A DNA stretch of 64,000 nt from a virus: the IMG/VR virus record IMGVR_UViG_3300005689_000056, positions 1 to 64,000 of that record. One strand, 5' to 3'. The notes below the pieces were generated by a model. The model saw only the letters and a program-made list of their open reading frames with translations. It was not told where the DNA came from and did not search any database. Below, piece after piece: positions 1 through 64,000 of the stretch (within the stretch, counting starts at the first letter, position 1; each line of letters opens with the position of its first letter). The position numbers and the translations under genes were made by a program.

Positions 1-66
1 CAAGCAGATGTCGGCATTCGAGTTTTCTGCCTGTCTCGGTGGCTAGGAGATGTGTATAAGAGACAG
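1..66 (+). other. Illumina Nextera P7/i7 adapter remnant (sequencing artefact)
   Basis: 1-24 match CAAGCAGAAGACGGCATACGAGAT with 4 mismatches; 25-32 is the index TTCTGCCT; 33-47 resembles GTCTCGTGGGCTCGG; 48-66 is the exact Tn5 mosaic end AGATGTGTATAAGAGACAG. Confidence 0.97.
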
Positions 67-2431
67 GTATGACCCCCTCGCGCTGGCTCAGCTTGAGCGA
101 GCAGCGGCTATCAACGCGCTGGAGGTAGATCAGCAGAAAGAGCTTGAGCGACTGCAAAAAGCCAAAGCTGCTGACGAGAAGGAATACATCGCTCGTCAGC
201 AGGAATCGCGCGTTCTTGATCAGCAGCGGTTTGAGTTGATGGTAGCGCAGGACCGTCTGACGAAAGCGATTCTGTCCGGGTTGGGGCAGACCGCGAATCA
301 GGATCTATTCGGTACTGACCAGTTGCTCGCCCGCCTCATCAACGCTAAACAGGTTCTGGACTCTATCAATCAAGCCAGAGGCGCTACCCAACAGGAAGCG
401 AATACCGAGGGGGCTACTGGGCCTGTAAGCACCGCTACACTTGAGAGACTGAAGGAACTCAACACCCGGTCGAATGAGGCTAAGGCTGTCTTCGAAAACC
501 TGACAGCAGAAGTAGCCGGCACGGATACAATGGTTCAGGCCTTCGGTAGAAATGCCCGCAATGTAACGCAGCAGCTTGCATCCGCCCCGAACGCCGACGC
601 ATTGTTTGCTGGTATCCGCCGTAATTCTGCGCTTGCTGGGGATAGCCTTAGCGTATTCACTCGCGGGTTGGCTGCGGTAAACACGTCGCTGGACGAGCAG
701 TCCCGCCTCGCCGCACGCTACGCATTCGGTACCCAGATGGCTGCGGCATACAAGCTGTGGGCGCAGAATGCCAGCGCCGCCGCAGAGCAGGCCAAGAACG
801 CCATTAATCAGGCTGTATCTCAGAACCAGCGCGACTTGGACGATCTCGTGAAGTCTGCGGTAGAGGCAGATCAGCGTATTCGCCAGAATCAGAACACGGC
901 TGATCTGCAAGTTAGCGGGCGGAAGCTGGATGCAGCTACTGAGAGAAAGCTATTTGACCTTGACCTTGAGCGGCAGAAAAAACTAGACATCATCCAGTTG
1001 GATGCCGAGTACGGTCGCCTTAGTGATGAGCAGGCTAAGCGCCGTGAATTTGCCATCAAGCAGGAGTTCGATAAGCGTGCTCAGGCCATCCGTGATGTAG
1101 CCGAGGTTCAGCGTACGGCTTCAGAGAAAGATTCACTGTTTATCCAGTTCGAACAGTCACGCGCGGCTGCAGTCAAGCTGCAGGAACAGATGCGCTTCAT
1201 CAACGAGGCGATGAACGATACTGGTCGGTCTCAGAGTGAGAAAGACGGGTTCTTGTCTCAGCAGTCGCGCACGGCTGCAGAGCTTGAGGCGCAACTGCAA
1301 AGCATGGGCAGACTGCTTCAATCGCTCGCGTCTATCGAGCCGGTCGGCGGGAAAATGCTGATTTCAGTAGAGGAGCTTCGGCCCCTACAGGAGGAGCTTG
1401 CAAAACTAACGGCTGCGTCTGGCGGTCTCCGGCTGGACGGGCTTACCAGCGCTCGCCAGCAGCTTGAAAGTCTAGCTAGTAATCTCGACACTGGCCGGGC
1501 AGCAATGGATCTTATGGTGAAAACCTCGGTTGAGGGCTTGCAGAAGATCGCACAAGCCACCAATACCGAGATGCCGGTTATCGCCCGCAACATCGCTGCC
1601 GCGTTCTCCGACCCCGCAATCCAGCAAGCCATCACGGACATGCAGGCTACGCTTAACGCAGGCCTTGTGGATGTTGGCGGTATTCGCTACTCTGCGGAGC
1701 AAGCCCGCACGGACGCAGAGAACTTTGCAGCATTGTGGAAAGAGGCGGCAGGCTCTATCAGCCTCACCGCGCCGGCCATTGCCTACCCGGAAAACCTACC
1801 ACAAGAAGCGCGCTCGTTCATCAGCAAGCTACAGAAAGACTTGGCTATCCCGATCACTCTGAATATCCCGCCAGTGATCGAAACACCGACCACACCCCGC
1901 GTGTCGGCAGACGTTGCGATTGATCCTGACCAGATCCAGAAAGCTATCGATGCCGGTAACTACAAAATTGATGCGGAGATCAACGCTACTGGTGCGAGTA
2001 ACGTGATCGTCCCTCAGAACAATGCGGACGGGGGCTATATCCGGGGGGCTGGTACAGGGCGTAGCGACTCCATACTGTCTTGGCTGTCGCACCGTGAGTA
2101 CGTGGTTGATGCCAGAACTGTTCGTATGTTTGGTCCGGGGTTCTTCAAGTTCTTGCAATCGGTTGCAAAGTCAGGGGTCAACGTGCTTTCTGCTATCCCG
2201 GCGTTTATGGATGGTGGTATGTTGGGTAGCCGTATCCCACGCACGCCGTCTGTGCTTGCAAGTGCAATACCGAGTGTGCAGAATATCTTCAACCTCGGCG
2301 AGGGTGGGGGTAGTCGCGATGTGATAGATCTCAATCTCAGCGTGAACGGTAAGCCCCGCAGTCGGGTGTCTGGTAGTAGGGAGCAGGTAGATATGTTGGT
2401 GGAAGCTATTCAGGAACTTCGGAGGGTTTGA
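67..2431 (+). CDS. Tail tape measure protein, C-terminal part (5' truncated)
   Basis: Long Ala/Gln/Glu-rich helical ORF ending in the typical TMP motifs ADGGYIRGAGTGRSDSI...EYVV and F-x-DGG; the ORF-track start MCIRDR is adapter-derived. Confidence 0.88.
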
Positions 2432-2817
2432 TGTCTGTCATTACGATAGCGGGGGTGGTACTACCTAAGCGTATCCCTTGGGTGGATCAGTTTTCCTTCT
2501 CCCCAGCCACACATGCGGCACGCCGTACGCTGGGGGGTAAGCTGGTTCTACATACGTCACCTCTGCATGGTGGACGGCCTATCACCTTGAGTACACAAGA
2601 GGATCAAGGATGGGTACCCTACAGTCAGGTTCTGCAGCTTCAGGCCCTGAGTGAGGCGGTAGATACTGTGTATAATCTGCAAATCGGTTCCGAGACGTTC
2701 GAGGTGGTGTTTCGGCATTCGGAGCCGCCAGCTTTTGAAGCTACGCCCCTCATTCCGCGCACCGTACCGTCTGCGGATGATTGGTTCAAAGTCACTATGA
2801 AATTTCTAACCGTGTAG
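2431..2817 (+). CDS. Putative distal tail / tail tip protein
   Basis: TGATG coupling to the TMP gene; RRTLGGKLV...GRPITL pattern seen in small proteins following TMP. Confidence 0.6.
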   Translation: MSVITIAGVVLPKRIPWVDQFSFSPATHAARRTLGGKLVLHTSPLHGGRPITLSTQEDQGWVPYSQVLQLQALSEAVDTVYNLQIGSETFEVVFRHSEPPAFEATPLIPRTVPSADDWFKVTMKFLTV

Positions 2818-2828
2818 GAGCACAGACG

Positions 2829-3845
2829 ATGAGTATCGAGGCTAGCCATATCGTGTGGCGTAAAGCTGCAGTAAATGACGACAGCGCCAGTAACGGTGGT
2901 CGGATGACGGCTACAGTTATCCCCTCCGGTACGAAAAACAATATCTGGCCGGACGTACCGCAAGCGGAGCGACTGAGCGGGTCCACGAAATACCGCAAGG
3001 TCTTCATTCACGTTGCGAACGATGATGACCTGACGTTGATCAATCCGCGCCTGTTTGTCAGCCGACCCACACCCGGAGACGACGCCGTTGTGATTTTCCC
3101 GGGCAGCTTCACTGACGACCAGACAGCCGCAAGCGCGTACTCCGGGGCTGTATACGGTGGCGGTATTCTCGACGCATCCGTGCTGGCCGGGGCCACGCAA
3201 CTCTACGTGATGACCGAGGGGCAGGCTCTTGGTTGCTTTCAGCCGGGTATGAAGATCTTCATCTCCAACACGGAGCCCGGCGGTGGCGGCACTGAGGAGT
3301 ACGCAACCATTGCGGCGGGTGGGGTCAGCTACTCGGGCGGAGACGTGGCACTCATTACGGTGACCGCACCTATCGCTAACCCGTACAGTGCTGGAGCTAC
3401 CCGCGTGTCTTCGGTGTATGAGCCCGGCAGCATTGTCGGTAGCTTCACCAACTTCGCTGTAACGTCTGTGGGTGGTGCGTACAACAGCGTAACGCACCCC
3501 ATCGAGGTCGATAGCATTGGTGGGGTATTCCAGAACTGGACGATCACATTTACCAGCGCCACCAACTACACGATTACCGCTGATACACCGGGCGTGGCGA
3601 CTGCGGTATCCGGCTATACGGGTTCGAGGTCGGCTGACTTCTCCCCGGTCAACCCAGACTTCGCAAAGCCTTATTTTACGCTGCGTAAGGATGGGTTCTC
3701 TGGTACGTTTGTCGCTGGTAATACGATCACGTTCCGTACGGTACCAGCAGCCGTGCCGGTTTGGTACAAACGGATCATCCCTGCGGCGGCTGGGTCTCTG
3801 TCCGGTAACTACGTGACCGTGGCAGTCGACGGGGAATCCGAATAA
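2829..3845 (+). CDS. Virion tail protein (paralog family with 7634, 8427, 24694)
   Basis: AGGAG RBS; NGGRM...NNIWPDV...G..KYRKVFI motif shared with the paralogs. Confidence 0.7.
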   Translation: MSIEASHIVWRKAAVNDDSASNGGRMTATVIPSGTKNNIWPDVPQAERLSGSTKYRKVFIHVANDDDLTLINPRLFVSRPTPGDDAVVIFPGSFTDDQTAASAYSGAVYGGGILDASVLAGATQLYVMTEGQALGCFQPGMKIFISNTEPGGGGTEEYATIAAGGVSYSGGDVALITVTAPIANPYSAGATRVSSVYEPGSIVGSFTNFAVTSVGGAYNSVTHPIEVDSIGGVFQNWTITFTSATNYTITADTPGVATAVSGYTGSRSADFSPVNPDFAKPYFTLRKDGFSGTFVAGNTITFRTVPAAVPVWYKRIIPAAAGSLSGNYVTVAVDGESE

Positions 3846-3925
3846 CCAACCTCCGCTCTTAGCGGTACCGGGCACGACGTTGCAATCGATTGCAATCTCG
3901 TGCCTTTATTTTTTCCGGGGGCGGT

Positions 3926-5224
3926 ATGTCATCTATCGTAAAAGCAAGCACAGTACTCAACTTCAGTGAATCGAACGATGGGCAGATACGGCTTGAGGAG
4001 GAGAGCAGGAACAACAGCAAGGTACCACCGACCGTGAAAACGGAAAGCGGGTATTCCGTGTCGTGCCAGAATGTCACTCAAGTGCGGATGTATAAGTCGC
4101 CCGGCTTGACCGTAAGTGTGGCGGTCGGCACGGGCACCATCGTACACATCGGTAATACGGTGGAAACCGGCGTTCAAGAACTGGTCACCTTGACACTCGA
4201 TAACCAGTCACATGAACTCCCGCCTTGGGCCATCAACATCCAGTATGCGCTGATAGGTAGCGTCATCACACCTACAGGCCCCGCCGCCAAGATCAGTTTC
4301 AATAGCGCTACACGGACGCTATCGGCTGATAGGCCGTGTTTTGCAATCTACCGTGTCACCTACGACGCACCCTACGCGCTCTATCGCTACACCTTCTCGG
4401 GTGCATGCCCAGTACGGCCACCGCCGCAATTTGACTTGCAAGGTAACGCTATTGACCCGCTCACACTCAGTGCTGTGCGTTACTTTGATGAAGGCCTTAT
4501 CTATGCGGTAGATAGCACATATACCGTATCTACGGTGCTCACTCTCGACCCTCCGGAATGTGAGTGGGGGGTGGTCGGTGTGAGGTTCAACGATAGCGCC
4601 GTGGAGGAGAAACTACCTGATATGGTTCTCGAGATAGATCCGGAGTACCCCATCCGGTTCATCCGGGCTGGTGACAATATCCAGCTTGCCGGATCTGTGC
4701 GCGTTTACCCTCGCGGGGTCATTGAGTCGGTGGAGGCGACCTACGGTCATACCGCGTATGGTGGTAGTGATGCCTACATGGCCGTAGAGGAAGCATTGGT
4801 ATTCAACAACACGGCTATCCAGACGCTGAAGTACCCGCCGCTCGGGGATGTAAGTACAACGATTCGACGCATCCACGGCCAGAGTGACTGGGTAGCACAG
4901 CTAAACACAATCGCCACACCGGGCCAGACCATTACCGATGTCACGTGGTCGGAGGACGGACAGAGCTACAGCAACCCTAGGGCTAGAATGCTCAACCCTA
5001 CCGAGATCTGTTGTGTGGATAGCTTCCGGCACCCGGTCAAGATCTTAGGCTATGTGAATGCCCGATACCACACCAGTTTTGAGCGTATAGACTACTATTT
5101 CGAGTGGGATGCGGAGAATTCGCAATTCCATCAAGCGGTGCTGATCGTGAAAGGCACCGAAGGTCGGGGGGCAAGCATCACTATGAGCCCTTTGTCTATG
5201 AAGTCAAGAACACGGGGAAGCTGA
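3926..5224 (+). CDS. Putative tail/virion structural protein
   Basis: Beta-rich ORF in the tail module, translationally coupled to the next gene. Confidence 0.6.
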   Translation: MSSIVKASTVLNFSESNDGQIRLEEESRNNSKVPPTVKTESGYSVSCQNVTQVRMYKSPGLTVSVAVGTGTIVHIGNTVETGVQELVTLTLDNQSHELPPWAINIQYALIGSVITPTGPAAKISFNSATRTLSADRPCFAIYRVTYDAPYALYRYTFSGACPVRPPPQFDLQGNAIDPLTLSAVRYFDEGLIYAVDSTYTVSTVLTLDPPECEWGVVGVRFNDSAVEEKLPDMVLEIDPEYPIRFIRAGDNIQLAGSVRVYPRGVIESVEATYGHTAYGGSDAYMAVEEALVFNNTAIQTLKYPPLGDVSTTIRRIHGQSDWVAQLNTIATPGQTITDVTWSEDGQSYSNPRARMLNPTEICCVDSFRHPVKILGYVNARYHTSFERIDYYFEWDAENSQFHQAVLIVKGTEGRGASITMSPLSMKSRTRGS

Positions 5225-5613
5225 TGGATACCAGACCACCGTTTGAGTACTACAAGGAATACTACCGCCTGTACGCGGTACTTTACGCCACTGACGAGGG
5301 GTTGTTTAAGGAAGTGCCTGATGACCTGTCGTCCGCACAGATAGGAATCGAGGTTGTATATCGTATCTGCCTAGGTACCGATGGCGGGGAGGTACGAGTT
5401 ATCGATTTCTACAACGCGCCGGCCATGGACAAGGATCGCCAGACTGGCGGGCCAGTGATGGTTGACGATGCGGAGTGGTACGTAGAGCCCGGCGACTCCA
5501 CTACTCCGCTTGTGTTGATAAGGCGGGTGAGTGGGTTCTTTGATGAGGACGGTCTTGCTAGGCTATCCGCTATGCACGCGGTAGCAGAGATACAGGAGGG
5601 GATACTGCCGTGA
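5224..5613 (+). CDS. Hypothetical protein (tail module)
   Basis: TGATG coupling upstream, GTGA coupling downstream. Confidence 0.6.
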   Translation: MDTRPPFEYYKEYYRLYAVLYATDEGLFKEVPDDLSSAQIGIEVVYRICLGTDGGEVRVIDFYNAPAMDKDRQTGGPVMVDDAEWYVEPGDSTTPLVLIRRVSGFFDEDGLARLSAMHAVAEIQEGILP

Positions 5614-7634
5614 CCCTGTCTGCCTTTAACGTTCAGTCACCGTACGGAGTAATTCGTGAGTACCGACCAATCGAATTTAAAGGATTCTTCCTACACCCCA
5701 AGTCCGACTCCGCCCCTGAAGGCTGGACATATACTCCCGGCGCAGAACCCCCCCAGAGTAAGCCGGGAGAAGCCGGAGGTAGTGCACCTTACCGGTTCAT
5801 CGGAAAACCCCCGACTAGACCTTGGGTGTGCTACCACACTCCGGGGACATTCCTCTACGGAGAGGTGGATTGGCGCGGGAGATGGAAGGACACAGACAAA
5901 CTCCACAGAGGACGGTACAGGCTGAGCTACCATGGTCCTGCTAGTAGGTACTTCGTAGATCCCGAGTTTTCCTATGGGTCTTCTGATACGCACAACAATA
6001 TCTACGAGGAGGGGCGCTGTATAGCGGTTGCTCCTTTCCCTGTACTGGGTGCATGCTTGCGCTTGATGCAGGACGCACATCACCTAGCTATGGGTGGTAT
6101 AGATCCGCCTATGATCTGGTACGTGATTGCTGTATGCAAGGACGGCAACCGGGATGTAGTCTTGCGCAAACCACGACGCGCAGGTGTTTTAGGCCCTGAC
6201 TACACAGACGAGTTCAGGGCAGCGTCTATGCGCATGTATGACAAGGATGAGGCGCCTGACGGTTGGCTTGAGTTAGGGTCGGCCACACTCAGTACAGCTA
6301 CGCAAGGCACGAATTGTGCAGTTAATATAGCTAAGACTCCGTGGTTTTTTAACTCTGAAGGTACGCAAGCTGCGTGCGTTCGCGAGTGTGAGTTCGACAT
6401 GGATGGCGGGGCGGCAATAGGCACCGTGCGACGTAGCGGATACAACGTATTCACTATGAACGTGTCCGAGCACTACGCCAGCTTTGCTGACCTGCGAAAC
6501 GACCCCGGGTACGGCTACACGCTGACTGTCAAAACATCCAAAGAGGATGAGCTTCGTGTAGTAACGAAGTGGCCCTACACTACATCACGACCCGCACTTG
6601 AGCACTCTTGGGATGTCTATGTGGTAGATCTCGAACTGCGATGCCTCGGGGAATATACTGTAGGTGTGGATTATCGAGATAACACATTCGTGCGTCTTAG
6701 GGTCAAGTCTGACATAAAGCGTACGCAAAAACAGAACATGTATTTTGGTACCGACCCCATACCACACCCTGAGTCGGCTCTTGCCGGCGACAGCAATGCG
6801 GGCGATAAGTACGGGGATATCTACAACTACGAAGGTCCGGATCGCGGTGAGCTATCTGGGGCTACAGAGCAGTGGGCCGCAGTAAACGATAAAGTGTTCT
6901 TGGACTTCTCGGGTGACGGTACCGATACGCATTGGCTATATCGTCGGTTCTCCGGTAGCCGTACTGAGTTCATGACTGGCGTATCCGACCCAGAAGATCA
7001 GAATCTCTACTACGTGTGGAAGCTGAACACATACCCACACCATGTCGATGTGCGTACCCCACACATCATCAGCTATGTGGAGGAAGACGTAATGCAGATG
7101 CTGGCGTACCCGGCACCCGTAGCGCACTATGAGTCCGAGCAGCATTACTACATCGGGGAGGGTAATGATTACAAAAAGATCATGGAGCGCCGGATAGAGG
7201 ACACTTTCGCCTCTGCGGGCGGGGAGGCTACGGGTATTGGTCGCGGTTGGCTATTCAGTGATGTTGTGGATGGCCGATACACGATAGGTACTACCACTAC
7301 CGTGTCTTTCAAGGACGTAGACATTCCTATACCACTGGAACTGGACTACGACTGGCCGGAGAATGTACCCAGCCTGTCGGAGTCCTACTATAATCAGATA
7401 TACAGCCTTGGCGACGGTATGTACCCGCTGCGGGACATGTTGCAATCGATTGCAAAAAACGTGCGGGTAGGAGGGTACGGCGTCGATGACTTTGAAAACG
7501 CGGCAGTATCCATGCAGTACGTGGATCACGAGTACCAGACGAAGCAATACAACTTTCTGACAGGCGGAGACCTAGGCTCGGTCACCTCCGCTGATGGCGA
7601 GAATCAGCGTTTCTACAAACTAGGAGTTTCATAA
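5610..7634 (+). CDS. Putative virion structural protein
   Basis: 674-aa ORF, AGGAGG upstream, position in tail module. Confidence 0.6.
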   Translation: MTLSAFNVQSPYGVIREYRPIEFKGFFLHPKSDSAPEGWTYTPGAEPPQSKPGEAGGSAPYRFIGKPPTRPWVCYHTPGTFLYGEVDWRGRWKDTDKLHRGRYRLSYHGPASRYFVDPEFSYGSSDTHNNIYEEGRCIAVAPFPVLGACLRLMQDAHHLAMGGIDPPMIWYVIAVCKDGNRDVVLRKPRRAGVLGPDYTDEFRAASMRMYDKDEAPDGWLELGSATLSTATQGTNCAVNIAKTPWFFNSEGTQAACVRECEFDMDGGAAIGTVRRSGYNVFTMNVSEHYASFADLRNDPGYGYTLTVKTSKEDELRVVTKWPYTTSRPALEHSWDVYVVDLELRCLGEYTVGVDYRDNTFVRLRVKSDIKRTQKQNMYFGTDPIPHPESALAGDSNAGDKYGDIYNYEGPDRGELSGATEQWAAVNDKVFLDFSGDGTDTHWLYRRFSGSRTEFMTGVSDPEDQNLYYVWKLNTYPHHVDVRTPHIISYVEEDVMQMLAYPAPVAHYESEQHYYIGEGNDYKKIMERRIEDTFASAGGEATGIGRGWLFSDVVDGRYTIGTTTTVSFKDVDIPIPLELDYDWPENVPSLSESYYNQIYSLGDGMYPLRDMLQSIAKNVRVGGYGVDDFENAAVSMQYVDHEYQTKQYNFLTGGDLGSVTSADGENQRFYKLGVS

Positions 7635-8425
7635 TGGCAATCAGTATCGGCGATATTCAGGTAGTGTATTCGGGCGGTGCAGGTAACACTGACCCGCTTC
7701 TGTCCCTCGGCGGCGCGATCTCTACGGCGGGTGGGCGCCGTGTAGTATCGCAGCTAGCTACTGCACCCGTGCTGGTTACCGGGGTGACCATTATCGATGC
7801 ATTCGGTAACAGTCCCGGCATCGGTACGCTGGAGTACACACACAGCACCTCCGCCCTGACGTGGAGACCCAATGGCGTGCCTGTAGCTACCGGCGTTGTA
7901 CTGTCCGGGGACGGGATCTATACGCTCGGTACGGCGGATGGCTATCTTGTAGTGTCGGTTGTCTATGCCTCCCGCCCCACTGCCAACGTGTCTGACGGTA
8001 TCACGATCAGCAACGCACCGAATCGGACGTTCGATAACGTGTCCGCTATGCAGTCTCTAGCGGGCCTTACTGAGTATCGTTGTTTCTACATCGTGAATAC
8101 GGCAGCATCAGGGATTGCGTACTCGCCGAAGATCTGGATCAAGCAGCAGCCCGTAGGGGCGGATACGCTGGCTATCGCCCTCGACCCGACGAAGAGCAAG
8201 AATGAGGTAGCTCGCGGGCCGCTGGTTGATGAAGCTGACAGTACTAATGTGCTCTCGGGGCTCAGCTTCTCTGCCCCTAGTAGCCAAGCTGCCGGGCTTG
8301 AACTTACTTCGGCTCTCGCGCCGGGTGAGTATCACCATTTCTGGATGCGTCGCGTAGTACCTCCTGATACCACCACGCAGGTGATTAACAACCACTCGTC
8401 GCTCGGCATCTCGGCGCTGATGTAA
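7634..8425 (+). CDS. Virion tail protein (paralog family)
   Basis: SGGAGNTDP..SLGGAIS, FDNV...AG.TEYRCFYI.N and L.PG....FW motifs shared with 24694. Confidence 0.7.
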   Translation: MAISIGDIQVVYSGGAGNTDPLLSLGGAISTAGGRRVVSQLATAPVLVTGVTIIDAFGNSPGIGTLEYTHSTSALTWRPNGVPVATGVVLSGDGIYTLGTADGYLVVSVVYASRPTANVSDGITISNAPNRTFDNVSAMQSLAGLTEYRCFYIVNTAASGIAYSPKIWIKQQPVGADTLAIALDPTKSKNEVARGPLVDEADSTNVLSGLSFSAPSSQAAGLELTSALAPGEYHHFWMRRVVPPDTTTQVINNHSSLGISALM

Positions 8426-8426
8426 C

Positions 8427-9782
8427 ATGGCTACCGGCGATCTTTTGCTCGTCTACGCAGGCGAGCACACATACAACGAGTCTCTATCCACAGGCGGGCG
8501 CATATCCGCTGTACAGCCTGAGCCTCACCGTAATCTCCGTATAGTGCCGGAGACGGTCACGGGCGGGGTATGGCCTATTCCGGGGTTGGAGGTGCTGGAG
8601 TTTACGCTAGGTAGTAGCGCTTATGATCTGAACGAGCCTATATCTCTCACGGTGGATGTCTACGAGCTAGATTTCTCCAGCCCGTACTACGATATCTCCG
8701 TAGAGTTGTATCAGGCAGTGGCAGGCAGCACGTACTACACTATACGCATGGCTCCAGACAGCACATCGCACCCCGCGACTTTGCGGTGTATCTACGTTAC
8801 CGCGATATACGGTGACAGTGTGAACGACACAGTTATGGTGTGCGATGTAACACCGAGTCTACTTTCGGTAACCAGCCACTACAGGACTGTGTATGCAGAA
8901 CCGCACAGTAATGTCAGCGCGGATGCCATCGGTACTGGTAGATTCCTGTCGCCCCAGTCGCTGCGCACCCCGGCGGGGGCGCCTATAGCTACGGTGTCGT
9001 GTGTCTACAACTACGCAATCACCCTAGCTTTCGCCACCGGCCTATACGACTCTGGCTCCACGCCTGTAGGTACCGGTACTAGCTATTTTGGTATCCGCGT
9101 GACTGTATATAGGTACGGTTCCGAATACCGAGTAGAGACTCAACTACGTACTGCCGCAGGGTCTCTATCCGGTACTCAGGAAGTGGCGGTCACGCCCGGT
9201 ACCGGTATTAAATACGTAAAGCATGTAGTACCTTCTGCGTCAGCAATGGCCGTCATAGCTGTAGACACTGATCGGCTGCAGGATGTGTATTTTGTCGGCT
9301 ACGGAAATATGGGGTACATGGCGTACAGCCAGCTTATGTTCCTGCAGCCTAGTGTCAACCCCATAATACCCACACTTTACGCATCGTCTGCAGGTGGGGA
9401 CAATCCCGGGGAGCATAGGGCGTGGTATGTAGTCAACATGTCAGATACAGAAACGTTAACTGCGTATATCTTCGGAGCCCCCAGCACACCTGCTATAGCC
9501 GGCAGTACGCTTCGTATCCGCGCAGATGCGTCTATACCGGATGTTGAAGTCAGCGGCTGGGGTCTGGTCGGTGACGGTGTTACTACTGGGGTGGTAACCA
9601 TGGTGGGTGGCGGAGCAGACTCTCTGACAGGCACCAGCGGAGTCTATACCCCACACACCCTAGGTACTCTTGAGCCCGGACAGTCTGCTGGTTTCTGGGT
9701 GGAATATAAGACTCCGTACGGGTACTCCGGTCCCGAGATGGTGGCGACTACTGCTTTTGGCGTAACGGATCAAGCGATATGA
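8427..9782 (+). CDS. Putative tail protein (distant member of the paralog family, large insert)
   Basis: STGGRIS near the N-terminus; EHRAWYVVN and LEPGQSAGFWV near the C-terminus. Confidence 0.55.
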   Translation: MATGDLLLVYAGEHTYNESLSTGGRISAVQPEPHRNLRIVPETVTGGVWPIPGLEVLEFTLGSSAYDLNEPISLTVDVYELDFSSPYYDISVELYQAVAGSTYYTIRMAPDSTSHPATLRCIYVTAIYGDSVNDTVMVCDVTPSLLSVTSHYRTVYAEPHSNVSADAIGTGRFLSPQSLRTPAGAPIATVSCVYNYAITLAFATGLYDSGSTPVGTGTSYFGIRVTVYRYGSEYRVETQLRTAAGSLSGTQEVAVTPGTGIKYVKHVVPSASAMAVIAVDTDRLQDVYFVGYGNMGYMAYSQLMFLQPSVNPIIPTLYASSAGGDNPGEHRAWYVVNMSDTETLTAYIFGAPSTPAIAGSTLRIRADASIPDVEVSGWGLVGDGVTTGVVTMVGGGADSLTGTSGVYTPHTLGTLEPGQSAGFWVEYKTPYGYSGPEMVATTAFGVTDQAI

Positions 9783-10189
9783 CCCCGACCTCTACTACCG
9801 TACATCCTGATTTTATACGCCGGTGCTTGGCTGGGATGGTCGATATATCTACCGGCAAGGTTGTGGCGCAGTTGCGTAATAACCTGAACCCGGCGTGGCC
9901 TCTAGGTTCTGCAGATTCTGGGAGGCTGGCAAGTGTAGAGGCGATGTCTTTGCTTGTCAGTTCAACGACTGCAGGTAAGGTACGCATATCCGCCCCGGGT
10001 CCGTTTATATTCAAGAACGCTGCTTGGACATCAGGTGTCCTGTATCTGGCATTCCTACCACAATGGAGTGTGACAGACATTAACCTCACAGAACATGTGA
10101 TCTTCTACAGCACATTTACGGGAGCCGTAGCCGCCTCTGGTCAGCTTCTGGTGATACAGTACCCGAACAACCTTATCTTGGAGATCTAA
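9779..10189 (+). CDS. Hypothetical tail-associated protein
   Basis: ATGA coupling, position. Confidence 0.55.
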   Translation: MTPTSTTVHPDFIRRCLAGMVDISTGKVVAQLRNNLNPAWPLGSADSGRLASVEAMSLLVSSTTAGKVRISAPGPFIFKNAAWTSGVLYLAFLPQWSVTDINLTEHVIFYSTFTGAVAASGQLLVIQYPNNLILEI

Positions 10190-10190
10190 A

Positions 10191-10664
10191 ATGCCGCTGT
10201 TCACCCCGTTCTACTCTGACACATCCTTGGTATTCGACACCACCACGCTGCAAGGCCTGTCCGCTAACGGTGTGCGTAAGTCAGTACCGGTAGATAACTC
10301 AGCCATTAAGGCAGTAGATGTGCGGCTGATGTTGGACATTCAGCTAGGTAGCACGATCAGCGCTGGGGACAGTATCGACCTGTATCTCGCAGCGGCGCAT
10401 GACCTAGATGTGATGACCGACGGGTATGTACCTAACGCTCTGGAGACGACAGCCGTAGGTGTGCCGGTGTATTCTGAACCTATCATATCCATCCCGGCAC
10501 CGGGCGGGTTTGGTTACATTCGCTGGGAGGCGTCGCTGCTCTCGTACGTGTCTAGTCTCCCGCGCTACTTCTCCATCGTATTCCACAACAAAACCAGCAG
10601 TGCCATGAATTCGTCACATCAGCAGCGACTGACTTGGATCTTCACTACATACGAGTACGCGTAA
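10191..10664 (+). CDS. Hypothetical tail-associated protein
   Basis: GGAG RBS; coupled to the next gene by TAATG. Confidence 0.55.
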   Translation: MPLFTPFYSDTSLVFDTTTLQGLSANGVRKSVPVDNSAIKAVDVRLMLDIQLGSTISAGDSIDLYLAAAHDLDVMTDGYVPNALETTAVGVPVYSEPIISIPAPGGFGYIRWEASLLSYVSSLPRYFSIVFHNKTSSAMNSSHQQRLTWIFTTYEYA

Positions 10665-13066
10665 TGCCGATACATGCTAGGGTCCGTGCAGGCCACCGTG
10701 GGGGCCGAGCATATAACCTTGACCATCAAGGTCTCGGTAAGCCTGTATTCCTTATGACTGCGGCCTCGTACGACCCGATAACTCACAGGGTGAGAGACGA
10801 AGTCACAGGCCGTATAGGGCTACTATCTGCAGGCGTTACAGTACAGTCTGACTTTGCGACCCGGAGACGGGTCTTTGTGTTTGACGGTACTAGCGGATTC
10901 ATAGATTTCGGGCTAGGTTCTGTATTCGATAGTTCGGACAGAGACCTGATCATTGTCGCAAAAGTAAAACCAGCTAACTTGTCTGGTAGTAAGTGCATCG
11001 TAGGCCAGTTTAAAAACGCCACCACCGAGAGAAAGTGGAAGCTGGGTCTTTCTGACAGCACGCCCGCAATCTACATGCGCGGAGTATCGTCTAACACTTC
11101 TTTTACGTTCAGCAACAGCAACCTAGTCAGTGATAGGTGGAATACCCTAGCGGTGAGCCATACGTACAGCAGGGCTAGCCCGCTATACGGGGTGGTAGTG
11201 TGCCACAATTCGACACGTAATAACTACTACGGTACCAACACCACTTACGAGTCTGCGAATTTGCAATCGCTTGCAAACCGGCTGCTAGTCGGCGTCTGTA
11301 CGGGAGGATCAGACCAGTACATTGAGTATTTCGCCGGCAGTATCGAGTGGGTCGGTATCTGGAAAAGGCCATGTCCGCGAGTGCAGGTACTCGCCCGCTA
11401 CGCTAGAGCTATGGATCGCACTACGGCACCCGCTAAAGCAGGGTTCTTGCCAGCACAGCACGGCGGTAACGAGTTTTTCGTGGATAGTGCATGGTGGTCA
11501 CATACAACCAATCTCGCCCCGTACCCGACAGTAACCGTCACTACTGGCGGGTTTAGTAATGTCGAGGTCGGGGACGAGGTATCGATATACCAGAATGGGT
11601 ACTTAGGTGCGTTCAGGTGTGTTCGTAAGGGTACGATAGGTCCGACCACGGGAGTAACTACAGTACTACCACGGGCTGAAGGCGGGTTACTGAGTGTTAT
11701 ACAGAACGGCACCTCCGTACAGTATCGTGTCCCTTTCCTTTTTGAGCCGCTAAGTGGCCGTAGCGCTGCGCTGCCTGCGCCTACGCTCGCGTCTGTGTCT
11801 CTTCGCGTCTGTGGCGGGGACACGGTAAACGTGGCTAAGGGCGTAGTTGGTGGGTCGTTGGAGATACGCAGTCAGGCGGAACTCACAAAAGCTCTAGGCT
11901 TTGCTGGTACCTACACCATGAGGCACACGTATTACGAGAACAGGGTTAGCGACCGCCCGGTGAGACTAGCCGGGTATGACCCAGCAACCATGAACCCCCA
12001 CAACGTATTTGCCTACGGTGGGGCACTAGACGGCGTACTGACTGTTACTGGCGGTACGGTGTTTATGGAAGATTGCGTTCTACCGCAAAGCATGATAGTG
12101 GTCGTCGGGCGCATGATCGCTAAAAACGTAGTGTCCTCACCATCCTACGTAGAATCCAGACTGTCGGCCATTGAGGTTCGCAACATGCACACCCGCGCAG
12201 GGCTGGGGGCTACCACTTCCACCAGTCGAGGCATATTCACGGTGGCTGATGGCGTATTGCGTATTCGGGGCAGTAAGTTGGCGGCATCCGCACCGGTAGT
12301 GGATTTAGCACGAGGTGATGTGCGCGTGGTAGGGTCGTACCTGCAGAACCTAGTACCGCTAAATACCTCATCCTTTAGAGAACAGGTTTCCCTAGCAATG
12401 TGTAATCGCGCTATCGGGCAGGGTACTGTTTCGCTAGACGGCTGTGGGCTATATCGTAAGTTCGGAGTAACACGCGCCACTGCCGATATGCGCAATGTGC
12501 GCAGCAGGATAGCTGTGCGTATGAACTCGCTGCACGAACTCGGAACCACAATCAGTTCCGGCACGCAGGATATCTACACGTCGAATCTCGCGTACCACAT
12601 CGCCAGCGCATCTGAGATGCCTGACCTACCGTACTCTTACTACATGGAGTTTGAGTCAGAAGACCCAGTGGTCGCTAAGCGCACCTCCATAGCGAGAGCA
12701 ACGCACTATATAGAGTTTCGGTTTAGAAACACTACTGTGCGTAACCTTACGGTAGAGGTGGACTACCTAATGCCTGTGGCTGTGCGCGCGGGGGCCACCG
12801 CGCAGATGGAAGCATGGATTCCTCACCCGTCCGGTGGTGTGTCGAAAGTAGAAGACCCAATGACGTATGCGCTTTCTAATAGCGCGGAAACCAACATCGT
12901 CAGCGTGAGTAAGCCCGTTACCGATTGGGTACGCCCTAGCGGTACGTGGTACGCGTTTACCAGACAGTTTGACATCACCGACTGCCCGGTAGGCGAGATC
13001 GTTGTGCGCCTGATCACTACGAACATGTACCTCACCTATGTCAACCCTATTTGGCGAGTGTTGTAA
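10664..13066 (+). CDS. Tail fibre/receptor-binding protein with LamG/ConA-like domain
   Basis: FDGTSGFIDFG...AKVKP...WNTLAV...YFAGSIEWVGIW matches the LamG-like jelly-roll pattern. Confidence 0.7.
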   Translation: MPIHARVRAGHRGGRAYNLDHQGLGKPVFLMTAASYDPITHRVRDEVTGRIGLLSAGVTVQSDFATRRRVFVFDGTSGFIDFGLGSVFDSSDRDLIIVAKVKPANLSGSKCIVGQFKNATTERKWKLGLSDSTPAIYMRGVSSNTSFTFSNSNLVSDRWNTLAVSHTYSRASPLYGVVVCHNSTRNNYYGTNTTYESANLQSLANRLLVGVCTGGSDQYIEYFAGSIEWVGIWKRPCPRVQVLARYARAMDRTTAPAKAGFLPAQHGGNEFFVDSAWWSHTTNLAPYPTVTVTTGGFSNVEVGDEVSIYQNGYLGAFRCVRKGTIGPTTGVTTVLPRAEGGLLSVIQNGTSVQYRVPFLFEPLSGRSAALPAPTLASVSLRVCGGDTVNVAKGVVGGSLEIRSQAELTKALGFAGTYTMRHTYYENRVSDRPVRLAGYDPATMNPHNVFAYGGALDGVLTVTGGTVFMEDCVLPQSMIVVVGRMIAKNVVSSPSYVESRLSAIEVRNMHTRAGLGATTSTSRGIFTVADGVLRIRGSKLAASAPVVDLARGDVRVVGSYLQNLVPLNTSSFREQVSLAMCNRAIGQGTVSLDGCGLYRKFGVTRATADMRNVRSRIAVRMNSLHELGTTISSGTQDIYTSNLAYHIASASEMPDLPYSYYMEFESEDPVVAKRTSIARATHYIEFRFRNTTVRNLTVEVDYLMPVAVRAGATAQMEAWIPHPSGGVSKVEDPMTYALSNSAETNIVSVSKPVTDWVRPSGTWYAFTRQFDITDCPVGEIVVRLITTNMYLTYVNPIWRVL

Positions 13067-15738
13067 TGGCTGAACTATCAGTATTATTCTCTACCGTAGA
13101 AGCCGCGCTACCGAGCCGTACCCCTAGCACTGCGTACGCTGTAGGCACTTTAGTGAGTAGTGGCGGGTCTGTATGGAAGTGTATTGTCGGTGGTACCACC
13201 AGTTCTTCGTCTTCCGCGCCGTTTGGGGCAGGTAAAACCTCCTACACGGTGGACGACACAGTAAATGTGCAGTTCACTGATGGTAGTGTAACGTGGCGCG
13301 ATGTCACCGGGGATTCCCGCGAAGGGTGGAGCGCGTGCGCTAGGACGTTCGGTAGGCTCATCTATAACGCGGAGACCACTCTACAGCCGCTCATACGCCA
13401 ATGTTTGCTCAACATGCAGAGGGTCTGGGTTGATTCGAATAGCGTATTCTCCTGCAGCGTGTCGTTTAACCGAGCATACGAGGATGTCGCGGGTCAGGTG
13501 CTTAGCTCCAGCGGCGTATATACGTATATCGGTGTGAAGAACCAGCACGAAGCTACAAATTTTGTAAGTGTGGATAGAACGCAGCCGCTAGTCACCCCTA
13601 AGTTCGGGGCGGATATGACAGTATCTGTGTACATGGCGGGCCACGCATACATCGAAGGCTTTACGGTACGCTTCTCTGGCGATGTATTGCTGGATAACAA
13701 TACGACATGGAACACGTATGCTGTGTCGTGGCTGCGCCTGCGGGGCTGTGTTCTTGACCTGTCGGTAGGAAGTATTGTGGCGAAACACTACGCGTACCAA
13801 GGTAACAGTTCCGGGTCTAATGGTTCCGCCTTGTTTTGTCATTTCACTGTAGAGGATAGTACGGTTAATCTAGGCCTACGTTCTGTGATCCAGTATTCTG
13901 GGGAGCACGTATATGATCGAGTAACGTTCACACGGACTGGGGTGCGCCCCACCTTCATACCTAAGAGGTCGTACGGCAAGATCCACTTCATAGGCTGCGA
14001 CTTTTCTGCGATGCCAGAACACCCGCTGGTTGTTGTTGACATGCCCGGGTACCACGAAGTTATTTTTGAGCAGTGTGTCGGGCTTACTGACGCTAAGCTC
14101 TGGATTGACTATGGAGTAGCCGGTAGGCCTTTCCGGGTTGAAGTCATCGGGGGTGAGGTCAACGGCGTTATCGACAGGGATCGCCACCATACATACACGC
14201 ATAATCACAAGATGGTGCGCACCCCCAGCTACTATCGCGACAGCGGGGCTGAAGACTGGGTAGGTAACGGATATGCTTTGTCCGTAATCACCGACCGTAG
14301 AGTGCAATCGATTGCAAATGAGGTTGAGATTCTTGACACGGTCGGGGTAGTGAACCAGAAAGGCGTATATAGGGCGGTGATTCATTGTGCCCTACCAGAC
14401 AGTGCGGTAGTAACTGACTCCAATTTTTGGGCAGATGTAGTATTCCAGTCCCAAAACCACGGTATCGTGCCTTCAGCTAATAGGGACGTTTACATATCAT
14501 GGGTAGAGGTTGAGATGCCTCCCCCGGCTCCGATGCCTACGGTAATCAGTACGGGCGAACGATTCCCTACCCAAGTCATAGATGCCGATTACGGGTACGA
14601 TAAACCGTGGGTGAACCCTACTAATGGCTTCAGCGTTGGCGGCGGGGTAACGTCACAGACAGCACCACTCACTACCGGCGATAACAACAACTACCTGAAG
14701 TTTTACGGTTTCGGGTTCAGTGTGCCGGCGAGCGCTACTATCGCCAATATCACGATGCGTGTAGGTCGGTATCGTAGCGGTGGTACCACTGGAGAGATTC
14801 GAGACCACGCACTACACTTGAGTGATTCTTTTGACTGGTTGCTGAGCGATAACAAAGCAGTCGCCACCAACTGGCCTACTGACCCTGCGTCAGTACGCAC
14901 GATATCAGGCACGCCGTTTAGCTGGGGGATATCCGACTACTACACGCGATACAACACTGTAGATTTTGGTGTAGTAATGGCTGTTAAGAGCACTACGGCA
15001 TCCACTAATAGGGTAGCGAACGTGGATTATGTATCTCTGGAGCTATCCTACCCCGGCCCCGGTATCCCTGACCCGGAGTTGCCGAGACAGACTGTGAGAC
15101 CTACTGGAGTACATACCTCACACAGTCTAGCGACTGCCGTGGGCGCGGCTACCTTACACGAGGCTACGAACAGCGCATCACCTGACGACTCGTCGTACAT
15201 CCATGTGTCGCAGAATATCGGTACGGTCATGTTTGCGCTGAGCCTAGGCCCGTATCAGGCGTGCCAAGACGGGACAGCGATAGTGCGTATACGCGCTCGT
15301 CGTTCAGCGGCGGATGGCTATCTACGTACGTTTTCAGTTTCGCTGAGAACTAACAGCGCGCTGTTAGGCTTCACCGCGTCAGACGTGCCTGTCTTCGGTG
15401 ATAGTTGGTGGTTGTACGAGATACCAGTACCCGTGACTACATTGCTGTCGGACATACCTAATACATCTCTGCACATAGAGATAACTGTGGGCGGGACTTA
15501 CACAGGAGAGGGGATACCTACGGATACCCCAAGCACCATCACTACCGTGTCGTCTATCGGGGAGGGGTTTCAGCCGGCAGCAGAGGCGTGGACCGTACCG
15601 GCAGGGTATTCGGCCTACTCCTTCGAGGTGGTAGGGTATGCAGCGAGCCCGGGAGGTATACTTGTGTCTCTGGCTACAACCATACCGAGTTTGAATTTCT
15701 TTGTATGCCCGAAAATAGACATCGAGCGGATAGCATAA
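13066..15738 (+). CDS. Tail fibre/spike-like protein
   Basis: N-terminal STAYAVGTLV...VWKCIVGGT (CBM5/12-like), then a beta-helix-like region and lectin-like modules. Confidence 0.6.
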   Translation: MAELSVLFSTVEAALPSRTPSTAYAVGTLVSSGGSVWKCIVGGTTSSSSSAPFGAGKTSYTVDDTVNVQFTDGSVTWRDVTGDSREGWSACARTFGRLIYNAETTLQPLIRQCLLNMQRVWVDSNSVFSCSVSFNRAYEDVAGQVLSSSGVYTYIGVKNQHEATNFVSVDRTQPLVTPKFGADMTVSVYMAGHAYIEGFTVRFSGDVLLDNNTTWNTYAVSWLRLRGCVLDLSVGSIVAKHYAYQGNSSGSNGSALFCHFTVEDSTVNLGLRSVIQYSGEHVYDRVTFTRTGVRPTFIPKRSYGKIHFIGCDFSAMPEHPLVVVDMPGYHEVIFEQCVGLTDAKLWIDYGVAGRPFRVEVIGGEVNGVIDRDRHHTYTHNHKMVRTPSYYRDSGAEDWVGNGYALSVITDRRVQSIANEVEILDTVGVVNQKGVYRAVIHCALPDSAVVTDSNFWADVVFQSQNHGIVPSANRDVYISWVEVEMPPPAPMPTVISTGERFPTQVIDADYGYDKPWVNPTNGFSVGGGVTSQTAPLTTGDNNNYLKFYGFGFSVPASATIANITMRVGRYRSGGTTGEIRDHALHLSDSFDWLLSDNKAVATNWPTDPASVRTISGTPFSWGISDYYTRYNTVDFGVVMAVKSTTASTNRVANVDYVSLELSYPGPGIPDPELPRQTVRPTGVHTSHSLATAVGAATLHEATNSASPDDSSYIHVSQNIGTVMFALSLGPYQACQDGTAIVRIRARRSAADGYLRTFSVSLRTNSALLGFTASDVPVFGDSWWLYEIPVPVTTLLSDIPNTSLHIEITVGGTYTGEGIPTDTPSTITTVSSIGEGFQPAAEAWTVPAGYSAYSFEVVGYAASPGGILVSLATTIPSLNFFVCPKIDIERIA

Positions 15739-18450
15739 ATGAGCACTTTGCGATATGTGCGGGTACCTGACGGGGTAGTACATGCCGCTGAAAAGCAGTA
15801 TGTACGCACGCGCCTGCACCTAAGCCGTACGGTACCACCAAACAACCCAGCCACTTCGCTTATAGTCACGGCTGGCCCTACCGTATATACCTTCGACCTA
15901 GTCGCTGCCACGACTACGCACCTGCCGACCGTATCCTCCAATCCTAGTGCCTTTGCTACCGTCTATTCCGTACAGCACGTAATAGCTAGGAACGCTGCAT
16001 TAGCGCCGCTGATATACAAGATAGATCACGTAATCGCGCGTGAGATAGGTACGCTGCGGCAGTGGTCTGTAGATATGTCGTGGTCGGTAGCGGACGACAT
16101 GGCTATCTGGGAGTTGGATTCCGAATGGCTGCTTATCGAAACGCACCTGCAGGAGCGCGAGCTTACGAACCAGTGGAGTACCGGTAGCTCACTCAAAGAG
16201 TTTGCAATCGATTTCACTTGGGCTATCACCGGGTCTCAGGTACTGATTGACCTGCGGGATAGTATCAATACTCTCCGCGAGGGTCTTGGTTTATCGCCAG
16301 TGTCACTATACACCGGACCTAGTGTAGATATCGCACAGCGCCACTCAAGACATATGCGTGATTACGGTATCTACGCTCACGAAGACCCTGCTTTCCCCGC
16401 TGGGTGGCGGTTGTTCACAGAGCGCATGGCGAAACTGGCCGAACTCCCTGTAGAAGGTAACGAGTGTCTGCTACTCGGCTATTCGTCCGGTACTCTCCCG
16501 GGATCATTCTGGTACGGTAACTGGAGGGATAGCCCGCCACACTACGCCAACATGACCTTTGATTTCGGTCCCGGTAGTAATGTGAAGATGATGTTCGGGG
16601 TCGAGCATTACGGCTCAATACCTGCATACCCCACGCCTCCCGGCACTACTATGCAGTTAGGTACTTTGGTTCTTTTCGACTTGGATATAGGGAGCGGTTT
16701 GGATATGGAGCAGCGTACTCTGCGTATGGAATGGGCGTCGTACGGGGCGCTGATCGAGCGGCTAGATATGTTGTGGGAGACACGGGCTTTCGTAAAAGTT
16801 CGTACGCGCCACACCGCTAGCTACGCGTTACGAGTGAAAGCAGAACACTCCGCAGGATTCGGAGTCTTTGTGTCCGCTAGCCACACGGCGCAGACTTTCT
16901 ACACCACACGAGCAGAGCACTCCGCGTCGTATGGGTCCACCTTACCGGTACGCGCCGACCTGTCGTCCGGCTACGACGTTGAGCAGTACGCTAAAGTACG
17001 TGGGTCACTAATAGCGCCGTGGGCTCTACAGGTAAGGGCGGATCATTACTCCGAGTACTCTGATAGCCCGCGCGCGGTAAGTGTTTGCGAGTTCCCGTAC
17101 GAGTCTTCTGCGATGGTTCGAATCACGCATGACGCCATGTATGATGACAAACCGAGAGCCGTCGCTGAGCATACCGGCTACTACACCGACTCCGAGCGCA
17201 CCACGGCCCTGCATACAGCCAGCTACGCGCTACTGCCTAGAGTACTAGCAGAGCACCGGGCGAGGTATTCGGACTACACACAAGTGATGTCGGTACTTGA
17301 GGCCGGATACGATCTTCTGCAGAACAACCCGGTAAGGGCCTCACACCGTAGCTTTTATACGATATCGGACGGCGGCGCCATTTTGCAATCGATTGCATCG
17401 TCTGTAAAGGTTGCTGGTATCGAGGTTGACCCGGGCAATATCGACGTACGCATGGACGAAGGTGACGCCGGCTGGTCGGCTACCGTCGAAATAATGCAGC
17501 CTTCAGACTACGCACTCATAAACCTCCGAGATGTAGTGGAGATAGCGATTGGTGGGGAGGTATTTACGATGTTTGTGGATACTAAATCCATCAACCGCAG
17601 CGACCCGGTCGATATCCGCATGGAGATAACCTGCCTAAGCCCGGTCATGCTGCTGGAGGCTCCATACTCCGAGCCGGCAGACTTCTTAGTAGACACGGTT
17701 ACTGGTGCTAGGTCAGTTGTCGAGCAGCTTCTGGGGCAGACCGTTGATTGGCGTATTATCGACTGGCCGATACTACCGTACCGGTTTGCTGTACAGCAGC
17801 AGACTCCGCTGTCTTCAGCCAAACTCATCGCGGAGGCGGTGGGGGCTGTGATTGAGTCAGAGCCGGACGGATCTCTGTACGTGCGATACTTGTATCCGGT
17901 ATCTGTACCAAGTTTTGAGTCAGCTACACCGGACATGGTGCTAACAGATATTGACGATAACCTGTCTAGCAGGGATAAGCGGTACCGTGCGGACGTGTTC
18001 AACAGCTTCAGAGTACGTGAAGGTAAAGGCATATTGTCGGATAGTCTTGAGTGGGTTCCTGACGAGGAAGATGCCACTAGCGGGACACTCCGCGCATACC
18101 TTGAACCGTGGCGCTACACCGCAGAGGTGCACCACACCGATACGTTGGCCTTGCCGCTGATACCTATGGGGGTGGTCAGCCGTGAAGAGACGGAGGTGGT
18201 AGAGATCGTAGACGGTGAGGGTACTCTGCGGTATTCTGCTGTCGGGGTAGATTCGTACGAGTGGCTGTCTGCGTCGATGGGTACGCTGATCCACGAACCC
18301 AGAACAAAAACGATAGCGGTGAGTGATCCTGCGACCAACTGGGGATACGGCCTAGTGCGCGTTGTCTACCGTGTCGAGACGCTTAATTACCGTACGCAAA
18401 TACCGACAAGTGAACCTATCCAGTATCTGATCGTAGACAAGGGGAATTAA
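15739..18450 (+). CDS. Tail hub-like protein with internal CAP/SCP domain and repeat region
   Basis: CAP motifs at about 16250-16560; ~12-14-aa repeats (VRAEHSASY-like); C-terminal LIAEAVGAVI...DGSLYV pattern typical of tail hub proteins. Confidence 0.6.
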   Translation: MSTLRYVRVPDGVVHAAEKQYVRTRLHLSRTVPPNNPATSLIVTAGPTVYTFDLVAATTTHLPTVSSNPSAFATVYSVQHVIARNAALAPLIYKIDHVIAREIGTLRQWSVDMSWSVADDMAIWELDSEWLLIETHLQERELTNQWSTGSSLKEFAIDFTWAITGSQVLIDLRDSINTLREGLGLSPVSLYTGPSVDIAQRHSRHMRDYGIYAHEDPAFPAGWRLFTERMAKLAELPVEGNECLLLGYSSGTLPGSFWYGNWRDSPPHYANMTFDFGPGSNVKMMFGVEHYGSIPAYPTPPGTTMQLGTLVLFDLDIGSGLDMEQRTLRMEWASYGALIERLDMLWETRAFVKVRTRHTASYALRVKAEHSAGFGVFVSASHTAQTFYTTRAEHSASYGSTLPVRADLSSGYDVEQYAKVRGSLIAPWALQVRADHYSEYSDSPRAVSVCEFPYESSAMVRITHDAMYDDKPRAVAEHTGYYTDSERTTALHTASYALLPRVLAEHRARYSDYTQVMSVLEAGYDLLQNNPVRASHRSFYTISDGGAILQSIASSVKVAGIEVDPGNIDVRMDEGDAGWSATVEIMQPSDYALINLRDVVEIAIGGEVFTMFVDTKSINRSDPVDIRMEITCLSPVMLLEAPYSEPADFLVDTVTGARSVVEQLLGQTVDWRIIDWPILPYRFAVQQQTPLSSAKLIAEAVGAVIESEPDGSLYVRYLYPVSVPSFESATPDMVLTDIDDNLSSRDKRYRADVFNSFRVREGKGILSDSLEWVPDEEDATSGTLRAYLEPWRYTAEVHHTDTLALPLIPMGVVSREETEVVEIVDGEGTLRYSAVGVDSYEWLSASMGTLIHEPRTKTIAVSDPATNWGYGLVRVVYRVETLNYRTQIPTSEPIQYLIVDKGN

Positions 18451-18451
18451 G

Positions 18452-18949
18452 GTGGCGAACGAACTCATCACAGCCAGTGTAGTAATCAGTTTCACCGAGT
18501 CGTCAAGAGGTATCCTTACCGCTGAGGTGGATGACCGCCCGCTCTCTGAAGGTGGCTTCAACTCCGGGGATACCACTTTCTATCCCGGTGCAAGTCCCGC
18601 GTTTCTGCGGTACAAAACCGCAAATGTGGCGGTGTCGCTACAGCAAGCCAGTGAAGGTGCGCTGGTAGCGCTCGGTACTGTGCTCGTCAAAAAAACAGAA
18701 ACGCTACAGTTTCAGAACAAAAAGACGGTAAACCTGCAGTACCCGTACTACTCTGGGTTTGCTGTCAATAAGCGGTCGAACCCCGGTCTCGTGCTGAGCG
18801 TAGATTCAGGTAGTAGTACCGTCTCGCTAGCCAACCCTGCTGTAGCCGTAGCTGAGGTCTCGTACCTTGCGCAGGCTCAGGGGTTCCGCATCGTCGGCGC
18901 CTCGGGGCAGCTTCCGGTACTTGTATATATCGAGGGCACCGCCACATGA
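18452..18949 (+). CDS. Tail protein (paralog of 18946)
   Basis: ITASVVISF...AEVD..P..GFNSGDTTF.PG..PAFL.YK shared with the next gene. Confidence 0.65.
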   Translation: MANELITASVVISFTESSRGILTAEVDDRPLSEGGFNSGDTTFYPGASPAFLRYKTANVAVSLQQASEGALVALGTVLVKKTETLQFQNKKTVNLQYPYYSGFAVNKRSNPGLVLSVDSGSSTVSLANPAVAVAEVSYLAQAQGFRIVGASGQLPVLVYIEGTAT

Positions 18950-19431
18950 GCCAGATCACCGCTACGCTGGTCGTAAACTTCAGCGGCACAGGCGGGGGAG
19001 GCGATCTAATGCTTGAGGTGGACAGCGACCCCGCCGGCCTCAACGAAGGGCGTACGACATTCAAACCGGGTGAGGCGCCCGGTTTTTTGCTGTATAAGTC
19101 TGATAATGTCGTCGTAGATATTCTACGATGTACCGAAGGGGGTATTAGCGAACACGGTCAGCGCGTTGAGACGGTACGTGAGTTTCTAACCTGCGCCGGG
19201 GATCGCAAAGTTACCACCAGTAAGCCCGTAAATGGCGGGTTCTCTATCCTAGGTAGCTGGGGCGACGCCTATACATACAGCCTCAGTAACTCCGAGATAA
19301 CGTTTGATAGTGAAAAACTTCTGGTTCTGGAGGTCTCCTACACGACTACCGCAAAGCAGTACCGCGTTAATGGGGCCTCCGGTGTAGCGCCGATTGTTGT
19401 GCTGGCTATCGGCCATACGGGGGAGTCATGA
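18946..19431 (+). CDS. Tail protein (paralog of 18452)
   Basis: ITATLVVNF...LEVD..P.GLNEGRTTFKPG..PGFLLYK. Confidence 0.65.
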   Translation: MSQITATLVVNFSGTGGGGDLMLEVDSDPAGLNEGRTTFKPGEAPGFLLYKSDNVVVDILRCTEGGISEHGQRVETVREFLTCAGDRKVTTSKPVNGGFSILGSWGDAYTYSLSNSEITFDSEKLLVLEVSYTTTAKQYRVNGASGVAPIVVLAIGHTGES

Positions 19432-19727
19432 TCGATATTGTTGTAGTGCGCGGTCTAGGAGACCGTCCCGGGGAAGACATTGAGAGTCCTATAATCTCCA
19501 CTGTAGCTGCCGCTGTAGAGCGCGGACGTAATATGATCGACAGTAACTCCGGACTACAGGATGTCGAGGTCGAGTCCGTGGTCAAACTGTCTGCCCGTTG
19601 CGGCGATCTAGTAGAGGTTCACGATGCGTTGATGGGTGCCTCGTGGAGGGGCAAGGTATCAGGCGTACGCCATCAGCTTACAGGCGGTGTGCCATCGACC
19701 GTATTCACCATTGAGAGGAAGGTATGA
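19428..19727 (+). CDS. Small tail/hub-associated protein
   Basis: ATGA coupling; GDLVEV...GKV..V.H beta-barrel pattern. Confidence 0.55.
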   Translation: MIDIVVVRGLGDRPGEDIESPIISTVAAAVERGRNMIDSNSGLQDVEVESVVKLSARCGDLVEVHDALMGASWRGKVSGVRHQLTGGVPSTVFTIERKV

Positions 19728-19957
19728 GTAATCCGCTGAAAAGGCTCGTCAAATCGCTCACACCGCAGCAGGTAACCTCCGGTAAGGTTGTAGCTCGTTC
19801 CGGGGCGTCAGTGTCCGTAGTCACTGCAAAAGGCGTGGTTAACTTGCAAATCTCCGGGGCTGAAACCTACGCTATCGGTAGTGATGTAGCGATGCGTGAC
19901 GGGCTGATCGTAGGTAAGCTGATTCGCCGGGATACATTGCCTAGATTCTACGTCTGA
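19724..19957 (+). CDS. Small tail-tip protein (OB-fold-like)
   Basis: ATGA coupling; MSNPLKRL...GKVV pattern. Confidence 0.5.
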   Translation: MSNPLKRLVKSLTPQQVTSGKVVARSGASVSVVTAKGVVNLQISGAETYAIGSDVAMRDGLIVGKLIRRDTLPRFYV

Positions 19958-19988
19958 TTTTGAAATCGATTGCAAATAGGAGAGCGAG

Positions 19989-20630
19989 ATGGCTGATCTA
20001 CCAACTATGAACCTCACGATGGTGAAAGGTAAATCTTTCATGCGCACCATCTACTGGGGTCTTGAACCTCTTCAGTTTCGTACAGTCACTGGGGTGTCTA
20101 AGACGGCGCCAGTGACACTCACTGTACCGAATCATGGGCTCCCCGCGTCGTGGCCCATCGCGATTACCGATGTAGCAGGTATGTCCGAAATCAACGCAAA
20201 AGCTAAGGTGCCTCTACCTGATGAGTACCTGATCGCTAGCCGGGTTGATCAGGACACACTGACCATTCCGAACCTCAGCGCCGTAGGTTTCAGTAACTAC
20301 ACGAGCGGTGGTCTGATCCGGTTCGCAACTCCTGCAAATCTCACAGGATGTAGCGCTCTCTTTCAGGCACGACGCAAGCCGGGGTCACCTGTACTTCTCG
20401 AAATGAGTACCGTAGAGGGCGGCGGGGTATTCCTTGATGTCGAAAACAGCAGAATCCTACTGTATACTTCGCCAGAACAGACGGAGACTCTAGGGTTCAA
20501 GGTGGCGCAGTACGAGCTTGAATTGAGGACACCACCCACGCAGTACGCACCCGCCGGTGACGTTTACCCAATTATGCGCGGTACGCTTGCGGTACTAGAC
20601 GAGTACGCACATACTCTCGATCAGCTATAA
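19989..20630 (+). CDS. Virion protein with FCCH-like beta domain
   Basis: VTGVSKTAPVTLTVPNHGL...ITDVAGMSEIN resembles the FCCH-like domain seen in phage structural proteins; AGGAG RBS. Confidence 0.55.
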   Translation: MADLPTMNLTMVKGKSFMRTIYWGLEPLQFRTVTGVSKTAPVTLTVPNHGLPASWPIAITDVAGMSEINAKAKVPLPDEYLIASRVDQDTLTIPNLSAVGFSNYTSGGLIRFATPANLTGCSALFQARRKPGSPVLLEMSTVEGGGVFLDVENSRILLYTSPEQTETLGFKVAQYELELRTPPTQYAPAGDVYPIMRGTLAVLDEYAHTLDQL

Positions 20631-20645
20631 CATCAGGAGAACACA

Positions 20646-20750
20646 GTGACTGCACCACCCACGCACCAAACACCGCTACCGCCTACCATGGCGAGTAGGC
20701 TGCTAAGTACAGCAGTCGAGGCGATGGCGTTCATGAAAGGAGGACGGTGA
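20646..20750 (+). CDS. Possible 34-aa small ORF
   Basis: AGGAG 6 nt before GTG; stop overlaps the next start; below the ORF-track cutoff. Confidence 0.3.
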   Translation: MTAPPTHQTPLPPTMASRLLSTAVEAMAFMKGGR

Positions 20751-22024
20751 TGGCTACACCCGTTCCGCTGAGTTACAACGCCGCCATCTCGCCGATCATG
20801 GCGGGGCGGTGGGCAGGATTCGCTCCTCGTCAGCTTGTCGCAGACGGCATTTGGACGTGGTTTACCTCGCCTGTTTCGGTCTTCCGCAACGGCGCGACGT
20901 ACATCATGGCAGTGGATTCAGCCGGGACATGCAGGATTCACAAGCACACCCACGCAACTGGAGTTACCGAGAGCTTTAGTCTTTCATCGGTCGGCCTTGA
21001 AGTAGACGATCACAATAACGGCTCGATCCTGTTTCTCCCGGACGGGCGGCTTGTCGCGTTCTATGGGGTACATAACGACAGTGGGATACGTTATCGGGTT
21101 AGCACAAACCCGGAGAATGTTTCGTCGTGGGGTCCAGAGCAGTTTCGCGGCACTTCGCAAGGAAGTTATAGCTACCCGGTCCCGGTGACGCTCTCAGACT
21201 ACCCCGGCCTGACATGGTTGTTTAATCGACGGTGGGTCGAGGGCTCGGGTGGCGGGACACGGGCGCTGTCGTTTCGTACGTCGCCGGATTTTGGCACGGT
21301 GCCGGCAGAAATCTCTGCATACACGGATGTCTGGCGTGTCTCAGGAAAAATCCCGTACTGGCGAATTGCGCCGGATGGGGTTGGGTCGATTCACGTCTTC
21401 ACGACCGACATGCATCCTGTGCAAGGGCAGTCGAGTCTTTATTACTTCAGAGCCGACGCTGATCCAGCAACCGGGGCACTCACATACAGGCTCCCGAGCG
21501 GGGCGCTGATTACCGACACGCTGCCGCTAGGCCCAAGTAGCGTGTCTCAGGTGTATGACGGCGCGACAACACGCTGCTGGGTATCTGATGCGGGCGTAGA
21601 CGCGACCGGCGCCCCGGTCTGCCTGTGGATGCGATATCCGGGCAACGACGGGTCACAAATTGAGTATTGGCACGCACGCTGGGCCGGCTCAGGTTGGAGC
21701 AACACGAAGATAACAAACGATGGCGCAGGGCTTTATTCCCCGGAGGTCTACTACCACGGGGGGATGAGCTTCGACTCGCAGGACACGTCTAGGGTCTATC
21801 TGTCCACTCCGGTAGCCGGCTATCGCCAAGTCCAAGAGTGGCGCACCAGCGACAACGGTGTTAGCTGGGCCAAGCATCGAGACATCACTAGCGGCGCCTA
21901 TACAGGCCTGAGAGGGAGGCCGATGTCTCCATCCGGACATAACGGGCATATTCGAGTCATCTGGTTCGATGGCAGATATACGTCATTCACTGACTACGAC
22001 ACCAAAATTTTCGGGGCTGGATAA
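20750..22024 (+). CDS. BNR-repeat (sialidase-like beta-propeller) protein
   Basis: DDHNNGS motif, YSYP, Asp-box TSDNGVSW; AGGAGG RBS. Confidence 0.75.
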   Translation: MATPVPLSYNAAISPIMAGRWAGFAPRQLVADGIWTWFTSPVSVFRNGATYIMAVDSAGTCRIHKHTHATGVTESFSLSSVGLEVDDHNNGSILFLPDGRLVAFYGVHNDSGIRYRVSTNPENVSSWGPEQFRGTSQGSYSYPVPVTLSDYPGLTWLFNRRWVEGSGGGTRALSFRTSPDFGTVPAEISAYTDVWRVSGKIPYWRIAPDGVGSIHVFTTDMHPVQGQSSLYYFRADADPATGALTYRLPSGALITDTLPLGPSSVSQVYDGATTRCWVSDAGVDATGAPVCLWMRYPGNDGSQIEYWHARWAGSGWSNTKITNDGAGLYSPEVYYHGGMSFDSQDTSRVYLSTPVAGYRQVQEWRTSDNGVSWAKHRDITSGAYTGLRGRPMSPSGHNGHIRVIWFDGRYTSFTDYDTKIFGAG

Positions 22025-23475
22025 TGTCAATTGCTTTCAACGGTGCTTCTACGAAGCTGGTGTTTCCCGGAAATGTCCGGAGTGCGTATCCAGTCACTAT
22101 GTTTGGTTGGGTAAAGCCTAACTCTGCTTCAGTTAGCCAAATGGCGTTTGGTATCGCTGATTTTGGCGGTGATGACGAGTTGATGGGGTTCATCGACGGT
22201 GCTGGCACAGGAAAAGCAAGAGCATTTGCGCGCCGGTCTGGTGGTTCAGCCGCAGCGGATTCGGCGTCGTCTGTATCGACGGACTGGCAGCCATTTATGG
22301 TTGTGTTCACGGCAGCAGGGTCGCGCACATGCTACTACGGTGCGGGTGCATCTGGTACAAACACGACATCTCTCGATGCAATCCCGAGCACTCATGATCG
22401 CTTTGTTATCGGCTGTCGCGGAAAGGACGACACGCTGTGGTTCAGCGGTGAGATCGCGGAAGTCGGCATCTGGAGCGCGGCGCTTGGACCTACCGAGTGG
22501 GACGCTCTGAAGGCCGGCGCTCTGCCGGAAACCGTTGCCGACGAATCATTGGTAGAGCACTGGCCGCTACTGGACGCCGCCGACCTAGACGGTCTTGTTA
22601 GTAGGACACTGACTGCCAGCAACGCGACGACTGGCGCATCGCATCCGATCACTCGATCCGGAGGTGGTACGGCGCCATCCGGCACAGTCACAATCTCAGG
22701 CGTCACTCCGTCGTCTAGCTCTGCTGTCGTCACGTACAGCTACAGCGCGTCAGACCAAACCGGATTTGAGTACCGACTGAACGGTGGGATTGCTGCTGCG
22801 CTTGGAGTTTCCCCGGCAACGATCAGCGGATTGACAGCATCGACGGCGTACAATCTCGAGGTTCGCGCCGTAAATGCCAGCGGGTCGGGTGCGTGGTCTA
22901 CCGTTTCGTCGTTCAGCACCTCGGCGACCGGCGACTCGACCGCGCCGACACTGACTGGGTCAGTAACGTTTGCCTCCATTACCCAGACCGGCTACACCGC
23001 ATCATGGCCGGCTGGGTCGGACAACGTTGCGGTGACTGGCTACGAGTACCAGATCGGCAGCACCGCAGGGGCATGGACTGACGCCGGCAACAGCCTGTCG
23101 GCGGCGATCAGCGGGCGCACGGCAGGCACGACCGAGACTGTGTATGTCAGGGCCTACGACGCGGCCGGCAATCGCTCCACGCCGGCAATCAGCGGGGCAG
23201 TGACGCTGCTGTCGGCTACTGCAACGATCACGGTCGGATCTGCGCTCTATCCAATCAAGTACAGTTCCGCAAGCGTGCTCGATGAGACCGGATTGCTGGC
23301 AACTGTGCTGCGTGCCGACACCCTTGCATCGGTGCTGACGGTCTCCGGTGTCGCATGTAATGCCGGGGTGATCACGATCAGCAATGTTGCGCTAACGCCC
23401 GGCACCGCATACCATCTTGCGGTCAAAACAGCGTCAGGCTGGACCGGACTCAGTGATGAGGTAATTGCAGCATGA
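22024..23475 (+). CDS. LamG-like + fibronectin type III tail accessory protein
   Basis: LamG pattern (FSGEIAEVGIW); two FN3-like units (GLTASTAYNLEVRAVN; SDNVAVTGY...VRAYDAAGNRS). Confidence 0.75.
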   Translation: MSIAFNGASTKLVFPGNVRSAYPVTMFGWVKPNSASVSQMAFGIADFGGDDELMGFIDGAGTGKARAFARRSGGSAAADSASSVSTDWQPFMVVFTAAGSRTCYYGAGASGTNTTSLDAIPSTHDRFVIGCRGKDDTLWFSGEIAEVGIWSAALGPTEWDALKAGALPETVADESLVEHWPLLDAADLDGLVSRTLTASNATTGASHPITRSGGGTAPSGTVTISGVTPSSSSAVVTYSYSASDQTGFEYRLNGGIAAALGVSPATISGLTASTAYNLEVRAVNASGSGAWSTVSSFSTSATGDSTAPTLTGSVTFASITQTGYTASWPAGSDNVAVTGYEYQIGSTAGAWTDAGNSLSAAISGRTAGTTETVYVRAYDAAGNRSTPAISGAVTLLSATATITVGSALYPIKYSSASVLDETGLLATVLRADTLASVLTVSGVACNAGVITISNVALTPGTAYHLAVKTASGWTGLSDEVIAA

Positions 23476-24656
23476 CACGCATGCGAGTGACTTCTGTACA
23501 GATCCTGCCCGATTGCCCTATGGTCGTTGGGTTCGGCGGATGGGGTGTGCTCGGCGCCGATATGCCTGACGATGGCGAGCACGGGGCGTCGGTCGGGGCG
23601 CGATGGATCACCTTGCCCGACGACGCTGCTACGGAAATTTGGGTGCGCATTACTGCTGGCCCCGAAACTGGCGCGTTGTTGATGTACCCGGATTCGTCGT
23701 TTGAGTACTATGGCGAGAGTACTACGTTTCACGCTCAGCTTTACGTAGGCGGAGAACCTGTAGGCGCGCCTCAGCTTGTTTCTCTGTCTATCGGCGATAG
23801 TGACGTAGACAGTGATCTCGACATCCGCTACGCCACGCTGCAGGTCGCCGGGGCCGATGCCGCCATTGCGCATGCGCTACTTTCCGCAGTCGCCAAGAAC
23901 AACGATCTTCGTATGTCTTTGTTGCAATCGATTGCAAAGAGCACGAATCTAGTCACCACGCTGCTACACGCGGCTAGTGCGGATACGCAGTTGAGTCAGG
24001 TGCTACTGCAGGAGGCTACCAAGTCAGCCGATCTACGCAATAGCATGCTGCAGGTAGCGCTAGGCGATCTGTCGCTGTCTTGGAGCATGATCGCTACGAT
24101 AAGCGACGTACTGAAGGACGTAGACTTGTCGTGGCGAGTTATCGGTAATGTGGCTCGCGATCACGTATTGATGCAGCCTATGCTTACGCAGGTGGGTGTT
24201 GATCGTTCGCTACGTCAGGTTTTGCTGCAATCGGTATCCGCCCCCGACGAGATCCAGTGGGGACTGATCGGTAATGCGGCGCGTAGTACAGGGCTTAGTT
24301 GGGCGCTGATCTCGTATGTCGGGGAGGTTCTTTCGGACCTTAACCTGAACTACGGTCTCTTGGCGTACGTAGCCAAAGACACCATGTTGCTGATGCAGAC
24401 TCTGGAGTCAGTAGGCGAAGACAGTAACCTCGCATGGTCGATACTGACAGAGGCCGGTGACACGCTGGTACTTGCGTATAGTTCGCTGTCACCCGTGTAC
24501 GGGGATATGCAGGCTTCGTGGGAGATGGTATCCTTGACGGAAAGCACGATGCACCTGCGGTGGAGGTTGGGGGCAGTGTCTTACCCAGATGTGTTTCAGA
24601 CGGCTATGGTCATGGTGGATCGTCAGAAATACACAGTGCATGTTGTATCGGGATAA
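23472..24656 (+). CDS. Fibrous virion protein with ~14-aa tandem repeats
   Basis: About 18 imperfect 14-residue units (e.g. KDVDLSWRVIGNVA, SDLNLNYGLLAYVA). Confidence 0.6.
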   Translation: MTRMRVTSVQILPDCPMVVGFGGWGVLGADMPDDGEHGASVGARWITLPDDAATEIWVRITAGPETGALLMYPDSSFEYYGESTTFHAQLYVGGEPVGAPQLVSLSIGDSDVDSDLDIRYATLQVAGADAAIAHALLSAVAKNNDLRMSLLQSIAKSTNLVTTLLHAASADTQLSQVLLQEATKSADLRNSMLQVALGDLSLSWSMIATISDVLKDVDLSWRVIGNVARDHVLMQPMLTQVGVDRSLRQVLLQSVSAPDEIQWGLIGNAARSTGLSWALISYVGEVLSDLNLNYGLLAYVAKDTMLLMQTLESVGEDSNLAWSILTEAGDTLVLAYSSLSPVYGDMQASWEMVSLTESTMHLRWRLGAVSYPDVFQTAMVMVDRQKYTVHVVSG

Positions 24657-24693
24657 GAGACCAGATTTTCTAAACCACACCGTAGAGGTAACC

Positions 24694-25200
24694 ATGCCCA
24701 TCGAAAGCACCGATATCCAAAGCCGTCTCTCTGGCGGCGCAGCAAACACGAACCCCGCCGCATCCATTGGTGGGGCTATCTCGAACACATCACTTGTTGA
24801 TGCCACTCTGAACAACCTCTTCACCGAAGTGAATGAGGACCAGACCGAGGCCGGCGTCATCCTGTACCGCTGCTTCTACGTCCGCAATGCGCACGGTACG
24901 TTGACGTGGAAGAATGTCAAGGTGTGGATTCAGACGCAGAGCACCAGCGAGGACACCGTGGTCGCCATCGGTCTTGGTGCAAGCGCGGTGAACGGTACGG
25001 AAACCGCCGTAGCGAACCAGACAACCGCACCGGGCGGGGTATCTTTTACCGCCCCAGCCGATAAGGCAAGTGGTTTGGTGATTGGTGATCTGGCGCCGGG
25101 TGCACACAAAGCAGTCTGGGTACGACTCACAGTTACTGCAGGCGCCGCCGCCGCGAACGATAGTTGCGTTATTCGTTCGTCTGGTGGGACCGCAGCTTAA
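24694..25200 (+). CDS. Virion tail protein (paralog family)
   Basis: GAGG RBS; clear similarity to 7634 (SGGAANTNP..SIGGAIS, YRCFYVRN, LAPG...VW). Confidence 0.7.
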   Translation: MPIESTDIQSRLSGGAANTNPAASIGGAISNTSLVDATLNNLFTEVNEDQTEAGVILYRCFYVRNAHGTLTWKNVKVWIQTQSTSEDTVVAIGLGASAVNGTETAVANQTTAPGGVSFTAPADKASGLVIGDLAPGAHKAVWVRLTVTAGAAAANDSCVIRSSGGTAA

Positions 25201-25217
25201 CCCGCACAGGAGGCCTG

Positions 25218-25421
25218 ATGTCCTCAGAGCACACTACTCTTAGCGATGCGCAGCTTGAAGCCATCGTAGAGAAAGCTGCGGAGAAAGCCGTTGAAAAAGT
25301 ATTCGACAGGATATACACCGAGGTCGGTCGGAGTGTGGTATCCAAGACTGTGTGGATTCTTGGGGCGAGTTTGCTCGCGCTGGCTTCTTGGATGGCAGGT
25401 GCCGGTAAGATCAAAATGTAA
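25218..25421 (+). CDS. Small membrane protein, holin/antiholin-like
   Basis: AGGAGG RBS; one C-terminal hydrophobic segment; lies just before the lysis genes. Confidence 0.5.
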   Translation: MSSEHTTLSDAQLEAIVEKAAEKAVEKVFDRIYTEVGRSVVSKTVWILGASLLALASWMAGAGKIKM

Positions 25422-25448
25422 GGAGTGTCCGGATAAGGAGCACAAGGC

Positions 25449-25769
25449 ATGAGAGTCCCCCTGAATTGCTGGATAGTCGCTATATGGTTTTGGGTGGTAT
25501 CCAGATTCAGGGGGTATTGCTGGTCCCGCCGAAGCCTGCACTTTAAAGGTCTTGTACCGCACGCGGGGGTTGGATTTATCGGTGGCTATCGTGAGGTATT
25601 CATCGTTGAGTACGTACCCCCCAAAGCGCGCATATGGACTATGGACAACCTCCTAGTTCTGTTTTTTGGAAGGTATAGGGTCTGGCGGCTACGTGCCGTG
25701 TCAAGTACCCGTTTCAGGACAATGGAAGACACAAGGAACTATCTGAAAGAAAACGGAGTGGATATATGA
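25449..25769 (+). CDS. Hypothetical protein
   Basis: AAGGAG RBS, coupled to the holin gene. Confidence 0.55.
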   Translation: MRVPLNCWIVAIWFWVVSRFRGYCWSRRSLHFKGLVPHAGVGFIGGYREVFIVEYVPPKARIWTMDNLLVLFFGRYRVWRLRAVSSTRFRTMEDTRNYLKENGVDI

Positions 25770-26020
25770 AAGACGGTAACCGCATGCTGATCTGGGTCGC
25801 GATGTCCATCTTCTTCTACGGTATGGCGATGATGGTTGACACCATCGTGATGCAGACCTTCCTCGTGAAACTGGGGAACGTTACCGCAGCAGGCAATGTC
25901 GGGTACTGGATCGCTCGTATGGCCCTTGGGCGTATCGGGTGCGAGAGTAGCGGTAACGAAAAGATCGCTCGATCAATAGTGGTAGCAGCGGCGATCATCG
26001 GTATCTCTCTCGGGTACTGA
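25766..26020 (+). CDS. Putative holin
   Basis: 84 aa, 2-3 hydrophobic segments, GYWI.R...RSIVVAA pattern, directly upstream of the endolysin. Confidence 0.7.
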   Translation: MKDGNRMLIWVAMSIFFYGMAMMVDTIVMQTFLVKLGNVTAAGNVGYWIARMALGRIGCESSGNEKIARSIVVAAAIIGISLGY

Positions 26021-26039
26021 TACCGAGTAATACAAATAC

Positions 26040-26060
26040 AGCGGCTTAGGCCGCTTTTTT
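26040..26060 (+). terminator. Intrinsic terminator-like hairpin
   Basis: AGCGGC-TTAG-GCCGCT followed by a T-run. Confidence 0.65.
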
Positions 26061-26076
26061 ATTGTATGGAGGAATC

Positions 26077-26661
26077 ATGAAATACCTTCTAGTAGCCTTC
26101 GTGTTTGTGTGCGGCTCGGTATGGGCGCAGGTTCCCGCCGCAGCACACAAGTACCGTCCGCATCTCATTCGCGCATCACATGCGGTGTGGGGGCTGAATG
26201 CCCCAATCCCTGCATTTGCTGCCCAGATCCATCAGGAAAGTGCGTGGCGCTCAGACGTATGCTCCCCTTACGCTTGTGGGCTTACGCAATTCACTCCGGA
26301 TACGGCGGAATGGATCGGTAATCTGTACGGCGTGGAGCTTGGTCCTACAGACCGGTTCAATCCGGTATGGGCTATTCGTGCGATGGTGAGGTATGATAAG
26401 TACCTGTTTGACTCTACACCGGGACACACCGAATGCGACAGGTTCTGGGGGGCGCTTCGGAAATACAATGGCGGGCCGGGTCATTGGAACATGGAGTCGA
26501 GACACGCTACCGACAGACTAGATCGGTACGACGTAGATTTGCAGTGCGGTAAGGCTAGGCGCAGTATCAAGCACTGTCCGGAGAACGTCGGATACCCACG
26601 GCGGATTCTCCTGACTCACCAACCCAAGTACGCCTCATGGGGCGTTCGTGTTTGCAATTGA
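26077..26661 (+). CDS. Endolysin, SLT-family lytic transglycosylase with N-terminal signal sequence
   Basis: QIHQESAW (catalytic Glu), GLTQFTPDTA, YNGG; hydrophobic N-terminus ending VWA. Confidence 0.88.
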   Translation: MKYLLVAFVFVCGSVWAQVPAAAHKYRPHLIRASHAVWGLNAPIPAFAAQIHQESAWRSDVCSPYACGLTQFTPDTAEWIGNLYGVELGPTDRFNPVWAIRAMVRYDKYLFDSTPGHTECDRFWGALRKYNGGPGHWNMESRHATDRLDRYDVDLQCGKARRSIKHCPENVGYPRRILLTHQPKYASWGVRVCN

Positions 26662-26680
26662 TTGCAGAAGGAGATAACTC

Positions 26681-27550
26681 ATGGCTGTCATGGAAAGTAC
26701 AAAAACCGTAGGCCGAGGAATCCTCGTGCTATCCGGTCGTGTCCCCGGGCACGCAGCCTTTCGCTCGCAGGTGCCGGATGGCACCACCATCAACTACTGC
26801 ATACGTGACTATAACGGCAGTTTTGAGATCGGTACCGGAGTGTACACAGCGGGTACTCTTACCCGCAACGTGCGCGAGAAGCTGGAAGAAGGTGCATACC
26901 GTGACGGAGGGCCACCGATCCATTTGACGGGTCACGCTGTCGTAGAGGCTACCGCGTACGCCGGGTATTCCACCACGTCTGCGCCGGGCTCTTCGATGCC
27001 TGTGGACATCGTCACGCCGCAAGAAAGGCCGGTATTATCGGACTCTGGTGTCCCCGGTATTCTCGGCTCGTTGCTTTCTGGCGGGTCGAAAACCGGAGGT
27101 ATATCGGTATTGTCTTCGTCAGGCATGCCGTCAGACACCATCACCGGTTTTACGAGCCCGCAGCGCCTACTATCGTGGCATCTGCCGGCAGGAGCCGTAG
27201 GCCCCCATGACGTATTTCTGTTTTGGGGCAAGATGACTAACTCGAACAGTGCAAATGCGAAATACCTGCAGTTGTTTATCAACGAGGAGGAGGTGGCCCA
27301 ATTCCAGAACACGACCAACACCTCCGCTACTGTTCTGTGGTCTTTTGCAATGCGTGGGTCGCTCAGTTCAGAGATAGGCATGCGCCTGAATAGTGCCGGT
27401 GTTGGTGCTACCGCAGGCGGTTTCGCTACCAAAACAGTGGATCTCTCTGAGGGGTTCGAACTTTCGGTACGCGGGTGGACGTTGACAAGTACATCAGAAT
27501 CCATGCGTATCGAGCAGCATACACTTCTTCACATTCGGGGGGCTGAGTAA
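26681..27550 (+). CDS. Tail-fibre-like protein with N-terminal anchor domain
   Basis: First ~110 aa nearly collinear with the N-terminus of 28610. Confidence 0.6.
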   Translation: MAVMESTKTVGRGILVLSGRVPGHAAFRSQVPDGTTINYCIRDYNGSFEIGTGVYTAGTLTRNVREKLEEGAYRDGGPPIHLTGHAVVEATAYAGYSTTSAPGSSMPVDIVTPQERPVLSDSGVPGILGSLLSGGSKTGGISVLSSSGMPSDTITGFTSPQRLLSWHLPAGAVGPHDVFLFWGKMTNSNSANAKYLQLFINEEEVAQFQNTTNTSATVLWSFAMRGSLSSEIGMRLNSAGVGATAGGFATKTVDLSEGFELSVRGWTLTSTSESMRIEQHTLLHIRGAE

Positions 27551-28572
27551 TGGCTAACGGTTTTGGGGTGCGGTTTGGTGTAGAAGGTCAAAACCTTCGC
27601 GGTATGGTGGGTTGCCAGACAAATACGGCGGCAAAGCCTGAAGGCGTGATCTATGACGCTACACGTACGTGGGACTGTAAGGGTGGTGTGAACAAAACAG
27701 CAAATGTCCGGGTAATGTACCCGTCCGCTGGGGTTTACGACTTTAGCCCGATTGACGGTATGCTTCAAGGTACATACGGTTTGACTGTACACACCTGCCT
27801 TGGTTGCCCGCCAGACTGGGTAGTCACTCGACCCAATAGCGGCGTCAACGGTGCCTACGGCGGTAAGTCGAATATGGTGCCTGACGATCTCGACGCCTAC
27901 TGCGAGTTTGTAGATGCGTTTGCGCGACATCTACTCTCGTACGGTGCAGTGGTACATTGGGATACATGGAACGAGATTAACGGTGCTGGGTTTTTCAATG
28001 ACGATACCGCTTTACTAGGCCCGTACGTTCGTCGTGTGGCTGAGACTATTCGCGCGGTGCAGCCGGATGCGTATATTTATGCGCCTAACACTAACTATTC
28101 AGGTAACGACCTCGCCGCAGTTATGCAGGTAAGTGACGGGGTGGGTGGTACCATTGCGGACCACTGCAACGCTGCGTCTGTTCACATATACCACGATGCT
28201 CGTACTGTGCCTGAGATCGCCGTTAACGGCACCCGCAATCGGATTCGCCTCATCTCTAGTCGTGTCCCCTCTTCGTGGTTGGTTTCGTTGAATGAGAGCG
28301 GTATCGAGATGGCTAACCCCCGCGCAGGCATTATCCATGCTACACGCCTCGCCGTTAGCGCGTCTATGGGTGTCCCGTACGTCGCCTACACGTACGACCA
28401 TACTACTTACGGTATGGATGCTCCGGTGATCAGCGCGTGGAATCAGGTAGCTGAAGTGCTTACCGATGCTACACTCATCGACTGTCGGCTGCAGCACGGT
28501 CAGGTGTTGCGCCTAGAGACGACGAAAGGTGTAAGGCTGATCACCGCTGACGGGGTCACTTCCGGTACTTAA
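27550..28572 (+). CDS. Glycoside hydrolase, clan GH-A TIM barrel (GH39/GH5-like)
   Basis: WNEIN acid/base motif, SVHIY, LNESG nucleophile motif. Confidence 0.7.
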   Translation: MANGFGVRFGVEGQNLRGMVGCQTNTAAKPEGVIYDATRTWDCKGGVNKTANVRVMYPSAGVYDFSPIDGMLQGTYGLTVHTCLGCPPDWVVTRPNSGVNGAYGGKSNMVPDDLDAYCEFVDAFARHLLSYGAVVHWDTWNEINGAGFFNDDTALLGPYVRRVAETIRAVQPDAYIYAPNTNYSGNDLAAVMQVSDGVGGTIADHCNAASVHIYHDARTVPEIAVNGTRNRIRLISSRVPSSWLVSLNESGIEMANPRAGIIHATRLAVSASMGVPYVAYTYDHTTYGMDAPVISAWNQVAEVLTDATLIDCRLQHGQVLRLETTKGVRLITADGVTSGT

Positions 28573-28609
28573 CAGACTTTTGCAATCGATTTCAATTAGG
28601 AGAGATAGA

Positions 28610-30196
28610 ATGAATGTCGCTGAAAGAACCAACACCGTAGGCCAAGGCGCCCTGCAGCTTATCGGACGTTTGCCGGGGCACACGGCATTCCACACGCAAG
28701 TGCAGGACGGAACTACGGTCCAGTACTCCATCCGCGATTACAACGGCAATTACGAGATCGGTAGTGGCACGTATTCCGCAGGTACGCTGACCCGTAACGT
28801 ACGTGAGAAGATGGAGAACGGTCAGTACTCGGCAGGTGGTCAGCCCATCTACCTCACTGGCAATGCCGTTGTAGGTGCGATTACCGCCGGCAGTGTGTCT
28901 CCTGTATCGCGGGCAGGCTCTGCATTGCCTTACGATCTGTTGCCGTCCGATGAGTTACCGGTAACTCGTAGTTCGCTTGAGATCGGCGGTGGTAAGGACA
29001 CTCTCGTTATTGGTGGTATGTCTGCTGCGCAGGCACGTCGCCAGTCAAAGTTCACACACACGAAAGTGCTGGCAGTGGCGGGCGAAACGCTTGCCGGCAA
29101 CAACCGTACGTACCACTACACGGCTACTGTAGAACAGTCGATCCCTTTCGATCAGGTTCAGCTAGTTTTTCTGAACCACTCCACTGCTGCGCAGACTATC
29201 CCAGCAGTCGCTGCAGCGGCAACGTCAGGGCTGGACATGGCGGTCCCGACTGAGCCGTGGGTTGTTGGGGGTCCAGTTGTTGTGCCTGCCCGTAGTGCGT
29301 CGGGGAGGCCCGGTATCGGGCTCAGCGCATGGCTTGATTGCCAGTCTGTGCCGATGGCTGATGGCTCGCTGCGTCGCATCATGTTGCGTGCCCAGTCTCC
29401 CGTGACCGATCCCTTCACTGTCACCGACCAAGCGTCGGTCAACTTCGGGCCGGACTACAGCAAGTGGGACATCGATGGTCGCACTTTCCGTCCGTACTAC
29501 GGTGCTGTAGGAGACAATACAACCACGAACCACGCAGCGTTCGTGCCTACGCTGTCCGCGCGAGGGCCGATTTTTGGCTGGCGGTTGCGTACTCGCGGGA
29601 AGGTCTTGACTGTGGCCGGGGTTGGTCCGTCGACGACTCAAGGGTCTGGCGAAACTGGATACCAGCTTAGCTCGTGGCTGCTTAAGGCGTGTGCCGCAGC
29701 GTCTACTCCGGACGCCCCGATTGAGTATTTGAATTGGGGGCTCGGCTCGCAAACCACCCTTGGCTACCTATTGCGGTTTCAAGAGGCGTGCGCGGCGGGG
29801 CTGGTGCCGGGTATTGCCGTGTTTCAGGCCGCCACAAGCAACGATGGCACCCCGTCCGCCTCTGTAACCGCGAACAGTCGTAAATACGTTGCTGAGTTTC
29901 TCGCAACGTGTGAGCAGTATGGGGTTTACCCGGTAATCACCACACGTAACCCAAACACAACGGCGGCATTTAACGCCGAGGCTGTCGCGATTGCCAAGGC
30001 TTACGATGCAGAATTGCTGGACATGCGGCAATACGGTGTAGAGGTGTGGGATATCTGCACTCCATTGTCTGCAGGCCCTGACACGATCTATTACAACCCG
30101 GCGTACACTACTGACGGTACGCACCCTAACGCTGCGGGCCACAACCTGCTATCCGCTACCTACACTCCGAGGCTGCGCGCCCTCGCCGGCCTGTAA
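28610..30196 (+). CDS. Anchor-domain protein with C-terminal SGNH/GDSL esterase
   Basis: GPSTTQG (block I variant), NWGLGS, SNDG, DGTHPNAAGH. Confidence 0.75.
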   Translation: MNVAERTNTVGQGALQLIGRLPGHTAFHTQVQDGTTVQYSIRDYNGNYEIGSGTYSAGTLTRNVREKMENGQYSAGGQPIYLTGNAVVGAITAGSVSPVSRAGSALPYDLLPSDELPVTRSSLEIGGGKDTLVIGGMSAAQARRQSKFTHTKVLAVAGETLAGNNRTYHYTATVEQSIPFDQVQLVFLNHSTAAQTIPAVAAAATSGLDMAVPTEPWVVGGPVVVPARSASGRPGIGLSAWLDCQSVPMADGSLRRIMLRAQSPVTDPFTVTDQASVNFGPDYSKWDIDGRTFRPYYGAVGDNTTTNHAAFVPTLSARGPIFGWRLRTRGKVLTVAGVGPSTTQGSGETGYQLSSWLLKACAAASTPDAPIEYLNWGLGSQTTLGYLLRFQEACAAGLVPGIAVFQAATSNDGTPSASVTANSRKYVAEFLATCEQYGVYPVITTRNPNTTAAFNAEAVAIAKAYDAELLDMRQYGVEVWDICTPLSAGPDTIYYNPAYTTDGTHPNAAGHNLLSATYTPRLRALAGL

Positions 30197-30253
30197 CGCC
30201 CGCACCCCCCACGGCGAGAGTTGTGGGGGTACCACTCTACCGGAGGTATCAAT

Positions 30254-30682
30254 GTGGCTATCAATGTATTCGCCCCCGCAATACTTACTATTCTGGTTGT
30301 CGGTTTCTCAGGTTTTCTGGGCTACAAGTATCGCGACAGGCAGGCTGAACTTGATGATCTTACGAGGGTCGCCGAGGTGTCAGACGCACTTGCGGTGCTT
30401 GCAGGGCGGTATGCGGAGCGGGACATTGCATACCGTAAGGTCGCAGCACAACTTCGTACCAGAAATCGTGAAATAGCTGAGGAGGCAGAACATGCGTTCA
30501 CCAACATTGCTTCTGTTTGCGGCGGCTTTACTTCTGCAGAACGTGACAGCATGCACACCGCGTACTGTGGTTATTTCCCCACTGCCCCCGCATGCGTCGT
30601 GTCAGGAGGAGTGCCCGGCATACCTGCCGCCCCCACCACCGGAGGGGGACAGCAAGGGCCGATTGATGTGGGAGAGCCGTAA
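30254..30682 (+). CDS. Inner-membrane spanin (Rz-like)
   Basis: GGAGG RBS, N-terminal TM segment then coiled coil, overlapped by a lipoprotein gene in another frame. Confidence 0.7.
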   Translation: MAINVFAPAILTILVVGFSGFLGYKYRDRQAELDDLTRVAEVSDALAVLAGRYAERDIAYRKVAAQLRTRNREIAEEAEHAFTNIASVCGGFTSAERDSMHTAYCGYFPTAPACVVSGGVPGIPAAPTTGGGQQGPIDVGEP

Positions 30683-30791
30683 CATGCTGGAGTACTCGGA
30701 ATGCGCTGCTACGCATAACCTATGCGTCAGCGAGTCGATCAAGCGCTTTCGAGAACAACAGAGAGGATCAGACGATGGAGGTAAAAAATAA
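30492..30791 (+). CDS. Outer-membrane spanin lipoprotein (Rz1-like)
   Basis: Signal peptide with lipobox VTAC, Pro-rich mature part, overlapping the Rz-like gene. Confidence 0.75.
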   Translation: MRSPTLLLFAAALLLQNVTACTPRTVVISPLPPHASCQEECPAYLPPPPPEGDSKGRLMWESRNMLEYSECAATHNLCVSESIKRFREQQRGSDDGGKK

Positions 30792-30993
30792 GCGGTACCT
30801 AGTCTGTCCGGGGTACGTACGTAGCCGGCACGACGGGGATCTACACTACGTAGGCGCGCGGGAGTTAATACAGCTTTACGGTGTCGATCCCGCCGATTGC
30901 CTCATACAAGGCCAGCTTATAGACCCGACGGTAGCAACAGGTCTCAAGCGGTTAATCCCTCGATTCTCCGGGGATTACAGACTACGTAGCTGA
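30775..30993 (+). CDS. Hypothetical phage protein
   Basis: GAGGA RBS; PGYVRSRHDGDLHYVGA.EL..LYGV. Confidence 0.6.
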   Translation: MEVKNKRYLVCPGYVRSRHDGDLHYVGARELIQLYGVDPADCLIQGQLIDPTVATGLKRLIPRFSGDYRLRS

Positions 30994-31025
30994 CGTTGCC
31001 GGATAGCACTGCAGGATGGATAATG

Positions 31026-31060
31026 GCCCCCACGGCGAGAGTCGTCGGGGGCTTTGTTTT
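31026..31060 (+). terminator. Terminator-like hairpin ending the late region
   Basis: GCCCCCACGGC-GAGA-GTCGTCGGGGGC then TTTGTTTT; a related hairpin lies at 30204-30230. Confidence 0.55.
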
Positions 31061-31086
31061 GCAATCAATTTCAAAAAGGTAATGGT

Positions 31087-32730
31087 ATGGACATCACTAC
31101 GGAACAGACCGAACGCGATTCGGTGAAAGAGTTTTCGGATCGCCTTTGCGTCCTGTTGGATGCGGGCGCCGGCCTCATTCATGTACGAGCACATGAGCCA
31201 CTTCGCGCAGCCGTCGAGATTCGCAAGGTCGCCATTGCGGAAGGTGCAGCGATCAAGGAATGGGATGTCGTCAATGGCTTTCGTGATTTTTCGGAAACCA
31301 ATATCGGTAGCCACACCCTTGCGGGGGATGGCAACATCGACCCGCACGGCGCATTCATGCATCCACTCACCTATCTTCGCTCCCCGGAAAACACGAACGC
31401 ACAGTTCTACGTTTTCTATACGCTGCATCACTATCTTGAAGGTAACCCGCAGCTTCAGCACCTCATCACCACCTACAACCAGATTCTGCCATCCAGCAAT
31501 GTCGTAGTAGTCATCGTAACTCCAGACATCCCGCTGCCGGTACAGGGCGAGAACGTTCTGTCTATCACTTTCGACACGCCAAGCCTCAACGAACTGCGCG
31601 AGAGCCTTACGGCGGTGGTCGATGGTATCCGGGACGAGTTCGAGGACGGTGTCGATATGGACGATGACGCGTACAATCGTGTTTGCTACGTCGGCGCCGG
31701 CATGACCAAGAACGATTTTGAGATCTACTCGGCGCTATCTCTGGTTCGCGCGGGTCGCGATGGCCTGCCTTGCGTTACCGCAGACGAGGTCATCAAGGGC
31801 GTATCCGAAGGCAAGACTGACGTAGTTAACCAGTCCGAGATTCTGGAACTCTACCCCTCGACAAGTATCGAGAACGTCGGCGGTCTCGAGAACCTAAAAG
31901 AGTGGGTAGCACGACGCCGCCGTTGCTATTCGGACGAGGCGCGGGAGTTCGGTGTTGAGCCTCCGAAAGGTATTGTCCTTGTAGGCCCGCCCGGGACGGG
32001 TAAGAGCCTCGTAGCTAAGGCGGTGTCGTCGGAACTTGGTGTCCCTCTTGTACGACTAGATTTTGGTCGCGTGTTCAATTCGCTGGTAGGATCGTCAGAG
32101 CAACGTATGCGGCAGGCTCTGCGTCAGGTTGAGTCCATGGCGCCGGTTGTCTTATTCGCTGATGAGATCGACAAGGGCCTCGGCGGTATCGGTAGCGGGG
32201 GTGATAGCGGCGTATCCAGTCGGGTACTTGGTTCGTTTTTGACATGGTTGCAGGATTGCAAGCACCCTGTCTTTACGATGGTCACCGCGAACAATGTTAC
32301 CGGCCTCCCTCCGGAACTACTTCGCCGTGGTCGTTTTGATGCTATCTTCTCTACTTCGTTACCGAACGCTACCGAACGGCGCGAGGTGTTGAGAATCCAT
32401 CTTTCGTTGCGGGGTCGCAGTATCGAAGACTTCAACAAGGCGGAGATCGAGGAGTATCTGAAAGCTACGGAAGGGTACGTACCCGCAGAGATCGAGTCGT
32501 CGGTCAAGGATGCGCTTGTGGATGCCTTCAGCGCAGGTGAAGACCTCACAATGGATCATATGCTCGTTGCGGTACGCGCCATGGTCCCCTTGTCGAAGGC
32601 GTTCGAGAAGCGTATCAAGGAGATGAACGAGTGGGCGATTAACAACGCAACGCCTGCAGGAAAGAAGCAGGAACCTGCCCCCGCGACTAGCCTCGGGGCT
32701 CGGGTAATCAAGAGAACACGGAGGACGTAA
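31087..32730 (+). CDS. AAA+ ATPase, Ycf46-like
   Basis: GGLENLKEW, Walker A GPPGTGKS, Walker B LFADEIDK, TAN...LPPELLRRGRFD. Confidence 0.9.
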   Translation: MDITTEQTERDSVKEFSDRLCVLLDAGAGLIHVRAHEPLRAAVEIRKVAIAEGAAIKEWDVVNGFRDFSETNIGSHTLAGDGNIDPHGAFMHPLTYLRSPENTNAQFYVFYTLHHYLEGNPQLQHLITTYNQILPSSNVVVVIVTPDIPLPVQGENVLSITFDTPSLNELRESLTAVVDGIRDEFEDGVDMDDDAYNRVCYVGAGMTKNDFEIYSALSLVRAGRDGLPCVTADEVIKGVSEGKTDVVNQSEILELYPSTSIENVGGLENLKEWVARRRRCYSDEAREFGVEPPKGIVLVGPPGTGKSLVAKAVSSELGVPLVRLDFGRVFNSLVGSSEQRMRQALRQVESMAPVVLFADEIDKGLGGIGSGGDSGVSSRVLGSFLTWLQDCKHPVFTMVTANNVTGLPPELLRRGRFDAIFSTSLPNATERREVLRIHLSLRGRSIEDFNKAEIEEYLKATEGYVPAEIESSVKDALVDAFSAGEDLTMDHMLVAVRAMVPLSKAFEKRIKEMNEWAINNATPAGKKQEPAPATSLGARVIKRTRRT

Positions 32731-33374
32731 TGTCTGAAGAAAGCGAAGGTATCAACGTTCGTGTAGGTTGGGGGAAATACACATTCAGCACCTTGTCAGG
32801 GAGACTGTCTTGTATGGTTGTTGAACCCGCATTCAAGCAGTCCCTTGCAGGTGCGACTAGCGCCCCCGGCGTCATACGCAGGCTTGGTACCCCGCTTACC
32901 ACTATCGCTAGCGACTACCCGGAACTTCACGGCTCGCTACAGACTGTGAATATCCTGTCGCGTGAGGGTACAGTATTTTGCGCACGGTTCTCCAAGTCAA
33001 CCAATAAGCTACCCGCAGCGGACGCGGCGGTATTTGTGCGAGTACGGGAATCCGGGCCTACGGTCAAGATCAAAGCCCGCATCCCTGCGCACAGAGACTC
33101 GCATCTACCGGAGACCTTTCATGTGTTCACCGGTAAGGGGGATGTCTTATCCTACAATCAGCTTATCGGGGTAGGCATTGCGGTACCTAAGCAGTTTCGC
33201 TTTAGTTACATGGACGAAGAGGAGATCGAAGAATGTTTCGACGTAGTCGTGATGGATGACGGCTCTCCGGCAAACTTTACCGTCAAGGCGGAACGTCGGG
33301 TGAACGCCCGTGGCGAAGAGAAGGTAATCGTCGTATCAGAAGCCAGACGCCGCGTGCGAATCCGTCGTCCTTGA
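32730..33374 (+). CDS. Hypothetical protein with Arg-rich C-terminus
   Basis: GGAGG RBS, TAATG coupling. Confidence 0.7.
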   Translation: MSEESEGINVRVGWGKYTFSTLSGRLSCMVVEPAFKQSLAGATSAPGVIRRLGTPLTTIASDYPELHGSLQTVNILSREGTVFCARFSKSTNKLPAADAAVFVRVRESGPTVKIKARIPAHRDSHLPETFHVFTGKGDVLSYNQLIGVGIAVPKQFRFSYMDEEEIEECFDVVVMDDGSPANFTVKAERRVNARGEEKVIVVSEARRRVRIRRP

Positions 33375-33399
33375 CGAAGATTCTTATACGGTGTATCAT
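33371..33399 (+). promoter_or_regulatory. Sigma70-type promoter
   Basis: TTGACG-N17-TATCAT upstream of the DUF1257-like gene. Confidence 0.6.
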
Positions 33400-33433
33400 A
33401 CCATAGCAGCATACCTTAGTCAGGAGAACACTC

Positions 33434-33877
33434 GTGAGTCACACCACTGCAATCGATAACATCGTTTTTCAGGACATCGCCGCACTCACCGCTGCGGTCA
33501 ATGAGTTGGCAGCGCAAGGCATCAAGTGCAGTTTGGAGAAAGACGCGGTGCCGCGCGCGTACTACCAGAACCAAGTAGGCATGGAAAAGGCACCGTACGT
33601 TCTTCGCCTGCACGATGCGCCATTCGATATCGGTTTCTACTACGACAAGGACAAAGGCGGGCACGTAGCGCGTACCGACCTGCACGCCGGGCACGTCTCG
33701 CGCCAGCTTGGCGTACAGGCGCAGGGGTCGGAAACGGCGATGCAAGCAGCGCTTGGTAAGCTGAATCAGACCTACGCCATCCACGCCACCACCCGCGCGG
33801 CGGTCGCCAAGGGCATGCAGGTTCGCCGTGTCAACGGTAATGACGGTAGCGTCCGTCTCGTGGTCACGGGTATGTGA
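33434..33877 (+). CDS. DUF1257/Ycf35-like protein
   Basis: MSH.T.I....D...L..A, DIGF, L.Q.YA pattern; neighbour of the Ycf46-like ATPase. Confidence 0.75.
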   Translation: MSHTTAIDNIVFQDIAALTAAVNELAAQGIKCSLEKDAVPRAYYQNQVGMEKAPYVLRLHDAPFDIGFYYDKDKGGHVARTDLHAGHVSRQLGVQAQGSETAMQAALGKLNQTYAIHATTRAAVAKGMQVRRVNGNDGSVRLVVTGM

Positions 33878-34053
33878 TGGTAGATCCACTGGCCGTATCG
33901 GAATTGGCGGATAACGTAGAGCGTCTTGTTCGCCAGTTTCAGCAAGAAAACCAAATCGGGGTCGATTGTATCTCTGTCCAGAACTACTACGACGAGAACG
34001 GACTCATCCCCGGCCAAGTCATTGTGAAAGTCACTGTTGGAGGTAACACGTAA
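33877..34053 (+). CDS. 58-aa hypothetical protein (not in ORF track)
   Basis: MVDPLAVSEL...VGGNT fills the gap exactly, with TGATG and TAATG coupling on the two sides. Confidence 0.6.
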   Translation: MVDPLAVSELADNVERLVRQFQQENQIGVDCISVQNYYDENGLIPGQVIVKVTVGGNT

Positions 34054-34250
34054 TGCGTCAGGTAATTGTGGACATCTCACCCGCAGGCACGGTCAAGGTT
34101 GATGCGCAGGGGTTCAAAGGTGTTGGTTGCGACAAGGCGACCGAGCAGATCGAAATCGCACTGGGCGGTACGGGGGTCAAGAAAAAGACCCGCAAGCCCG
34201 AGGCTTTCCAGAACCCCACCACCAACCAGAGCAACAAGCTCACTTTCTGA
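34053..34250 (+). CDS. DUF2997-like protein
   Basis: ISPAGTVKVDAQGFKGVGC..AT..IE.ALG pattern. Confidence 0.8.
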   Translation: MRQVIVDISPAGTVKVDAQGFKGVGCDKATEQIEIALGGTGVKKKTRKPEAFQNPTTNQSNKLTF

Positions 34251-34257
34251 GGCGATC

Positions 34258-34623
34258 ATGGACGAACTGGTAATCGACATCGGGCACAGCGGTAAGGTTG
34301 AGGCCATGTACAGCGACGATCTCAATCTCGGCTTCCTCGGTGCCCAGACGGTAACACGAGCCTCCGAGATCCTGTTCGATGTCGGTAGCCAGCGCTGGAA
34401 CATCGTACCTACCGGGTACGACGGCGTAAGCCCTCTACCTCGCTATGCTATGGGCTTTGCCTCGTACGAACAGGCGCGTGCGTTTGAGGTACGCTGGTTT
34501 AACGCGTGCCGACTCGCCGGGGTATCCCCTCTGTCCGAGGAGGGCGCCAAGCAGGCAAAGATCGTTGCCTACGCCATCATGTATTCTGGCCCGGTAAGGC
34601 AAGAAACACCATGCGGAGAATAA
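34258..34623 (+). CDS. Hypothetical protein of the AAA module
   Basis: G.V...YSDDL.L..LG...V.RAS...FD...Q.W; GAGG RBS. Confidence 0.65.
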   Translation: MDELVIDIGHSGKVEAMYSDDLNLGFLGAQTVTRASEILFDVGSQRWNIVPTGYDGVSPLPRYAMGFASYEQARAFEVRWFNACRLAGVSPLSEEGAKQAKIVAYAIMYSGPVRQETPCGE

Positions 34624-34895
34624 CCCGTAACTTCTACGCGGAAGAGAACCCCGACGGCTGGAAGGTCTTCGGGGTTTCGTCACAGGGCTACCCCTTTACA
34701 CTCCGTAAGGATTGTGAGGGGTTTAATACTTTCAGGAACGCGTATCTATTCACCACGCACTGGCTATCGCGATGCCGCAAGGTGGAGGTATGCCCATCAT
34801 CTCGCCTAGGGAGAGACATAGCCCACCGGCTGAAAGAGTCATACCAAGACTGGTTACAGCAACAAGACGAATCGAAAAACCGTAAGCGTGCTTGA
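34611..34895 (+). CDS. Hypothetical protein
   Basis: Fills the gap before the initiator gene. Confidence 0.5.
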   Translation: MRRITRNFYAEENPDGWKVFGVSSQGYPFTLRKDCEGFNTFRNAYLFTTHWLSRCRKVEVCPSSRLGRDIAHRLKESYQDWLQQQDESKNRKRA

Positions 34896-34903
34896 GGTAG
34901 ATA

Positions 34904-36298
34904 ATGACAGTGGCGAAAAAAAACCCCCATTCCGTGGGCGCGGAACAGGGGCGGGTACTTCAGGTAGAACAACTTCGTGGTAATACGAACTATAGCAAAC
35001 TGCGGGAGGCTTTGCAAGGCGAAGACGGTATGCAGTACGACGTATCTGTCTACCGCCAGCGTACCGCCATTGATGACTGGTTTAGCGTTTTTGGTCTCTC
35101 GCATTTAACGAAAGCAGAGTATTTCGTGCTTAGGTTCATCCTCGCCCGCACCGTGCATTACGGTAAGACGAGTGAAATCATCTTCAAATCCCATTTTTTA
35201 GAAGGGATCATTGCCGGCGGGGAGTGGAAAGCTGCCCCCTGCGGCGTCAATAGTAGAGACCTCTATGCGTCTATCGACAGCCTAGAAGGTAAGGGACTGG
35301 TCTCTACTACTCGTGTTTCTACAGGTAGCCGACACCTTGCAACGCTCTACACGGTGCACGTAGATGCGATCCTTTCTTTGCGTGGAAGACCAGACATGGC
35401 GCTCAAAACACCTAAAAAGGCACGTCAAACAGGGGTGCCAATTGGCACCAACCACCCACCAAAAGACCGGTGCCAATTGGCACCCAAGAATAGTATTAAA
35501 GAAAACCTAAAAACGAATAGTGATGATGGAGGACGTTTGGCTTCGCCGCACGTCGGGAGGGTTCGTAGAGTAAGGCCAGCAACCACCCAGCAGGAAAATG
35601 CAATTGATTGCAAAAGCAAGATCCTGTCCATCGCACAGAAAGCCGCTGAGCGTTCCGCTACAAAGCAGTTGGAGAAAGTTCGGCGGGGCCGCGCCGCCGC
35701 GCCCGGGGCAATTACGCTTACCGATCTTAACGCTACGTGGAAGCGTTGTATGGTGCAGGCGTTCGGTAAGTGCGCGGTGGGTGCTCTTACACATGTCGAG
35801 TACGGTGTATTCAAAAAGATCGTGAAGGCCCACGATATATCATTCCCGTGGGTTGAGTTCTTTGAGTGGATCATTGGGTCTTGGTCCGCACTGAACGACG
35901 ACCACAAGAGGCGTGTGGATTACGCGAGGAAGAAAGAGGGCGGGTGGCCCCCCACCGATGATGGTTCTTTCTACCTAGGTACCGAGACACCCATGCTGTC
36001 GTCGGTGGTTAAGAATCTGGTCAAGCTCTCACGCATCTACACAGACAACCGCAACCGCGCAGTGTCACGCGTTACGTCGGATGCCGCCAAGTACATTGAA
36101 GAGGCGGAGCGTCAGCGAGTACGCGCGGAGAAGGCCGAGAAAGCACTGCAGAAAGTATCGTCCTTGCGTAGCACCCGGAAAGATACCCCAGCACCCGCGC
36201 GGCGGCAGCGTAGCGCCGTGGCGACTATCGCTAGGCCGGAGGATGATGACTACTTCGCAAAAGACGACCAGCTACCTGATTGGGAGGCTCAAGGATGA
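34904..36298 (+). CDS. Replication initiator, lambda O-like N-terminal domain
   Basis: LTKAEYFVLRFILARTVHYGK resembles the lambda O N-terminal helix-turn-helix region; iteron-like repeats inside the gene; upstream of loader/helicase. Confidence 0.65.
   Translation: MTVAKKNPHSVGAEQGRVLQVEQLRGNTNYSKLREALQGEDGMQYDVSVYRQRTAIDDWFSVFGLSHLTKAEYFVLRFILARTVHYGKTSEIIFKSHFLEGIIAGGEWKAAPCGVNSRDLYASIDSLEGKGLVSTTRVSTGSRHLATLYTVHVDAILSLRGRPDMALKTPKKARQTGVPIGTNHPPKDRCQLAPKNSIKENLKTNSDDGGRLASPHVGRVRRVRPATTQQENAIDCKSKILSIAQKAAERSATKQLEKVRRGRAAAPGAITLTDLNATWKRCMVQAFGKCAVGALTHVEYGVFKKIVKAHDISFPWVEFFEWIIGSWSALNDDHKRRVDYARKKEGGWPPTDDGSFYLGTETPMLSSVVKNLVKLSRIYTDNRNRAVSRVTSDAAKYIEEAERQRVRAEKAEKALQKVSSLRSTRKDTPAPARRQRSAVATIARPEDDDYFAKDDQLPDWEAQG
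35434..35520. repeat. Putative replication origin: two palindromic iterons plus A-rich tract
   Basis: GGTGCCAATTGGCACC at 35434-35449 and 35469-35484, followed by A/T-rich 35486-35520. Confidence 0.65.
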
Positions 36299-36888
36299 AC
36301 AAGCACGAGATGTTGCGGGCAGGGATACCTGCAGACGCTATCGCCACTACGTTACCCAATGCTGGGTTTCAAAACATACGTGATCGTATTCGCGATGGCT
36401 CTTTGCTGGTACCCGGTAGGGCTATCGTTGTCGCTCCAGCGGGTGTAACCAACACCGAGTCGGTAGGTCGTGCGGAGTTGGCTTTTTATCTGACGATGAA
36501 GGAGTTGATGCTAGCTAGCAAGGTTGATGGGGTGATCCTGTCTCTTGCCGAGCTAAACATGATGATCCTTGAGGGTCGAGATACTGCCAACCATCGTGCG
36601 GTAGGTGACGGGCTGGAGATCTATGACCTAGGTACAGAGGATACGCTTTTGGGTGTCTCAGGATTCGTGGCTAACGGTGAGTCTTACATCGAGCCCCGGG
36701 TCCGGGAATTCCTCTCAGCCTTGCTACTGAAGTGGATGCGTAGAGGTAACCGCATTGTGTTCGGTTGTCATTGTTTTGCCTCACGCCTTGATAGTTGGTG
36801 GCCCCCGCACCTTGTGGCCTACATCGCACGTAACGGCGACACTTTCAATATCGGTAGCCTCAGCGATTCGGGGGCAGAGAATGAGTGA
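36295..36888 (+). CDS. Possible degenerate DnaC-like helicase loader
   Basis: RAGIP N-terminal motif and position between initiator and helicase; no Walker A. Confidence 0.45.
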   Translation: MNKHEMLRAGIPADAIATTLPNAGFQNIRDRIRDGSLLVPGRAIVVAPAGVTNTESVGRAELAFYLTMKELMLASKVDGVILSLAELNMMILEGRDTANHRAVGDGLEIYDLGTEDTLLGVSGFVANGESYIEPRVREFLSALLLKWMRRGNRIVFGCHCFASRLDSWWPPHLVAYIARNGDTFNIGSLSDSGAENE

Positions 36889-38137
36889 CGGGCTCAAGCT
36901 CATAGCCACCATTATCGATAACGGTAGCGTTCGTGCATTGAGGGAGATACCGTCGGAGCTATTCGTGGAGGACGAGATACCGGTGTATCAGTTTATCCGG
37001 TCTCACTACCGACGGTACGGGGTACTGCCGGCGTACAGCACGGTAGAGGAGGAGTGTGACATATCTATACCGGAACCAGAAGAAGGTATCGACTACTACC
37101 TGAAGAAGGTCAACGATAGGCGTATGTACAGCCTATTGCGCACGCAGTACTCTGAACTCCAGTCGTGTATGCGGGCTTACGATATGGATGCTGCGGCTGA
37201 GGTTATCGCAGGTATGCGCTCTACTACCCAGTCGCTTCGTATGGACGTGGATGTTATGGGGCTTGTAGAGGCGGCGTCCGCTGTGATGGATGAGTACGCT
37301 GTTGCGCACGAGAACCCCGGGCTTGCCGGCGTACCTACTTTGTGGCCGAGATACGATGAATTGGTCGGGGGGTATCAGGGCGGTGACCTAGTCACCTACG
37401 TGGCTCGTCCCGGGGTTGGTAAGACGTACACGCTGCTAAGGCACGCACAGGCGGCTTACGCTACGGGTCATAGTATTCTGGTCGTATCTATGGAGATGAC
37501 CATCACCCAGATGTCGCGCCGCTTCATGTCACTGGTCACAGGTATTGGCGCTGACTACATCCGACGAGGCCGTCTATCAACCTACGCAAGGCGCAGACTG
37601 CAGCAGTACGTTGATGACCTAGAGAGTACCGACAGGGCGCACTTTTTCACCGGGGGCGTTCGCAAGACCCCGTCTGACGTTGATATCCTCATACAGGAAC
37701 TCAGGCCGGATATCTGCTACATCGACAGTATCTATCTCATGAACTCGGACAACAAGAAAGCCGTAACACGTCCGGACAAGGTGTCGGCAATCTTCGATGA
37801 GACGAAGCAGATTGCTGTCGCCCGCAAGTTGCCTATCGTCGCTACATCACAGTACAACCGGCTATCTGGAAAGAAAGGCAAAGACGGGTCACTTGAGACC
37901 ATCGCGTATAGTGACGCCATCTCTACCCACAGTTCGGTAATACTATCGTTACAGGAAGGGTTGCCGGGTCGCGAGGCAGTCACGCGCCAAGGTACCCTGA
38001 TTAAGGGTCGCGAGGGGGAGGCAGGTACTGTTTTCTACCACTACTCGTTTAGACCCGTAAACATGGATGAGATGACGCCAGAAGAGATCGGGAATGAGAC
38101 ACAGGACGGTGAGCCCGATCTCGATTGGGTTGGTTGA
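36881..38137 (+). CDS. dnaB: DnaB-like replicative helicase
   Basis: ARPGVGKT, SMEM, IDSIYLM, ATSQYNR, KGREG. Confidence 0.9.
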   Translation: MSDGLKLIATIIDNGSVRALREIPSELFVEDEIPVYQFIRSHYRRYGVLPAYSTVEEECDISIPEPEEGIDYYLKKVNDRRMYSLLRTQYSELQSCMRAYDMDAAAEVIAGMRSTTQSLRMDVDVMGLVEAASAVMDEYAVAHENPGLAGVPTLWPRYDELVGGYQGGDLVTYVARPGVGKTYTLLRHAQAAYATGHSILVVSMEMTITQMSRRFMSLVTGIGADYIRRGRLSTYARRRLQQYVDDLESTDRAHFFTGGVRKTPSDVDILIQELRPDICYIDSIYLMNSDNKKAVTRPDKVSAIFDETKQIAVARKLPIVATSQYNRLSGKKGKDGSLETIAYSDAISTHSSVILSLQEGLPGREAVTRQGTLIKGREGEAGTVFYHYSFRPVNMDEMTPEEIGNETQDGEPDLDWVG

Positions 38138-38161
38138 AATCGATTGCAAAGTGGGGATGCC

Positions 38162-38365
38162 ATGGACCGGTACGCGTATCTACTCAGCCTAGATGAGATC
38201 TTCTTCGTGAAGGAGCATCAGGATAGCCCGCAGGTTCAGGCACTCATTGCCACCTGCGAAAAGATTGTAGACCTTGAGGAGCAACTTGACGCGCTGCGCG
38301 ATACGATGGCTGTGCAGAGTCAGGAAATGTTCCGGCGTAGAAGGAGAGTACGGCGTGACGTATAG
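38162..38365 (+). CDS. Hypothetical protein
   Basis: Short ORF between helicase and polymerase. Confidence 0.55.
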   Translation: MDRYAYLLSLDEIFFVKEHQDSPQVQALIATCEKIVDLEEQLDALRDTMAVQSQEMFRRRRRVRRDV

Positions 38366-41051
38366 CCAGCATTGCGAAGGCTGCCCCCTGCACGGTACGG
38401 GGGTGCCAGTGAGCCACAAAGGCTCTACATTGTCGCGGTTTGTCGTTGTCACAGATACACCATCGCAGTACAACGCACGCGAGGGTCGTCTGTTATCGAA
38501 TAGCGCCAGTACCGTGCTCGGTAAGGCCATGAAGGCTGCGGGGTTTGAGAGGGATGACTTCTGCTACTACCCGCAGGTTCGTTGCCCGCACGAGGCCGAC
38601 CAGTACAGCACCAAAGAGAAGAAAGCCATCAGGGATCACTGTAGGCCGCACATGGTTGAGTTCGTCCAGCGTGTAAAGCCGGAGGCGGTGATACCGCTTG
38701 GTGCAGAGGCCTCCAGACAGGTACTGTCGCGGGCAGCTAAGATCACCAAAGTTCGCGGGGTGGTAGAGCATAGCGATGAGCTAGACACTCACGTTTTCCC
38801 TATGCTCAGCCCGGGTATGGTGACGATGTACCCTCAGCACCAGCAGACTTTCTATGCGGACTGCCGTGCCCTGAGCGAGCTATGCGACGTATCGTTCAAC
38901 CTTCGGGTACGGTCTCGCAAGATGCTGGGGCGGTACGAGTTCATTGACGATCTGCAGTTCCTGATCGACATGGAGCCTACGCTTCTATTCTTCGACACGG
39001 AAAACACCGGCTTGTCGTGGTTCCATGAAGGTAAGCACGACGTTCGCGACTACGACCCGCACACCTGCGGTAAGGAGTTTGACCCAGCGGCTGCTATCCT
39101 CACGATGCAGTTTACTGTCAAGGCCGGCGAGTCCTACATGCTTGTGTGGGATCACCCGGAGCGCCCCGCGTCCCCACGAGCGAAAGCCAAGCTGCGCAAG
39201 CAGTTGCGTAGGCTACTATGCAACCCCAAGACGCGGGTGATAAGCCAGAACGCCAAGTACGACGCTACGTATATGGCCGGTGTTGAGGGCATAGACTACC
39301 GTATCGGCGGGTGCACACTCATGCTGGCTACGCTACTTGACGAGAACTCACTATCGCGAAGCCAAGATACGCTGGTTCGACAGTGGGTGCCTGAGATGGC
39401 CGGGTATGCTGACCACTTCAACGCGACTACCGATAAGTCACGTATGTGGGAGGTGCCGCTAGACAAACTCATAAACTACGGTTGCGGTGACGCGGATAGC
39501 GGCTTCAGGCTCTATAAGAAGTTGATTAAAGAGGTGTCATCCGATAAGCGGCTACTTGATCACTACCGGTATGTGTCCTTGCCGGGTCTTAACACTTTCA
39601 AGGGCATCGAGTTGCGGGGGATGGACGTAGACGAAGATGCACTGGATGCGTTCGAGACCCTTATGGACGGCATGGTGACTGAGCAGTATTCGTCGCTGAT
39701 AGAGCAGGTACCGCGCAGCATCAAGCGTAAGCACCTGCAAGAATTTGCTGAGAAGAAGAAGAAACCAGAAGACGCCTTGAAGTTTTCCCGGGCAGAATTT
39801 GTGCGGGACATTCTCTTTACACACAGGGACGGGTTCCGGCTGAGGCCCAAAGTCTTCACAAAGACTACGGCCAAGTTGTCTGCAGATAAGCGAATACCTA
39901 GCACATCCACCAAGGACCATCTACCGTACTTCCATGACGACTGCCCTTTCACGATTGAGTTGTCTGAGTACATTAAAAACGAGCGGCTGCTTAATACCAG
40001 TGTTCGCGGGTTTAAAAAGAAGTACATACACGCAGCTAAGGTCAGGCCTACCTACAGTCTGACCACGGCGCGTACTGGGCGCACGTCTTCCGAAGACCCT
40101 AACGGCCAGAACTTCCCTAAGCGCGGGAAGATGGCTAAGGCTTACAGGCGCTGCTTTGTAGCTCCGGAAGGTTACTATGTCTTAGAGGCCGACTTATCGC
40201 AAGCAGAGCTACGAATATCTGCAGATGAAGCCAACGAGACCACGATGCTCAAGGTCTATCGTGAGGGGGGCGACATCCATACCGAGACAGCCACAATCGT
40301 GATGGGTCTTACTAAGGCCGCATTCTTGAAACTACCGGTGTCGGAGCAGAAGGACGCGCGGCAGAAAGCTAAGGCTGTGAACTTCGGCTTCATTTACGGT
40401 ATGGGTTGGCGTAAGTTTATCGGCTACGCTAAGACGCAATACGGTGTTGAATTTACCGACGATGAAGCGCAGCGCATCCGGTCTCAGTTCTTCATCAAGT
40501 ACAGTAAGCTGGAAGCATGGCACGAGAAGTACCGCAATATGGCTAGGCGCGATAAGCAGGTACGTTCGTATAGTGGGCGGATACGCCATCTACCAATGAT
40601 CGACTCTGAGGATGAGATGGTGCAGCAGGAGGCAGGCCGGCAGGCGATCAATAGCCCTGTACAGGAGTTCGCTTCTTCGCTTGGCGTTATGGCGATGTCT
40701 CGCCTGTCGGAAGAGATCGACCCTCGATACCTTGCTCCGATAGCGTTCGTGCATGACGCTATCTATTGCTTGGTACCCAAGCAGCACCTTGAGTGGGGGG
40801 CCAAGACCCTCAAGTGGTACATGGAGACTAACCCGATTGAGGAGTGGTTTGGTATCCGCATGAAGTGCCCTATTGTCGCGGATGTATCGTTCGGTATTAA
40901 TTTCGGTGATACGTTTGAGTTGAAGGGTCTCACACTAGATGAGCCGTACGACTTCAGCGTGTTCTCGGCAGCAGAGGACGACGATGCGCCCTATATCGAG
41001 GTTGTAGAACAAGCTGATCCGCCTAACTACGGCCTGATCGAGTACGATTGA
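38355..41051 (+). CDS. polA: Family A DNA polymerase with N-terminal UDG-like and 3'-5' exonuclease domains
   Basis: CEGCPL...VRCP (family-4 UDG-like), FDTE exo I, ADLSQAELR, RQKAKAVNFGFIYG, FVHDAI; AAGGAG before GTG. Confidence 0.93.
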   Translation: MTYSQHCEGCPLHGTGVPVSHKGSTLSRFVVVTDTPSQYNAREGRLLSNSASTVLGKAMKAAGFERDDFCYYPQVRCPHEADQYSTKEKKAIRDHCRPHMVEFVQRVKPEAVIPLGAEASRQVLSRAAKITKVRGVVEHSDELDTHVFPMLSPGMVTMYPQHQQTFYADCRALSELCDVSFNLRVRSRKMLGRYEFIDDLQFLIDMEPTLLFFDTENTGLSWFHEGKHDVRDYDPHTCGKEFDPAAAILTMQFTVKAGESYMLVWDHPERPASPRAKAKLRKQLRRLLCNPKTRVISQNAKYDATYMAGVEGIDYRIGGCTLMLATLLDENSLSRSQDTLVRQWVPEMAGYADHFNATTDKSRMWEVPLDKLINYGCGDADSGFRLYKKLIKEVSSDKRLLDHYRYVSLPGLNTFKGIELRGMDVDEDALDAFETLMDGMVTEQYSSLIEQVPRSIKRKHLQEFAEKKKKPEDALKFSRAEFVRDILFTHRDGFRLRPKVFTKTTAKLSADKRIPSTSTKDHLPYFHDDCPFTIELSEYIKNERLLNTSVRGFKKKYIHAAKVRPTYSLTTARTGRTSSEDPNGQNFPKRGKMAKAYRRCFVAPEGYYVLEADLSQAELRISADEANETTMLKVYREGGDIHTETATIVMGLTKAAFLKLPVSEQKDARQKAKAVNFGFIYGMGWRKFIGYAKTQYGVEFTDDEAQRIRSQFFIKYSKLEAWHEKYRNMARRDKQVRSYSGRIRHLPMIDSEDEMVQQEAGRQAINSPVQEFASSLGVMAMSRLSEEIDPRYLAPIAFVHDAIYCLVPKQHLEWGAKTLKWYMETNPIEEWFGIRMKCPIVADVSFGINFGDTFELKGLTLDEPYDFSVFSAAEDDDAPYIEVVEQADPPNYGLIEYD

Positions 41052-41075
41052 CAAAGAAATTGATACAGGTATAAT
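41048..41075 (+). promoter_or_regulatory. Consensus sigma70 promoter
   Basis: TTGACA-N16-TATAAT. Confidence 0.75.
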
Positions 41076-41096
41076 GTAACTTTCGTAGGAGGCCAT

Positions 41097-41519
41097 ATGG
41101 CTATACGCGTTAGAAGGGTTCGCCGGGGTGGGGCCGACGTAAACCCACACAAAGATACGATGGACCGGCTTTTGCAATCGATTGCAGAAAAGCAGGAGGA
41201 GGCTGCGCGTCTGACTTCTCTTGCTGCGGCGGAGCTAGTCCAGCTTAACGGCTTGATGGGCGACTTGAAGCTGGGTACCTACCAGTTCGAGAATATCTAC
41301 GCCACCCGCGCTCAATCTACAGGTCGGGCCACGAACTTTATTGACCCTGCGGCATTCCGTAAGGAGTGTGCGAGTGATAAGGAATTCTACGGCGCGGTGA
41401 CCGTATCCATTACCGAGGCTAAGGCCATCCTGCCGGGTAAGGTCTTGGAGAAGATCATTGAGACGAAGCCGGCCAAGCCCGGTCCTTACACTACCAAGGT
41501 TAGTCGCAAGGTGAAGTGA
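41097..41519 (+). CDS. Hypothetical protein with N-terminal RVRRVRR
   Basis: AGGAGG RBS directly downstream of the promoter. Confidence 0.75.
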   Translation: MAIRVRRVRRGGADVNPHKDTMDRLLQSIAEKQEEAARLTSLAAAELVQLNGLMGDLKLGTYQFENIYATRAQSTGRATNFIDPAAFRKECASDKEFYGAVTVSITEAKAILPGKVLEKIIETKPAKPGPYTTKVSRKVK

Positions 41520-42511
41520 TGGACCGGGAAAGTATTCACGCATTCATGAGTGAGGTCGCGGGGCCTAATATCGAACTGATCGACCATCCCAGTTGGGTGT
41601 CCTTCAGGTGTGTGTTGGCTCCGTGGACGCATGAGCGTGGTACAGATCGCACGCCTTCTGCAGGTATCTCGATAAACGAGGGCGGCACCAGTATTTACCA
41701 TTGCTGGGCGTGCGGGGGTAAGAACAAAGGCCCGCTCGATTGGCTTCTGCGACGGCTGGAGGGCTTTACTGGGGACTCGTATCGTGAGTTGCGTCAATCT
41801 ATCGACGGTACCGAGTTTATTGGCGGTGCGTTGCCTGAGTGGGGGTCGAAGGCTAGAGCCCGGTCACGTCTTCAGTTCCTAGACGAAGACATCTATATGG
41901 ATCTGTTCGATAGTGCCGTAGGGCATCCTTACTTGAAGAGTAGGGGCCTCAATAGGTGGGCTACGAAAACACTGCAACTAATGGTAGACCCTGCGGACTC
42001 TCGCGGAGAGGAGCGCATAGTATTTCCAGTGTTTACGCCCGGGGGGAGGTTGGTAGGTTTCTCGGGCAGGGCTACAGGTGAAGATGTAGACCCAAAGGTT
42101 CGTGATTACTTTGGTTTGGTTAAGGAAGAGGTATTGTTAGGTTCGCATCTACTAGAACCGGATGATGAGTACGTGATGGTTGTCGAAGGCCTTTTCGACT
42201 ACGCGAAGTCCGTTATGTATGGCTTCCCGGCAGTCGCCGCTATGCATGCGGGGCTTACGGCAGCACAGGCTAAAATCTTGCGCAATCTAGGTAAGCCGGT
42301 AGTACTGATGTACGACGATGACAACGCCGGTAGGGATGCTACGGATAAGGCGATAGAGGCGTTGCTGCCATATCTTCCAGTAAGTTACGTCCGGTACCCC
42401 AAACGTAGGAAGGTAGGGGGAGGTAAATGTGTGAAGACAAAAAGCGATCCCGGGTCGCTAAGCGAAGCCGAGATGGTATCCATGGTGGCGGCAAGAAAAA
42501 TCGTAGTTTGA
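41519..42511 (+). CDS. DNA primase (Zn-binding + TOPRIM)
   Basis: C...H...D..PS...HCWACG zinc motif; GFSGR; VVEGLFD; YDDDNAG. Confidence 0.9.
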   Translation: MDRESIHAFMSEVAGPNIELIDHPSWVSFRCVLAPWTHERGTDRTPSAGISINEGGTSIYHCWACGGKNKGPLDWLLRRLEGFTGDSYRELRQSIDGTEFIGGALPEWGSKARARSRLQFLDEDIYMDLFDSAVGHPYLKSRGLNRWATKTLQLMVDPADSRGEERIVFPVFTPGGRLVGFSGRATGEDVDPKVRDYFGLVKEEVLLGSHLLEPDDEYVMVVEGLFDYAKSVMYGFPAVAAMHAGLTAAQAKILRNLGKPVVLMYDDDNAGRDATDKAIEALLPYLPVSYVRYPKRRKVGGGKCVKTKSDPGSLSEAEMVSMVAARKIVV

Positions 42512-42867
42512 CAGTTGTACCGTGCCTACCTAGTATTACGTCTGACGCCGACGAGGGTATAGATATAGCAGCTAGACTGCTTAGCCCTTTGCGTCAAGGT
42601 AAGGGAGTAACCCTGAGCGTTACGGATAAGAGATTGAGCAAGAAACGGCGGATTAAATCCGCCACACTGTTTCTTACACCGGGTTCCGCCTATGGCGGCA
42701 GTGATAGCGTGATCTTGGCTTCGATGCCGGGGTACGGCAGTGAATTGTTCGATATCTATACCGTCAAGCCTATGGTCTTTTACCGTGTTGGTTTGAGTAT
42801 GCGTCTTTCGCGGGCGCTGGTAGCAGCAATCACTGATGTTTTTCAAGGAGTAAATCATGGTTCGTAA
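42427..42867 (+). CDS. Hypothetical protein (start uncertain)
   Basis: Only + strand ORF filling the primase-SSB gap. Confidence 0.35.
   Translation: MCEDKKRSRVAKRSRDGIHGGGKKNRSLTVVPCLPSITSDADEGIDIAARLLSPLRQGKGVTLSVTDKRLSKKRRIKSATLFLTPGSAYGGSDSVILASMPGYGSELFDIYTVKPMVFYRVGLSMRLSRALVAAITDVFQGVNHGS
42508..42536 (+). promoter_or_regulatory. Possible sigma70 promoter
   Basis: TTGACA-N17-TAGTAT. Confidence 0.45.
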
Positions 42868-44122
42868 GGCAGCAAGAACCTCTGCACATCGCGGTGCGGA
42901 AGGGCGTGCAAAAGCCGAGGCAGAGCGTGAACGCGCCGCAGCCCGCGCCGAGGCTCGCAAAAACCAAGGTAACATCCCGTTCCGGTTCCGCGTACCGGTG
43001 GGTGAGACGACACAGGCAATCATCTGCGATGAGGAGCCGTACTTTTTCCGGTTTGAGCACAACCTGAAGAATCCGAAGACTGGCAAGTGGGATACATTCA
43101 CCGGTTGCGTCGCGGAGTACGACAACTGCCCAGTGTGCGCCGCCACGGACAAGGAAGCGTATTACGCGATGTACCTTACCGTGATTGACCTTACGCCGTT
43201 TGAGACCAAGAACGGTGACGAAGTCGAGTTCAGTCGCAAGTTGCTGGTCGTCAAGCCGGCGCAACAGAAAAAGTTTCTTCGCATGTATGCCAAGGCCGAG
43301 GCCAAGGGCAATACTCTGCGGGGGGCGCTGATCGAGTTTACCCGTGACTCTGACAAGGATGCGTCCATCGGTAACGAGATCGAACTACTCGAATACGTGG
43401 ATGAGGAGGAGCTTGAGACCTACACTCGCTCGTGGAAGGACAAGGACGGTAAGCGTCACGAGGAGATCTGTCACGAAGTACTGGACTATGACGAGCTTTT
43501 CCCTGAACCCGACGTTGATCAACTTCGTGCGCTGGTAGGCGGCGAGCCGGTTCCCGGTAGCCGCGAGCATGAACGCTCAGCGCTTGGTCGTGGTAGCAGC
43601 CGTCGCACCTCGCGCCGCGATGAGGAAGCGGACGATGAGGAGGAAGAAGACGAAGGCAAGCACGCTCGCGGTCGTATGCGGACAGGCGGTAAGGCTCCAG
43701 CCAAGGCAGCTACCAAGACCCGCCCCGCCGCGCGCCGCGCTCGTGAGGAGGAAGAGGAAGGGGACGATGAGGACGATGAGGAGGACGATGAGGCTGCACC
43801 CCCACGCCGTGGTCGTTCGTCTACCAAGACCCGCCCCGCCGCGCGCCGCGCTCGTGAGGAGGAAGAGGAGACCAAACCGTCCCGTCGTGGTCGCCCGGCG
43901 GCAAAGAAGGCTGACGATCCGCCATTCGACACCGACGACGATGAGGAGGAAGAGGAAGACGACGAGGAGGAGGATACCAAGGCCTCCGCCAAGACCCGTC
44001 CCGCACCGCGTCGTGGTCGTTCGGTAGCGAAGAAAGACGACGAAGAGGAAGAAGAAGAGGAAGAAGAAGAGAAGGTTAATCGGCGCAACCCCCGTCGTGT
44101 ATCCATGCGTCGCGGTCGGTAA
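42857..44122 (+). CDS. Putative ssDNA-binding protein (gp32-like core) with long charged disordered tail
   Basis: H...C......CPVC zinc motif and OB-fold-like core in the replication module; ~180-aa tail of alternating D/E and R/K blocks. Confidence 0.65.
   Translation: MVRKAARTSAHRGAEGRAKAEAERERAAARAEARKNQGNIPFRFRVPVGETTQAIICDEEPYFFRFEHNLKNPKTGKWDTFTGCVAEYDNCPVCAATDKEAYYAMYLTVIDLTPFETKNGDEVEFSRKLLVVKPAQQKKFLRMYAKAEAKGNTLRGALIEFTRDSDKDASIGNEIELLEYVDEEELETYTRSWKDKDGKRHEEICHEVLDYDELFPEPDVDQLRALVGGEPVPGSREHERSALGRGSSRRTSRRDEEADDEEEEDEGKHARGRMRTGGKAPAKAATKTRPAARRAREEEEEGDDEDDEEDDEAAPPRRGRSSTKTRPAARRAREEEEETKPSRRGRPAAKKADDPPFDTDDDEEEEEDDEEEDTKASAKTRPAPRRGRSVAKKDDEEEEEEEEEEKVNRRNPRRVSMRRGR
43710..43869 (+). 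repeat. 49-bp exact direct repeat in the SSB tail
   Basis: 43710-43758 equals 43821-43869 (TKTRPAARRAREEEEE). Confidence 0.9.
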
Positions 44123-44166
44123 TACACTTTGAAGGGTGCGGGGGTGTAAGCCTCCGCACATACCAC

Positions 44167-45747
44167 ATGAAAGCCTACGTATCCGGTGCGGTGTATCTCC
44201 CACGTAAGTTTTTCGAAAGCCGGGACTTGGAGTCAGACCTGACTATCAAGTACTACAAAATGGGTGAGCCAGACCCTCTGTATGTAGAGGCGTTCCAGCA
44301 CGAAGGTAAGTACGTCGCTGTCCCGCGCGATTACGGTTTGCAATTGATTGCAGATCACGGTCTAGGCTTTGAAGATCGTATGTCTGACGGGCAGGATATG
44401 GACTACCCTAAAGTAGTCAAACACACAGGTGCGTACGCCTACCAGAAAGACTTCGTAAATCTGATTCTCGAGACTTGCAATGAAAGTAACGACTTTCTGA
44501 TATCCGCCGCTACCGGTAAAGGTAAGACGGTGATGTCGTTGTCTGTATTCCAGAAGTTGGGGGTAAACGCTATTGTCGTGGTTGATCAACAAAACCTGCT
44601 TGACCAGTGGGTTGATCGAGCCAAGACCGTACTAGGCCTTACCGACGACCAGATAGGTATAGTGCAGGGGGGCAGAGCGGACTACGAAGGCAAGCATGTA
44701 ACCATCGCTATGATGCAAACGCTTGTGTCCAGAAAGTACAGCGAGTCTTTCTACGACTACTTCGGCGTGGTTGTTTTTGACGAGGCCCATACGGCGGGTG
44801 CTCCGACATTCTCGCGGGCGTTGATGATGTTCTCGGCCCGTACTAGGTTCGGCGTGTCCGCTACTATCGAACGTCGCGATGCCTTACAGACTCTGCTTAC
44901 TCACAACCTTGGGGCGGTTCGGGCAGAGCTAAAAGACAAGCACGACACCTCGTATGTGTACTACGTTGAGAACTCAAGCATTTACTCGTGGTATGCAAAT
45001 GTCTCACCTAAGACGGGCAGAATGCTGTCCGAGGTCGCGGAGGATACCGACAGAAATCTGGTACTAGCCACAGCGGCTAAATGGCTGTATGACTCAGGAA
45101 GAACTGTTCTTGTTCTTAGTGACCGCATCGAGCAGCTTGAAGCCCTACAGGTACTACTATCCTGTATGGGTGTCCCGGAGGACGAGTCGGCGGTATATAC
45201 CGGCTACCACACGGTATGGGCGTACCGTAAAAATCCGAGACCGCTACGTAAGCCTATGGATTACGTGCGTGGTACGGAATTCACACCGGTCATTCTCACC
45301 CCGGTTAAAAAGAAGCTGTCAAAGAAAACTAAGGCGGAGATGTTAGGTAGTACGCCTGCCAAGATAAAAATATTGCTCGCTACTTTCGGTATGTTCGCTA
45401 AGGGCGTGGATGTGCCGGAACTGTCCGGCGGGGTGGATGCCACCCCTAGGGCTAGGGCTGAGCAGGCTCACGGTAGAATTCTTCGTGTACGAGACGGTAA
45501 GCTGGTTCCTATATGGGTGACCCTGCGGGATGTTAATTCTTACCGTAACGATCATCAGTTTGCACAGCGCGTGAAGGACTACGCGGCGAGTTCTGCGGAG
45601 ATATACAGATGGAGAATAGGAAAGGGACTGCGTCGAATCGACGTAGACGATCTGGTACGCGAAGCCAGACAGAACGTAGCACGCCTGAAAAAGCTACGGA
45701 TCGAAACGAGCTTAGACGGCAACAATACGCTAGTGACCCCGCCCTAG
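44167..45747 (+). CDS. Superfamily 2 DNA helicase (UvsW/D10-like)
   Basis: AATGKGKT, FDEAH, SAT, KGVDVP, QAHGRILR. Confidence 0.9.
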   Translation: MKAYVSGAVYLPRKFFESRDLESDLTIKYYKMGEPDPLYVEAFQHEGKYVAVPRDYGLQLIADHGLGFEDRMSDGQDMDYPKVVKHTGAYAYQKDFVNLILETCNESNDFLISAATGKGKTVMSLSVFQKLGVNAIVVVDQQNLLDQWVDRAKTVLGLTDDQIGIVQGGRADYEGKHVTIAMMQTLVSRKYSESFYDYFGVVVFDEAHTAGAPTFSRALMMFSARTRFGVSATIERRDALQTLLTHNLGAVRAELKDKHDTSYVYYVENSSIYSWYANVSPKTGRMLSEVAEDTDRNLVLATAAKWLYDSGRTVLVLSDRIEQLEALQVLLSCMGVPEDESAVYTGYHTVWAYRKNPRPLRKPMDYVRGTEFTPVILTPVKKKLSKKTKAEMLGSTPAKIKILLATFGMFAKGVDVPELSGGVDATPRARAEQAHGRILRVRDGKLVPIWVTLRDVNSYRNDHQFAQRVKDYAASSAEIYRWRIGKGLRRIDVDDLVREARQNVARLKKLRIETSLDGNNTLVTPP

Positions 45748-46154
45748 CAGAACGTATCAAACGTAGGCAGCGAGAGGCTTACCGGGATCAGCACCCAAAG
45801 CAGGATAGCGCTCTGCGTAATGGTCTCTTGTGTCGTGGGGTCAATCGAGAGGTCACGTATGGTGAGGAGGGCAGGCCACGCTACCTTGAGGTCTATACGG
45901 TACCGGAGGCGGCAGAGGCTATGGGTAGGTCGATGCTCGGGTTTAAGCGCTGGATAACCAACGGCCTTATCCCGCCACCCATCCTGCAGGACACGGTTTT
46001 TCAGTACAAGCAGTATAGCTATGGGGAGCTTGAGGCTATCCGTAGTGAGATTGTCAGGCACGAGCGGGAGTTTTCGTATTTTACTGCCAAGCATCAGGTG
46101 ACAATTCACCGGGTGTGGCAGGCGGTGCAGGCTTACAGATCGCGACATATGTGA
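45609..46154 (+). CDS. HTH DNA-binding protein (MerR/Xis-like)
   Basis: YTVPEAAEAMGRS...KRW...GLIPPP; start uncertain, overlaps the helicase end. Confidence 0.6.
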   Translation: MENRKGTASNRRRRSGTRSQTERSTPEKATDRNELRRQQYASDPALAERIKRRQREAYRDQHPKQDSALRNGLLCRGVNREVTYGEEGRPRYLEVYTVPEAAEAMGRSMLGFKRWITNGLIPPPILQDTVFQYKQYSYGELEAIRSEIVRHEREFSYFTAKHQVTIHRVWQAVQAYRSRHM

Positions 46155-46162
46155 GGTGAGTT

Positions 46163-46498
46163 ATGGATTCAGGGAGAGTAAGACGGGTGCGACCCAGCGG
46201 TGAGGGGGCTTCCGAGGAAACCGTAGAGGTGGTATCTACCTCGGTTACAGGGCAGGCATCGCCCACCGTAAAGCAACGTACGCTGAGTGTGCGCAAGTTT
46301 GTCACTCAGCCGGCGTACGTAGGGGTCTCTGCCGGGGTAACCAAAGAGACAGGGTCGTACGAGTTTCTGCGGGTAGACATCACCGTCAATATGCCGTGCT
46401 ACGTAGAGGAAGTGGATCGCGTATCTCACGAGGTTGCAGAGTATGTTGCGCAGCGTCTTGACGAAGAGATAACCGAGTATCTTGGCGGGGAGGAATAA
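46163..46498 (+). CDS. Hypothetical protein with N-terminal RVRRVR
   Basis: GAGGTG RBS. Confidence 0.7.
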   Translation: MDSGRVRRVRPSGEGASEETVEVVSTSVTGQASPTVKQRTLSVRKFVTQPAYVGVSAGVTKETGSYEFLRVDITVNMPCYVEEVDRVSHEVAEYVAQRLDEEITEYLGGEE

Positions 46499-46499
46499 C

Positions 46500-47621
46500 A
46501 TGGCTAGACCTAAGAAGACTGCAGTACCGGAAGACAGCGACGCTAACGAGCTTGAGCAGACGCTGAAAGAGGTACGTAAACGCTTCGGCGACACCAGCGT
46601 ATCGTCTGGCTCGACCATCGTACAGCCGGAGCGAGTGTCTACGGGTAGTTTTGTTTTGGACTTCCAGACACTGGGCGGTATCCCGAGAGGGCGAGCCACC
46701 ATGATTGTCGGAGAGCGCCACTCAGGCAAGACCACTATTGCTTGCAAGGTGACAGCATCCGCCCAGCGGCAGTACCCGGACGAGGCCGTAGCATTGGTAG
46801 ATGCAGAGGGTACATTTGACGCTGTTTGGGCGGCTAAACTCGGCGTAGATCTTGATCGCCTTGTCTTGTTCCAGCCGGAGACTGGAGAGGCAGCGGTAGA
46901 TGTTATCGATGCATTTATCGGAACGCGAGAAGTCTCTATGGTGATTGTTGATTCTGTCGCCGCGCTCACCCCGATGGCGGAGATCGAAAGCAGTGCCGAG
47001 GATGCACATGTTGGTCTTCAGGCCCGGCTAGTTGGCGGTATGATCCGTAAGGCTACGGCGGGCATGATTCGCGAGCGTAGGCGCGGCCATAATATCGGGC
47101 TACTTTTCCTGAACCAGTACCGTTCGAAGATTGGCGGGTTTGCAAAGTTCGGCGAACCCAAGACCATCCCCGGCGGCAGGGCGCTGGAGTTCGCCACGTC
47201 ATTACAGATCGTGATGAAGAACAAAGAGAACACCGGCAAGGACGAGATCGGTAATGACGCTGTGACTGTAAATGATCATAGCTTCCAGATCACCAAGAAC
47301 AAGATGAATAGCGGTGGCCGTACCGGTGAGTTCCGGCTGTTGAGGCAAGATGACGACGATCTCGGCCTGAAGGAAGGGGACATCGACGACGCGGGTACCA
47401 TGCTGGCTTACGCGAAAAAGTTTGGCGCGTACACTGGAGGCGGTAGCTCTTGGGCTCTTGAGTTTTGGTCTCATGAGCTAAAGTTCAAGGGGCTGGAGCA
47501 CGCAAAGCGCGCACTCTACGCAGATCGTTCCTTGTACTGGGATCTACGTAACTTCCTCATTGCAAGTCAGGCCGAGGCTCTTGGTATGCCTGAGTACTTC
47601 GTAGAGAGGTTCCTCGTATGA
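46500..47621 (+). CDS. recA: RecA/UvsX-like recombinase
   Basis: STGS..LD....GGIPRG, GERHSGKTT, VDAEG, VDSVAAL.P..E, GLQAR, PGGRALEF. Confidence 0.93.
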   Translation: MARPKKTAVPEDSDANELEQTLKEVRKRFGDTSVSSGSTIVQPERVSTGSFVLDFQTLGGIPRGRATMIVGERHSGKTTIACKVTASAQRQYPDEAVALVDAEGTFDAVWAAKLGVDLDRLVLFQPETGEAAVDVIDAFIGTREVSMVIVDSVAALTPMAEIESSAEDAHVGLQARLVGGMIRKATAGMIRERRRGHNIGLLFLNQYRSKIGGFAKFGEPKTIPGGRALEFATSLQIVMKNKENTGKDEIGNDAVTVNDHSFQITKNKMNSGGRTGEFRLLRQDDDDLGLKEGDIDDAGTMLAYAKKFGAYTGGGSSWALEFWSHELKFKGLEHAKRALYADRSLYWDLRNFLIASQAEALGMPEYFVERFLV

Positions 47622-47983
47622 GTCGCGAGTCTTTTCTGAATCGCGATACCAAGCACGGTAACGCCTCTTACCGCAGATCTCGTAAACAGGAGAAAGAACT
47701 GTCTATCAGGCTGCGGGGGAGGCAAACTGTAGCGTCGGGTAGTAAAGCAGAGAAGGGGGATGTGAGGGTCAAGCGTATTCTACGGCTTGAGGCGAAGACG
47801 ACTAAACATCGCAGCTTTTCTGTAACCCTTGACATGATTAATCAGATAGAGGAGGCTGCGCTTTCGAGCGAGGAGCTTCCCTGCATCTTGATAGAGTTCA
47901 ACGATGGCAACGGCAAGCGAATCAAAGAAGTGGCCGTAGTACCAAGTTACGTACTTGACGACCTTGTCTCTAAACATAGTTGA
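47618..47983 (+). CDS. PD-(D/E)xK nuclease, Hjc-type Holliday junction resolvase
   Basis: QEK...SGS..KGDV...LEAK. Confidence 0.7.
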   Translation: MSRESFLNRDTKHGNASYRRSRKQEKELSIRLRGRQTVASGSKAEKGDVRVKRILRLEAKTTKHRSFSVTLDMINQIEEAALSSEELPCILIEFNDGNGKRIKEVAVVPSYVLDDLVSKHS

Positions 47984-47997
47984 AATCGATTGCAAAC

Positions 47998-48876
47998 ATG
48001 ACTACCAAATCCAGAGTAGTGCGCCGTAAAAAGGCTGACCCGGAAGGCGATTCACCCGTAGTGGTTTATGGGCAAGATGATACCCCGGTAATTGACTTGC
48101 TTCTTAGTGCTAAGCGCAAGCGTGACAAGTTTCGGAGAGGCGAGTACCTGCACGTATCCGACGTGGTAGGTAAGTGCGTACGTAAGATAGCGCTGTCGGA
48201 GGCACACGGGATGCCTATGCCTACTGAGCCTATCACGCACTCGATGGCAATGACCTTTGCACAGGGTAGTGCCTTGCACGACTACGTGAAGAGCGCACTT
48301 GTGCGACACCCCGACATGCCACTATGGGGGTCTTGGACTTGCAAGTGTGGAGCCAGTTTGGAGGAGCGTCGTTCTCATGCTGAGGTGGCTGATCTGCATT
48401 GCGAGGATTGTGGGGGGCCTCTCGATCAGTATGTAGAGATTGACATCAAGGATACGGAGTTACTGGTTAGCGGTTCGCCTGACGTTATCCTGAAAGAACC
48501 GACCAAGAACTGCTACCACATTCTTGAAATCAAATCGATGTCTCATGAGGAGTGGAAGGGTCTCGTACGCGCCAAGCCTGACCATATTGTGCAGGTCGTC
48601 ATGTACTGGTATCTCATGCGTCGGGCGGGGTTCCGTACCACCTCTACGGTCTCTGTACTATATGTCACCAAGGGTTTTGTGTTTAAAGGCCAGCCCTTCA
48701 AAGAGTTCGTTATTGATTGTGATACCGCGCTACGCCATATTGATGACTACATCGAGGACGCAAAGGCCTTCGCTCGTTTTCGCGAGACAGGCGAGCTACC
48801 GGTACGTACCAAGTGCGCAACGATAAATTGCCCAGAAGCTAAGAAGTGTCACGTAGCTATGGAGTGTTTCTCGTGA
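47998..48876 (+). CDS. Cas4/RecB-like exonuclease
   Basis: CVRK...G..LH...SGSPD...LEIKS...Q...Y and three C-terminal Cys. Confidence 0.75.
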   Translation: MTTKSRVVRRKKADPEGDSPVVVYGQDDTPVIDLLLSAKRKRDKFRRGEYLHVSDVVGKCVRKIALSEAHGMPMPTEPITHSMAMTFAQGSALHDYVKSALVRHPDMPLWGSWTCKCGASLEERRSHAEVADLHCEDCGGPLDQYVEIDIKDTELLVSGSPDVILKEPTKNCYHILEIKSMSHEEWKGLVRAKPDHIVQVVMYWYLMRRAGFRTTSTVSVLYVTKGFVFKGQPFKEFVIDCDTALRHIDDYIEDAKAFARFRETGELPVRTKCATINCPEAKKCHVAMECFS

Positions 48877-49400
48877 TAGTCATGGGTATGGACCCCAGCC
48901 TTACCAGCTTTGGGGTTGCCTATCGCGATGTCGGGGGGAGGCTGTGCGCTAACAGGATCAGCACGCCCGGCAACAAGCGCGGGTCGGAGCGTCTTGATTA
49001 CCTAGAAACTACCGTAGCCTACTATCTGGATAAGTACAAACCTGAAGTAGTAGCCTACGAGGATTACGCGTATGGTAAAGGCCCGCGCAACAGCAATAAC
49101 CTTTTCGGTATTGGGGAGCTAGGCGGGGTAATTAAGTTATTGCTTTACCGTCGTGGGGTTGCTATATTGACGGTTCCACCGACGAGCCTAAAACTTTTCG
49201 CTACTGGCTCAGGGCGTGCCGAGAAGTCGGACGTAGCCGCATTCATCCAAGAGACAGAGGGGGTAACTTTTGCAACGTCCGACCAGAGCGATGCGGCAGC
49301 GCTTCTGAAGTTGGGCGAGATGGCGACGCATACTACAATGAGGCCTCGCTTACGGACCCACCCGCAGCGCAGGGCGATAGCAGGTTGTCAATGGTTGTAG
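48873..49400 (+). CDS. ruvC: RuvC-like Holliday junction resolvase
   Basis: MGMDPSLTSFG, AYE, P...K..ATGSGRAEK, DQSDA. Confidence 0.85.
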   Translation: MIVMGMDPSLTSFGVAYRDVGGRLCANRISTPGNKRGSERLDYLETTVAYYLDKYKPEVVAYEDYAYGKGPRNSNNLFGIGELGGVIKLLLYRRGVAILTVPPTSLKLFATGSGRAEKSDVAAFIQETEGVTFATSDQSDAAALLKLGEMATHTTMRPRLRTHPQRRAIAGCQWL

Positions 49401-49513
49401 TTTGCAATCGATATCAAATTTTCTGGCGTTTGCAGTTTTTGAAGAACGTAGTACTATTCATCCACGCAGTAACCACGCATCGGTAACAATCCATCAACTG
49501 ATAGGTACCCAAA

Positions 49514-50878
49514 ATGGCAAAGAAAGCAGCATTCAAGATCGGTGACACCGTCAATTTCCTCGGCTACTCCGAGGAGATGCCTGACAACGAAAAGATCCTC
49601 ACCGAAGGCAACACCTACACGGTGGTTGAGGTAAACGACGCAGAGGAACTGGTCAGCGTCGAGATGGCGAACCCGGAATTCAACCCGAAGAAGGCCGAAA
49701 GCGACAAGAACCCGAAGACCCTGATTGTCGATGTCTTCCTCAACGAAGTCGAGCTTGCCGACGGTGAGGAAGAAGAGGCCCCGCCGCCGAAGAAGGCTGC
49801 TTCCAAGACCGCCGCCAAGGGCAAGGCCAAGGGCAAGGCTGTCGCTGAGGAAGAAGAGGAAGAAGAGGAAGAGGAAGCCGACGAGGAAGAGGAAGAAGAA
49901 GAGGAAGAAGCCCCGCCGCCGAAGAAGACCGCCGCCAAGGGCAAGGCCGCTGCCAAGGAAGAAACCAAGGCCAAGACTCCGGCGAAGAAAACTGCCGCGA
50001 AGGCTCCTGCCAAGGCTGACGCCAAGACGAAGGCTCCCGCCAAGTCGAAGGCCAAGGACGAAGAAGAGGCCGACGAGGACGATCTGCCCGATCTGGAGAA
50101 CGAAGACGAGGAAGTCGCAGCCTTGGTCGAAGAGGCCGAAAACGTCCTCGATCTGGCCGAAGAACTGATCAATGACAGCGCGGCAATCGACTACAAGCTG
50201 GGCGGCGTGCTCTACCATATCCGCAAGGGCAAGTTGCACCACAAGGCCGACAAGCGCTACCGCGAGGCCGGCGGCTTTGGTCTCTACGTCAAGGAACGCC
50301 TGAACGTCGAGTACCGCAAGGCGATGAACCTGATCGAGATCTACGTCAACTTCAACCTCGCCGGCATCAGCGGTGAGAAGGTGGCCGAGATCGGCTGGAC
50401 CAAGGCAAGCAAGATCGCCTCGCTGATGAGCCAGAAGCTCAAGGGCGGCGCAGAGGTCGATGACCTTGGCGAACTCGGCGAAGAACTGGTCAAGGTCGCC
50501 GAGAATTCGTCGGTCAGCGATCTGGTCGATACGATCAAGGAAGATTACGCAGTTGCCGGCGCCAGCAAGGGCGAAAAGGTCAAGCGTATTACCTTCCGGT
50601 TCCGCCTGATCGAGAACGCCGGGGCGGCAGTCACCGAGGTACTGGAGGCTCAGGCGAAGCTGATGGGGGCGAAAGACTTGTCGGATGCTTTCGAACACAT
50701 CGTGATGGAATGGGCCGTCGAGCATATGGACACCCCGCCCGAGATCAAGGTGCCGGCCGAGGGCAAGACGGCAGGCAAGTCGGCAGGCAAGTCGGCAGGT
50801 AAGGCAGCATCTGCCTCCACCGCCAAGGGCAAGACGGCAGGCAAGACCACCGCCCGCCGTGCCCGTACCGAAGAGTAA
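49514..50878 (+). CDS. Highly charged putative DNA-binding/nucleoid protein
   Basis: FKIGDTV SH3-like start, poly-Glu and Ala/Lys-rich tracts, helical C-terminal domain; strongly biased codons. Confidence 0.7.
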   Translation: MAKKAAFKIGDTVNFLGYSEEMPDNEKILTEGNTYTVVEVNDAEELVSVEMANPEFNPKKAESDKNPKTLIVDVFLNEVELADGEEEEAPPPKKAASKTAAKGKAKGKAVAEEEEEEEEEEADEEEEEEEEEAPPPKKTAAKGKAAAKEETKAKTPAKKTAAKAPAKADAKTKAPAKSKAKDEEEADEDDLPDLENEDEEVAALVEEAENVLDLAEELINDSAAIDYKLGGVLYHIRKGKLHHKADKRYREAGGFGLYVKERLNVEYRKAMNLIEIYVNFNLAGISGEKVAEIGWTKASKIASLMSQKLKGGAEVDDLGELGEELVKVAENSSVSDLVDTIKEDYAVAGASKGEKVKRITFRFRLIENAGAAVTEVLEAQAKLMGAKDLSDAFEHIVMEWAVEHMDTPPEIKVPAEGKTAGKSAGKSAGKAASASTAKGKTAGKTTARRARTEE

Positions 50879-50899
50879 TCTTCCCTCACGGTAGTACCG

Positions 50900-50932
50900 G
50901 GGCATAGTCGAGAGGCTATGCCCTATTTTTTT
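50900..50932 (+). terminator. Intrinsic terminator
   Basis: GGGCATAGTC-GAGA-GGCTATGCCC then TATTTTTTT. Confidence 0.85.
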
Positions 50933-50958
50933 GTACCTAACATTTGCTGAGGTGAAGC

Positions 50959-51192
50959 ATGGGCGAGAGACTAGCCTGCATGGATTGCAGGCACTGGCAG
51001 AGTGTACCGGCTGGTAGTACATACGCTAGCGGGTTGTGTGGGCATCCTAATCTAGTGGAGCATCTTGACCCTACTACCGGATGGGTTGCTGGACCGCATA
51101 ACTTGTACATACTATCGAGCAGTGCGTGTCGTGAGGTGCTAAGTCTTTGTGCGGGCGAAGCAAAGTGGTTTGAGCCGTTGGTGAAGGAGTAA
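50959..51192 (+). CDS. Small Cys-rich protein
   Basis: GAGGTG RBS; CMDC..W...C...C...C. Confidence 0.6.
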   Translation: MGERLACMDCRHWQSVPAGSTYASGLCGHPNLVEHLDPTTGWVAGPHNLYILSSSACREVLSLCAGEAKWFEPLVKE

Positions 51193-51196
51193 GGAC

Positions 51197-51901
51197 ATGC
51201 CGGGAGCAAAGAAACACGTAAGGCGTGCACGCAGTCGCGTACGGGCTGCTACGTCTTTGGGGGTGCCTCGCGTAGAGATGCACTATCTGGACATTTCGTC
51301 TATCGTACCCTACGAGTTGAACCCGAGGGATAACGCTGCCGCTATCGAGTCTGTCGCTAACTCCATCCGTAGTTTTGGGTTCCTTGTACCCGTAGTCGTG
51401 GACGCTAATAATGTACTTGTGGCGGGGCACACCCGGGTCGAGGCAGCTAAGACCCTAGGCCTTAATGAAGTACCTGCTATCAAGGCTGACAAACTCACCC
51501 CAGACCAGATTGACGCGTTCCGTATCATCGATAACAAGGTATCGGAACTCGCACGCTGGGACTTCGACCTACTGTCGGTCGAGATCACCCGGCTTACCGG
51601 GTCGGGTATTGAGTTCGTTGGTTACGGCTTTACGCAGGAAGAGGTTGATTGTCTCTCGGATGCTGTGGCCGACGATTGCCTCAATGTCGATAACCTCGTA
51701 GACCAAGAGGCCCGGGACCGCACACGACGCGCGGAACGGCGCGCACCAGCTACGGCACGGTTCGTGTTGGGGGAGTTGGTATTCTTCATCACAGCCACGG
51801 AGTACCGGAACTGGGTAAGCGGGGTACGAGAGCTTTGCGACTACGACGAGACCGCCATCACCGCAGAGATCAAGCGGCGTCTCGGTATTTCACAGGGGTA
51901 A
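51197..51901 (+). CDS. ParB/Srx-like N-terminal domain protein
   Basis: PYELNPR...SIRSFGFLVPVVVD...AGHTR..AA...DNK..E...WD. Confidence 0.88.
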   Translation: MPGAKKHVRRARSRVRAATSLGVPRVEMHYLDISSIVPYELNPRDNAAAIESVANSIRSFGFLVPVVVDANNVLVAGHTRVEAAKTLGLNEVPAIKADKLTPDQIDAFRIIDNKVSELARWDFDLLSVEITRLTGSGIEFVGYGFTQEEVDCLSDAVADDCLNVDNLVDQEARDRTRRAERRAPATARFVLGELVFFITATEYRNWVSGVRELCDYDETAITAEIKRRLGISQG

Positions 51902-51905
51902 TGGC

Positions 51906-53396
51906 ATGATCAAGAATACGCCTATTAGCTCGCTGCAGCCTGACAAGAAAAACCCTCGCAAGGCAGACGACGCCAGACTAGGGCTACTGCGATTGTCGCT
52001 CGCTAAACTCGGGTTTATCATGCCTGTGTACTCCACGCCGGGTGGTATGCTTTTGTCCGGACACCAGCGTCAGCGAGTAGCTACCGAGATGGGCATCGAA
52101 AACATCCCGGTGGTTACCATCAAGGTAGCCGAGAAAGACATCCAAGGTATCAACATCCTGTTCAACCGCGCCACGAACGATTTTGGGGCACTGGATACAG
52201 GGGCTAAGGCCAAGGATAAGTTAGATATCGAGACGGTTATTGAGGCTGCGGATAATCTGCCCGACTTTGATCACGAGAACTGGTTTGCACTCGATTGCAA
52301 AAATGAAAACATTCGAGGTCTGGGCAAGGACGATAGCGACCGCTACGACAAGAAAGCTGTAGTCGTAGCTACCAGCCTGATGCGAATGGGTATCGAGATC
52401 CCGGTAGTCATCTCCCAGTCTGGCAAGATCGTAAACGGTATCAATCGATTGTTCGCGGCGAAGGAGGCGGGGCGTACGGAGTGGCCGGTTATCCGTATCC
52501 CCGACGAGTACGCTACGGTAGCTCTCAACTTCCTGAACTACCTCTCGATGGACTTCCACGTAGATGAGGACTTCGCCAGACTGATGCGGTATTCGGCTTT
52601 CCGACGCCCGCAGAACAATCGAGGCAACGTACCGAAGGCCTACAGATTCTGGGCGAATGGGGGGCGTACGCTACTTGACCGCGATTCATACAGCCCGGAA
52701 TACTGGCGCAACTTCCGTGATCTGCACGGGCTTAGCGTTTTGGATTTTGGTGCTGGTCTCTGCAAGGTCAAGCCGTTCTTGGAAGAACGTGGCATGGCTT
52801 GCAGCGAGTTTGAGCCATACCGCATCGACCCTGAGAGCGGGGTGGGCGTGCCGTCCCCTGACTACTCACGTATGAAGGCCCGAGAGTTCCTTACCGAGAT
52901 TGCGGATGGTCGTGTGTTCACTTCGATCTTTCTGGCATCGGTACTCAACAGCATCCCGTTTCCGAAAGATCGTATGGCTGTGCTCGCCATCGTCAATGCG
53001 TTGTCGAGCAAGGACACAGTCACCTATGGTACCTGCAGGGATATCTCTGACTTTGTTTACGAGTATGGCGGCATCCGTCAGGCCAACTACTTCGTATTCG
53101 ACTCAGAGCCGGGGGTTCGTGTAGGTGACGTAGTTAAGTCCCCCAAGATCCAGAAGTTCCATACACAGGAAGAGGCAGAGGCTATGTTCTCTCGCCTGTG
53201 GGTGAAGCGCGAGTACTGGCCGGGCGGGAACGTCTTCTATTTCAAGCTGTCGTCACCCAAGACCGTCAACCCTAAAGTACTATCTCAGGCGCTGGAGTTG
53301 GAGTTTGAGCTACCATATGCAGATGGTGCGGATATGGGGCTCAGTACGTATGCTAAGAAGTGCTTTGGCAAGCGTCTTGGGATCAAGCTGCCTTAA
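51906..53396 (+). CDS. Tandem ParB-like domains fused to a class I SAM-dependent transferase
   Basis: NPR...LGFIMP...SGHQR; GIEIPVV...NGINR..AA; then VLDFGAG, EFEPY, FTSIFLASVLNSIP. Confidence 0.8.
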   Translation: MIKNTPISSLQPDKKNPRKADDARLGLLRLSLAKLGFIMPVYSTPGGMLLSGHQRQRVATEMGIENIPVVTIKVAEKDIQGINILFNRATNDFGALDTGAKAKDKLDIETVIEAADNLPDFDHENWFALDCKNENIRGLGKDDSDRYDKKAVVVATSLMRMGIEIPVVISQSGKIVNGINRLFAAKEAGRTEWPVIRIPDEYATVALNFLNYLSMDFHVDEDFARLMRYSAFRRPQNNRGNVPKAYRFWANGGRTLLDRDSYSPEYWRNFRDLHGLSVLDFGAGLCKVKPFLEERGMACSEFEPYRIDPESGVGVPSPDYSRMKAREFLTEIADGRVFTSIFLASVLNSIPFPKDRMAVLAIVNALSSKDTVTYGTCRDISDFVYEYGGIRQANYFVFDSEPGVRVGDVVKSPKIQKFHTQEEAEAMFSRLWVKREYWPGGNVFYFKLSSPKTVNPKVLSQALELEFELPYADGADMGLSTYAKKCFGKRLGIKLP

Positions 53397-53417
53397 CAAC
53401 AACTGTGGGTGATACTC

Positions 53418-54164
53418 ATGACTTTGAAGATCGAGAATGGGAGGGTTATTCACTACCCTACTGGTGACAAGTTCGCTTTCGACGGGGAGGTGGCTTTGAT
53501 CTTCCCTGATATGGCCCGGAGGTCAATACCTTTGTACGATGAAGTACACCGTATGCACGCCTCGCTACTGTCCCACGTGTGGGATACGAAGTCGGCGCAT
53601 GTAGTGGATGTCGGGGCCTCGCGGGGAGAATTTTTCCGTGCTATTTGCAATCAATTGCAATGCTCGGAGCGCCACCCTCCTAGCTGGTTGCGTCTTACCG
53701 CTATCGATTCGTCACCACACATGATGGCTAGACTGAAAGACGATATGCCTAAAGTGGAAGTCATCACCGGGTATGCTCAAGACTTGCAGCCTCTTGAGCA
53801 TAAGGCAGATGTGATATCTATGTTCTACATTCTGCAATTCATCGAGGCTGACGCGGATAAGTTGAAGGCCTTGCGCTGGGCAGCGGATAACCTCAAGCCG
53901 GGCGGGGTATTGCTGCTAGGGCAGAAAGATACGGTGACACATACGTACGACGCTATGTTCACTAGGGAGTACCATAACTTTAGGCGCCGCAACGGCTACA
54001 CCATTGCGGAGATTGCGGCTAAGTCTGCCGCACTCAAGAACTCGATGTGGACTAGCTCGCCAGCATGGCTTGAGGATATGTGCATCCAAGCCGGGTTCTG
54101 CGACTATGTCGTAACGTCGCGTTGGCTGCAGTTTTCTACCAGCATCTGCACTATTGGGGGGTAA
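53418..54164 (+). CDS. CmoA-like protein (carboxy-SAM synthase family)
   Basis: FAFDGEVA.IFPDMARRSIPLY, DVGASRG, AIDSSPHM, LQF, LKPGG.L.L..K, F...NGY...EI..K..L.N.M follow the CmoA motifs in order. Confidence 0.8.
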   Translation: MTLKIENGRVIHYPTGDKFAFDGEVALIFPDMARRSIPLYDEVHRMHASLLSHVWDTKSAHVVDVGASRGEFFRAICNQLQCSERHPPSWLRLTAIDSSPHMMARLKDDMPKVEVITGYAQDLQPLEHKADVISMFYILQFIEADADKLKALRWAADNLKPGGVLLLGQKDTVTHTYDAMFTREYHNFRRRNGYTIAEIAAKSAALKNSMWTSSPAWLEDMCIQAGFCDYVVTSRWLQFSTSICTIGG

Positions 54165-54165
54165 C

Positions 54166-54915
54166 ATGGCTGACAGGGAAAATGGAGAGACTGTAGGTCG
54201 TCGCATCTCGCGTCGGCGTTCAGGCTTTGCGTTCTCGGGGGCTTCTGTCTCTGACTCCACGCAGCAGCAAGGCGGCAATATCAATGACGGTGTGGAGAGG
54301 ATGGTCAATACCCCGCCATCGTCTTTACCGCCGCCTGAGCCACCACAGACAATCGCGGGGACGCCGTCTGAGGACTTCAACCCGCAGGGGCGTCTGGCGC
54401 AGGTGCGCCGCCGTTCTACCACCTACGAACGAGAGTACCGGCTGAATCTACTACACCGCCTCATGATGCGTGGGGTACCGCTCGATGAGATAGCAAACCA
54501 GCTTGGTATCTCTGTGTCTCAGGTATATCGTGATCGTGACGAGTTGAAGGAGCGCCATCGCGCATCGTCTCGCAGTCTGGATATCGACGAGATCATCGGA
54601 GACAGCAAGGGGTATTACGAGGAAGCTGGTGCTATGGCTATGCGCGCCGCCTCCAAGAACGACCTACCCTACGCAATGCGTCTTGCGGCTGTACGTACAG
54701 CGTTAGCCGCCAAGAATGACATGCACCGTTTCTTCCAGACAGCAGGTGTCTATGACGTGTTGCGTTTTCGCAAGGCGCAGGACGGTAACGGTACGTCCGA
54801 TGTTCGTCGCCTCATGGAGAATACTGAGCGCCTTCTGTCCGGCGGTCTGGGTGACCTCAGCGGTGCGGTCAACGACGCTATCGATTCTGGCGATCAGGAG
54901 AATCTTGACCTATGA
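54166..54915 (+). CDS. Terminase small subunit (putative)
   Basis: HTH GVPLDEIANQLGISVSQVYRD; ATGA-coupled to terL. Confidence 0.7.
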   Translation: MADRENGETVGRRISRRRSGFAFSGASVSDSTQQQGGNINDGVERMVNTPPSSLPPPEPPQTIAGTPSEDFNPQGRLAQVRRRSTTYEREYRLNLLHRLMMRGVPLDEIANQLGISVSQVYRDRDELKERHRASSRSLDIDEIIGDSKGYYEEAGAMAMRAASKNDLPYAMRLAAVRTALAAKNDMHRFFQTAGVYDVLRFRKAQDGNGTSDVRRLMENTERLLSGGLGDLSGAVNDAIDSGDQENLDL

Positions 54916-57797
54916 CTGCCACACACACCCGCCGCGTAGGGAGACGACGGACCCCGGGTGCCGCGCCGGGGGTTAGCGAGCAGGCTCGCGCCATGGTTCA
55001 AGGGGCGTGGGAGGAGGCTGAACGTTGCGAGAATAAGCTGTTCGGTGAGATGTACGCCACCGCGTTAGAGCGCAAGGTGTATTACAACGATACGGTGCTA
55101 TTCGACTTCATGAAGCACCTCACGCACGCTCCGGTAGGCATAGAAGAGTTTCTGTCGGGGTCGGAGTTTCTGGGGGCTACTGACATATCGTTGTGGCCCG
55201 AAGTACGCGCAGCCATCGTTGATATTAACAAGTACTGGTGGAAAGGTCAGGTAGGAGGGGCCAAGCATGAGGCTCTTCTGATGGGCTCGTGTGTAGACGC
55301 GCTAACCGAGTTTTTAACCCCGAACGGCTGGAAGTATATTTCCGATTTTGAGGAAGGTGATCTTGTCGGTCAATACTCGGTAGACGGTACTCTAGAGTTT
55401 GTGACACCGCAGGCGTACATCCGCCGCCGCCACCGAATGTTTTACCACTTCGCACCTCGGGGCGGTCTGGATATGATGTTAACTCCGGGGCATCGCGTTA
55501 TCTACCGGAACAGGAACACCGGGGAAATCTGCGAGATGTCCGCAGAGGACGTGGCCGAGAACCACAATAGAACTGCTACCGGGTTCACAGGTAAGTTCCT
55601 ATCTACCTTTACCCCTACGGGGCGGGTAGGGATTGATCTATCCGACGAACAGATCCGTGTGATGGTTATGGTTCATGCCGATGGCTCCTTTGATACAAGG
55701 GATGACTCCAGTTGGTGTAATGTGATCGTAAAAAAGCCGCGGAAAATTCGCAGGGCTAGGCGTATCCTTCAGGAGGCGGGTATTGCGTTTACTGAAGTAC
55801 CGCACAACGGAGACTACCGCCGCATCCGTTTTTACGCGCCGCAACGGAACAAGACATACGAGGGTTGGTGGGGTTGCACACAGGACCAGCTCCGTATTGT
55901 TACCGACGAGGTAATGCACTGGGATGGCTCCGCGAGGCACCAACAGTTCTACACTGCGAAGAAAGAGGAAGCTGATTTCATCCAGTACGCCTATCTCGCT
56001 ACAGGGGTACGGGCTACCATGCAGTGGCAAGATCGCGGGGGAAATCGGTCTGTCGAGTATAGGGTGAAGCGTTGTCGTTCCGCTGAATACACCATGTCCG
56101 CTTCGCCTAAAGGGCCTGAAGCACAGCTTGTTGAAGCCAGTGATGGGTATTGCTACTGCTTCACACTGCCTACGGGTATGTGGTTGGCGAGGCGCAACGG
56201 TAGTGTATACGTCACCGGGAACACAGGTAGCGGAAAAACGGAAATATCGAAGATTACCCAGCTATACCACCTTTACCTGTTGTCCTGCTTGGACAACCCG
56301 CAAGGCTACTACGGCCTGCCGAAAGCGACCTCTATTGTGTTCGCTATCATGGCCGCTAAGCCGCACGTGACGAAGAAGGTTATCTACGACCCTCTGCGCC
56401 ACATGATTGAGCACATCCCGTATTTTCAGAAGCACCTACGACCGAGCAAGCTGGTTGAGTCCGAGATGATCTTTGAGGAGAAGAACATCCGTGTAGTGCC
56501 TGCGGGTGTGGACGCCGACTCGATCCTAGGTGAAGCAGTACTTTCGGGGATCATTGACGAAATCAACTTCATGAACGTTGTGCTACGTTCTAAGAAGGCA
56601 GAGGTAACCACAGGCCGCGCTGGGGTCTACGATCAGGCCCAGACAATACACAGTGCAATGACCCGCCGTATCAAGGGTCGTTTCACCAAGCCCGGACCCA
56701 AGATAGGGATACTCTGTACGTCATCGTCAACCCGCTATAAAGGGGACTTTACCGACAAGCGTAAGGCTCAGGCTCTGCAGCACGACGAGCAAGGTATCTA
56801 CATCTACGATAGGCCGCAATACGAGGTAAAACCTCAAGAAAATTTCTGTGGGCAAAAGTTTAGGCTGCTTGTCGGTAACGACATGATCAACGATGTGCGT
56901 ATCCTGAAGGACGGGGACGCCGTACCGCCAGAGGCTCGCGTTCTAGACATCCCCATCGAGTATGAGACGGAGTTCCAGAGAGACCCGCATTCCGCCCTAC
57001 GAGACATCTGCGGTATATCCACCTCGGCTATTTCCCCCTTCATTACCCGTCGTTTCAAGATCTACGAGGCTGTGTCTGCCGGGGAGGAGGAAGGTATCCA
57101 GTCGTTCCTCAACAAGGACAACGTTATTCTAGGTGTGGATGGGATGCCGGTCGTGAAGTACAGCCATTACTGTACCGACCCCTCACGTCCGCGCTATGTG
57201 CACGTTGACTTGTCGAAGACCGGGGACAGTTGTGGTATCGCCATGCTGAGATACGATGGCCTCACCTCCGTTACACGCAGTAATGGGGCTATCGAGAAGC
57301 TACCTATCGCTACCATTGAGATGGCGTGCTCAATACAGCCTGACTCCAATAATGAAATAGATTTTGCGGAGGTTCGTACATGGATACGGCAGCTACGTGA
57401 TGTATACGGGTACCCGATCAGGGCGGTAACATACGACGGTATCTTTAGTATCGAGTCCGTACAGCAGTGGCGCAAGATAGGTATGCGCACTGGTAATATT
57501 TCGGTAGACAGAACGTCCGCACCGTACAAAAACCTGCGTGACGCCTATAACGATAACCGCATACGGCAGTACCATCAGGAGGTACTGATCCGCGAGCTTT
57601 TTGATTTGGAGTACGATGACGATAAGGACAAAGTCGATCACCCGGTGAATGGCAGTAAGGATGTGGCGGATGCAGTGGCCGGCGCCTACTACTCGATGCT
57701 GACCAAGCGCAGTACTTGGGTGTCCGAGTCAGGTAACGAGGTAATAGGTAATGGCCGTGCGGAATTTGGTGAACGTTTCGAGGGGAGTAGGCGATGA
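54912..57797 (+). CDS. terL: Terminase large subunit, intein-containing
   Basis: Spliced Walker A GS/TGSGKT, Walker B GIIDE, nuclease HVDLS...D, DHP..GSKDVADAVAG. Confidence 0.9.
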   Translation: MTATHTRRVGRRRTPGAAPGVSEQARAMVQGAWEEAERCENKLFGEMYATALERKVYYNDTVLFDFMKHLTHAPVGIEEFLSGSEFLGATDISLWPEVRAAIVDINKYWWKGQVGGAKHEALLMGSCVDALTEFLTPNGWKYISDFEEGDLVGQYSVDGTLEFVTPQAYIRRRHRMFYHFAPRGGLDMMLTPGHRVIYRNRNTGEICEMSAEDVAENHNRTATGFTGKFLSTFTPTGRVGIDLSDEQIRVMVMVHADGSFDTRDDSSWCNVIVKKPRKIRRARRILQEAGIAFTEVPHNGDYRRIRFYAPQRNKTYEGWWGCTQDQLRIVTDEVMHWDGSARHQQFYTAKKEEADFIQYAYLATGVRATMQWQDRGGNRSVEYRVKRCRSAEYTMSASPKGPEAQLVEASDGYCYCFTLPTGMWLARRNGSVYVTGNTGSGKTEISKITQLYHLYLLSCLDNPQGYYGLPKATSIVFAIMAAKPHVTKKVIYDPLRHMIEHIPYFQKHLRPSKLVESEMIFEEKNIRVVPAGVDADSILGEAVLSGIIDEINFMNVVLRSKKAEVTTGRAGVYDQAQTIHSAMTRRIKGRFTKPGPKIGILCTSSSTRYKGDFTDKRKAQALQHDEQGIYIYDRPQYEVKPQENFCGQKFRLLVGNDMINDVRILKDGDAVPPEARVLDIPIEYETEFQRDPHSALRDICGISTSAISPFITRRFKIYEAVSAGEEEGIQSFLNKDNVILGVDGMPVVKYSHYCTDPSRPRYVHVDLSKTGDSCGIAMLRYDGLTSVTRSNGAIEKLPIATIEMACSIQPDSNNEIDFAEVRTWIRQLRDVYGYPIRAVTYDGIFSIESVQQWRKIGMRTGNISVDRTSAPYKNLRDAYNDNRIRQYHQEVLIRELFDLEYDDDKDKVDHPVNGSKDVADAVAGAYYSMLTKRSTWVSESGNEVIGNGRAEFGERFEGSRR
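55290..56222 (+). mobile_element. Intein (311 aa) with LAGLIDADG-type homing endonuclease
   Basis: Starts CVDALTEFLTPNGWK.I; VHADGS and MHWDGS blocks; ends YCFTLP...VTGN followed by Thr. Confidence 0.92.
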
Positions 57798-58099
57798 TTG
57801 AGGATAGCTGGATCGCATTTGGGTGCATATCTTACGCGTTTATTGGCCTGCTTAAGGTAGTAGTGGTTTTCCACTCAGCCGTGTATGCAGGCTACGTGTA
57901 TCAGACATTGAGCTACCGACATACCCGCAGTAGCGTTACGCGTCTTGAGCGCAGGCTATATACGGCTATCTGCTTGGCGGTGGTTGCAGTGTTGTGGCCG
58001 TTGATGCTTTTGCGGGAGGGTCGTAGGTTTTTCGTAGCTTACGGCAGGCATGAGGTCTATCGGGCGATTGAGCTTGAGATGGTGAACAGATACCTCTGA
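57794..58099 (+). CDS. Hypothetical membrane protein
   Basis: ATGA coupling, two hydrophobic segments. Confidence 0.6.
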   Translation: MIEDSWIAFGCISYAFIGLLKVVVVFHSAVYAGYVYQTLSYRHTRSSVTRLERRLYTAICLAVVAVLWPLMLLREGRRFFVAYGRHEVYRAIELEMVNRYL

Positions 58100-58109
58100 C
58101 AGGTGCATC

Positions 58110-58295
58110 GTGTACGTAGTCGAGGTGGTCATGACCAATCGCGTAGTGGAGCGCGCGCTACGGACTACGGATTATGACTTGGCACTGGACACATTTGATG
58201 CCAAGAAAAAGACAAAGGTTCGTGAGGTGAGATTGGTCAAGGTTGTATATGGTGTGCGGGCTGTGCTCAAGTACGTACAGAAGCACAGGAAATAG
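58110..58295 (+). CDS. Hypothetical protein
   Basis: Short ORF followed by a terminator. Confidence 0.5.
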   Translation: MYVVEVVMTNRVVERALRTTDYDLALDTFDAKKKTKVREVRLVKVVYGVRAVLKYVQKHRK

Positions 58296-58298
58296 ACT

Positions 58299-58318
58299 AG
58301 CCCCGCAAGGGGCTTTTT
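58299..58318 (+). terminator. Intrinsic terminator
   Basis: AGCCCC-GCAA-GGGGCT-TTTT. Confidence 0.8.
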
Positions 58319-58333
58319 GTTGAGAGGTGTGAG

Positions 58334-58528
58334 ATGGAATACGACCAGTGGGGTGTGTTTGTTCCGGGTATTGGAAGGATCGGGGCGGTATGTGGTAGTC
58401 TGACCAGCGACGAGAGTACGGCTAGGCTGGTAGCGCTCAGTAAGTATTCTGAGGAGGGTAATCGCCCGGCAGGTAGCATGAAGAAGGTCATATACGAAGA
58501 CGACGATTTTTCCGTGTCGCCGGAGTAA
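58334..58528 (+). CDS. Hypothetical protein
   Basis: GAGGTG RBS. Confidence 0.6.
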   Translation: MEYDQWGVFVPGIGRIGAVCGSLTSDESTARLVALSKYSEEGNRPAGSMKKVIYEDDDFSVSPE

Positions 58529-58582
58529 GGTATTTCAGTAGTCGGTGTATCCGCATAGTTTTGCAATCGATTGCACATTACC

Positions 58583-58783
58583 ATGACTACACACAAATAC
58601 GAGCAAGACGAAGATACCGTGGATGTATACGTGATTACGGTCTACCACTCCGACGATGGCGAGGTTAACTTTGTTGTCGAGGGTGTAGCTGACGACGAGG
58701 ATTCACTAGCTTGCGTTGCTGATGTGTTGCATGATGTGGCCGACTCACTTATCAGCGGCGCGGTAGATTCCACGAAACATTGA
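58583..58783 (+). CDS. Hypothetical acidic protein
   Basis: Protein-like ORF, weak RBS. Confidence 0.5.
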   Translation: MTTHKYEQDEDTVDVYVITVYHSDDGEVNFVVEGVADDEDSLACVADVLHDVADSLISGAVDSTKH

Positions 58784-58833
58784 AAAAAGGGTACTGGCAC
58801 ACGGTGCCCCCTATCTAGGGGTGAGGTAAGTTA

Positions 58834-59424
58834 ATGCGGACTATGAAGAGTGTTATCCCCGGGTCCACGACAGACAAGGTTTTGCGTCTGTTACAGAGCA
58901 GAGGCCCGATGCGTGAGCCTGACATCCGCAAGGCGCTAGGGCTGGGTAGGCGTATGTGCGCTTTCCTGATATGGATGCGCGACCGTGAACTGCTTGATTG
59001 CGAGACTGTGCTACCGAAAGGACACACTAGGCCCACACGTATGTGGTCAGCGCGAACCAACTACTCCACTGCCTACGCTCTCGATCAGCGCCTGAGTCAG
59101 GTACTTTACCTAGTAGACGCGATAGGTATGGTCACCGTCAATGATGTGGTTTCTTACCTAGGGGTCACTAAGTTTTGTGCGATCAAGTACATCGCCTTAC
59201 TGGCTGCGTCAGGTCTCGTAAAGCAGTCGCGCGGGTGGGAGAACGGACGGCTCGTGAAATTCTCTCAACGTCTTGATACCCAGTATGCTGCACCTAGCCG
59301 TAATCAAGAGCCGTCTACGGGTGAGGTCAAGACCCGACCGCCAGCCCCAGTGAGTCACGGTGCGTTACTCGATTTTGTAGTCAGTCAACTAGGCCACCTA
59401 CCAGAGCCCTTGTGTGGGGACTAA
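58834..59424 (+). CDS. Tandem winged-HTH protein (putative regulator)
   Basis: VLRLLQSRGPM...IRKALGL and VTVNDVVSYLGV...L...GLV. Confidence 0.55.
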   Translation: MRTMKSVIPGSTTDKVLRLLQSRGPMREPDIRKALGLGRRMCAFLIWMRDRELLDCETVLPKGHTRPTRMWSARTNYSTAYALDQRLSQVLYLVDAIGMVTVNDVVSYLGVTKFCAIKYIALLAASGLVKQSRGWENGRLVKFSQRLDTQYAAPSRNQEPSTGEVKTRPPAPVSHGALLDFVVSQLGHLPEPLCGD

Positions 59425-59474
59425 AATTCTGTACTGGCACAGTATCGCCCCTACTACTGCCTGTGTTAGTGTGT

Positions 59475-59503
59475 TTGACAAAGAATCGTAACTGGGTGAT
59501 AAT
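59475..59503 (+). promoter_or_regulatory. Sigma70-type promoter
   Basis: TTGACA-N17-GATAAT; shares TTGACAAAGAA with the 41048 promoter. Confidence 0.6.
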
Positions 59504-60095
59504 CTGCGAACTCTCTGAGTGCCAAGCGCTGTACTGTCTGCAGATCGGTGGCGCTGGACCGGTAGTGCGGCTCTTCTGGGTTGCTGCAGGTAACGTGGGC
59601 GATGTAGATACGCGCACACGCACATCGTAAGTATCCGCTATGTGGATCGGCCACACAGTGCGATTGCGGGTAAAGTACGGTCATAGAGAAACACGAACGA
59701 GGGGGGACTATATGAACGTTGCGGCACGTATGGGCGGACTGGTAATCCGCGTATGCTTGCCGTTCTCCATGGGGGTAGCAGCCGCGCTTGCCGTTTGCGG
59801 GGCCTACGTGAGTACGGCGTACATTGATGTCGGATACAGTACGCCACCGGGCGGTGCGCCCGCCAGAATCTCACGGATTGCGACAACCCCCAGTGTGCCG
59901 AGAAAAGTGCCGAAGGCACCGCATCTGGAGTACGGCTAGATGGTGGGGCTCTGCTACCGACAAAGCCCCCTAAATAGCAGATAGAGACCTGAAGGAAGGG
60001 GCCGTGTGGTTTGCGACCCCACCAAAGAGACCAGCGAATAACGCACGCTGTACGTTATTCGGTGTTTTCTAGGTGTAATAGTGAGAGGAGGTAGC

Positions 60096-60380
60096 ATGGG
60101 TTACTACATCCAAGGGCCATTGTCTGGAAAGGGAGCGCACCTTGTGCGCGAGTACGGTGCCACGGCTTGCAGCGAGAAGGATGCACGGGCTGCGCTCGAT
60201 TCCGAGGACATGGTGCCGGTGTGCGTCGTAGACAACGGTATGTTCGACGCGGCGGCACTGGCCTACGACAAGCAAGAGTTTGATGTGTTTGCCGGTGATA
60301 CTTCTGGTCGCCCGAAGCGGTGGTATATCATGTCTCGGGCGCGGGCTTACGAACTTTCTGGGTACAAGGTGAAGAAATGA
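60096..60380 (+). CDS. Hypothetical protein
   Basis: GAGGAGG RBS. Confidence 0.75.
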   Translation: MGYYIQGPLSGKGAHLVREYGATACSEKDARAALDSEDMVPVCVVDNGMFDAAALAYDKQEFDVFAGDTSGRPKRWYIMSRARAYELSGYKVKK

Positions 60381-60889
60381 AGATCATCGAAGGGCTGAAG
60401 AAGCTCAAAGAACTGAAGATCAAGGCCGACGATCTCGCGGTGCGTATCCGCAATCATTGCGCGGACCTGTCGCACGAAACACCGCGCTACACAGATCAGG
60501 CGGCACAGGTGCAATCATGGATCGACGCACGGCGAGATATCGTGAAAGAGATCCTGCGCCTGCGTATCGCCATCCAGCGCACGAACCTTCTGGTACGCGT
60601 GGTTGTCGAGACAGAGGACGGCGTATCGGTGGAGAAGACCATCGCCGAGTGGATTCACCGCCGCAAGGACTTGGCTGCGATGGAGATGGAGTCGTACGCC
60701 GTGCTTACCGACCGGGGGCTGAAAGAGGGCCACCTGCCGCAGTCGAGCGGCGTACCGCTGGAAGTGAAGATCCGCCGGTATTTCTCGCAGCAGCACCGTG
60801 ATGAGCGGTATTCTGCTCTGAAGGCCGAACCACTCCGCATCGACTCAGCACTGGAGGTTGCTAACGCAATCAATGATCTGGTAGAGTAG
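60377..60889 (+). CDS. Coiled-coil protein, DIP1984-like family (tentative)
   Basis: MKI.E.L...K.L, LR.AIQRTN, TIAEWI.RR..L, ID..LE..N pattern. Confidence 0.6.
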   Translation: MKIIEGLKKLKELKIKADDLAVRIRNHCADLSHETPRYTDQAAQVQSWIDARRDIVKEILRLRIAIQRTNLLVRVVVETEDGVSVEKTIAEWIHRRKDLAAMEMESYAVLTDRGLKEGHLPQSSGVPLEVKIRRYFSQQHRDERYSALKAEPLRIDSALEVANAINDLVE

Positions 60890-60901
60890 TAACCGCTTAA
60901 C

Positions 60902-61184
60902 GTTGCAGCGGACGTGCGGAGACAAAATCGTTAATCAGGCCTAAGCTAAGCCGGGTAAGTGCTAAGCATCTGACTCCTAATCAGACCAAGGCAAGTCCCT
61001 CAATGGGCAACCTCAAGTGTCATGGTTTAAGGCTAAAGGTAGTAAGGTTTAGTCAGATTAAGGCGGTAAGTGTTATGTGCGTAAGGATGACGCCTGTAGG
61101 TTAGGCAAAATCCCTGTACGAAGTTAGGCGCCCTGAGCCTTACGAATCTTCGAGGGCTTCCCGTATGGGTTGCTGCAACCACCA
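60902..61184 (+). ncRNA. Candidate structured ncRNA
   Basis: Closing stem GTTGCAGCGG / TTGCTGCAAC, no credible ORF, nine TAAG units, anticodon-arm-like hairpin, downstream hairpin at 61190-61212. Confidence 0.55.
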
Positions 61185-61219
61185 ACACCGCAGGGGGCGC
61201 AATACCCCCTGCACTTTCA

Positions 61220-61330
61220 CAGTCTATCGGCCAGCTTCGTGCCTGCGCACGGCGCCCGTCCGGCTCCTCCCTCCCCTCACCGGACGAGCGCTGCCTGATA
61301 CCCCCCGGCACGAAGCTGCCCCATAGACTG
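61220..61330. ncRNA. Long imperfect hairpin, candidate sRNA
   Basis: Nested inverted repeats of 8, 12 and 12 bp around a C/T-rich loop. Confidence 0.45.
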
Positions 61331-61525
61331 TCAACCGCATACAGGCGGCACAGCGTATAATCGCAATCGATTTCAACTCTCCAAAAAGGGGGAATATCTG
61401 TGAGATATAGCAATGCGCTTCTTACTAGACATCATTACCGTGATATGCGGCCTGATCGTACTGATTGCACTCGCTTCGGCGTCCCCGGTGTCATCATTTC
61501 TCGGTTGGATGGTTAGCTTGCTGAA

Positions 61526-61864
61526 ATGATTTTCGATAAGGAACAATGGCCGCTATCTGTGTCGTATGGCGGGCCTGATCTGTACGCGGGGGTAGTAAGC
61601 CCTTTTGTGTCGGTATGTAATGGTGACACCGGTAAGGTTCTCTACCGTGTGCGGGTGGTACCGCCTACGGCGTTCTTTCCTTTTGCTGCGCAGCTTGTAG
61701 GCCTGACCGCCTTGGCTGCGGAGGGCGGTAAAGTTAAGTTCTTTCTTGAGGACTGGGGGGACGTGTGGTCTTTCGGATTCTCTGCCCGAGGGGACATGTA
61801 CGACCTATGGCCTTATAAAGAGCTACCGGTGTGGGCCGAGAAACGATTCAAGGTGACGAAATGA
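61526..61864 (+). CDS. Hypothetical protein
   Basis: ATGA-coupled to the next gene. Confidence 0.55.
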   Translation: MIFDKEQWPLSVSYGGPDLYAGVVSPFVSVCNGDTGKVLYRVRVVPPTAFFPFAAQLVGLTALAAEGGKVKFFLEDWGDVWSFGFSARGDMYDLWPYKELPVWAEKRFKVTK

Positions 61865-62193
61865 GACCTGAGCCTGCGAAGTTTACGAAAGACAACCCGT
61901 GCACGAAAAAACACATATGGAACTGCTTCGCCGGGCCGCAGGGGTTGCGACCAGTAAGTGTAGTAGCCGCACAGGCACAGATAGGCGTGTATGTACCACG
62001 GGTGATGGAGCGAAATGCTCGCCTAGTATGTAAGACTGTCAAAGGTACTGACTACTACGAGCTTACGCCGGAGGGTGAAGAGTGGCTTACGGCAGGTATC
62101 CGTAGCTACCTGAAGAACCACCCCTCGGAGGCCGGGGAGGTGACGTACCCGCCAGATACCTTACCTGCTAGAGTAAGACGAGTACGCCGCTGA
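61861..62193 (+). CDS. Possible winged-helix protein with C-terminal RVRRVRR
   Basis: YYELTPEGEEWL wing-like motif; AAGGTG RBS. Confidence 0.6.
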   Translation: MRPEPAKFTKDNPCTKKHIWNCFAGPQGLRPVSVVAAQAQIGVYVPRVMERNARLVCKTVKGTDYYELTPEGEEWLTAGIRSYLKNHPSEAGEVTYPPDTLPARVRRVRR

Positions 62194-62255
62194 GGGATCT
62201 ACCCTCGCTGGGGGTAGTATCATGGTAACCCATACAACGCATATAGGCTCCAGAC

Positions 62256-62537
62256 ATGTACCCGAACCTGAGACCAACCGACCTTGTAGCCAAGCTGGCA
62301 CGGGTCAACCAGAACAGCACTTTGCGAGTTCTGTCCAACACATATTCACCTGACTTCCCTGTGGATGCGCGCACGCGAACTGCGGTACGCGAGGCGTTGG
62401 GGGAGGTAGCTGCTTTTCTGGATATGTCACCAAAAGAGATCTGTGAATTCGGTCCAGATGCTGCTACGCGGGCAACGCCTGAACAAGTAGTAGCATGCCA
62501 TACCGCGTATGTTGATCTTATTGACTCTCGCGGATAA
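62256..62537 (+). CDS. Hypothetical protein
   Basis: Protein-like ORF in a + strand run. Confidence 0.5.
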   Translation: MYPNLRPTDLVAKLARVNQNSTLRVLSNTYSPDFPVDARTRTAVREALGEVAAFLDMSPKEICEFGPDAATRATPEQVVACHTAYVDLIDSRG

Positions 62538-62562
62538 CACCCACTCTGTAAAGGGAGCACAT

Positions 62563-62817
62563 ATGTACGATATCTACTTCGATGCACGTCATGCCGTGTG
62601 GCGTATCCGTATTGTCACTTTAACAGCGTTACTGTTCACCAGCAGCGAGGTTGTCTGTGATCCGGAGGCCGCCGATGGTTCTCTGGGCCAACCCATGGGT
62701 TTTGAGTCCTTCACTGCCGCCGAGGCGTACGTGGAGCGGGTAGGCATTAATCGCGCATACACCCGCCGTTTTCCGCGCGAGCACGTCACGCTGTCGGAGG
62801 CCGTACGTGCAGCGTAG
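62563..62817 (+). CDS. Hypothetical protein
   Basis: GGGAG RBS. Confidence 0.55.
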   Translation: MYDIYFDARHAVWRIRIVTLTALLFTSSEVVCDPEAADGSLGQPMGFESFTAAEAYVERVGINRAYTRRFPREHVTLSEAVRAA

Positions 62818-63235
62818 GATAACAAGGCAGCGCCGACAGCCGCCCGATGTGGCACTTACGGTCACTGTATCGTTCGTGAGTGTATCAGGGCCGGCATTGG
62901 ACGAGGCCGCGCTAGCTGAGTGGTTGCGTGCGGCCATCCTGCAACACCACCGCACACGGGCCGGGTGGGCTGACTCATTACCCGGGTCGCACGATGCTCG
63001 GTGCGGTATTGCTGTTCCGGAGGTTTCAATTGTCAGTTCGAAGAAGGATCGTGTTTCGTAGAATCCGGCCTGTAGGCTATGTAGCGTCTCTCGACCTGCA
63101 TAGTCTTGTCCGTGCCCGTATTGCTCGTGCCATCGAGCGAGAGCGTGGTAAAGGTAGGATAAAAGTACGGTTACCGCGCAGATAAATGCGGTACTGGCAC
63201 ACATTCACACCAACCTTTGTGTAACTGGAGCGCAC

Positions 63236-63454
63236 ATGCTTTCAGCCATCGTAGTAACTGTATCATCACCCGCAGGCTCCGGTACTGAGGCCTATATTGT
63301 GACACACACGCCCGACTGCGACCCCGACGCTATAGGTCGTGATCTGTGCTCTAGCTGGGAGGACGACGTGTCAACCGCGAGCTACGAGATCGTTGATCTT
63401 GAGCATCTGGTTTCTATTCAGTACGGCGGGCAAGCCGTGCTCACTACGGGGTAG
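63236..63454 (+). CDS. Hypothetical protein
   Basis: GGAG RBS. Confidence 0.55.
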   Translation: MLSAIVVTVSSPAGSGTEAYIVTHTPDCDPDAIGRDLCSSWEDDVSTASYEIVDLEHLVSIQYGGQAVLTTG

Positions 63455-63500
63455 TACAGAACAGGTAATATACATACACCACAAACAGGAGGTATCACAA

Positions 63501-63737
63501 ATGGCAACGAAGAAAGCTGCATGGACCCCGGCGTCTGGCAGGGTCGGTCGCAACGCGTCGTATTCCGTGGATGACAAGGGCGTCATGACGATCACGGTCG
63601 ATTTGAACATTCGCCTCGGGCCGTCTGCCAGCGGCAAGACGATGATCATCGCCACCACTGAAGGCAACAAGTCTATCGAGGGCGGCGCGGGAGCCGTGAT
63701 CGGTATGAATATCTACACCAAGGAGGGTGTCAAGTGA
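63501..63737 (+). CDS. Small basic hypothetical protein
   Basis: AGGAGG RBS; GPSASGKTMIIATT.GN. Confidence 0.7.
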   Translation: MATKKAAWTPASGRVGRNASYSVDDKGVMTITVDLNIRLGPSASGKTMIIATTEGNKSIEGGAGAVIGMNIYTKEGVK

Positions 63738-64000
63738 AACGCAAAGACATGAAGAAACTCTACGACCGTGCGATGGACGTATCGAACAATCTGATCCTCG
63801 GCGACGACGCCCACGCGGGCCGCACCGTACGTGATCTGGCCGACGCCTTCCGTGCGTACCACTCTGCGCACCGCAAGGCCGGCAAGGTAGTGAAAGCGTA
63901 CAGTAAGAAGGCTGACGAGCATTACGTCCAGTATCTGGGGAGAACCTGCCGACCTGACGTACCGGAGAAGCCCAGCAAAAAGAAGAAAAAGCAGAAAAAG
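63734..64000 (+). CDS. Hypothetical protein, 3' truncated
   Basis: AGGAGG RBS, GTGA coupling, open to the window end. Confidence 0.55.
   Translation, partial: MKRKDMKKLYDRAMDVSNNLILGDDAHAGRTVRDLADAFRAYHSAHRKAGKVVKAYSKKADEHYVQYLGRTCRPDVPEKPSKKKKKQKK

Follow-up and report, generated by a model that had tools for sequence, protein, structure and literature searches.

The window, that is, the whole stretch of 64,000 nucleotides that was analysed, belongs to a phage genome of 99,461 bp found in sludge metagenomes. Nearly all genes of this phage lie on one strand, and copies of a 16-bp palindrome are dispersed between and within them. A motif search of the window returned all 22 copies listed in the original prediction, with identical coordinates and mismatch classes, and confirmed their division into 10 copies at gene junctions and 12 inside genes, where all three reading frames are used. 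These sites, to which no strand is assigned, are followed below by the two genes most relevant for their interpretation.

2153..2168, site, 1 mismatch; in the tape-measure-like ORF 50-2431, reads LQSVA; the orthologous position in relative G002 also has a site
3880..3895, site, perfect; intergenic; forms the tip of a terminator-like hairpin that has a T-run behind it
7440..7455, site, perfect; in ORF 5610-7634
11261..11276, site, 1 mismatch; in ORF 10634-13066
14302..14317, site, 1 mismatch; in ORF 13051-15738
16202..16217, site, 2 mismatches; in the tail-protein ORF 15739-18450
17383..17398, site, 1 mismatch; in the same tail-protein ORF 15739-18450
19960..19975, junction site; stop 2 nt before, ATG 13 nt after; abuts the ribosome-binding site
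23922..23937, site, perfect; in ORF 23472-24656
26652..26667, junction site; overlaps the 3' end of ORF 26062-26661; next ATG 13 nt on
28580..28595, junction site; stop 7 nt before, next ATG 14 nt after
31059..31074, junction site; immediately past a terminator-like hairpin; AAA ATPase gene starts 12 nt on
35598..35613, in-gene site; in ORF 34904-36298, reads AIDC; position kept in G002 and Pseudomonas phage SM1
38134..38149, junction site; TTGAAA arm forms the TGA stop of a DnaB-like helicase gene; next ATG 12 nt on
41172..41187, in-gene site; in ORF 41097-41519, reads LQSIA; position kept in G002
44338..44353, site; in SF2 helicase ORF 44167-45747, 5' part
47980..47995, junction site; TTGAAA arm supplies the stop (TGA) of the resolvase gene 47618-47983; exonuclease ATG 2 nt on
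49402..49417, junction site; immediately past the RuvC stop; sigma-70-like promoter downstream; candidate reader starts 96 nt on
52285..52300, in-gene site; in the double-ParB/transferase ORF 51906-53396, reads ALDC
53645..53660, in-gene site; in the methyltransferase-fold ORF 53409-54164, reads CNQL; kept in G002
58561..58576, junction site; ATG 6 nt downstream
61361..61376, site, 2 mismatches; right behind a TAA triplet; a junction by gene calls, 34 nt past the called stop
49514..50878, + strand, P0002, candidate reader of 454 aa; helix-turn-helix (GWTK) remotely like ParB/KorB DNA-binding domains, predicted homodimer
51197..51901, + strand, P0001, ParB N-terminal-domain protein of 234 aa; GERR motif reads GHTR, no helix-turn-helix, conserved C-terminal beta-beta-alpha-alpha module

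Dinucleotide shuffles predict 0.03 copies of the palindrome in the window, and 22 copies were reached in 0 of 100 shuffles. The set is discrete, since the window count stays at 22 when as many as three mismatches are permitted, and between the weakest site and the best non-site the PWM score falls from 19.2 to 10.3. In the entire genome 37 copies were found with at most two mismatches and 40 with at most three. The motif is a 16-bp dyad, which T/A flanks lengthen to 18–20 bp, and as such it has the form of the 13–16-bp palindromic cis sites of ParB/parS type. A likeness to sigma-54 elements (−24/−12) was dismissed by eye, the GC-to-GC spacing being 10 instead of 11 and GG being absent. Variants of the motif had been described as symmetric, and this is only partly so. 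In phage SM1 they are indeed balanced between the strands (11 ACGC against 10 GCGT), but some TTGAAA and ATGCAA cases owe to coding: at 38134 and 47980 the former provides a stop (TGA), and at genome position 88806, beyond the window, the latter provides a start (ATG). In some genomes outer-arm variants are strand-biased (right arm only in Agrobacterium phage JP1, left-arm TTACAA in G005 and RcDurkin), which hints at a directional component beyond a purely symmetric reader. The core itself is dyad-symmetric and has no directional flank, the bias being limited to the outermost positions in these genomes.

Gene junctions are 4–5 times enriched for sites, which usually begin 0–5 nt past the stop codon even if a spacer of about 100 nt follows. 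About half of all sites lie within essential genes of every module. The DNA polymerase gene has no internal site but is flanked by those at 38134 and 41172. Two in-gene positions, 35598 and 52285, are retained in SM1, where the encoded peptides are ASVC and ANAC, respectively, and fit the SM1 variant of the motif. Selection therefore acts at the DNA level, as had been proposed. Several sites are held or adjoined by terminator-like hairpins (3880 and 31059, as well as 86727 and 95354 outside the window), and no conserved −10/−35 promoter element was found next to the sites. The suggestion that this is not an ordinary promoter-operator set is supported.

Location at gene ends nevertheless allows a transcriptional role, in which the bound protein would be a roadblock or insulator of the stoperator type or a KorB-like global silencer, setting temporal classes of transcripts in a genome read almost wholly from one strand. 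The position of junction sites right past the stops irrespective of the spacer, the neighbouring hairpins, the site just 5' of the reader promoter and a flanking context common to some early-region sites of JP1 all speak for it. Sites inside essential genes and the lack of an adjoining promoter element speak against it, and so does the dyad symmetry of the motif, stoperators being oriented. Moreover, the phages appear lytic: Samunavirus relatives such as UF_RH6 are described so (PMC10281142). No integrase was found among the genes scanned, nor in the annotations of SM1 and JP1. On balance we consider a transcriptional role rather unlikely.

As almost every gene lies on the same strand, every site past a stop would also be transcribed as a 6-bp hairpin, and one might suppose an RNA element for processing, stability, antitermination or translational coupling. 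The tight fit between stop codon and next ribosome-binding site and the strand bias of some variants would suit it. Compensatory double changes are, however, not in excess (17 versus 21.9 expected), and in SM1 the A·C mismatch class (11) is about as large as the G·U class (10), while the A-U class counts 1 versus 4.7 expected. A T-run, as in an intrinsic terminator, is absent at most sites, the stem is short and AT-rich, and ribosomes would melt the hairpin at the half of sites that lie in ORFs. All this makes an RNA element very improbable.

Gaps between neighbouring sites were claimed to have a lower limit, and in the window they do range from 1181 to 4916 bp; outside it sites are spaced more loosely, the smallest gap being 553 bp. 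Genome-wide the coefficient of variation (CV) of the gaps is 0.42 versus 0.98 under random placement, and 0 of 100,000 simulations were equally even (P<1e-5). The spacing is, consequently, strongly under-dispersed and not Poisson-like, in agreement with the original prediction. Evenness persists if positions are permuted separately for the junction class and the in-gene class. It was registered in six genomes, this phage and the five relatives analysed, with CVs of 0.42–0.72 versus about 1.0; with two null models that respect gene structure, P ranges between <5e-5 and 0.03, and the mean gap varies by genome from roughly 1.5 to 3.5 kb. Operon control would not need such regularity, which is a further argument against a transcriptional role.

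Conservation in related phages and rarity in bacteria were two of the points on which the lattice could be challenged, and it withstood both, since it is kept in the former and rare in chromosomes of the latter. It was found in 13 of 13 relatives tested, each with 25–58 copies of the core TGCAA-N4-TTGCA, in which the half-site TGCAA is invariant, and at least 12 related lineages have it in common. Among these relatives are phages of Pseudomonas, Agrobacterium, Rhodobacter, Rhizobium, Aeromonas and Vibrio. The half-site is kept across hosts of two classes, Alpha- and Gammaproteobacteria, while protein identities drop to 25–40%. Five bacterial genomes have 1–7 sites per 4–6 Mb versus 37 per 0.1 Mb here. 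Among 185,579 species genomes the exact 16-mer mostly occurs once per contig, which is about chance, and no chromosomal lattice was seen. Megablast with 20 kb gave no near relative among isolated phages, and the 12 sequencing runs containing matches are sludge or freshwater metagenomes (assembled contigs), with no RNA run listed. A literature search with the motif strings returned only papers on PurR/CcpA operators; no description of the lattice was found, with the possible exception of the SIO-2 genome paper (PMC3338904).

The central 4 bp differ by lineage, and this bears on two further explanations. Sites may be targets of a DNA-modifying or nicking enzyme, as in T5, provided by the ParB-domain/transferase cluster near the terminase or by either resolvase, and the DNA would then be marked or interrupted at intervals. 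Genes for a ParB_N protein, a double-ParB transferase and a SAM-methyltransferase are indeed located just downstream, and 9 of the 40 sites here have TG/CA in place of the central CG, as do 14 of 46 in both G002 and JP1, a decay to be expected if that C is methylated. But L338C, SIO-2, RcZahn and RHph_TM16 do not conserve the central CG and have TA, TG, AT or NN there, and BLAST found no transferase genes in G005 and JP1. In addition, nicking a palindrome on both strands would break the genome, and the spacing would be left unexplained. We therefore regard modification or nicking as unlikely. The hinge helices of LacI-type proteins require a central CpG, so its loss in several lineages also weakens the idea that the sites bind a host factor, such as a LacI/PurR-type repressor, as a decoy or as a borrowed protein. 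The half-site is invariant in phages of all six host genera named above, and the spacing again finds no explanation. The resemblance to LacI operators noticed originally is thus superficial: the LacI helix-turn-helix (PF00356) gave nothing over the cut-off in G000, G001, G002, G005 and SM1. The absence of a phage-encoded LacI-type protein might itself be read in favour of a host factor, and the JP1 variant contains GCAAACGTTTGC, which is the E. coli PurR box (PMC3159470). Even so, a host factor appears the most improbable of these explanations.

Among the proteins proposed earlier as binders, the product of 49514-50878 is the best supported, and it is the likeliest candidate for the reader of the palindrome; 45609 and 58834 were dropped as they are not conserved across lattice-bearing phages. 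P0002 consists of a small N-terminal domain, a long disordered tract of poly-Glu and Lys-Ala-Pro composition and a helical C-terminal domain with the helix-turn-helix (AF2 model, pLDDT 84). VIA-align placed seven ParB-family DNA-binding domains in its top 50 matches, with Z of 7.5 for ParB-parS, 7.0 for Spo0J (rmsd 2.5, 89 residues), 6.0 for VirB, 5.9 and 5.5 for KorB, 5.0 for SopB and 4.6 for P1 ParB, all of them remote, as Z below 8 is the range flagged by the tool as common among helical proteins. DUF3102/ParB-HTH leads came from two further libraries. Foldseek gave no significant match in the PDB, nor did a profile of 33 homologues match it; none of these 33 members has a Pfam match, and PHROGs gives no function for P0002. 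Conservation of the GW[ST]K helix is strong: G, W and K are never replaced in the alignment of 33 sequences, and nine lineages show two exceptions (W-to-Y once and G-to-P once). P0002 is predicted to form a homodimer with ipSAE 0.56 versus 0.00 for the best of 3 controls, contact agreement of at least 76% and pLDDT 73, a mark that 20 of 30 solved homodimers attained, against 1 of 23 monomers.

The family of P0002 is present in every lattice phage examined, which is weak evidence because these phages have many core genes in common. A lattice site lies 89–111 nt 5' of the gene start in five of six genomes (G001 is without it). The arrangement of site, promoter and reader found at 49402 is common to G002, G005, SM1 and JP1 and, by coordinates, to RcZahn and RHph_TM16, while other junction sites are rarely common between genomes. 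P0002 is devoid of the ParB N-terminal nucleotide-binding domain (ParB/Srx, with the GERRxRA arginine patch), its small N-terminal domain being of a different type, so that spreading as a sliding clamp is not implied. The ParB_N fold is encoded separately, in P0001, which has Noc among its matches and is a possible partner of P0002 or competitor to it as the reader. No ParA-type ATPase partner was found among about 40 proteins scanned, which are a part of the proteome.

Since the spacing is far more even than chance and related lineages share the palindrome, the array is probably a chromosome-wide set of docking sites for a putative ParB-like phage-encoded binder. The fuller proposal, that dimers of a phage protein, likely P0002, dock on these sites in double-stranded DNA and thereby mark or organise the whole chromosome, has in our estimation about an even chance. 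As each genome keeps 30–58 sites, without long gaps and with little redundancy, the reader would be anchored along the entire chromosome, roughly every 1.5–3.5 kb. Sites would be set where the coding cost is lowest, immediately behind stop codons, and within a gene only if its length would leave a gap in the array. We infer that P0002 is this reader, that the array may serve whole-chromosome marking or organisation during replication, recombination and packaging, with bridging, compaction or recruitment via the long acidic/basic tract, and that the reader may be autoregulated at its own promoter. A bolder variant, to which we assign a low probability, supposes a phage compartment without a membrane, of which the lattice is the DNA scaffold, with P0002 on some 40 anchors set at even distances along each genome copy. 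Its poly-Glu/Lys-rich tract would drive condensation and draw in phage enzymes with short Arg-rich terminal tags (RVRRVRR-like); the compartment would set replicating phage DNA apart from the nucleoid of the host and from defence nucleases and pass it to the terminase.

Genome-wide dispersed palindromes described earlier in a few phage groups were either unexplained or served lysogenic repression. What is new here is the even spacing measured in six divergent genomes, the half-site retained by phages whose hosts belong to two classes of Proteobacteria, and coding sequences that yield to preserve the array. Together, evenness, half-site conservation and coding accommodation point to an old and costly chromosome-level function in apparently lytic phages. 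A concrete candidate reader is at hand, as are cultured lattice phages: Pseudomonas SM1/PaMx31, Agrobacterium JP1, Rhodobacter RcDurkin and Vibrio SIO-2. Since some members of Samunavirus are under study as agents of Pseudomonas therapy, the lattice, if indeed essential in cis, is also of consequence for engineering them.

The closest published analogue is the 17-bp palindrome TGTTCGG-N3-CCGAACA of Cluster O mycobacteriophages, present in more than 30 copies in a non-temperate siphovirus genome of about 70 kb (Cresawn et al. 2015, PMC4351075). It occurs in intergenic and coding DNA, mostly off promoters, and its authors predicted that a dimer binds it and that it has some role besides initiating transcription (PMC4351075). 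The lattice is similar in having at least 30 dyad-symmetric copies between and within genes of a non-temperate phage, mostly off promoters. However, sequence, host phylum and phage lineage are unrelated, so common descent is not implied; Cluster O genes lie on both strands and even spacing is unreported. Its own function being unexplained, this repeat is a parallel rather than an explanation. L5/Cluster A stoperators, a single short site that is present genome-wide in about 30 copies and lies mostly in small gaps between genes, resemble the lattice in dispersal, but they are asymmetric, oriented with transcription and serve the lysogenic repressor (PMC4351075). Lattice sites are symmetric and often in-gene, in phages apparently lytic. 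For P1 C1 operators and phiC31 conserved inverted repeats one phage regulator also has many dispersed sites; these are at promoters of temperate phages, and we know of no even spacing or in-gene lattice for them. Noc, a ParB paralogue, binds dispersed sites on the Bacillus subtilis chromosome for spatial marking and not for gene control; many ParB-type palindromes over a chromosome are the common feature, whereas the cellular chromosome, membrane-tethering and canonical ParB architecture are not. KorB (PDB 1r71, 8qa8), a ParB-family helix-turn-helix dimer, binds 12 OB operators on plasmid RK2, some of them far from promoters. Here a short palindrome is likewise scattered round a whole replicon, and the KorB DNA-binding domain is among the structural matches of P0002. 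KorB differs in carrying an N-terminal CTP-binding domain in the same chain, which P0002 does not have, and in its partners KorA and ParA, while the lattice has 3–5 times more sites and belongs to an apparently lytic phage.

The window covers the initial 64 kb of a virus record 99,461 bp long, which has 55% G+C, is rated complete and carries nearly all its genes on the + strand. The same DNA was found repeatedly in sludge and freshwater metagenomes. PHROG and Pfam scans identified the following genes in this genome:

tail genes
AAA ATPase
DnaB-like helicase, family-A DNA polymerase and DnaG-like primase
SF2 helicase, RecA/UvsX-like recombinase and two Holliday-junction resolvases
Cas4-type exonuclease
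two ParB_N-domain proteins and SAM methyltransferase
small and large terminase subunits

By polymerase (49% identity) the closest cultured relatives are the Pseudomonas aeruginosa Samunavirus phages SM1 and PaMx31, followed by Agrobacterium JP1, Rhizobium L338C, Aeromonas HJ05 and Rhodobacter RcDurkin; synteny with this genome was registered for SM1 and JP1. The large-terminase ORF (54912–57797) encodes 961 aa versus 652 aa in the related genome G002 and 643 aa in SM1, and its residues 125–452 match the PhoH-like family, represented in SM1 by a separate gene. The extra length reflects insertion of an element or, alternatively, PhoH fused within terL. DUF1257 and DUF2997 proteins lie side by side at 33434–34250, downstream of the AAA ATPase; this trio is kept in G002, SM1 and another related genome, G001, and JP1 shares the DUF2997 protein.

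Scanning for the 16-bp palindrome TTGCAATCGATTGCAA with up to two mismatches gave 22 matches in the window versus 0.03 expected from dinucleotide-preserving shuffles. They coincide exactly with the 22 copies of the original prediction, and a third mismatch added no site there. The whole genome contains 37 sites at up to two mismatches and 40 at up to three. The prediction is confirmed, and the case for it is stronger than could originally be seen. With a symmetrised weight matrix no site falls below 19.2 bits and no other sequence exceeds 10.3 bits, which is a clean separation. The information profile of the 40 aligned sites consists of the palindrome alone, plus T on the left and A on the right, with no directional element within 40 bp on either side. 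TTGCAA is a palindrome by itself, and the 16-bp element can also be described as a pair of symmetric hexamers separated by one helical turn.

A search of IMG/VR for exact matches revealed several contigs of ~100 kb with multiple copies of the motif. Three whole genomes (G001, G002 and G005) have 48–58% G+C and proteins only 25–70% identical to those of this phage. All relatives listed below possess the lattice, as was expected for related phages, with ~25–58 sites each, while a control with the reversed pattern gave 0–4 matches per genome.

Lattice sites per genome, counted with a weight matrix plus pattern scans
This genome: 40 sites, T-CG-A centre
G001: 30 sites, T-CG-A centre
G002: 46 sites, T-CG-A centre
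G005: 58 sites, T-CG-A centre
SM1: 33 sites, GTGCAA-RCGY-TTGCAC
PaMx31: 32 sites
JP1: 46 sites, TTGCAA-ACGT-TTGCAA
L338C: 51 sites, TGCAAC-NN-GTTGCA
HJ05: 31 sites
RcDurkin: 48 sites, motif as in this genome
Vibrio SIO-2, RcZahn and RHph_TM16: ~25 sites each, TA, TG/CA or AT centres

Comparison of these motifs therefore identifies TGCAA-N4-TTGCA as the invariant part, with the central four bases varying by lineage. Five bacterial genomes, each with one exact copy, contain only 1–7 sites per 4–6 Mb, a density below that of the phage by two to three orders of magnitude. Exact copies also occur on 78–100-kb contigs of bacterial assemblies or MAGs (Betaproteobacterium AAP65, Nevskia, Pseudoduganella and an acidobacterial MAG); whole-genome counts of 1–7 ruled these contigs out as lattice phages. 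Among bacterial single-copy matches Burkholderiales and Alishewanella/Rheinheimera are over-represented.

Gene junctions make up 8–14% of a genome, yet harbor 20–57% of sites. The enrichment is 4–5-fold in five genomes (P from 1e-6 to 1e-11) and ~2.5-fold in G001 (P 0.03). Junction sites usually start 0–5 nt past the stop codon, even if a spacer of 60–270 nt follows, and in compact junctions the site abuts the ribosome-binding site of the next gene. Some site variants are accounted for by gene boundaries: TTGAAA provides the TGA stop codon at 38134, 47980 and five G002 sites, while ATGCAA provides the start codon at genome position 88806 and at 3840 and 80846 of SM1. In two places (window 3868–3925 and genome 71295–71340) a longer GC-rich inverted repeat has a lattice site at its apex; the first repeat is followed by a T-run, which makes the palindrome the loop of a terminator-like hairpin.

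The 39 gaps between sites of the whole genome have a mean of 2472 bp (SD 1048, range 553–4916 bp) and a CV of 0.42 versus 0.98 under random placement, an evenness that 0 of 100,000 simulations reached. Because sites favour gene junctions, the spacing test was repeated with permutations that kept every site in its class, junction or in-gene, the junction space being either length-weighted or represented by gene ends of equal weight. The result was as before (P<5e-5 for CV and ~5e-5 for the largest gap), so that the even spacing proposed originally holds under class-wise nulls as well. Five analysed relatives are also under-dispersed (CV 0.46–0.72, P from <5e-5 to 0.03).

The sites occur in all three reading frames, and the hexamer TTGCAA has no stop codon in any of them. 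Constrained polymerase and terminase genes contain no site, the polymerase gene being flanked by sites 38134 and 41172, and less constrained tail genes have sites inside. In orthologues of this genome and G002 most in-gene sites are found at the same aligned position, with proteins only 30–57% identical. Two in-gene positions are kept down to SM1, where the encoded peptides change from AIDC to ASVC and from ALDC to ANAC, tracking the SM1 motif. Conservation of position with a peptide that follows the lineage motif confirms the suggestion that selection acts on the DNA.

A palindrome may also be recognized as an RNA hairpin. Double changes at mirrored positions, however, were found within genomes 17 times versus 21.9 expected under independence, and 7 of them are complementary. 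SM1 has 11 sites of the class with an A.C mismatch in RNA versus 10 of the mirror class with G.U, and the A-U class occurs once versus 4.7 expected. This pattern is consistent with a reader of duplex DNA rather than with a hairpin. There is a residual strand bias beyond a purely symmetric model: JP1 varies in the right arm only (ACAT 11 times, ATGT 0), and on the coding strand of G005 and RcDurkin TTACAA or CTACAA is frequent as the left arm, the right arm remaining TTGCAA. JP1 also has a second class of sites, TTGCAAAC(G/A)TTCACAA. Examples of this class or of the strand-specific centre are at 21629, 51087, 67445, 72116, 74841 and 80341, several with common flanking sequence (…TTGCAAcggagcaa). 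These sites may form a sub-family whose role is directional or linked to promoters.

The shape of the element had been likened to operators of the LacI family, and the motif of JP1 holds a literal PurR box. No LacI-type HTH was found encoded in the five phage genomes searched (this one, G001, G002, G005 and SM1) and the central CG is lost in several lineages, which removes the case for a LacI/PurR reader and leaves this likeness unsupported. Genes common to all lattice phages encode mostly enzymes or virion parts, with one exception:

49514–50878, P0002, 454 aa, candidate reader of the lattice

P0002 combines a small N-terminal domain, a poly-Glu/Lys-Ala-Pro tract of ~130 residues and a helical C-terminal domain. 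It gave no sequence-family match, and its more than 100 homologues, many on ~100-kb contigs, are all without a name. The AlphaFold model of residues 205–454 is confident (pLDDT 84). Foldseek found no significant match for it in PDB, while VIA-align placed the ParB–parS DNA-binding domain on top (Z 7.5) and also listed Spo0J (7.0, rmsd 2.5 over 89 residues), VirB (6.0), KorB (5.9 and 5.5), SopB (5.0) and P1 ParB (4.6), all within the range that the tool calls common for helical proteins. ESM Atlas and BFVD gave DUF3102/ParB-HTH leads. The presumed recognition helix begins with GW[ST]K, where G, W and K are invariant in an alignment of 33 sequences; JP1 and RHph_TM16 each deviate at one position. 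The homodimer model (pLDDT 73, contact agreement at least 76%) passes its controls, with ipSAE 0.56 versus 0.00; among solved structures, 20 of 30 homodimers reached the mark, as did 1 of 23 monomers.

Profile search detected this family in G005, RcDurkin, L338C, HJ05, SIO-2 and RcZahn, and tblastn gave matches only in lattice-type phages of Vibrio, Pseudomonas, Rhizobium, Aeromonas, Agrobacterium and Rhodobacter. In all six genomes examined (this one, SM1, JP1, SIO-2, RcZahn and RHph_TM16) the gene lies downstream of the Cas4-exonuclease and RuvC genes. A lattice site between RuvC and P0002, shortly ahead of a sigma-70-like promoter and 89–111 nt before the start codon, is present in this genome, G002, G005, SM1 and JP1 and, by coordinates, in RcZahn and RHph_TM16; remaining junction sites are seldom common to these genomes. 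Directly after the site, within 49418–49513, there is a sigma-70-like promoter of the P0002 gene (TTGCAG, 17-bp spacer, TACTAT) followed by a 5′ leader of ~55 nt, and G002, G005 and SM1 have similar promoters after this site. The arrangement looks like autoregulation. The case for P0002 as the reader is circumstantial, and co-occurrence inside one clade discriminates poorly. It is the best candidate reader, and was among the binders suggested originally.

The neighbouring protein P0001 (51197–51901, 234 aa) could work as a partner, or could itself be the reader in place of P0002. It has a clear fold of the ParB N-domain (Foldseek E from 2e-7 to 1e-5 versus pNOB8 ParB-N, Noc and ParB), GHTR in place of the ParB GERR, no HTH and a conserved beta-beta-alpha-alpha module at the C-terminal end. 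Several unrelated non-virion proteins, the ParB_N one among them, carry a short Arg-rich tag (RVRRVRR-like) at their N- or C-terminal end:

32730–33374, Arg-rich tag
38162–38365, Arg-rich tag
41097–41519, Arg-rich tag
51197–51901, Arg-rich tag (P0001)
61861–62193, Arg-rich tag

Similar tags are present in G002 and SM1, and the poly-Glu tract of P0002 could be a docking surface for such tags.

The original interpretation holds in part. The even spacing and selection at the DNA level stand, and the product of 49514 is the best candidate; the LacI resemblance was lost. The role of the array is inferred. We give about an even chance to an array of protein-docking sites whose readers are the P0002 family; within this docking-array reading we favour organisation or marking of the whole chromosome over transcriptional roadblocking. 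The paper on RcDurkin (PMC8601537) makes no mention of a palindrome or motif, and literature searched by motif strings and phage names, a coverage outside which the SIO-2 genome paper lies, gave no description of the lattice. The evenness, breadth and candidate reader make it worth bench work. In Cluster O mycobacteriophages TGTTCGG-N3-CCGAACA is repeated more than 30 times genome-wide, between and within genes; its authors concluded that these copies are bound by a dimeric protein with a purpose other than transcription initiation, leaving the function open (PMC4351075). The lattice is a known but unexplained kind of pattern, and what is new is how even and how widespread it is, together with the candidate reader.

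Follow-up and report, generated by a model that had tools for sequence, protein, structure and literature searches.

Acidic tails of single-stranded DNA-binding (SSB) proteins, i.e., the A-domain of T4 gp32, the C-tail of T7 gp2.5 and the SSB-Ct of E. coli, gather replication and recombination proteins electrostatically, and T4 gp32 carries also a basic N-terminal KRKST motif. Short linear motifs (SLiMs) are read by Cdc48/p97 through VIM, VBM and C-tail/PUB-PUL contacts, the core of VBM being RRRR, and the Arg-rich ARM peptides of lambda N bind RNA. Among peptides that act on DNA there are the molecular sleds, adenovirus pVIc and NLS-like sequences, that are short, with about four Arg, and occur on otherwise unrelated viral proteins (PMC4740752, PMC4797294). 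Peptides with four Arg bind DNA with Kd of about 0.2–0.4 µM at low salt and slide on it; the activity is indifferent to spacing and K/R exchange, and RRARAR-type peptides slide as well (PMC4797294). Nucleolar entry was also shown for Arg-rich linear motifs that dock on acidic tracts in nucleophosmin, NPM1 (PMC4786410), and in Pseudomonas aeruginosa RNase E the Arg-rich SLiMs bind RNA and drive focus formation (PMC11964227).

The peptide described here, RVRRVR, belongs to an uncultured sludge phage with a whole genome of 99,461 bp, of which the first 64,000 nucleotides constitute the window (IMG/VR record IMGVR_UViG_3300005689_000056). An earlier note, made from the sequence of the window, had reported the exact hexamer in four proteins and looser variants in eight others; all four copies are present within open reading frames of the + strand and the eight variants translate as described (Table 1). 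The whole-genome search added copies at 81146 and 84161, so that there are six, all in + strand open reading frames, and RVRRIR at 87274, within the N-terminus of the portal protein. The typical frame is often G-RVRRVR-P/S, and in this clade the core has no Lys, invariant aliphatic positions and a fixed order. We found no paper in the literature that describes such a shared tag.

Table 1. Tag copies, tag variants and candidate partners in the window.
Feature	Position	Strand	Basis or context
RVRRVR, inter-domain linker (aa 219–224) of initiator-like protein 34904–36298	35558–35575	+	context G-RVRRVR-P
N-terminal M-A-I-RVRRVRR of 140-aa protein 41097–41519	41106–41126	+	gene next after DNA polymerase
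N-terminal MDSG-RVRRVR-P of 111-aa protein 46163–46498	46175–46192	+	upstream of RecA; matches phrog_25619
C-terminal A-RVRRVRR-stop of 110–120-aa protein ending at 62193	62170–62190	+	translation
C-terminal tail ARVIKRTRRT of Cdc48-like tandem AAA ATPase	32698–32727	+	translation
C-terminal RRRVRIRRP of 214-aa protein 32730–33374, downstream neighbour of the AAA gene	33345–33371	+	translation
C-terminal RRRRRVRR of 67-aa protein 38162–38365	38333–38356	+	translation
C-terminal RRVSMRRGR of gp32-like protein	44093–44119	+	directly after a run of ~14 Glu
N-terminal SRVVRRKK of Cas4-like exonuclease 47980–48876	48010–48033	+	translation
N-terminal HVRRARSRVR of ParB-like protein 51197–51901	51215–51244	+	translation
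N-terminal RRISRRRS of small-terminase candidate 54154–54915	54199–54222	+	candidate has HTH domain
N-terminal RRVGRRR of large terminase 54912–57797	54930–54950	+	translation
Tandem D1-D2 AAA ATPase, Cdc48/p97 type without N domain; candidate reader	31087–32730	+	Pfam AAA, AlphaFold2, Foldseek
gp32-like SSB; candidate platform	42857–44122	+	170-aa polyampholyte tail
454-aa protein; candidate platform	49514–50878	+	net charge −30, poly-Glu blocks

Four Arg in six residues, in an Arg-rich genome of 55% GC, may be thought to have no function and to be a by-product of composition, of a bias toward basic termini or of a repeated DNA element. Basic termini are indeed over-represented in all six phages examined, Corndog included, and DNA palindromes do generate recurring peptides in these phages. 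For the exact motif, however, shuffling, the permutation control and the analysis of codons all reject it. Six copies stand against 0.006 expected (i.i.d., per arrangement), and shuffled proteomes contained 0.01 on average. Only RVRRVR and its overlapping extension VRRVRR are present among the 15 possible arrangements of four Arg and two Val; the remaining ones were never found in the genome outside the RVRRVR copies. The broader pattern R-h-R-R / R-R-h-R occurs 24 times vs. 4.6 in shuffles in this phage, and 23 vs. 4.8 in Pseudomonas phage SM1. The enrichment over composition controls, proposed earlier as a check, thus holds for the exact hexamer, while the looser variants are weaker evidence because basic termini are generally over-represented. 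Across the six genomes compared, no further hexapeptide common to at least four proteins at low nucleotide identity was found.

Selection on the peptide had been deduced earlier from the different codons of the copies, and the codon analysis bears this out. Pairs of RVRRVR copies have 1.20 identical codons vs. 1.40 expected from genome codon usage, which is not above chance and therefore indicates no copying at the DNA level. Their nucleotide identity is 0.62, whereas true DNA-borne peptide repeats of the same phage group, i.e., QSIA and VRKPNTP of Corndog, reach 0.9–1.0. A DNA repeat translated by chance is thereby rejected, since the copies share no nucleotides beyond the need of the peptide; each copy is encoded independently at its site and selection acts on the peptide. 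The by-product reading, which was already disfavoured, is highly improbable, also because the motif is conserved across orthologs with diverging flanks.

Orthologs in SM1 and in uncultured relatives retain a R-h-R-R(-h-R) tag at 30–65% identity while the flanks diverge, so the presence in orthologs, which had been named as a check, was found. In SM1 gp034, the ortholog of the initiator-like protein, RVRR lies in the equivalent place (aa 217–220). Orthologs of the 140-aa protein encoded after DNA polymerase begin MTRIRRIRR, MADRIRRVR or MPQRKRRVRIRR; the SM1 counterpart, gp038, has QVRRLRRP, and the C-terminus of SM1 DNA polymerase bears RVRRIR...RIRRSR instead. The SM1 counterparts of the 111-aa protein (gp045, basic start MALPRRINTKRPK), of the protein ending at 62193 (gp084, end TRVRRAK), of the small-terminase candidate (gp054, RRNLRRVRGG) and of the exonuclease (start MPTIRRP...KRRRSS) carry basic peptides as well. 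The neighbour of the AAA gene has orthologs that end QRRMRVRRT, TRRIRLRR, QRRMRIRRT or RRRVRIRSRKRR, and a 74-aa ortholog of the 67-aa protein ends RKRRIRRAK. A Zn-finger protein family starts MHG-RVRRVR, MKA-RVRRLR or MTQT-RIRRVR, followed by a diverging acidic linker, and portal proteins of the relatives start with RIRRVR or RVRRVR. Occasionally the tag of an ortholog is found at the opposite protein end or on the adjacent gene; that of the Nlig-Ia protein is N-terminal in this phage and C-terminal in SM1. These comparisons support a tag that is portable between ends and between neighbouring genes.

Sister lineages have shared tags of their own: RTRVR in five proteins of Rhizobium phage L338C, and N-terminal M-[PA]-I-[KR] (^M[PA]I[KR]) in ten proteins of Agrobacterium phage JP1, compared with R[VI]RR[VIL]R in five proteins of this phage. 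When each tag was counted in the other lineages, the counts were 0–2 (shuffle means at most 0.15). The lineage tags of the three phages fall on overlapping sets of orthologs, as would be predicted for a docking or address signal. The motif R-[VI]-R-R-[VIL]-R is real and non-random, orthologs conserve it, and it can move from one terminus to the other; on the AAA protein it is disordered, and in sister lineages other shared tags take its place.

In this phage at least 12–15 otherwise unrelated proteins carry the tag in a disordered end or linker. These are the initiator, the AAA ATPase with its downstream neighbour, SSB, exonuclease, ParB, the two subunits of terminase, the portal, scaffold-like and capsid proteins, and a number of small proteins. 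We take it to be a docking or address tag common to them all, with a probability of roughly 0.45, that would bind one polyanionic platform and so gather replication, recombination, modification, packaging and head-assembly proteins in one zone. Replicating phage DNA may serve as this platform, or the two candidate proteins (Table 1) may do so with their poly-Glu tracts, which would coat the DNA, or both together, and the expected outcome would be co-localisation in one replication-packaging zone. The tail of the gp32-like protein, which matches the gp32 zinc subdomain weakly (E 0.25), has four poly-Glu/Asp tracts that alternate with KTRPAARRAR-type blocks. The 454-aa protein has two acidic tracts, histone-like AKGK/PAKK repeats and a C-terminal domain that is folded, whereas the acidic tracts are disordered, with homologs in SM1, L338C, RcKickapoo and JP1; the SM1 orthologs of both proteins keep one tract each.

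An SSB with acidic tail recalls the SSB hubs; there, however, the shared peptide lies on SSB and is received by folded basic pockets of the partners, while in the phage it is the partners that bear such a peptide, and head and packaging proteins are tagged too. The nucleophosmin system (PMC4786410) is similar in that many clients bear Arg-rich motifs in disordered regions and abundant scaffold proteins are poly-acidic; here too there are such clients, and the gp32-like and the 454-aa protein are candidate scaffolds with multiple tracts. The expected outcome is likewise a membraneless compartment around nucleic acid. It differs in being eukaryotic and unrelated in sequence, with loosely defined motifs (RxnR). 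Arg-rich peptides in disordered regions, AR1 and AR4, also bind RNA, dock a helicase and drive foci in RNase E (PMC11964227), but there, as in lambda N, the motifs are confined to one protein, whereas the phage tag is spread across the proteome.

Against docking it must be said that generic binding to DNA or poly-Glu leaves unexplained why order and aliphatic residues are invariant, why Lys is lacking and why the sister lineages have shifted their tags in concert, because sled activity is insensitive to spacing and K/R exchange (PMC4797294). Further points against it are that both candidate platforms themselves end in basic peptides, that basic termini are common, and that tract-tag covariation is imperfect, since in JP1 acidic tracts go with tags of Lys type, and L338C is tagged but has, by the criterion used, no acidic tracts. 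A dependence on start-codon choice is another such point and concerns two of the three N-terminal copies in the window: for the 111-aa protein an alternative GTG start at 46187 would exclude the tag, and the 140-aa protein has a strong Shine-Dalgarno sequence, TAGGAGG, 4 nt upstream of the ATG at 41097.

The same properties weigh on a purely non-specific nucleic-acid tether, where no dedicated reader exists and each protein would have gained its basic tail independently for longer dwell time on DNA. RVRRVR is a short peptide with at least three to four basic residues, as sleds are, and both binding to DNA and sliding on it are known for peptides with four Arg; almost all of the tagged proteins work on DNA or are exposed to it in the head, and every related phage shows an excess of basic termini. 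Sequence-nonspecific DNA affinity could also unite partners on viral DNA. Nevertheless, a sled tolerates any order, spacing and Lys, while here one exact hexamer of the 15 arrangements recurs six times with no Lys in the core, and whole lineages, each with its specific consensus, have switched together. The phage tag fits with sledding, which does not account for it, however, and a tether alone seems rather unlikely; moreover, the pVIc sled is released by protease, whereas the phage tag is genetically fused. As for another DNA-binding motif, the AT-hook with its R-G-R-P core was rejected, as G and P only flank the RVRRVR core.

The main rival to docking on a polyanionic platform is that the tag is read by the Cdc48-like AAA module of the phage, i.e., the ATPase and its downstream neighbour: the unfoldase would engage clients by a disordered terminal peptide and remodel, assemble or recycle them, or clients and the ATPase tail would dock on the same receptor. 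The ATPase belongs to Pfam AAA (PF00004), with the PF17862 lid in homologs. Its AlphaFold2 model (pLDDT 77.6; C-tail, aa 529–547, disordered with pLDDT <50) aligns full length to Cdc48/p97/VAT (Foldseek E 9e-23, TMq 0.64 to 8u8i_A). With two AAA folds, the classic clade with lid and full-length structural similarity, it is predicted to be a tandem unfoldase of Cdc48/p97 type, and such D1-D2 unfoldases draw their substrates in from disordered ends. No other protein-remodelling enzyme is common to all four tag-using lineages, and about 96 homologs of the ATPase keep a specific Arg-rich tail, RRV[ST]TRxR / NRSRVSTRRR, after a variable linker. The ATPase and its neighbour also switch tail type together, both being Arg-rich in this clade and R-A-L-D-L-like in distant lineages, and the JP1 ATPase bears the tag of its own lineage, MPIKRK; such a concerted lineage-specific change fits a protein reader better than DNA.

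Yet the ATPase is itself tagged like other DNA proteins, thus it may be another client. The model shows no double-psi-barrel N domain, which is the VIM/VBM-reading part of p97; the alignment covers D1-D2 only and residues 1–250 form a degenerate D1. Mycobacteriophage Corndog has an ATPase homolog (28% identity, the sole homolog of this phage detected there) but no peptide tag, the only recurring peptide there being a DNA palindrome, and there is no obvious reason for unfolding polymerase, terminase and portal alike. Although Arg-rich linear motifs are known to dock on p97, the tag fits neither VBM (E-h-RRRR-L-x-h-h) nor VIM (R-x5-AA-x2-R), and no copy has acidic or helical flanks. Reading by the AAA module is, on balance, an unlikely explanation.

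The earlier idea of a localisation or docking signal is supported by peptide selection, ortholog conservation, portability and the sister-lineage tags, but its restriction to non-virion proteins had to be given up: beyond the window the tag is also found on the portal protein, on the scaffold-like 89403 protein, on the capsid protein at 90785 and on a neck protein. The remark that tail and lysis proteins carry none is true (0/29, against 11/106 elsewhere) but not significant (Fisher p = 0.12), and it is confounded because the tail/lysis module, which is a mosaic import, has no homology to that of SM1. The tags of the portal, scaffold-like and capsid proteins lie near their N-termini, adjoining a prohead protease gene, and terminal basic motifs can serve as ClpX signals (MuA-type), which together give some ground for a degron that would let a host AAA+ protease destroy the proteins at a set time, a cleavage site of the S78 prohead protease or a capsid-targeting signal for head loading. 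Any of these is very unlikely, as the copies are spread over N-termini, C-termini and a linker, are carried by proteins needed throughout infection (polymerase-associated, RecA-associated, terminase) and have no common cleavage context, and T4-type capsid-targeting sequences are N-terminal only. Such a targeting sequence or a prohead propeptide was also rejected on account of the copies on replication enzymes. A Tat signal peptide was rejected too: what comes after the N-terminal copies is acidic or polar (PSGEGASEE, PAAPVEEVEED), with no hydrophobic h-region.

Beyond this phage, it is conceivable, albeit doubtful, that siphoviruses of 90–110 kb (Samunavirus, L338C, RcKickapoo, JP1 and many uncultured relatives) run a proteome-wide peptide address code. 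In each lineage the code would evolve together with a reader devoted to it, which would be the Cdc48-like unfoldase module that has no N domain or else a poly-Glu scaffold that assembles a membraneless factory for replication and packaging. Under such a code, tag identity would decide which proteins gain admission.

The hexapeptide RVRRVR is almost certainly a real motif of this genome. All four copies that the earlier note had placed in the window were recovered, each in an open reading frame on the plus strand, and further copies lie beyond 64 kb (see the table); the context G-RVRRVR-P is found in three copies. From the composition (R 7.3%, V 8.5%) 0.006 copies are expected per arrangement, shuffled proteins contained 0.01 copies on average, and out of 15 possible arrangements of four Arg and two Val none is present except RVRRVR and the one-residue extension that overlaps it. 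The shuffles and this permutation control rule out composition alone as the origin of the tag. Translations of the eight looser variants described along with the hexamer match exactly; these weigh less than RVRRVR itself, since all the phages examined have an excess of basic termini. The pattern R-h-R-R or R-R-h-R (h, hydrophobic or aliphatic residue) is enriched five-fold here and in Pseudomonas phage SM1, and the enrichment is absent in Rhodobacter phage RcKickapoo and Agrobacterium phage JP1.

Coordinates and sequences of the tag copies, tagged proteins and other elements
Feature	Position	Strand	Setting
RVRRVR	35558	+	in ORF; initiator-like gene, window
RVRRVR	41106	+	in ORF, window
RVRRVR	46175	+	in ORF, window
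RVRRVR	62170	+	in ORF, window
RVRRVR	81146	+	in ORF; beyond window
RVRRVR	84161	+	in ORF; beyond window
RVRRIR	87274	+	in ORF; portal N-terminus
KRVRRS...RVRRIR			portal
RRVRRARS	aa 46		scaffold-like 450-aa protein after S78 protease
RRVRTIR	aa 46		capsid protein
Tag			neck protein
TRVRRAK	C-terminus		SM1 gp084
...RPRVRVRP	N-terminal region		SM1 gp123
MAIMRNPQVRRLRRP	N-terminus		SM1 gp038
AAA ATPase gene	31087-32730		Cdc48-like
gp32-like SSB gene	42857-44122		four acidic tracts
Poly-Glu protein gene	49514-50878		poly-Glu blocks
Large terminase gene	54912-57797		961 aa
Nlig-Ia-domain protein gene	81059-81466		135 aa, tagged
Palindrome TGCAATCGATTGCA, 14 bp	3881, 7441, 14303, 17384, 23923, 41173, 58562		window; 9 more beyond 64 kb
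Palindrome GGTGCCAATTGGCACC, 16 bp	35434-35449, 35469-35484		within initiator-like gene

RVRRVR is under selection as a peptide, as had been proposed from its varied codons. The copies mix Arg codons (AGG, CGT, AGA, CGC, CGG, CGA) and Val codons (GTT, GTA, GTG) differently, and the number of identical codons per copy pair, 1.20, does not exceed the 1.40 predicted from genome codon usage. Nucleotide identity among the copies is 0.62, against 0.9-1.0 for the peptides of true DNA repeats such as the palindrome TGCAATCGATTGCA, whose 16 copies yield the recurring peptide QSIA, or GTTCGGAAACCGAAC of mycobacteriophage Corndog, which yields VRKPNTP. The codon analysis together with this contrast rules out a DNA-level origin of the tag. 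At the six RVRRVR sites AGA and AGG make up 50% of the Arg codons vs. 18% genome-wide (p = 4e-4), which may be left over from a change of Lys to Arg, the JP1 tags being of Lys type, or may reflect avoidance of CG-rich runs.

The genome comprises 99,461 bp at 55% GC; nearly all genes lie on the plus strand, and the 64-kb window yielded no tRNA genes. From about 31 kb on it shows synteny to Pseudomonas phage SM1/PaMx31 (genus Samunavirus), at 30-57% protein identity, and more remotely it resembles Rhizobium phage L338C, JP1 and RcKickapoo. Its replication, packaging and head modules have SM1 homologs, whereas none is detectable in SM1 for the tail and lysis block (window 1-31 kb); the genome is therefore a mosaic. 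The module junction sits just before the AAA ATPase gene. Scans of viral contigs with single proteins (the protein encoded from 46163; the polymerase) gave no match, and alignment-based scans of viral contigs did find relatives. DNA of this phage occurs in bioreactor, activated-sludge and freshwater metagenomes, and no RNA dataset is among the matching sequencing runs listed.

Among these relatives the tag is both conserved and mobile. It is present in orthologs from SM1 and uncultured relatives, the SM1 proteins having R-h-R-R at the corresponding end, and in the initiator RVRR occupies aa 217-220 in SM1 and RVRRVR aa 219-224 here. Relatives retain a C-terminal RR[MIV]R[IVL]RR on the AAA gene's neighbor and an N-terminal M-x-x-R[IV]RR[IV]R on the post-polymerase protein, while homologs of the Zn-finger protein (52-54% identity) begin MKA-RVRRLR and MTQT-RIRRVR and diverge in the acidic linkers that follow the tag. 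In the Nlig-Ia-domain protein the tag is N-terminal here and C-terminal (TTRVRRRSR) in SM1. The SM1 polymerase ends in RVRRIR...RIRRSR; here it is the gene after the polymerase that carries the tag, beginning MAIRVRRVRR, and the polymerase itself has none. In uncultured relatives RVRRVR or RIRRVR is also found on the portal, the scaffold-like protein and small proteins. The behavior of the motif is that of a portable tag for addressing or docking. It had been taken for a mark of non-virion proteins, which does not hold, since portal, scaffold-like, capsid and neck proteins are tagged as well; its reported absence from tail and lysis proteins stands as a count (0/29), but the difference from the other proteins (11/106) is not significant (p = 0.12). 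The tagged 135-aa protein beyond the window corresponds to a stand-alone DNA-ligase Ia-like NAD-binding domain (PF22745, E 3e-10).

No exact in-frame RVRRVR occurs in SM1, L338C, RcKickapoo, JP1 or Corndog, and two of these lineages have tags of their own. In L338C, (V)RTRVR[PG] stands at the end or start of at least 8 proteins with differing codons, including the portal, RecA, post-helicase proteins and the Nlig-Ia homolog, which has three C-terminal RTR[VT]RP copies. In JP1 the N-terminus M-[PA]-I-[KR]-x-[KR], again with differing codons, is found on at least 10-14 proteins, TerL, the Zn-finger protein, the AAA ATPase, the polymerase and RecA among them; the portal begins with the looser MPKLAKRRRR. 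Each motif is confined to its own lineage: in a cross-table of motif by lineage the counts are 5, 5 and 10 along the diagonal and 0-2 elsewhere (shuffle means ≤0.15). These counts are descriptive, the L338C and JP1 motifs having been defined once the data had been seen; the excess is nonetheless large. Co-evolution with a reader would predict such a concerted, lineage-wide change of a tag common to orthologous sets, and generic charge would not.

What could such a reader be? Long blocky polyampholyte regions are characteristic of proteins that form condensates or coat DNA, and the acidic tails of SSBs serve as a hub. Regions of the former kind are present in two proteins of this phage: the gp32-like SSB encoded from 42857, which matches the gp32 zinc subdomain weakly, interleaves four poly-Glu/Asp tracts with KTRPAARRAR blocks, and the protein encoded from 49514 combines poly-Glu blocks with histone-like AKGK/PAKK repeats. 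Their tracts resemble the SSB tails in such a hub role and, together with the tag, the pairing of R-motif and acidic tract in nucleophosmin (PMC4786410). The first-ranked reading, to which we give a probability of roughly 45%, is that tagged proteins co-localize on a polyanionic platform made of phage DNA and the acidic-tract proteins. The SM1 orthologs of the two proteins have one acidic tract each, and covariation of tract and tag across lineages is imperfect. A purely non-specific tether to DNA is an unlikely explanation: almost all tagged proteins act on or face DNA, and peptides with four Arg bind to it and slide along it, yet sliding is indifferent to residue order and K/R exchange (PMC4797294), so that a nucleic-acid reader leaves the sequence constraint unexplained.

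Ranked after the platform is a reading, also unlikely, in which the tag is recognized by the Cdc48-like module. The AlphaFold2 model of the AAA ATPase (pLDDT 77.6) aligns over the full length with the D1-D2 tandem of Cdc48/p97/VAT, contains no N domain and has a disordered C-tail. Metagenomes contain more than 1,600 homologs, many of them on contigs of 85-106 kb and some with inteins (PF14890) interrupting them. About 96 homologs retain the specific tail [NA]RRV[ST]TRxR or NRSRVSTRRR, which favors this module, as does the joint switch of tail types: the ATPase and its downstream neighbor of about 215 aa both end in an R-A-L-D-L-type sequence in distant loci (L044-L113) and both are Arg-rich in this clade, so the two tails change together. 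Few R-x-L-D-type tails were found on further proteins of the distant loci, where gene calls are crude. However, the ATPase bears the tag itself, as every other client does, and in Corndog the ATPase occurs where no peptide tag is present. Complex prediction of the 46163 tag (aa 1-36) with ATPase D1 (first 275 residues), the protein encoded from 32730 and the 49514 C-terminal domain gave no answer (score 0.00, run without controls) and is no evidence either way. That the tag is a degron, protease site or cargo signal is improbable, and a tag devoid of function more improbable still; nor does the tag fit a Tat signal, an AT-hook, a capsid-targeting sequence or the VBM/VIM motifs.

We found no description of the tag in the literature searched: RVRRVR was not found in a phage context, and the accessible part of the Samunavirus literature gave no sign of such a tag. 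If it is an address label, a simple transplantable rule would place replication, recombination, DNA modification, packaging and head assembly together in a mid-sized phage, and would offer a handle for finding the organizer; to our knowledge, no phage nucleus is known for this phage group. The lineage versions RVRRVR, RTRVR and MPIKRK constitute a natural swap experiment, testable now because cultured relatives exist (SM1 and PaMx31 of P. aeruginosa, L338C, JP1 and Rhodobacter phages). The tag would also provide a first clue to what a widespread, unstudied phage Cdc48-like ATPase does, and could help to assign unknown small proteins to the DNA-transaction set.

Several further elements were observed. 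The large terminase is longer than that of SM1 (643 aa). It contains an insert about 300 aa long, at roughly aa 125-434, which has no Pfam match and is possibly an intein-like or homing element. TGCAATCGATTGCA mostly coincides with gene starts or lies immediately upstream of them, giving ORF beginnings MQSIA or LQSIA, and is probably a regulatory site; as the QSIA footprint recurs in 9 ORFs of RcKickapoo, the DNA site is conserved across the phage group. The two copies of GGTGCCAATTGGCACC, 35 bp apart and about 90 nt upstream of the RVRRVR codons of the initiator, are candidate origin or iteron sites.

What the first reader, a model, noticed from the sequence alone, without database searches (positions are those of the whole stretch)
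60377..61212. Coiled-coil protein gene followed by a stem-closed ~280-nt RNA with repeated TAAG units: candidate protein-ncRNA system
Seen: 12 nt after the stop, GTTGCAGCGG (60902) can pair with TTGCTGCAAC (61170-61179), extendable by GTGCGG/CCGTAT. Inside are nine TAAG copies within 145 nt (60942, 60947, 60956, 60963, 61028, 61043, 61059, 61067, 61082; under one expected) plus CAAG variants. CCACCA overlaps the stem end, followed by a GC hairpin (61190-61212). No credible ORF. The protein resembles the uncharacterised DIP1984-like helical family. Inference: the short repeats are binding sites for an oligomer of the adjacent protein, forming a ribonucleoprotein or a type III toxin-antitoxin-like pair.
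Basis: partly seen in the sequence, partly recalled or inferred. Interest (0 to 1): 0.75.

Follow-up and report, generated by a model that had tools for sequence, protein, structure and literature searches.

The report
Phage AAG-array RNA with partner protein
Right behind a small helical-protein gene of unknown function, this uncultured phage encodes a real, knotted ~280-base RNA with a row of ten evenly spaced AAG units. The RNA and the gene travel together in every related phage that could be checked, match nothing catalogued, and probably form an undescribed RNA-protein particle.

Summary
Nine TAAG lie in 145 nt against 0.41 expected, and the closing stem exists and covaries.

The element (window 60902-61179) belongs to a large RNA family that is not in Rfam 15. 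Its parts are two closing helices, two long-range helices, a pseudoknot and a variable domain. In about a third of members the variable domain holds a complete tRNA. An unpaired tract carries about ten AAG units with a fixed spacing signature of 7-7-7-8-16-8-7-8 nt.

The RNA lies beside a DUF6847/DIP1984-fold gene on the same strand in 87 of 94 protein-anchored loci. In an RNA-first motif scan, every true RNA (39) had the gene where the flank was long enough to tell. No other neighbouring gene is conserved. A divergent protein subfamily carries a matching divergent RNA with 4+4 AAG units. The protein is predicted to form a symmetric homodimer.

My best reading is a ribonucleoprotein in which a dimer-based oligomer reads the periodic AAG triplets, as TRAP, HutP or Vipr-vrRNA do. 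This is inferred, not shown. A type III toxin-antitoxin reading is not supported.

The papers library held no description of the protein family or of this RNA. This scan has already met the same module in at least eight other genomes, so the finding is recurrent. The function is still unknown.

The parts
59475..59503 (+). Promoter-like site (TTGACA-17-GATAAT, 11 of 12). It is the likely start of the transcription unit that runs through the gene and the RNA.
   Evidence: It is a consensus match only and is not conserved family-wide.
60096..60380 (+). Upstream ORF (94 aa) whose stop overlaps the start of the DUF6847 gene (ATGA). It gives context and is not part of the conserved module.
   Evidence: Searches found no family. 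One search found no conserved neighbouring gene in about 90 loci.
60377..60889 (+). Gene for a 170-aa DUF6847/DIP1984-fold protein with four long helices and two small beta hairpins. It is the partner gene of the RNA.
60902..61179 (+). The whole structured RNA (type 1 AAG-array RNA), from P1 5' strand to P1 3' strand.
   Evidence: nhmmer on the family HMM matches 60900-61181 at E 3e-35. Structure.
60902..60911 (+). P1, 5' strand. It pairs with 61170-61179.
   Evidence: Every tested P1 pair shows compensatory changes.
60914..60919 (+). P2, 5' strand. It pairs with 61161-61166.
60920..60927 (+). Conserved unpaired junction AGACAAAA (family consensus GAGAUAAAAA).
   Evidence: These alignment columns are invariant.
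60928..60940 (+). 5' strands of the long-range helices P3 (UCGU, 60928-60931) and P4 (AGGC, 60937-60940). They pair with ACGA at 61142-61145 and GCCU at 61137-61140.
   Evidence: for family covariation. for coordinates.
60941..61011 (+). Variable domain. In this phage it holds an anticodon-arm-like hairpin (60969-60985). In about a third of relatives a complete tRNA sits at this position.
   Evidence: tRNA scores 48-68 bits in relatives. One search found no tRNA in this window.
61015..61085 (+). Unpaired AAG array of ten 7-8-nt slots. In this window they read CAAG, CAUG, UAAG, AAAG, UAAG, one degenerate slot, UAAG, UAAG, UAUG, UAAG.
   Evidence: One search found no covarying pairs in the tract.
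61107..61125 (+). Conserved core segment AAAAUCCCUG...AAGUU. CCCU at 61112-61115 is the 5' strand of the pseudoknot helix Px.
61137..61145 (+). 3' strands of P4 and P3.
61151..61166 (+). Px 3' strand (AGGG, 61153-61156), the invariant GGCUUCC motif (61155-61161) and the P2 3' strand (61161-61166).
61170..61179 (+). P1, 3' strand.
61190..61212 (+). GC-rich hairpin after the RNA. It is a possible transcript end but has no U-run and is not a family feature.
   Evidence: The terminator scan did not call it.

Best explanation
The window holds one member of an undescribed two-part phage module. One part is a 170-aa DUF6847/DIP1984-fold protein. The other is a ~280-nt RNA transcribed on the same strand next to it.

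The RNA folds into a closed, pseudoknotted core: P1/P2 closing helices, P3/P4 long-range helices, and helix Px crossing P3/P4. The core presents two appendages. One is a variable domain that can carry a whole tRNA. The other is a single-stranded rail of ten AAG units spaced 7-8 nt apart in two blocks.

I infer that protein and RNA assemble into a ribonucleoprotein. In this reading a dimer-based oligomer of the protein grips the periodic AAG triplets, one per protomer. This is the way TRAP and HutP read spaced NAG triplets and the way Vipr protomers line up on GGY repeats. The knotted core would act as the handle.

Shown: the RNA is real and structured; the array is periodic and unpaired; gene and RNA are co-inherited. 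Inferred: that they bind, and that the AAG units are the contact points. The biological role is not known. The recurrent link to phage tRNAs and tRNA arrays suggests translation or tRNA-directed conflict with the host.
For: Structure:
- On 19 sequences, 25 of 33 pairs show changes on both sides. 86.7% of cells are paired against 66% in shuffles and at most 55% with slid partners.
- On 76 non-redundant RNAs, compensatory pairs appear in P1, P2, P3, Px and one hairpin, and none in the AAG tract.
- Frequent G-U pairs fix the strand.

Array:
- AAG-to-AAG spacing over 81 RNAs peaks at 7 nt (204) and 8 nt (153), against about 10-13 in shuffles.
- The same order of spacings, 7-7-7-8-16-8-7-8, recurs in diverged members.
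- AAG columns have near-zero entropy and spacer columns have high entropy.

Linkage:
- 87 of 94 loci found through the protein have the RNA on the same strand. One of the misses, L081, still has a 9-unit AAG chain.
- 8 of 11 independent metagenome loci have the RNA; two more are cut short.
- A motif scan that does not use the protein found 39 true RNAs. Thirty had the gene adjacent. The other nine loci were cut on the gene side. Two of those still show the gene's C-terminus at the cut and five lie on contigs already known to carry the gene.
- The RNA lies 3' of the gene in most loci and 5' in about ten. That argues against a simple UTR role.
- No other neighbouring gene is conserved.
- A protein subfamily only ~28% identical to the window's protein carries a matching variant RNA with a GUAAAAA junction and 4+4 AAG units.
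- RNA type and gene order cluster on the protein tree: 10 changes against 31 in shuffles.

Protein:
- The model is confident (pLDDT 94.7).
- The homo-oligomer test scored ipSAE 0.77 against a best control of 0.00. Runs agreed in at least 82% of contacts and partner pLDDT was at least 86. In the tool's calibration 20 of 30 proteins solved as pairs of one chain and 1 of 23 solved as single chains reached the mark. Four copies and my own alignment were used, so those counts hold only roughly.
- The interface is two-fold symmetric.
Against: - No experiment or RNA-seq was available.
- The complex test covers protein with protein only, and a related crystal structure (3kdq) exists, so the pass may come from memory.
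- Nothing shows that the protein touches RNA. It is near-neutral (pI 7.9; family range 6.3-9.2).
- Its fold neighbours have no known RNA-binding function.
- Obligate linkage would also fit a protein that acts on, or is regulated by, the RNA without reading the AAG units.
- Type 1 has 5+(1)+4 units and type 2 has 4+4, which is awkward for one fixed closed oligomer.
Confidence: 0.55

Rival explanations
1. The RNA works mainly with host components or on its own, as proposed for the phage RNAs GOLLD and ROOL. In this reading the AAG rail binds or sponges a host factor such as ribosome parts, tRNA or an RNA-binding protein. The DUF6847 protein would be a helper (chaperone, stabiliser or processing factor) and not the reader of the repeats.
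For: - Like GOLLD and ROOL, the RNA is phage-encoded and often sits in or next to tRNA arrays. Like GOLLD, it can hold tRNAs inside a variable region (paper 10.1101/2024.12.08.627333).
- AAGG resembles the start of a Shine-Dalgarno sequence. This rests on my own knowledge and was not tested.
Against: - GOLLD and ROOL have no linked protein, whereas this RNA is never seen without the gene.
- RNA subtype tracks protein subfamily. That is expected for direct partners.
Confidence: 0.2
2. The element is a cis-acting untranslated region that controls expression of the adjacent gene, for example by autoregulation when the protein binds its own mRNA.
For: - The RNA is always on the same strand.
- It usually starts 3-40 nt after the stop, or ends 10-20 nt before the start codon.
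- It is probably co-transcribed with the gene.
Against: - It occurs on either side of the gene.
- In several loci it is separated from the gene by 150-1500 nt that hold tRNAs or ORFs.
- It is far larger and more ornate than known autoregulatory sites.
- It can host complete tRNAs.
Confidence: 0.1
3. The RNA is a carrier or processing scaffold for phage tRNAs. The closed core holds the leader and trailer of an embedded tRNA, and the protein helps its maturation or protection.
For: - At least 25 loci have a tRNA at the same slot of the variable domain. Rfam tRNA scores are 48-68 bits and several of the embedded tRNAs are followed directly by CCA.
- Other loci lie in tRNA arrays, and one lies 1 kb from a tmRNA.
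Against: - About two thirds of members, this window included, have no tRNA in the RNA.
- The window's phage has no tRNA gene at all in 99 kb.
- This reading does not explain the AAG array.
Confidence: 0.08
4. The pair is a type III toxin-antitoxin system: the protein is a toxic endoribonuclease and the RNA is its repeat antitoxin.
For: It is a two-part protein-plus-repeat-RNA module with no other conserved neighbour.
Against: - The units are 7-8 nt, not about 36-nt tandem repeats. Apart from the AAG triplets the RNA is one non-repetitive fold.
- The protein has no ToxN/AbiQ/CptN-like fold and no PADLOC match.
- Gene order varies.
- The module was found on uncultured-phage and metagenome (MAG) contigs and not in 72,556 plasmid records.
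Confidence: 0.03

Closest known systems
TRAP on the trp leader and HutP on the hut terminator RNA (Bacillus). This comparison rests on my own knowledge.
   Same: A symmetric homo-oligomer reads NAG triplets set at a regular short spacing on unpaired RNA. HutP reads two blocks of UAG with 4-nt spacers (7-nt period) joined by a linker. That resembles the two AAG blocks here.
   Different: The protein folds are unrelated. Those RNAs are short cis-acting attenuators, not ~280-nt knotted RNAs. Binding is not shown here. The triplet is AAG, with ten slots.
VIPR systems: Vipr protein plus vrRNA (bioRxiv 10.64898/2026.04.26.720920 and 10.64898/2026.04.26.720927)
   Same: Both are phage-encoded minimal protein-plus-RNA modules. 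The RNA has 9-16 periodic units with a fixed triplet and variable letters between, joined to a conserved structured part with a pseudoknot. Vipr protomers line up along the repeats.
   Different: - Vipr has a RAMP/RRM fold, whereas this protein has a helical DIP1984 fold.
- The VIPR unit is YNNGG with a 5-nt period. Here it is AAG plus 4-5 nt.
- vrRNAs are about 100 nt and occur several per locus. Here there is one ~280-nt closed RNA.
- No vap-like second gene is present.
- Spacers here are partly conserved by position.
GOLLD and ROOL RNAs of phages (Rfam; 10.1101/2024.12.08.627333)
   Same: They are ornate phage RNAs of unknown function, often near tRNA islands. GOLLD has a variable region that can hold tRNAs.
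   Different: - Rfam shows no model match.
- This RNA is much smaller.
- GOLLD and ROOL have no partner protein and no periodic triplet array.
DIP1984 family / Pfam DUF6847 (PF20935, NF038048; crystal structure 3kdq)
   Same: The fold is the same (Foldseek E 3e-4, TM 0.56-0.61). 27 of 30 aligned relatives hit PF20935.
   Different: The window's own protein misses the Pfam model and scores below the NCBIfam cut-off. The family has no known function, and searches for its three names found no paper that discusses it.
Bacterial Y RNA (YrlA) with Ro/Rsr. This comparison rests on my own knowledge.
   Same: A closed stem formed by the two RNA ends is combined with a tRNA-like module, and the gene lies next to its protein partner.
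   Different: There is no Rsr-like protein and no Rfam match. The tRNA module is optional. YrlA has no repeat array.

Membership tests
DUF6847 / DIP1984 protein family | Match to Pfam PF20935 or NCBIfam NF038048 above the curated cut-off | tested here: inconclusive
   The window protein has no Pfam hit and scores 27 bits on NF038048 against a cut-off of 70. 27 of 30 aligned relatives at 51-62% identity hit PF20935.
DUF6847 / DIP1984 protein family | Fold of the solved member 3kdq | tested here: met
   The AF2 model has pLDDT 94.7. 3kdq chains A and C are the only PDB matches below E 1e-3, with TM 0.55-0.61.
Type III toxin-antitoxin (ToxIN, AbiQ, CptIN) | Antitoxin RNA made of tandem direct repeats of about 34-36 nt | tested here: not met
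   The units are 7-8 nt and share only AAG. The rest is a single non-repetitive fold.
Type III toxin-antitoxin (ToxIN, AbiQ, CptIN) | Toxin of the ToxN/AbiQ endoribonuclease kind | tested here: not met
   No PADLOC match. The fold is helical and has no such structural neighbour.
VIPR (Vipr plus vrRNA) | RAMP (RRM core, G-loop, thumb) protein | tested here: not met
   The secondary structure is four long helices and two small hairpins. No RAMP or Cas chain appears among the fold matches.
VIPR (Vipr plus vrRNA) | 9-16 YNNGG repeats with a 5-nt period | tested here: not met
   The period is 7-8 nt and the fixed triplet is AAG.
VIPR (Vipr plus vrRNA) | Hypervariable letters between the fixed triplets that specify a target | tested here: inconclusive
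   Spacer columns have high entropy but several are conserved by position. Only two close RNA pairs were available. No near-identical relatives could be fetched.
Any Rfam 15 family, including GOLLD, ROOL, RNase P, tmRNA, Y RNA and RAGATH-27 | Covariance-model match | tested here: not met
   - No match at gathering score in the window or in 20 relatives, except embedded tRNAs.
- Nothing relevant at E up to 10 on three RNAs.
- RF03100 has no match at the module sites in five phage records.
tRNA / tmRNA | ARAGORN or Rfam tRNA/tmRNA call in the element | tested here: not met
   ARAGORN finds none in the window or in the whole 99-kb record. Relatives do carry true tRNAs inside the RNA.
TRAP/HutP-type triplet-repeat recognition (mechanism, not homology) | Regularly spaced NAG triplets on unpaired RNA | tested here: met
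TRAP/HutP-type triplet-repeat recognition (mechanism, not homology) | Homo-oligomeric protein that binds the triplets | not testable with these tools
   Only self-association of the protein could be modelled. RNA binding needs an experiment.

The most novel reading that the evidence does not exclude
A protein family unrelated to Vipr or Cas has independently evolved a filament-on-repeat guide RNA. DUF6847 protomers would lock each AAG and expose the 4-5 variable letters between them as a noncontiguous code. That code would recognise a nucleic-acid target in a competing element or the host, or a set of tRNA anticodon loops. The knotted core would be the handle and the tRNA slot a cargo or decoy.
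Probability: 0.1. Interest if true: 0.95.

Novelty: categorically new. Interest (0 to 1): 0.8.

Why it matters
This would add a widespread phage RNA-protein machine built on a principle so far known from only a few systems: a fixed triplet repeated at a set pitch on a structured RNA. The protein family forms 842 clusters at 50% identity. Its contigs carry labels from many bacterial phyla.

The module is absent from 50,697 sequenced phage isolates. That may explain why it has escaped notice.

It gives a domain of unknown function (DUF6847/DIP1984, with a crystal structure since 2009) its first concrete and testable partner. It also links a new RNA class to the open question of why phages place ornate RNAs among their tRNAs.

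Tried and rejected
Readings tested and dropped:
- tmRNA or tRNA-like end. This was prompted by CCACCA after the stem. ARAGORN finds nothing and CCACCA is not conserved.
- RNase P-like core. From memory I noticed that GAAUGUCCUG and AGGCUUCC resemble CR-I and CR-V, and that the pseudoknot topology is similar. No RNase P model matches at E up to 10, and the equivalents of the universal G-U are not conserved. I dropped it.
It has no match at the module sites.
- The period-7 and period-8 arrays of bioRxiv 10.64898/2026.10.21.760802. Those have a reverse-complement copy and no protein partner, so they are a different thing.
- Watson-Crick pairing within or between the two AAG blocks. No covarying columns were found.

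Searches that found nothing:
- Defence-system models found nothing.
- Cultured relatives: tblastn against GenBank phages and PLSDB plasmids found nothing.
- Papers naming DIP1984, PF20935 or DUF6847: none discusses the family. DIP1984 is named once in one unrelated Acinetobacter surveillance paper.

Tools that did not run:
I used nhmmer and my own pair counts instead.
- The metagenome scan returned no near-identical relative, so spacer hypervariability could not be tested.

Full report
**Source and setting.** The window is the first 64 kb of a 99,461-bp IMG/VR virus record that CheckV rates as complete. The ORFs listed for 57-64 kb and the GC skew fit a + strand gene layout. The finding lies in a unit that probably starts at a strong promoter-like site at 59475-59503. 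The unit runs through a non-conserved 94-aa ORF (60096-60380), the 170-aa gene (60377-60889) and the RNA.

**Check of the observation.**
- Every stated feature is present at its coordinates.
- Nine TAAG in 145 nt compare with 0.41 expected (P = 6e-10). This is the only such cluster in the window.
- The closing stem is the base of the minimum-free-energy fold.

**The protein.**
- Pfam and PHROGs give nothing for the window's protein. NCBIfam gives a sub-threshold DIP1984_fam hit.
- There are 964 homologues at 90% clustering, many marked PF20935, and 842 clusters at 50% identity.
- The AlphaFold model is confident (pLDDT 94.7). It has four long helices and two small hairpins.
- Its only significant PDB neighbour is 3kdq, the C. 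diphtheriae protein of unknown function. Viral and Atlas neighbours are uncharacterised.
- No PADLOC model matches.
- tblastn finds no relative in 50,697 GenBank phage records or 72,556 plasmids. The subfamily is so far known only from uncultured phages and some metagenome-assembled genomes. Its hits include contigs labelled Dehalococcoidales, WOR-3, Bryobacteraceae, Verrucomicrobiota, Pirellulaceae, Hyphomicrobium and others.

**The RNA is a family.**
- The regions next to the gene in relatives share a GAGAYAAAA junction near the 5' end and an invariant GGCUUCC about 250-340 nt later.
- An alignment of 19 members and RNAalifold give P1, P2 and a third helix Px, all with many compensatory changes.
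- With the long-range helices P3 and P4 added, 25 of 33 pairs change on both sides. Pairing is 86.7% against 66% in shuffles and at most 55% when partners are slid.
- Px starts inside the region enclosed by P3/P4 and ends outside it, so the core is a pseudoknot.
- On 76 non-redundant RNAs the same helices stand out, and no pair is found in the repeat tract.
- Frequent G-U pairs fix the strand.
- Rfam 15 has no match in the window, in 20 relatives (apart from tRNAs) or at E up to 10 on three RNAs.

**The repeat tract.**
- The conserved unit is AAG, not TAAG (logo K-Y-A-A-G-G-n-U).
- Over 81 RNAs the distance from one AAG to the next peaks sharply at 7 and 8 nt, with harmonics at 14-16 and 22-23 nt. 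Shuffles are flat.
- Diverged members keep the same order of spacings, 7-7-7-8-16-8-7-8. That is ten slots in two blocks with one degenerate slot between.
- AAG columns have almost no entropy and most spacer columns have high entropy.
- In the window the tract is 61015-61085. The four TAAG at 60942-60963 belong to the variable domain.

**The tRNA slot.**
- In at least 25 loci ARAGORN finds a tRNA inside the RNA, always in the variable domain between P4 and the array and on the same strand. Anticodons are very diverse and none reads lysine codons.
- The five embedded tRNAs in the 20 loci scanned with Rfam score 48-68 bits.
- Other loci sit in tRNA arrays, and one has a tmRNA 1 kb upstream.
- The window's RNA has only an anticodon-arm-like hairpin (60969-60985) at that place. 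The whole phage has no tRNA gene.
- GOLLD and ROOL share the association with tRNA islands.

**Linkage.**
- An nhmmer profile of the RNA hits 87 of 94 protein-anchored loci on the gene's strand. Among 86 non-redundant loci the RNA is downstream in 71. In 39 of those the hit begins within 60 nt of the stop; some later starts are partial hits. It is directly upstream in ten.
- One of the misses still has a nine-unit AAG chain.
- The reverse test used a motif of the RNA's 3' core only. Of 90 matching stretches in IMG/VR, 39 were true RNAs and 51 were chance matches with neither RNA nor gene.
- Of the 39 true RNAs, 30 had the gene adjacent on the same strand. The other nine loci were cut on the gene side. 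Two of them show the gene's C-terminus at the cut and five lie on contigs already known to carry the gene.
- Eight of eleven independent metagenome contigs also have the RNA; two more are cut short.
- No other gene is conserved nearby.
- A protein subfamily about 28% identical to the window's protein, mostly on 120-230-kb contigs, carries a variant RNA of the same plan. It has a GUAAAAA junction, 4+4 AAG units split by a hairpin and an AAAAAUCCAGA...UCUGGCUG core.
- RNA type and gene order cluster on the protein tree (10 changes against 31 in shuffles). Kin share labels, so this shows co-inheritance and not more.

**Mechanism.**
- Reciprocal linkage with variable order and distance, subtype matching and a precisely pitched unpaired triplet array point to a particle in which the protein reads the array.
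- The protein-protein model supports a two-fold symmetric homodimer (ipSAE 0.77, best control 0.00). The caveats printed by the tool apply, and a related solved structure exists.
- Conserved polar residues outside the predicted interface are K2, K8, T69, N70, R96, E160 and N163. From the helix order they would lie at one pole of the bundle. I propose this pole as the triplet pocket. This is inference only.
- The closest working analogues are TRAP and HutP (my own knowledge) and the recently reported Vipr-vrRNA filaments. Membership in each was tested and not met.

**Rivals.** They are listed with odds in the Rival explanations section. The type III toxin-antitoxin idea fails its defining features.

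**Earlier notes.** This scan had already flagged and followed up the same module in at least eight other genomes. I took two leads from those notes, VIPR and RAGATH-27, and tested both here.

**What remains unknown.** Expression, RNA ends, binding, stoichiometry and function are all untested.

Noticed in passing
window 59504-60095: About 590 nt with no convincing ORF lie between a near-consensus promoter-like site (59475-59503) and the first gene of the unit. Another first-stage note (e1-5963938) calls this a candidate large structured RNA. I did not test it.
   Followed up: no
window 61216-61334: A 28-nt inverted repeat (89% complementary, arms 61216-61243 and 61307-61334, 63 nt apart) encloses a GC-rich stretch directly after the RNA's trailing hairpin. 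Its role is unknown.
   Followed up: partly
window 54912-57797: A 961-aa ORF upstream has no Pfam hit. From its layout it may be a large terminase interrupted by an intein-like insert, but I did not test this.
   Followed up: no
L045 3094-5126, L052 3244-4186, L072 3081-3391, L194 152-4487: In several relatives the module sits inside long phage tRNA arrays (up to 17 tRNAs within 2 kb in L045). L071 has a tmRNA (1806-2161) about 1 kb upstream of the gene.
   Followed up: partly
L014, L018, L023, L062, L092 (embedded tRNAs): Several embedded tRNAs have anticodons that begin with A (AAT, ACT, ATT, AGG). Some have 6-nt or odd anticodon loops, and one would read UAA. The slot may tolerate or favour unusual tRNAs.
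   Followed up: partly
L016, L031, L032, L043 (3' end of the RNA): In many relatives the P1 3' strand runs straight into a U-run. The closing helix itself may therefore act as the transcription terminator. The window lacks this and has a separate GC hairpin.
   Followed up: no
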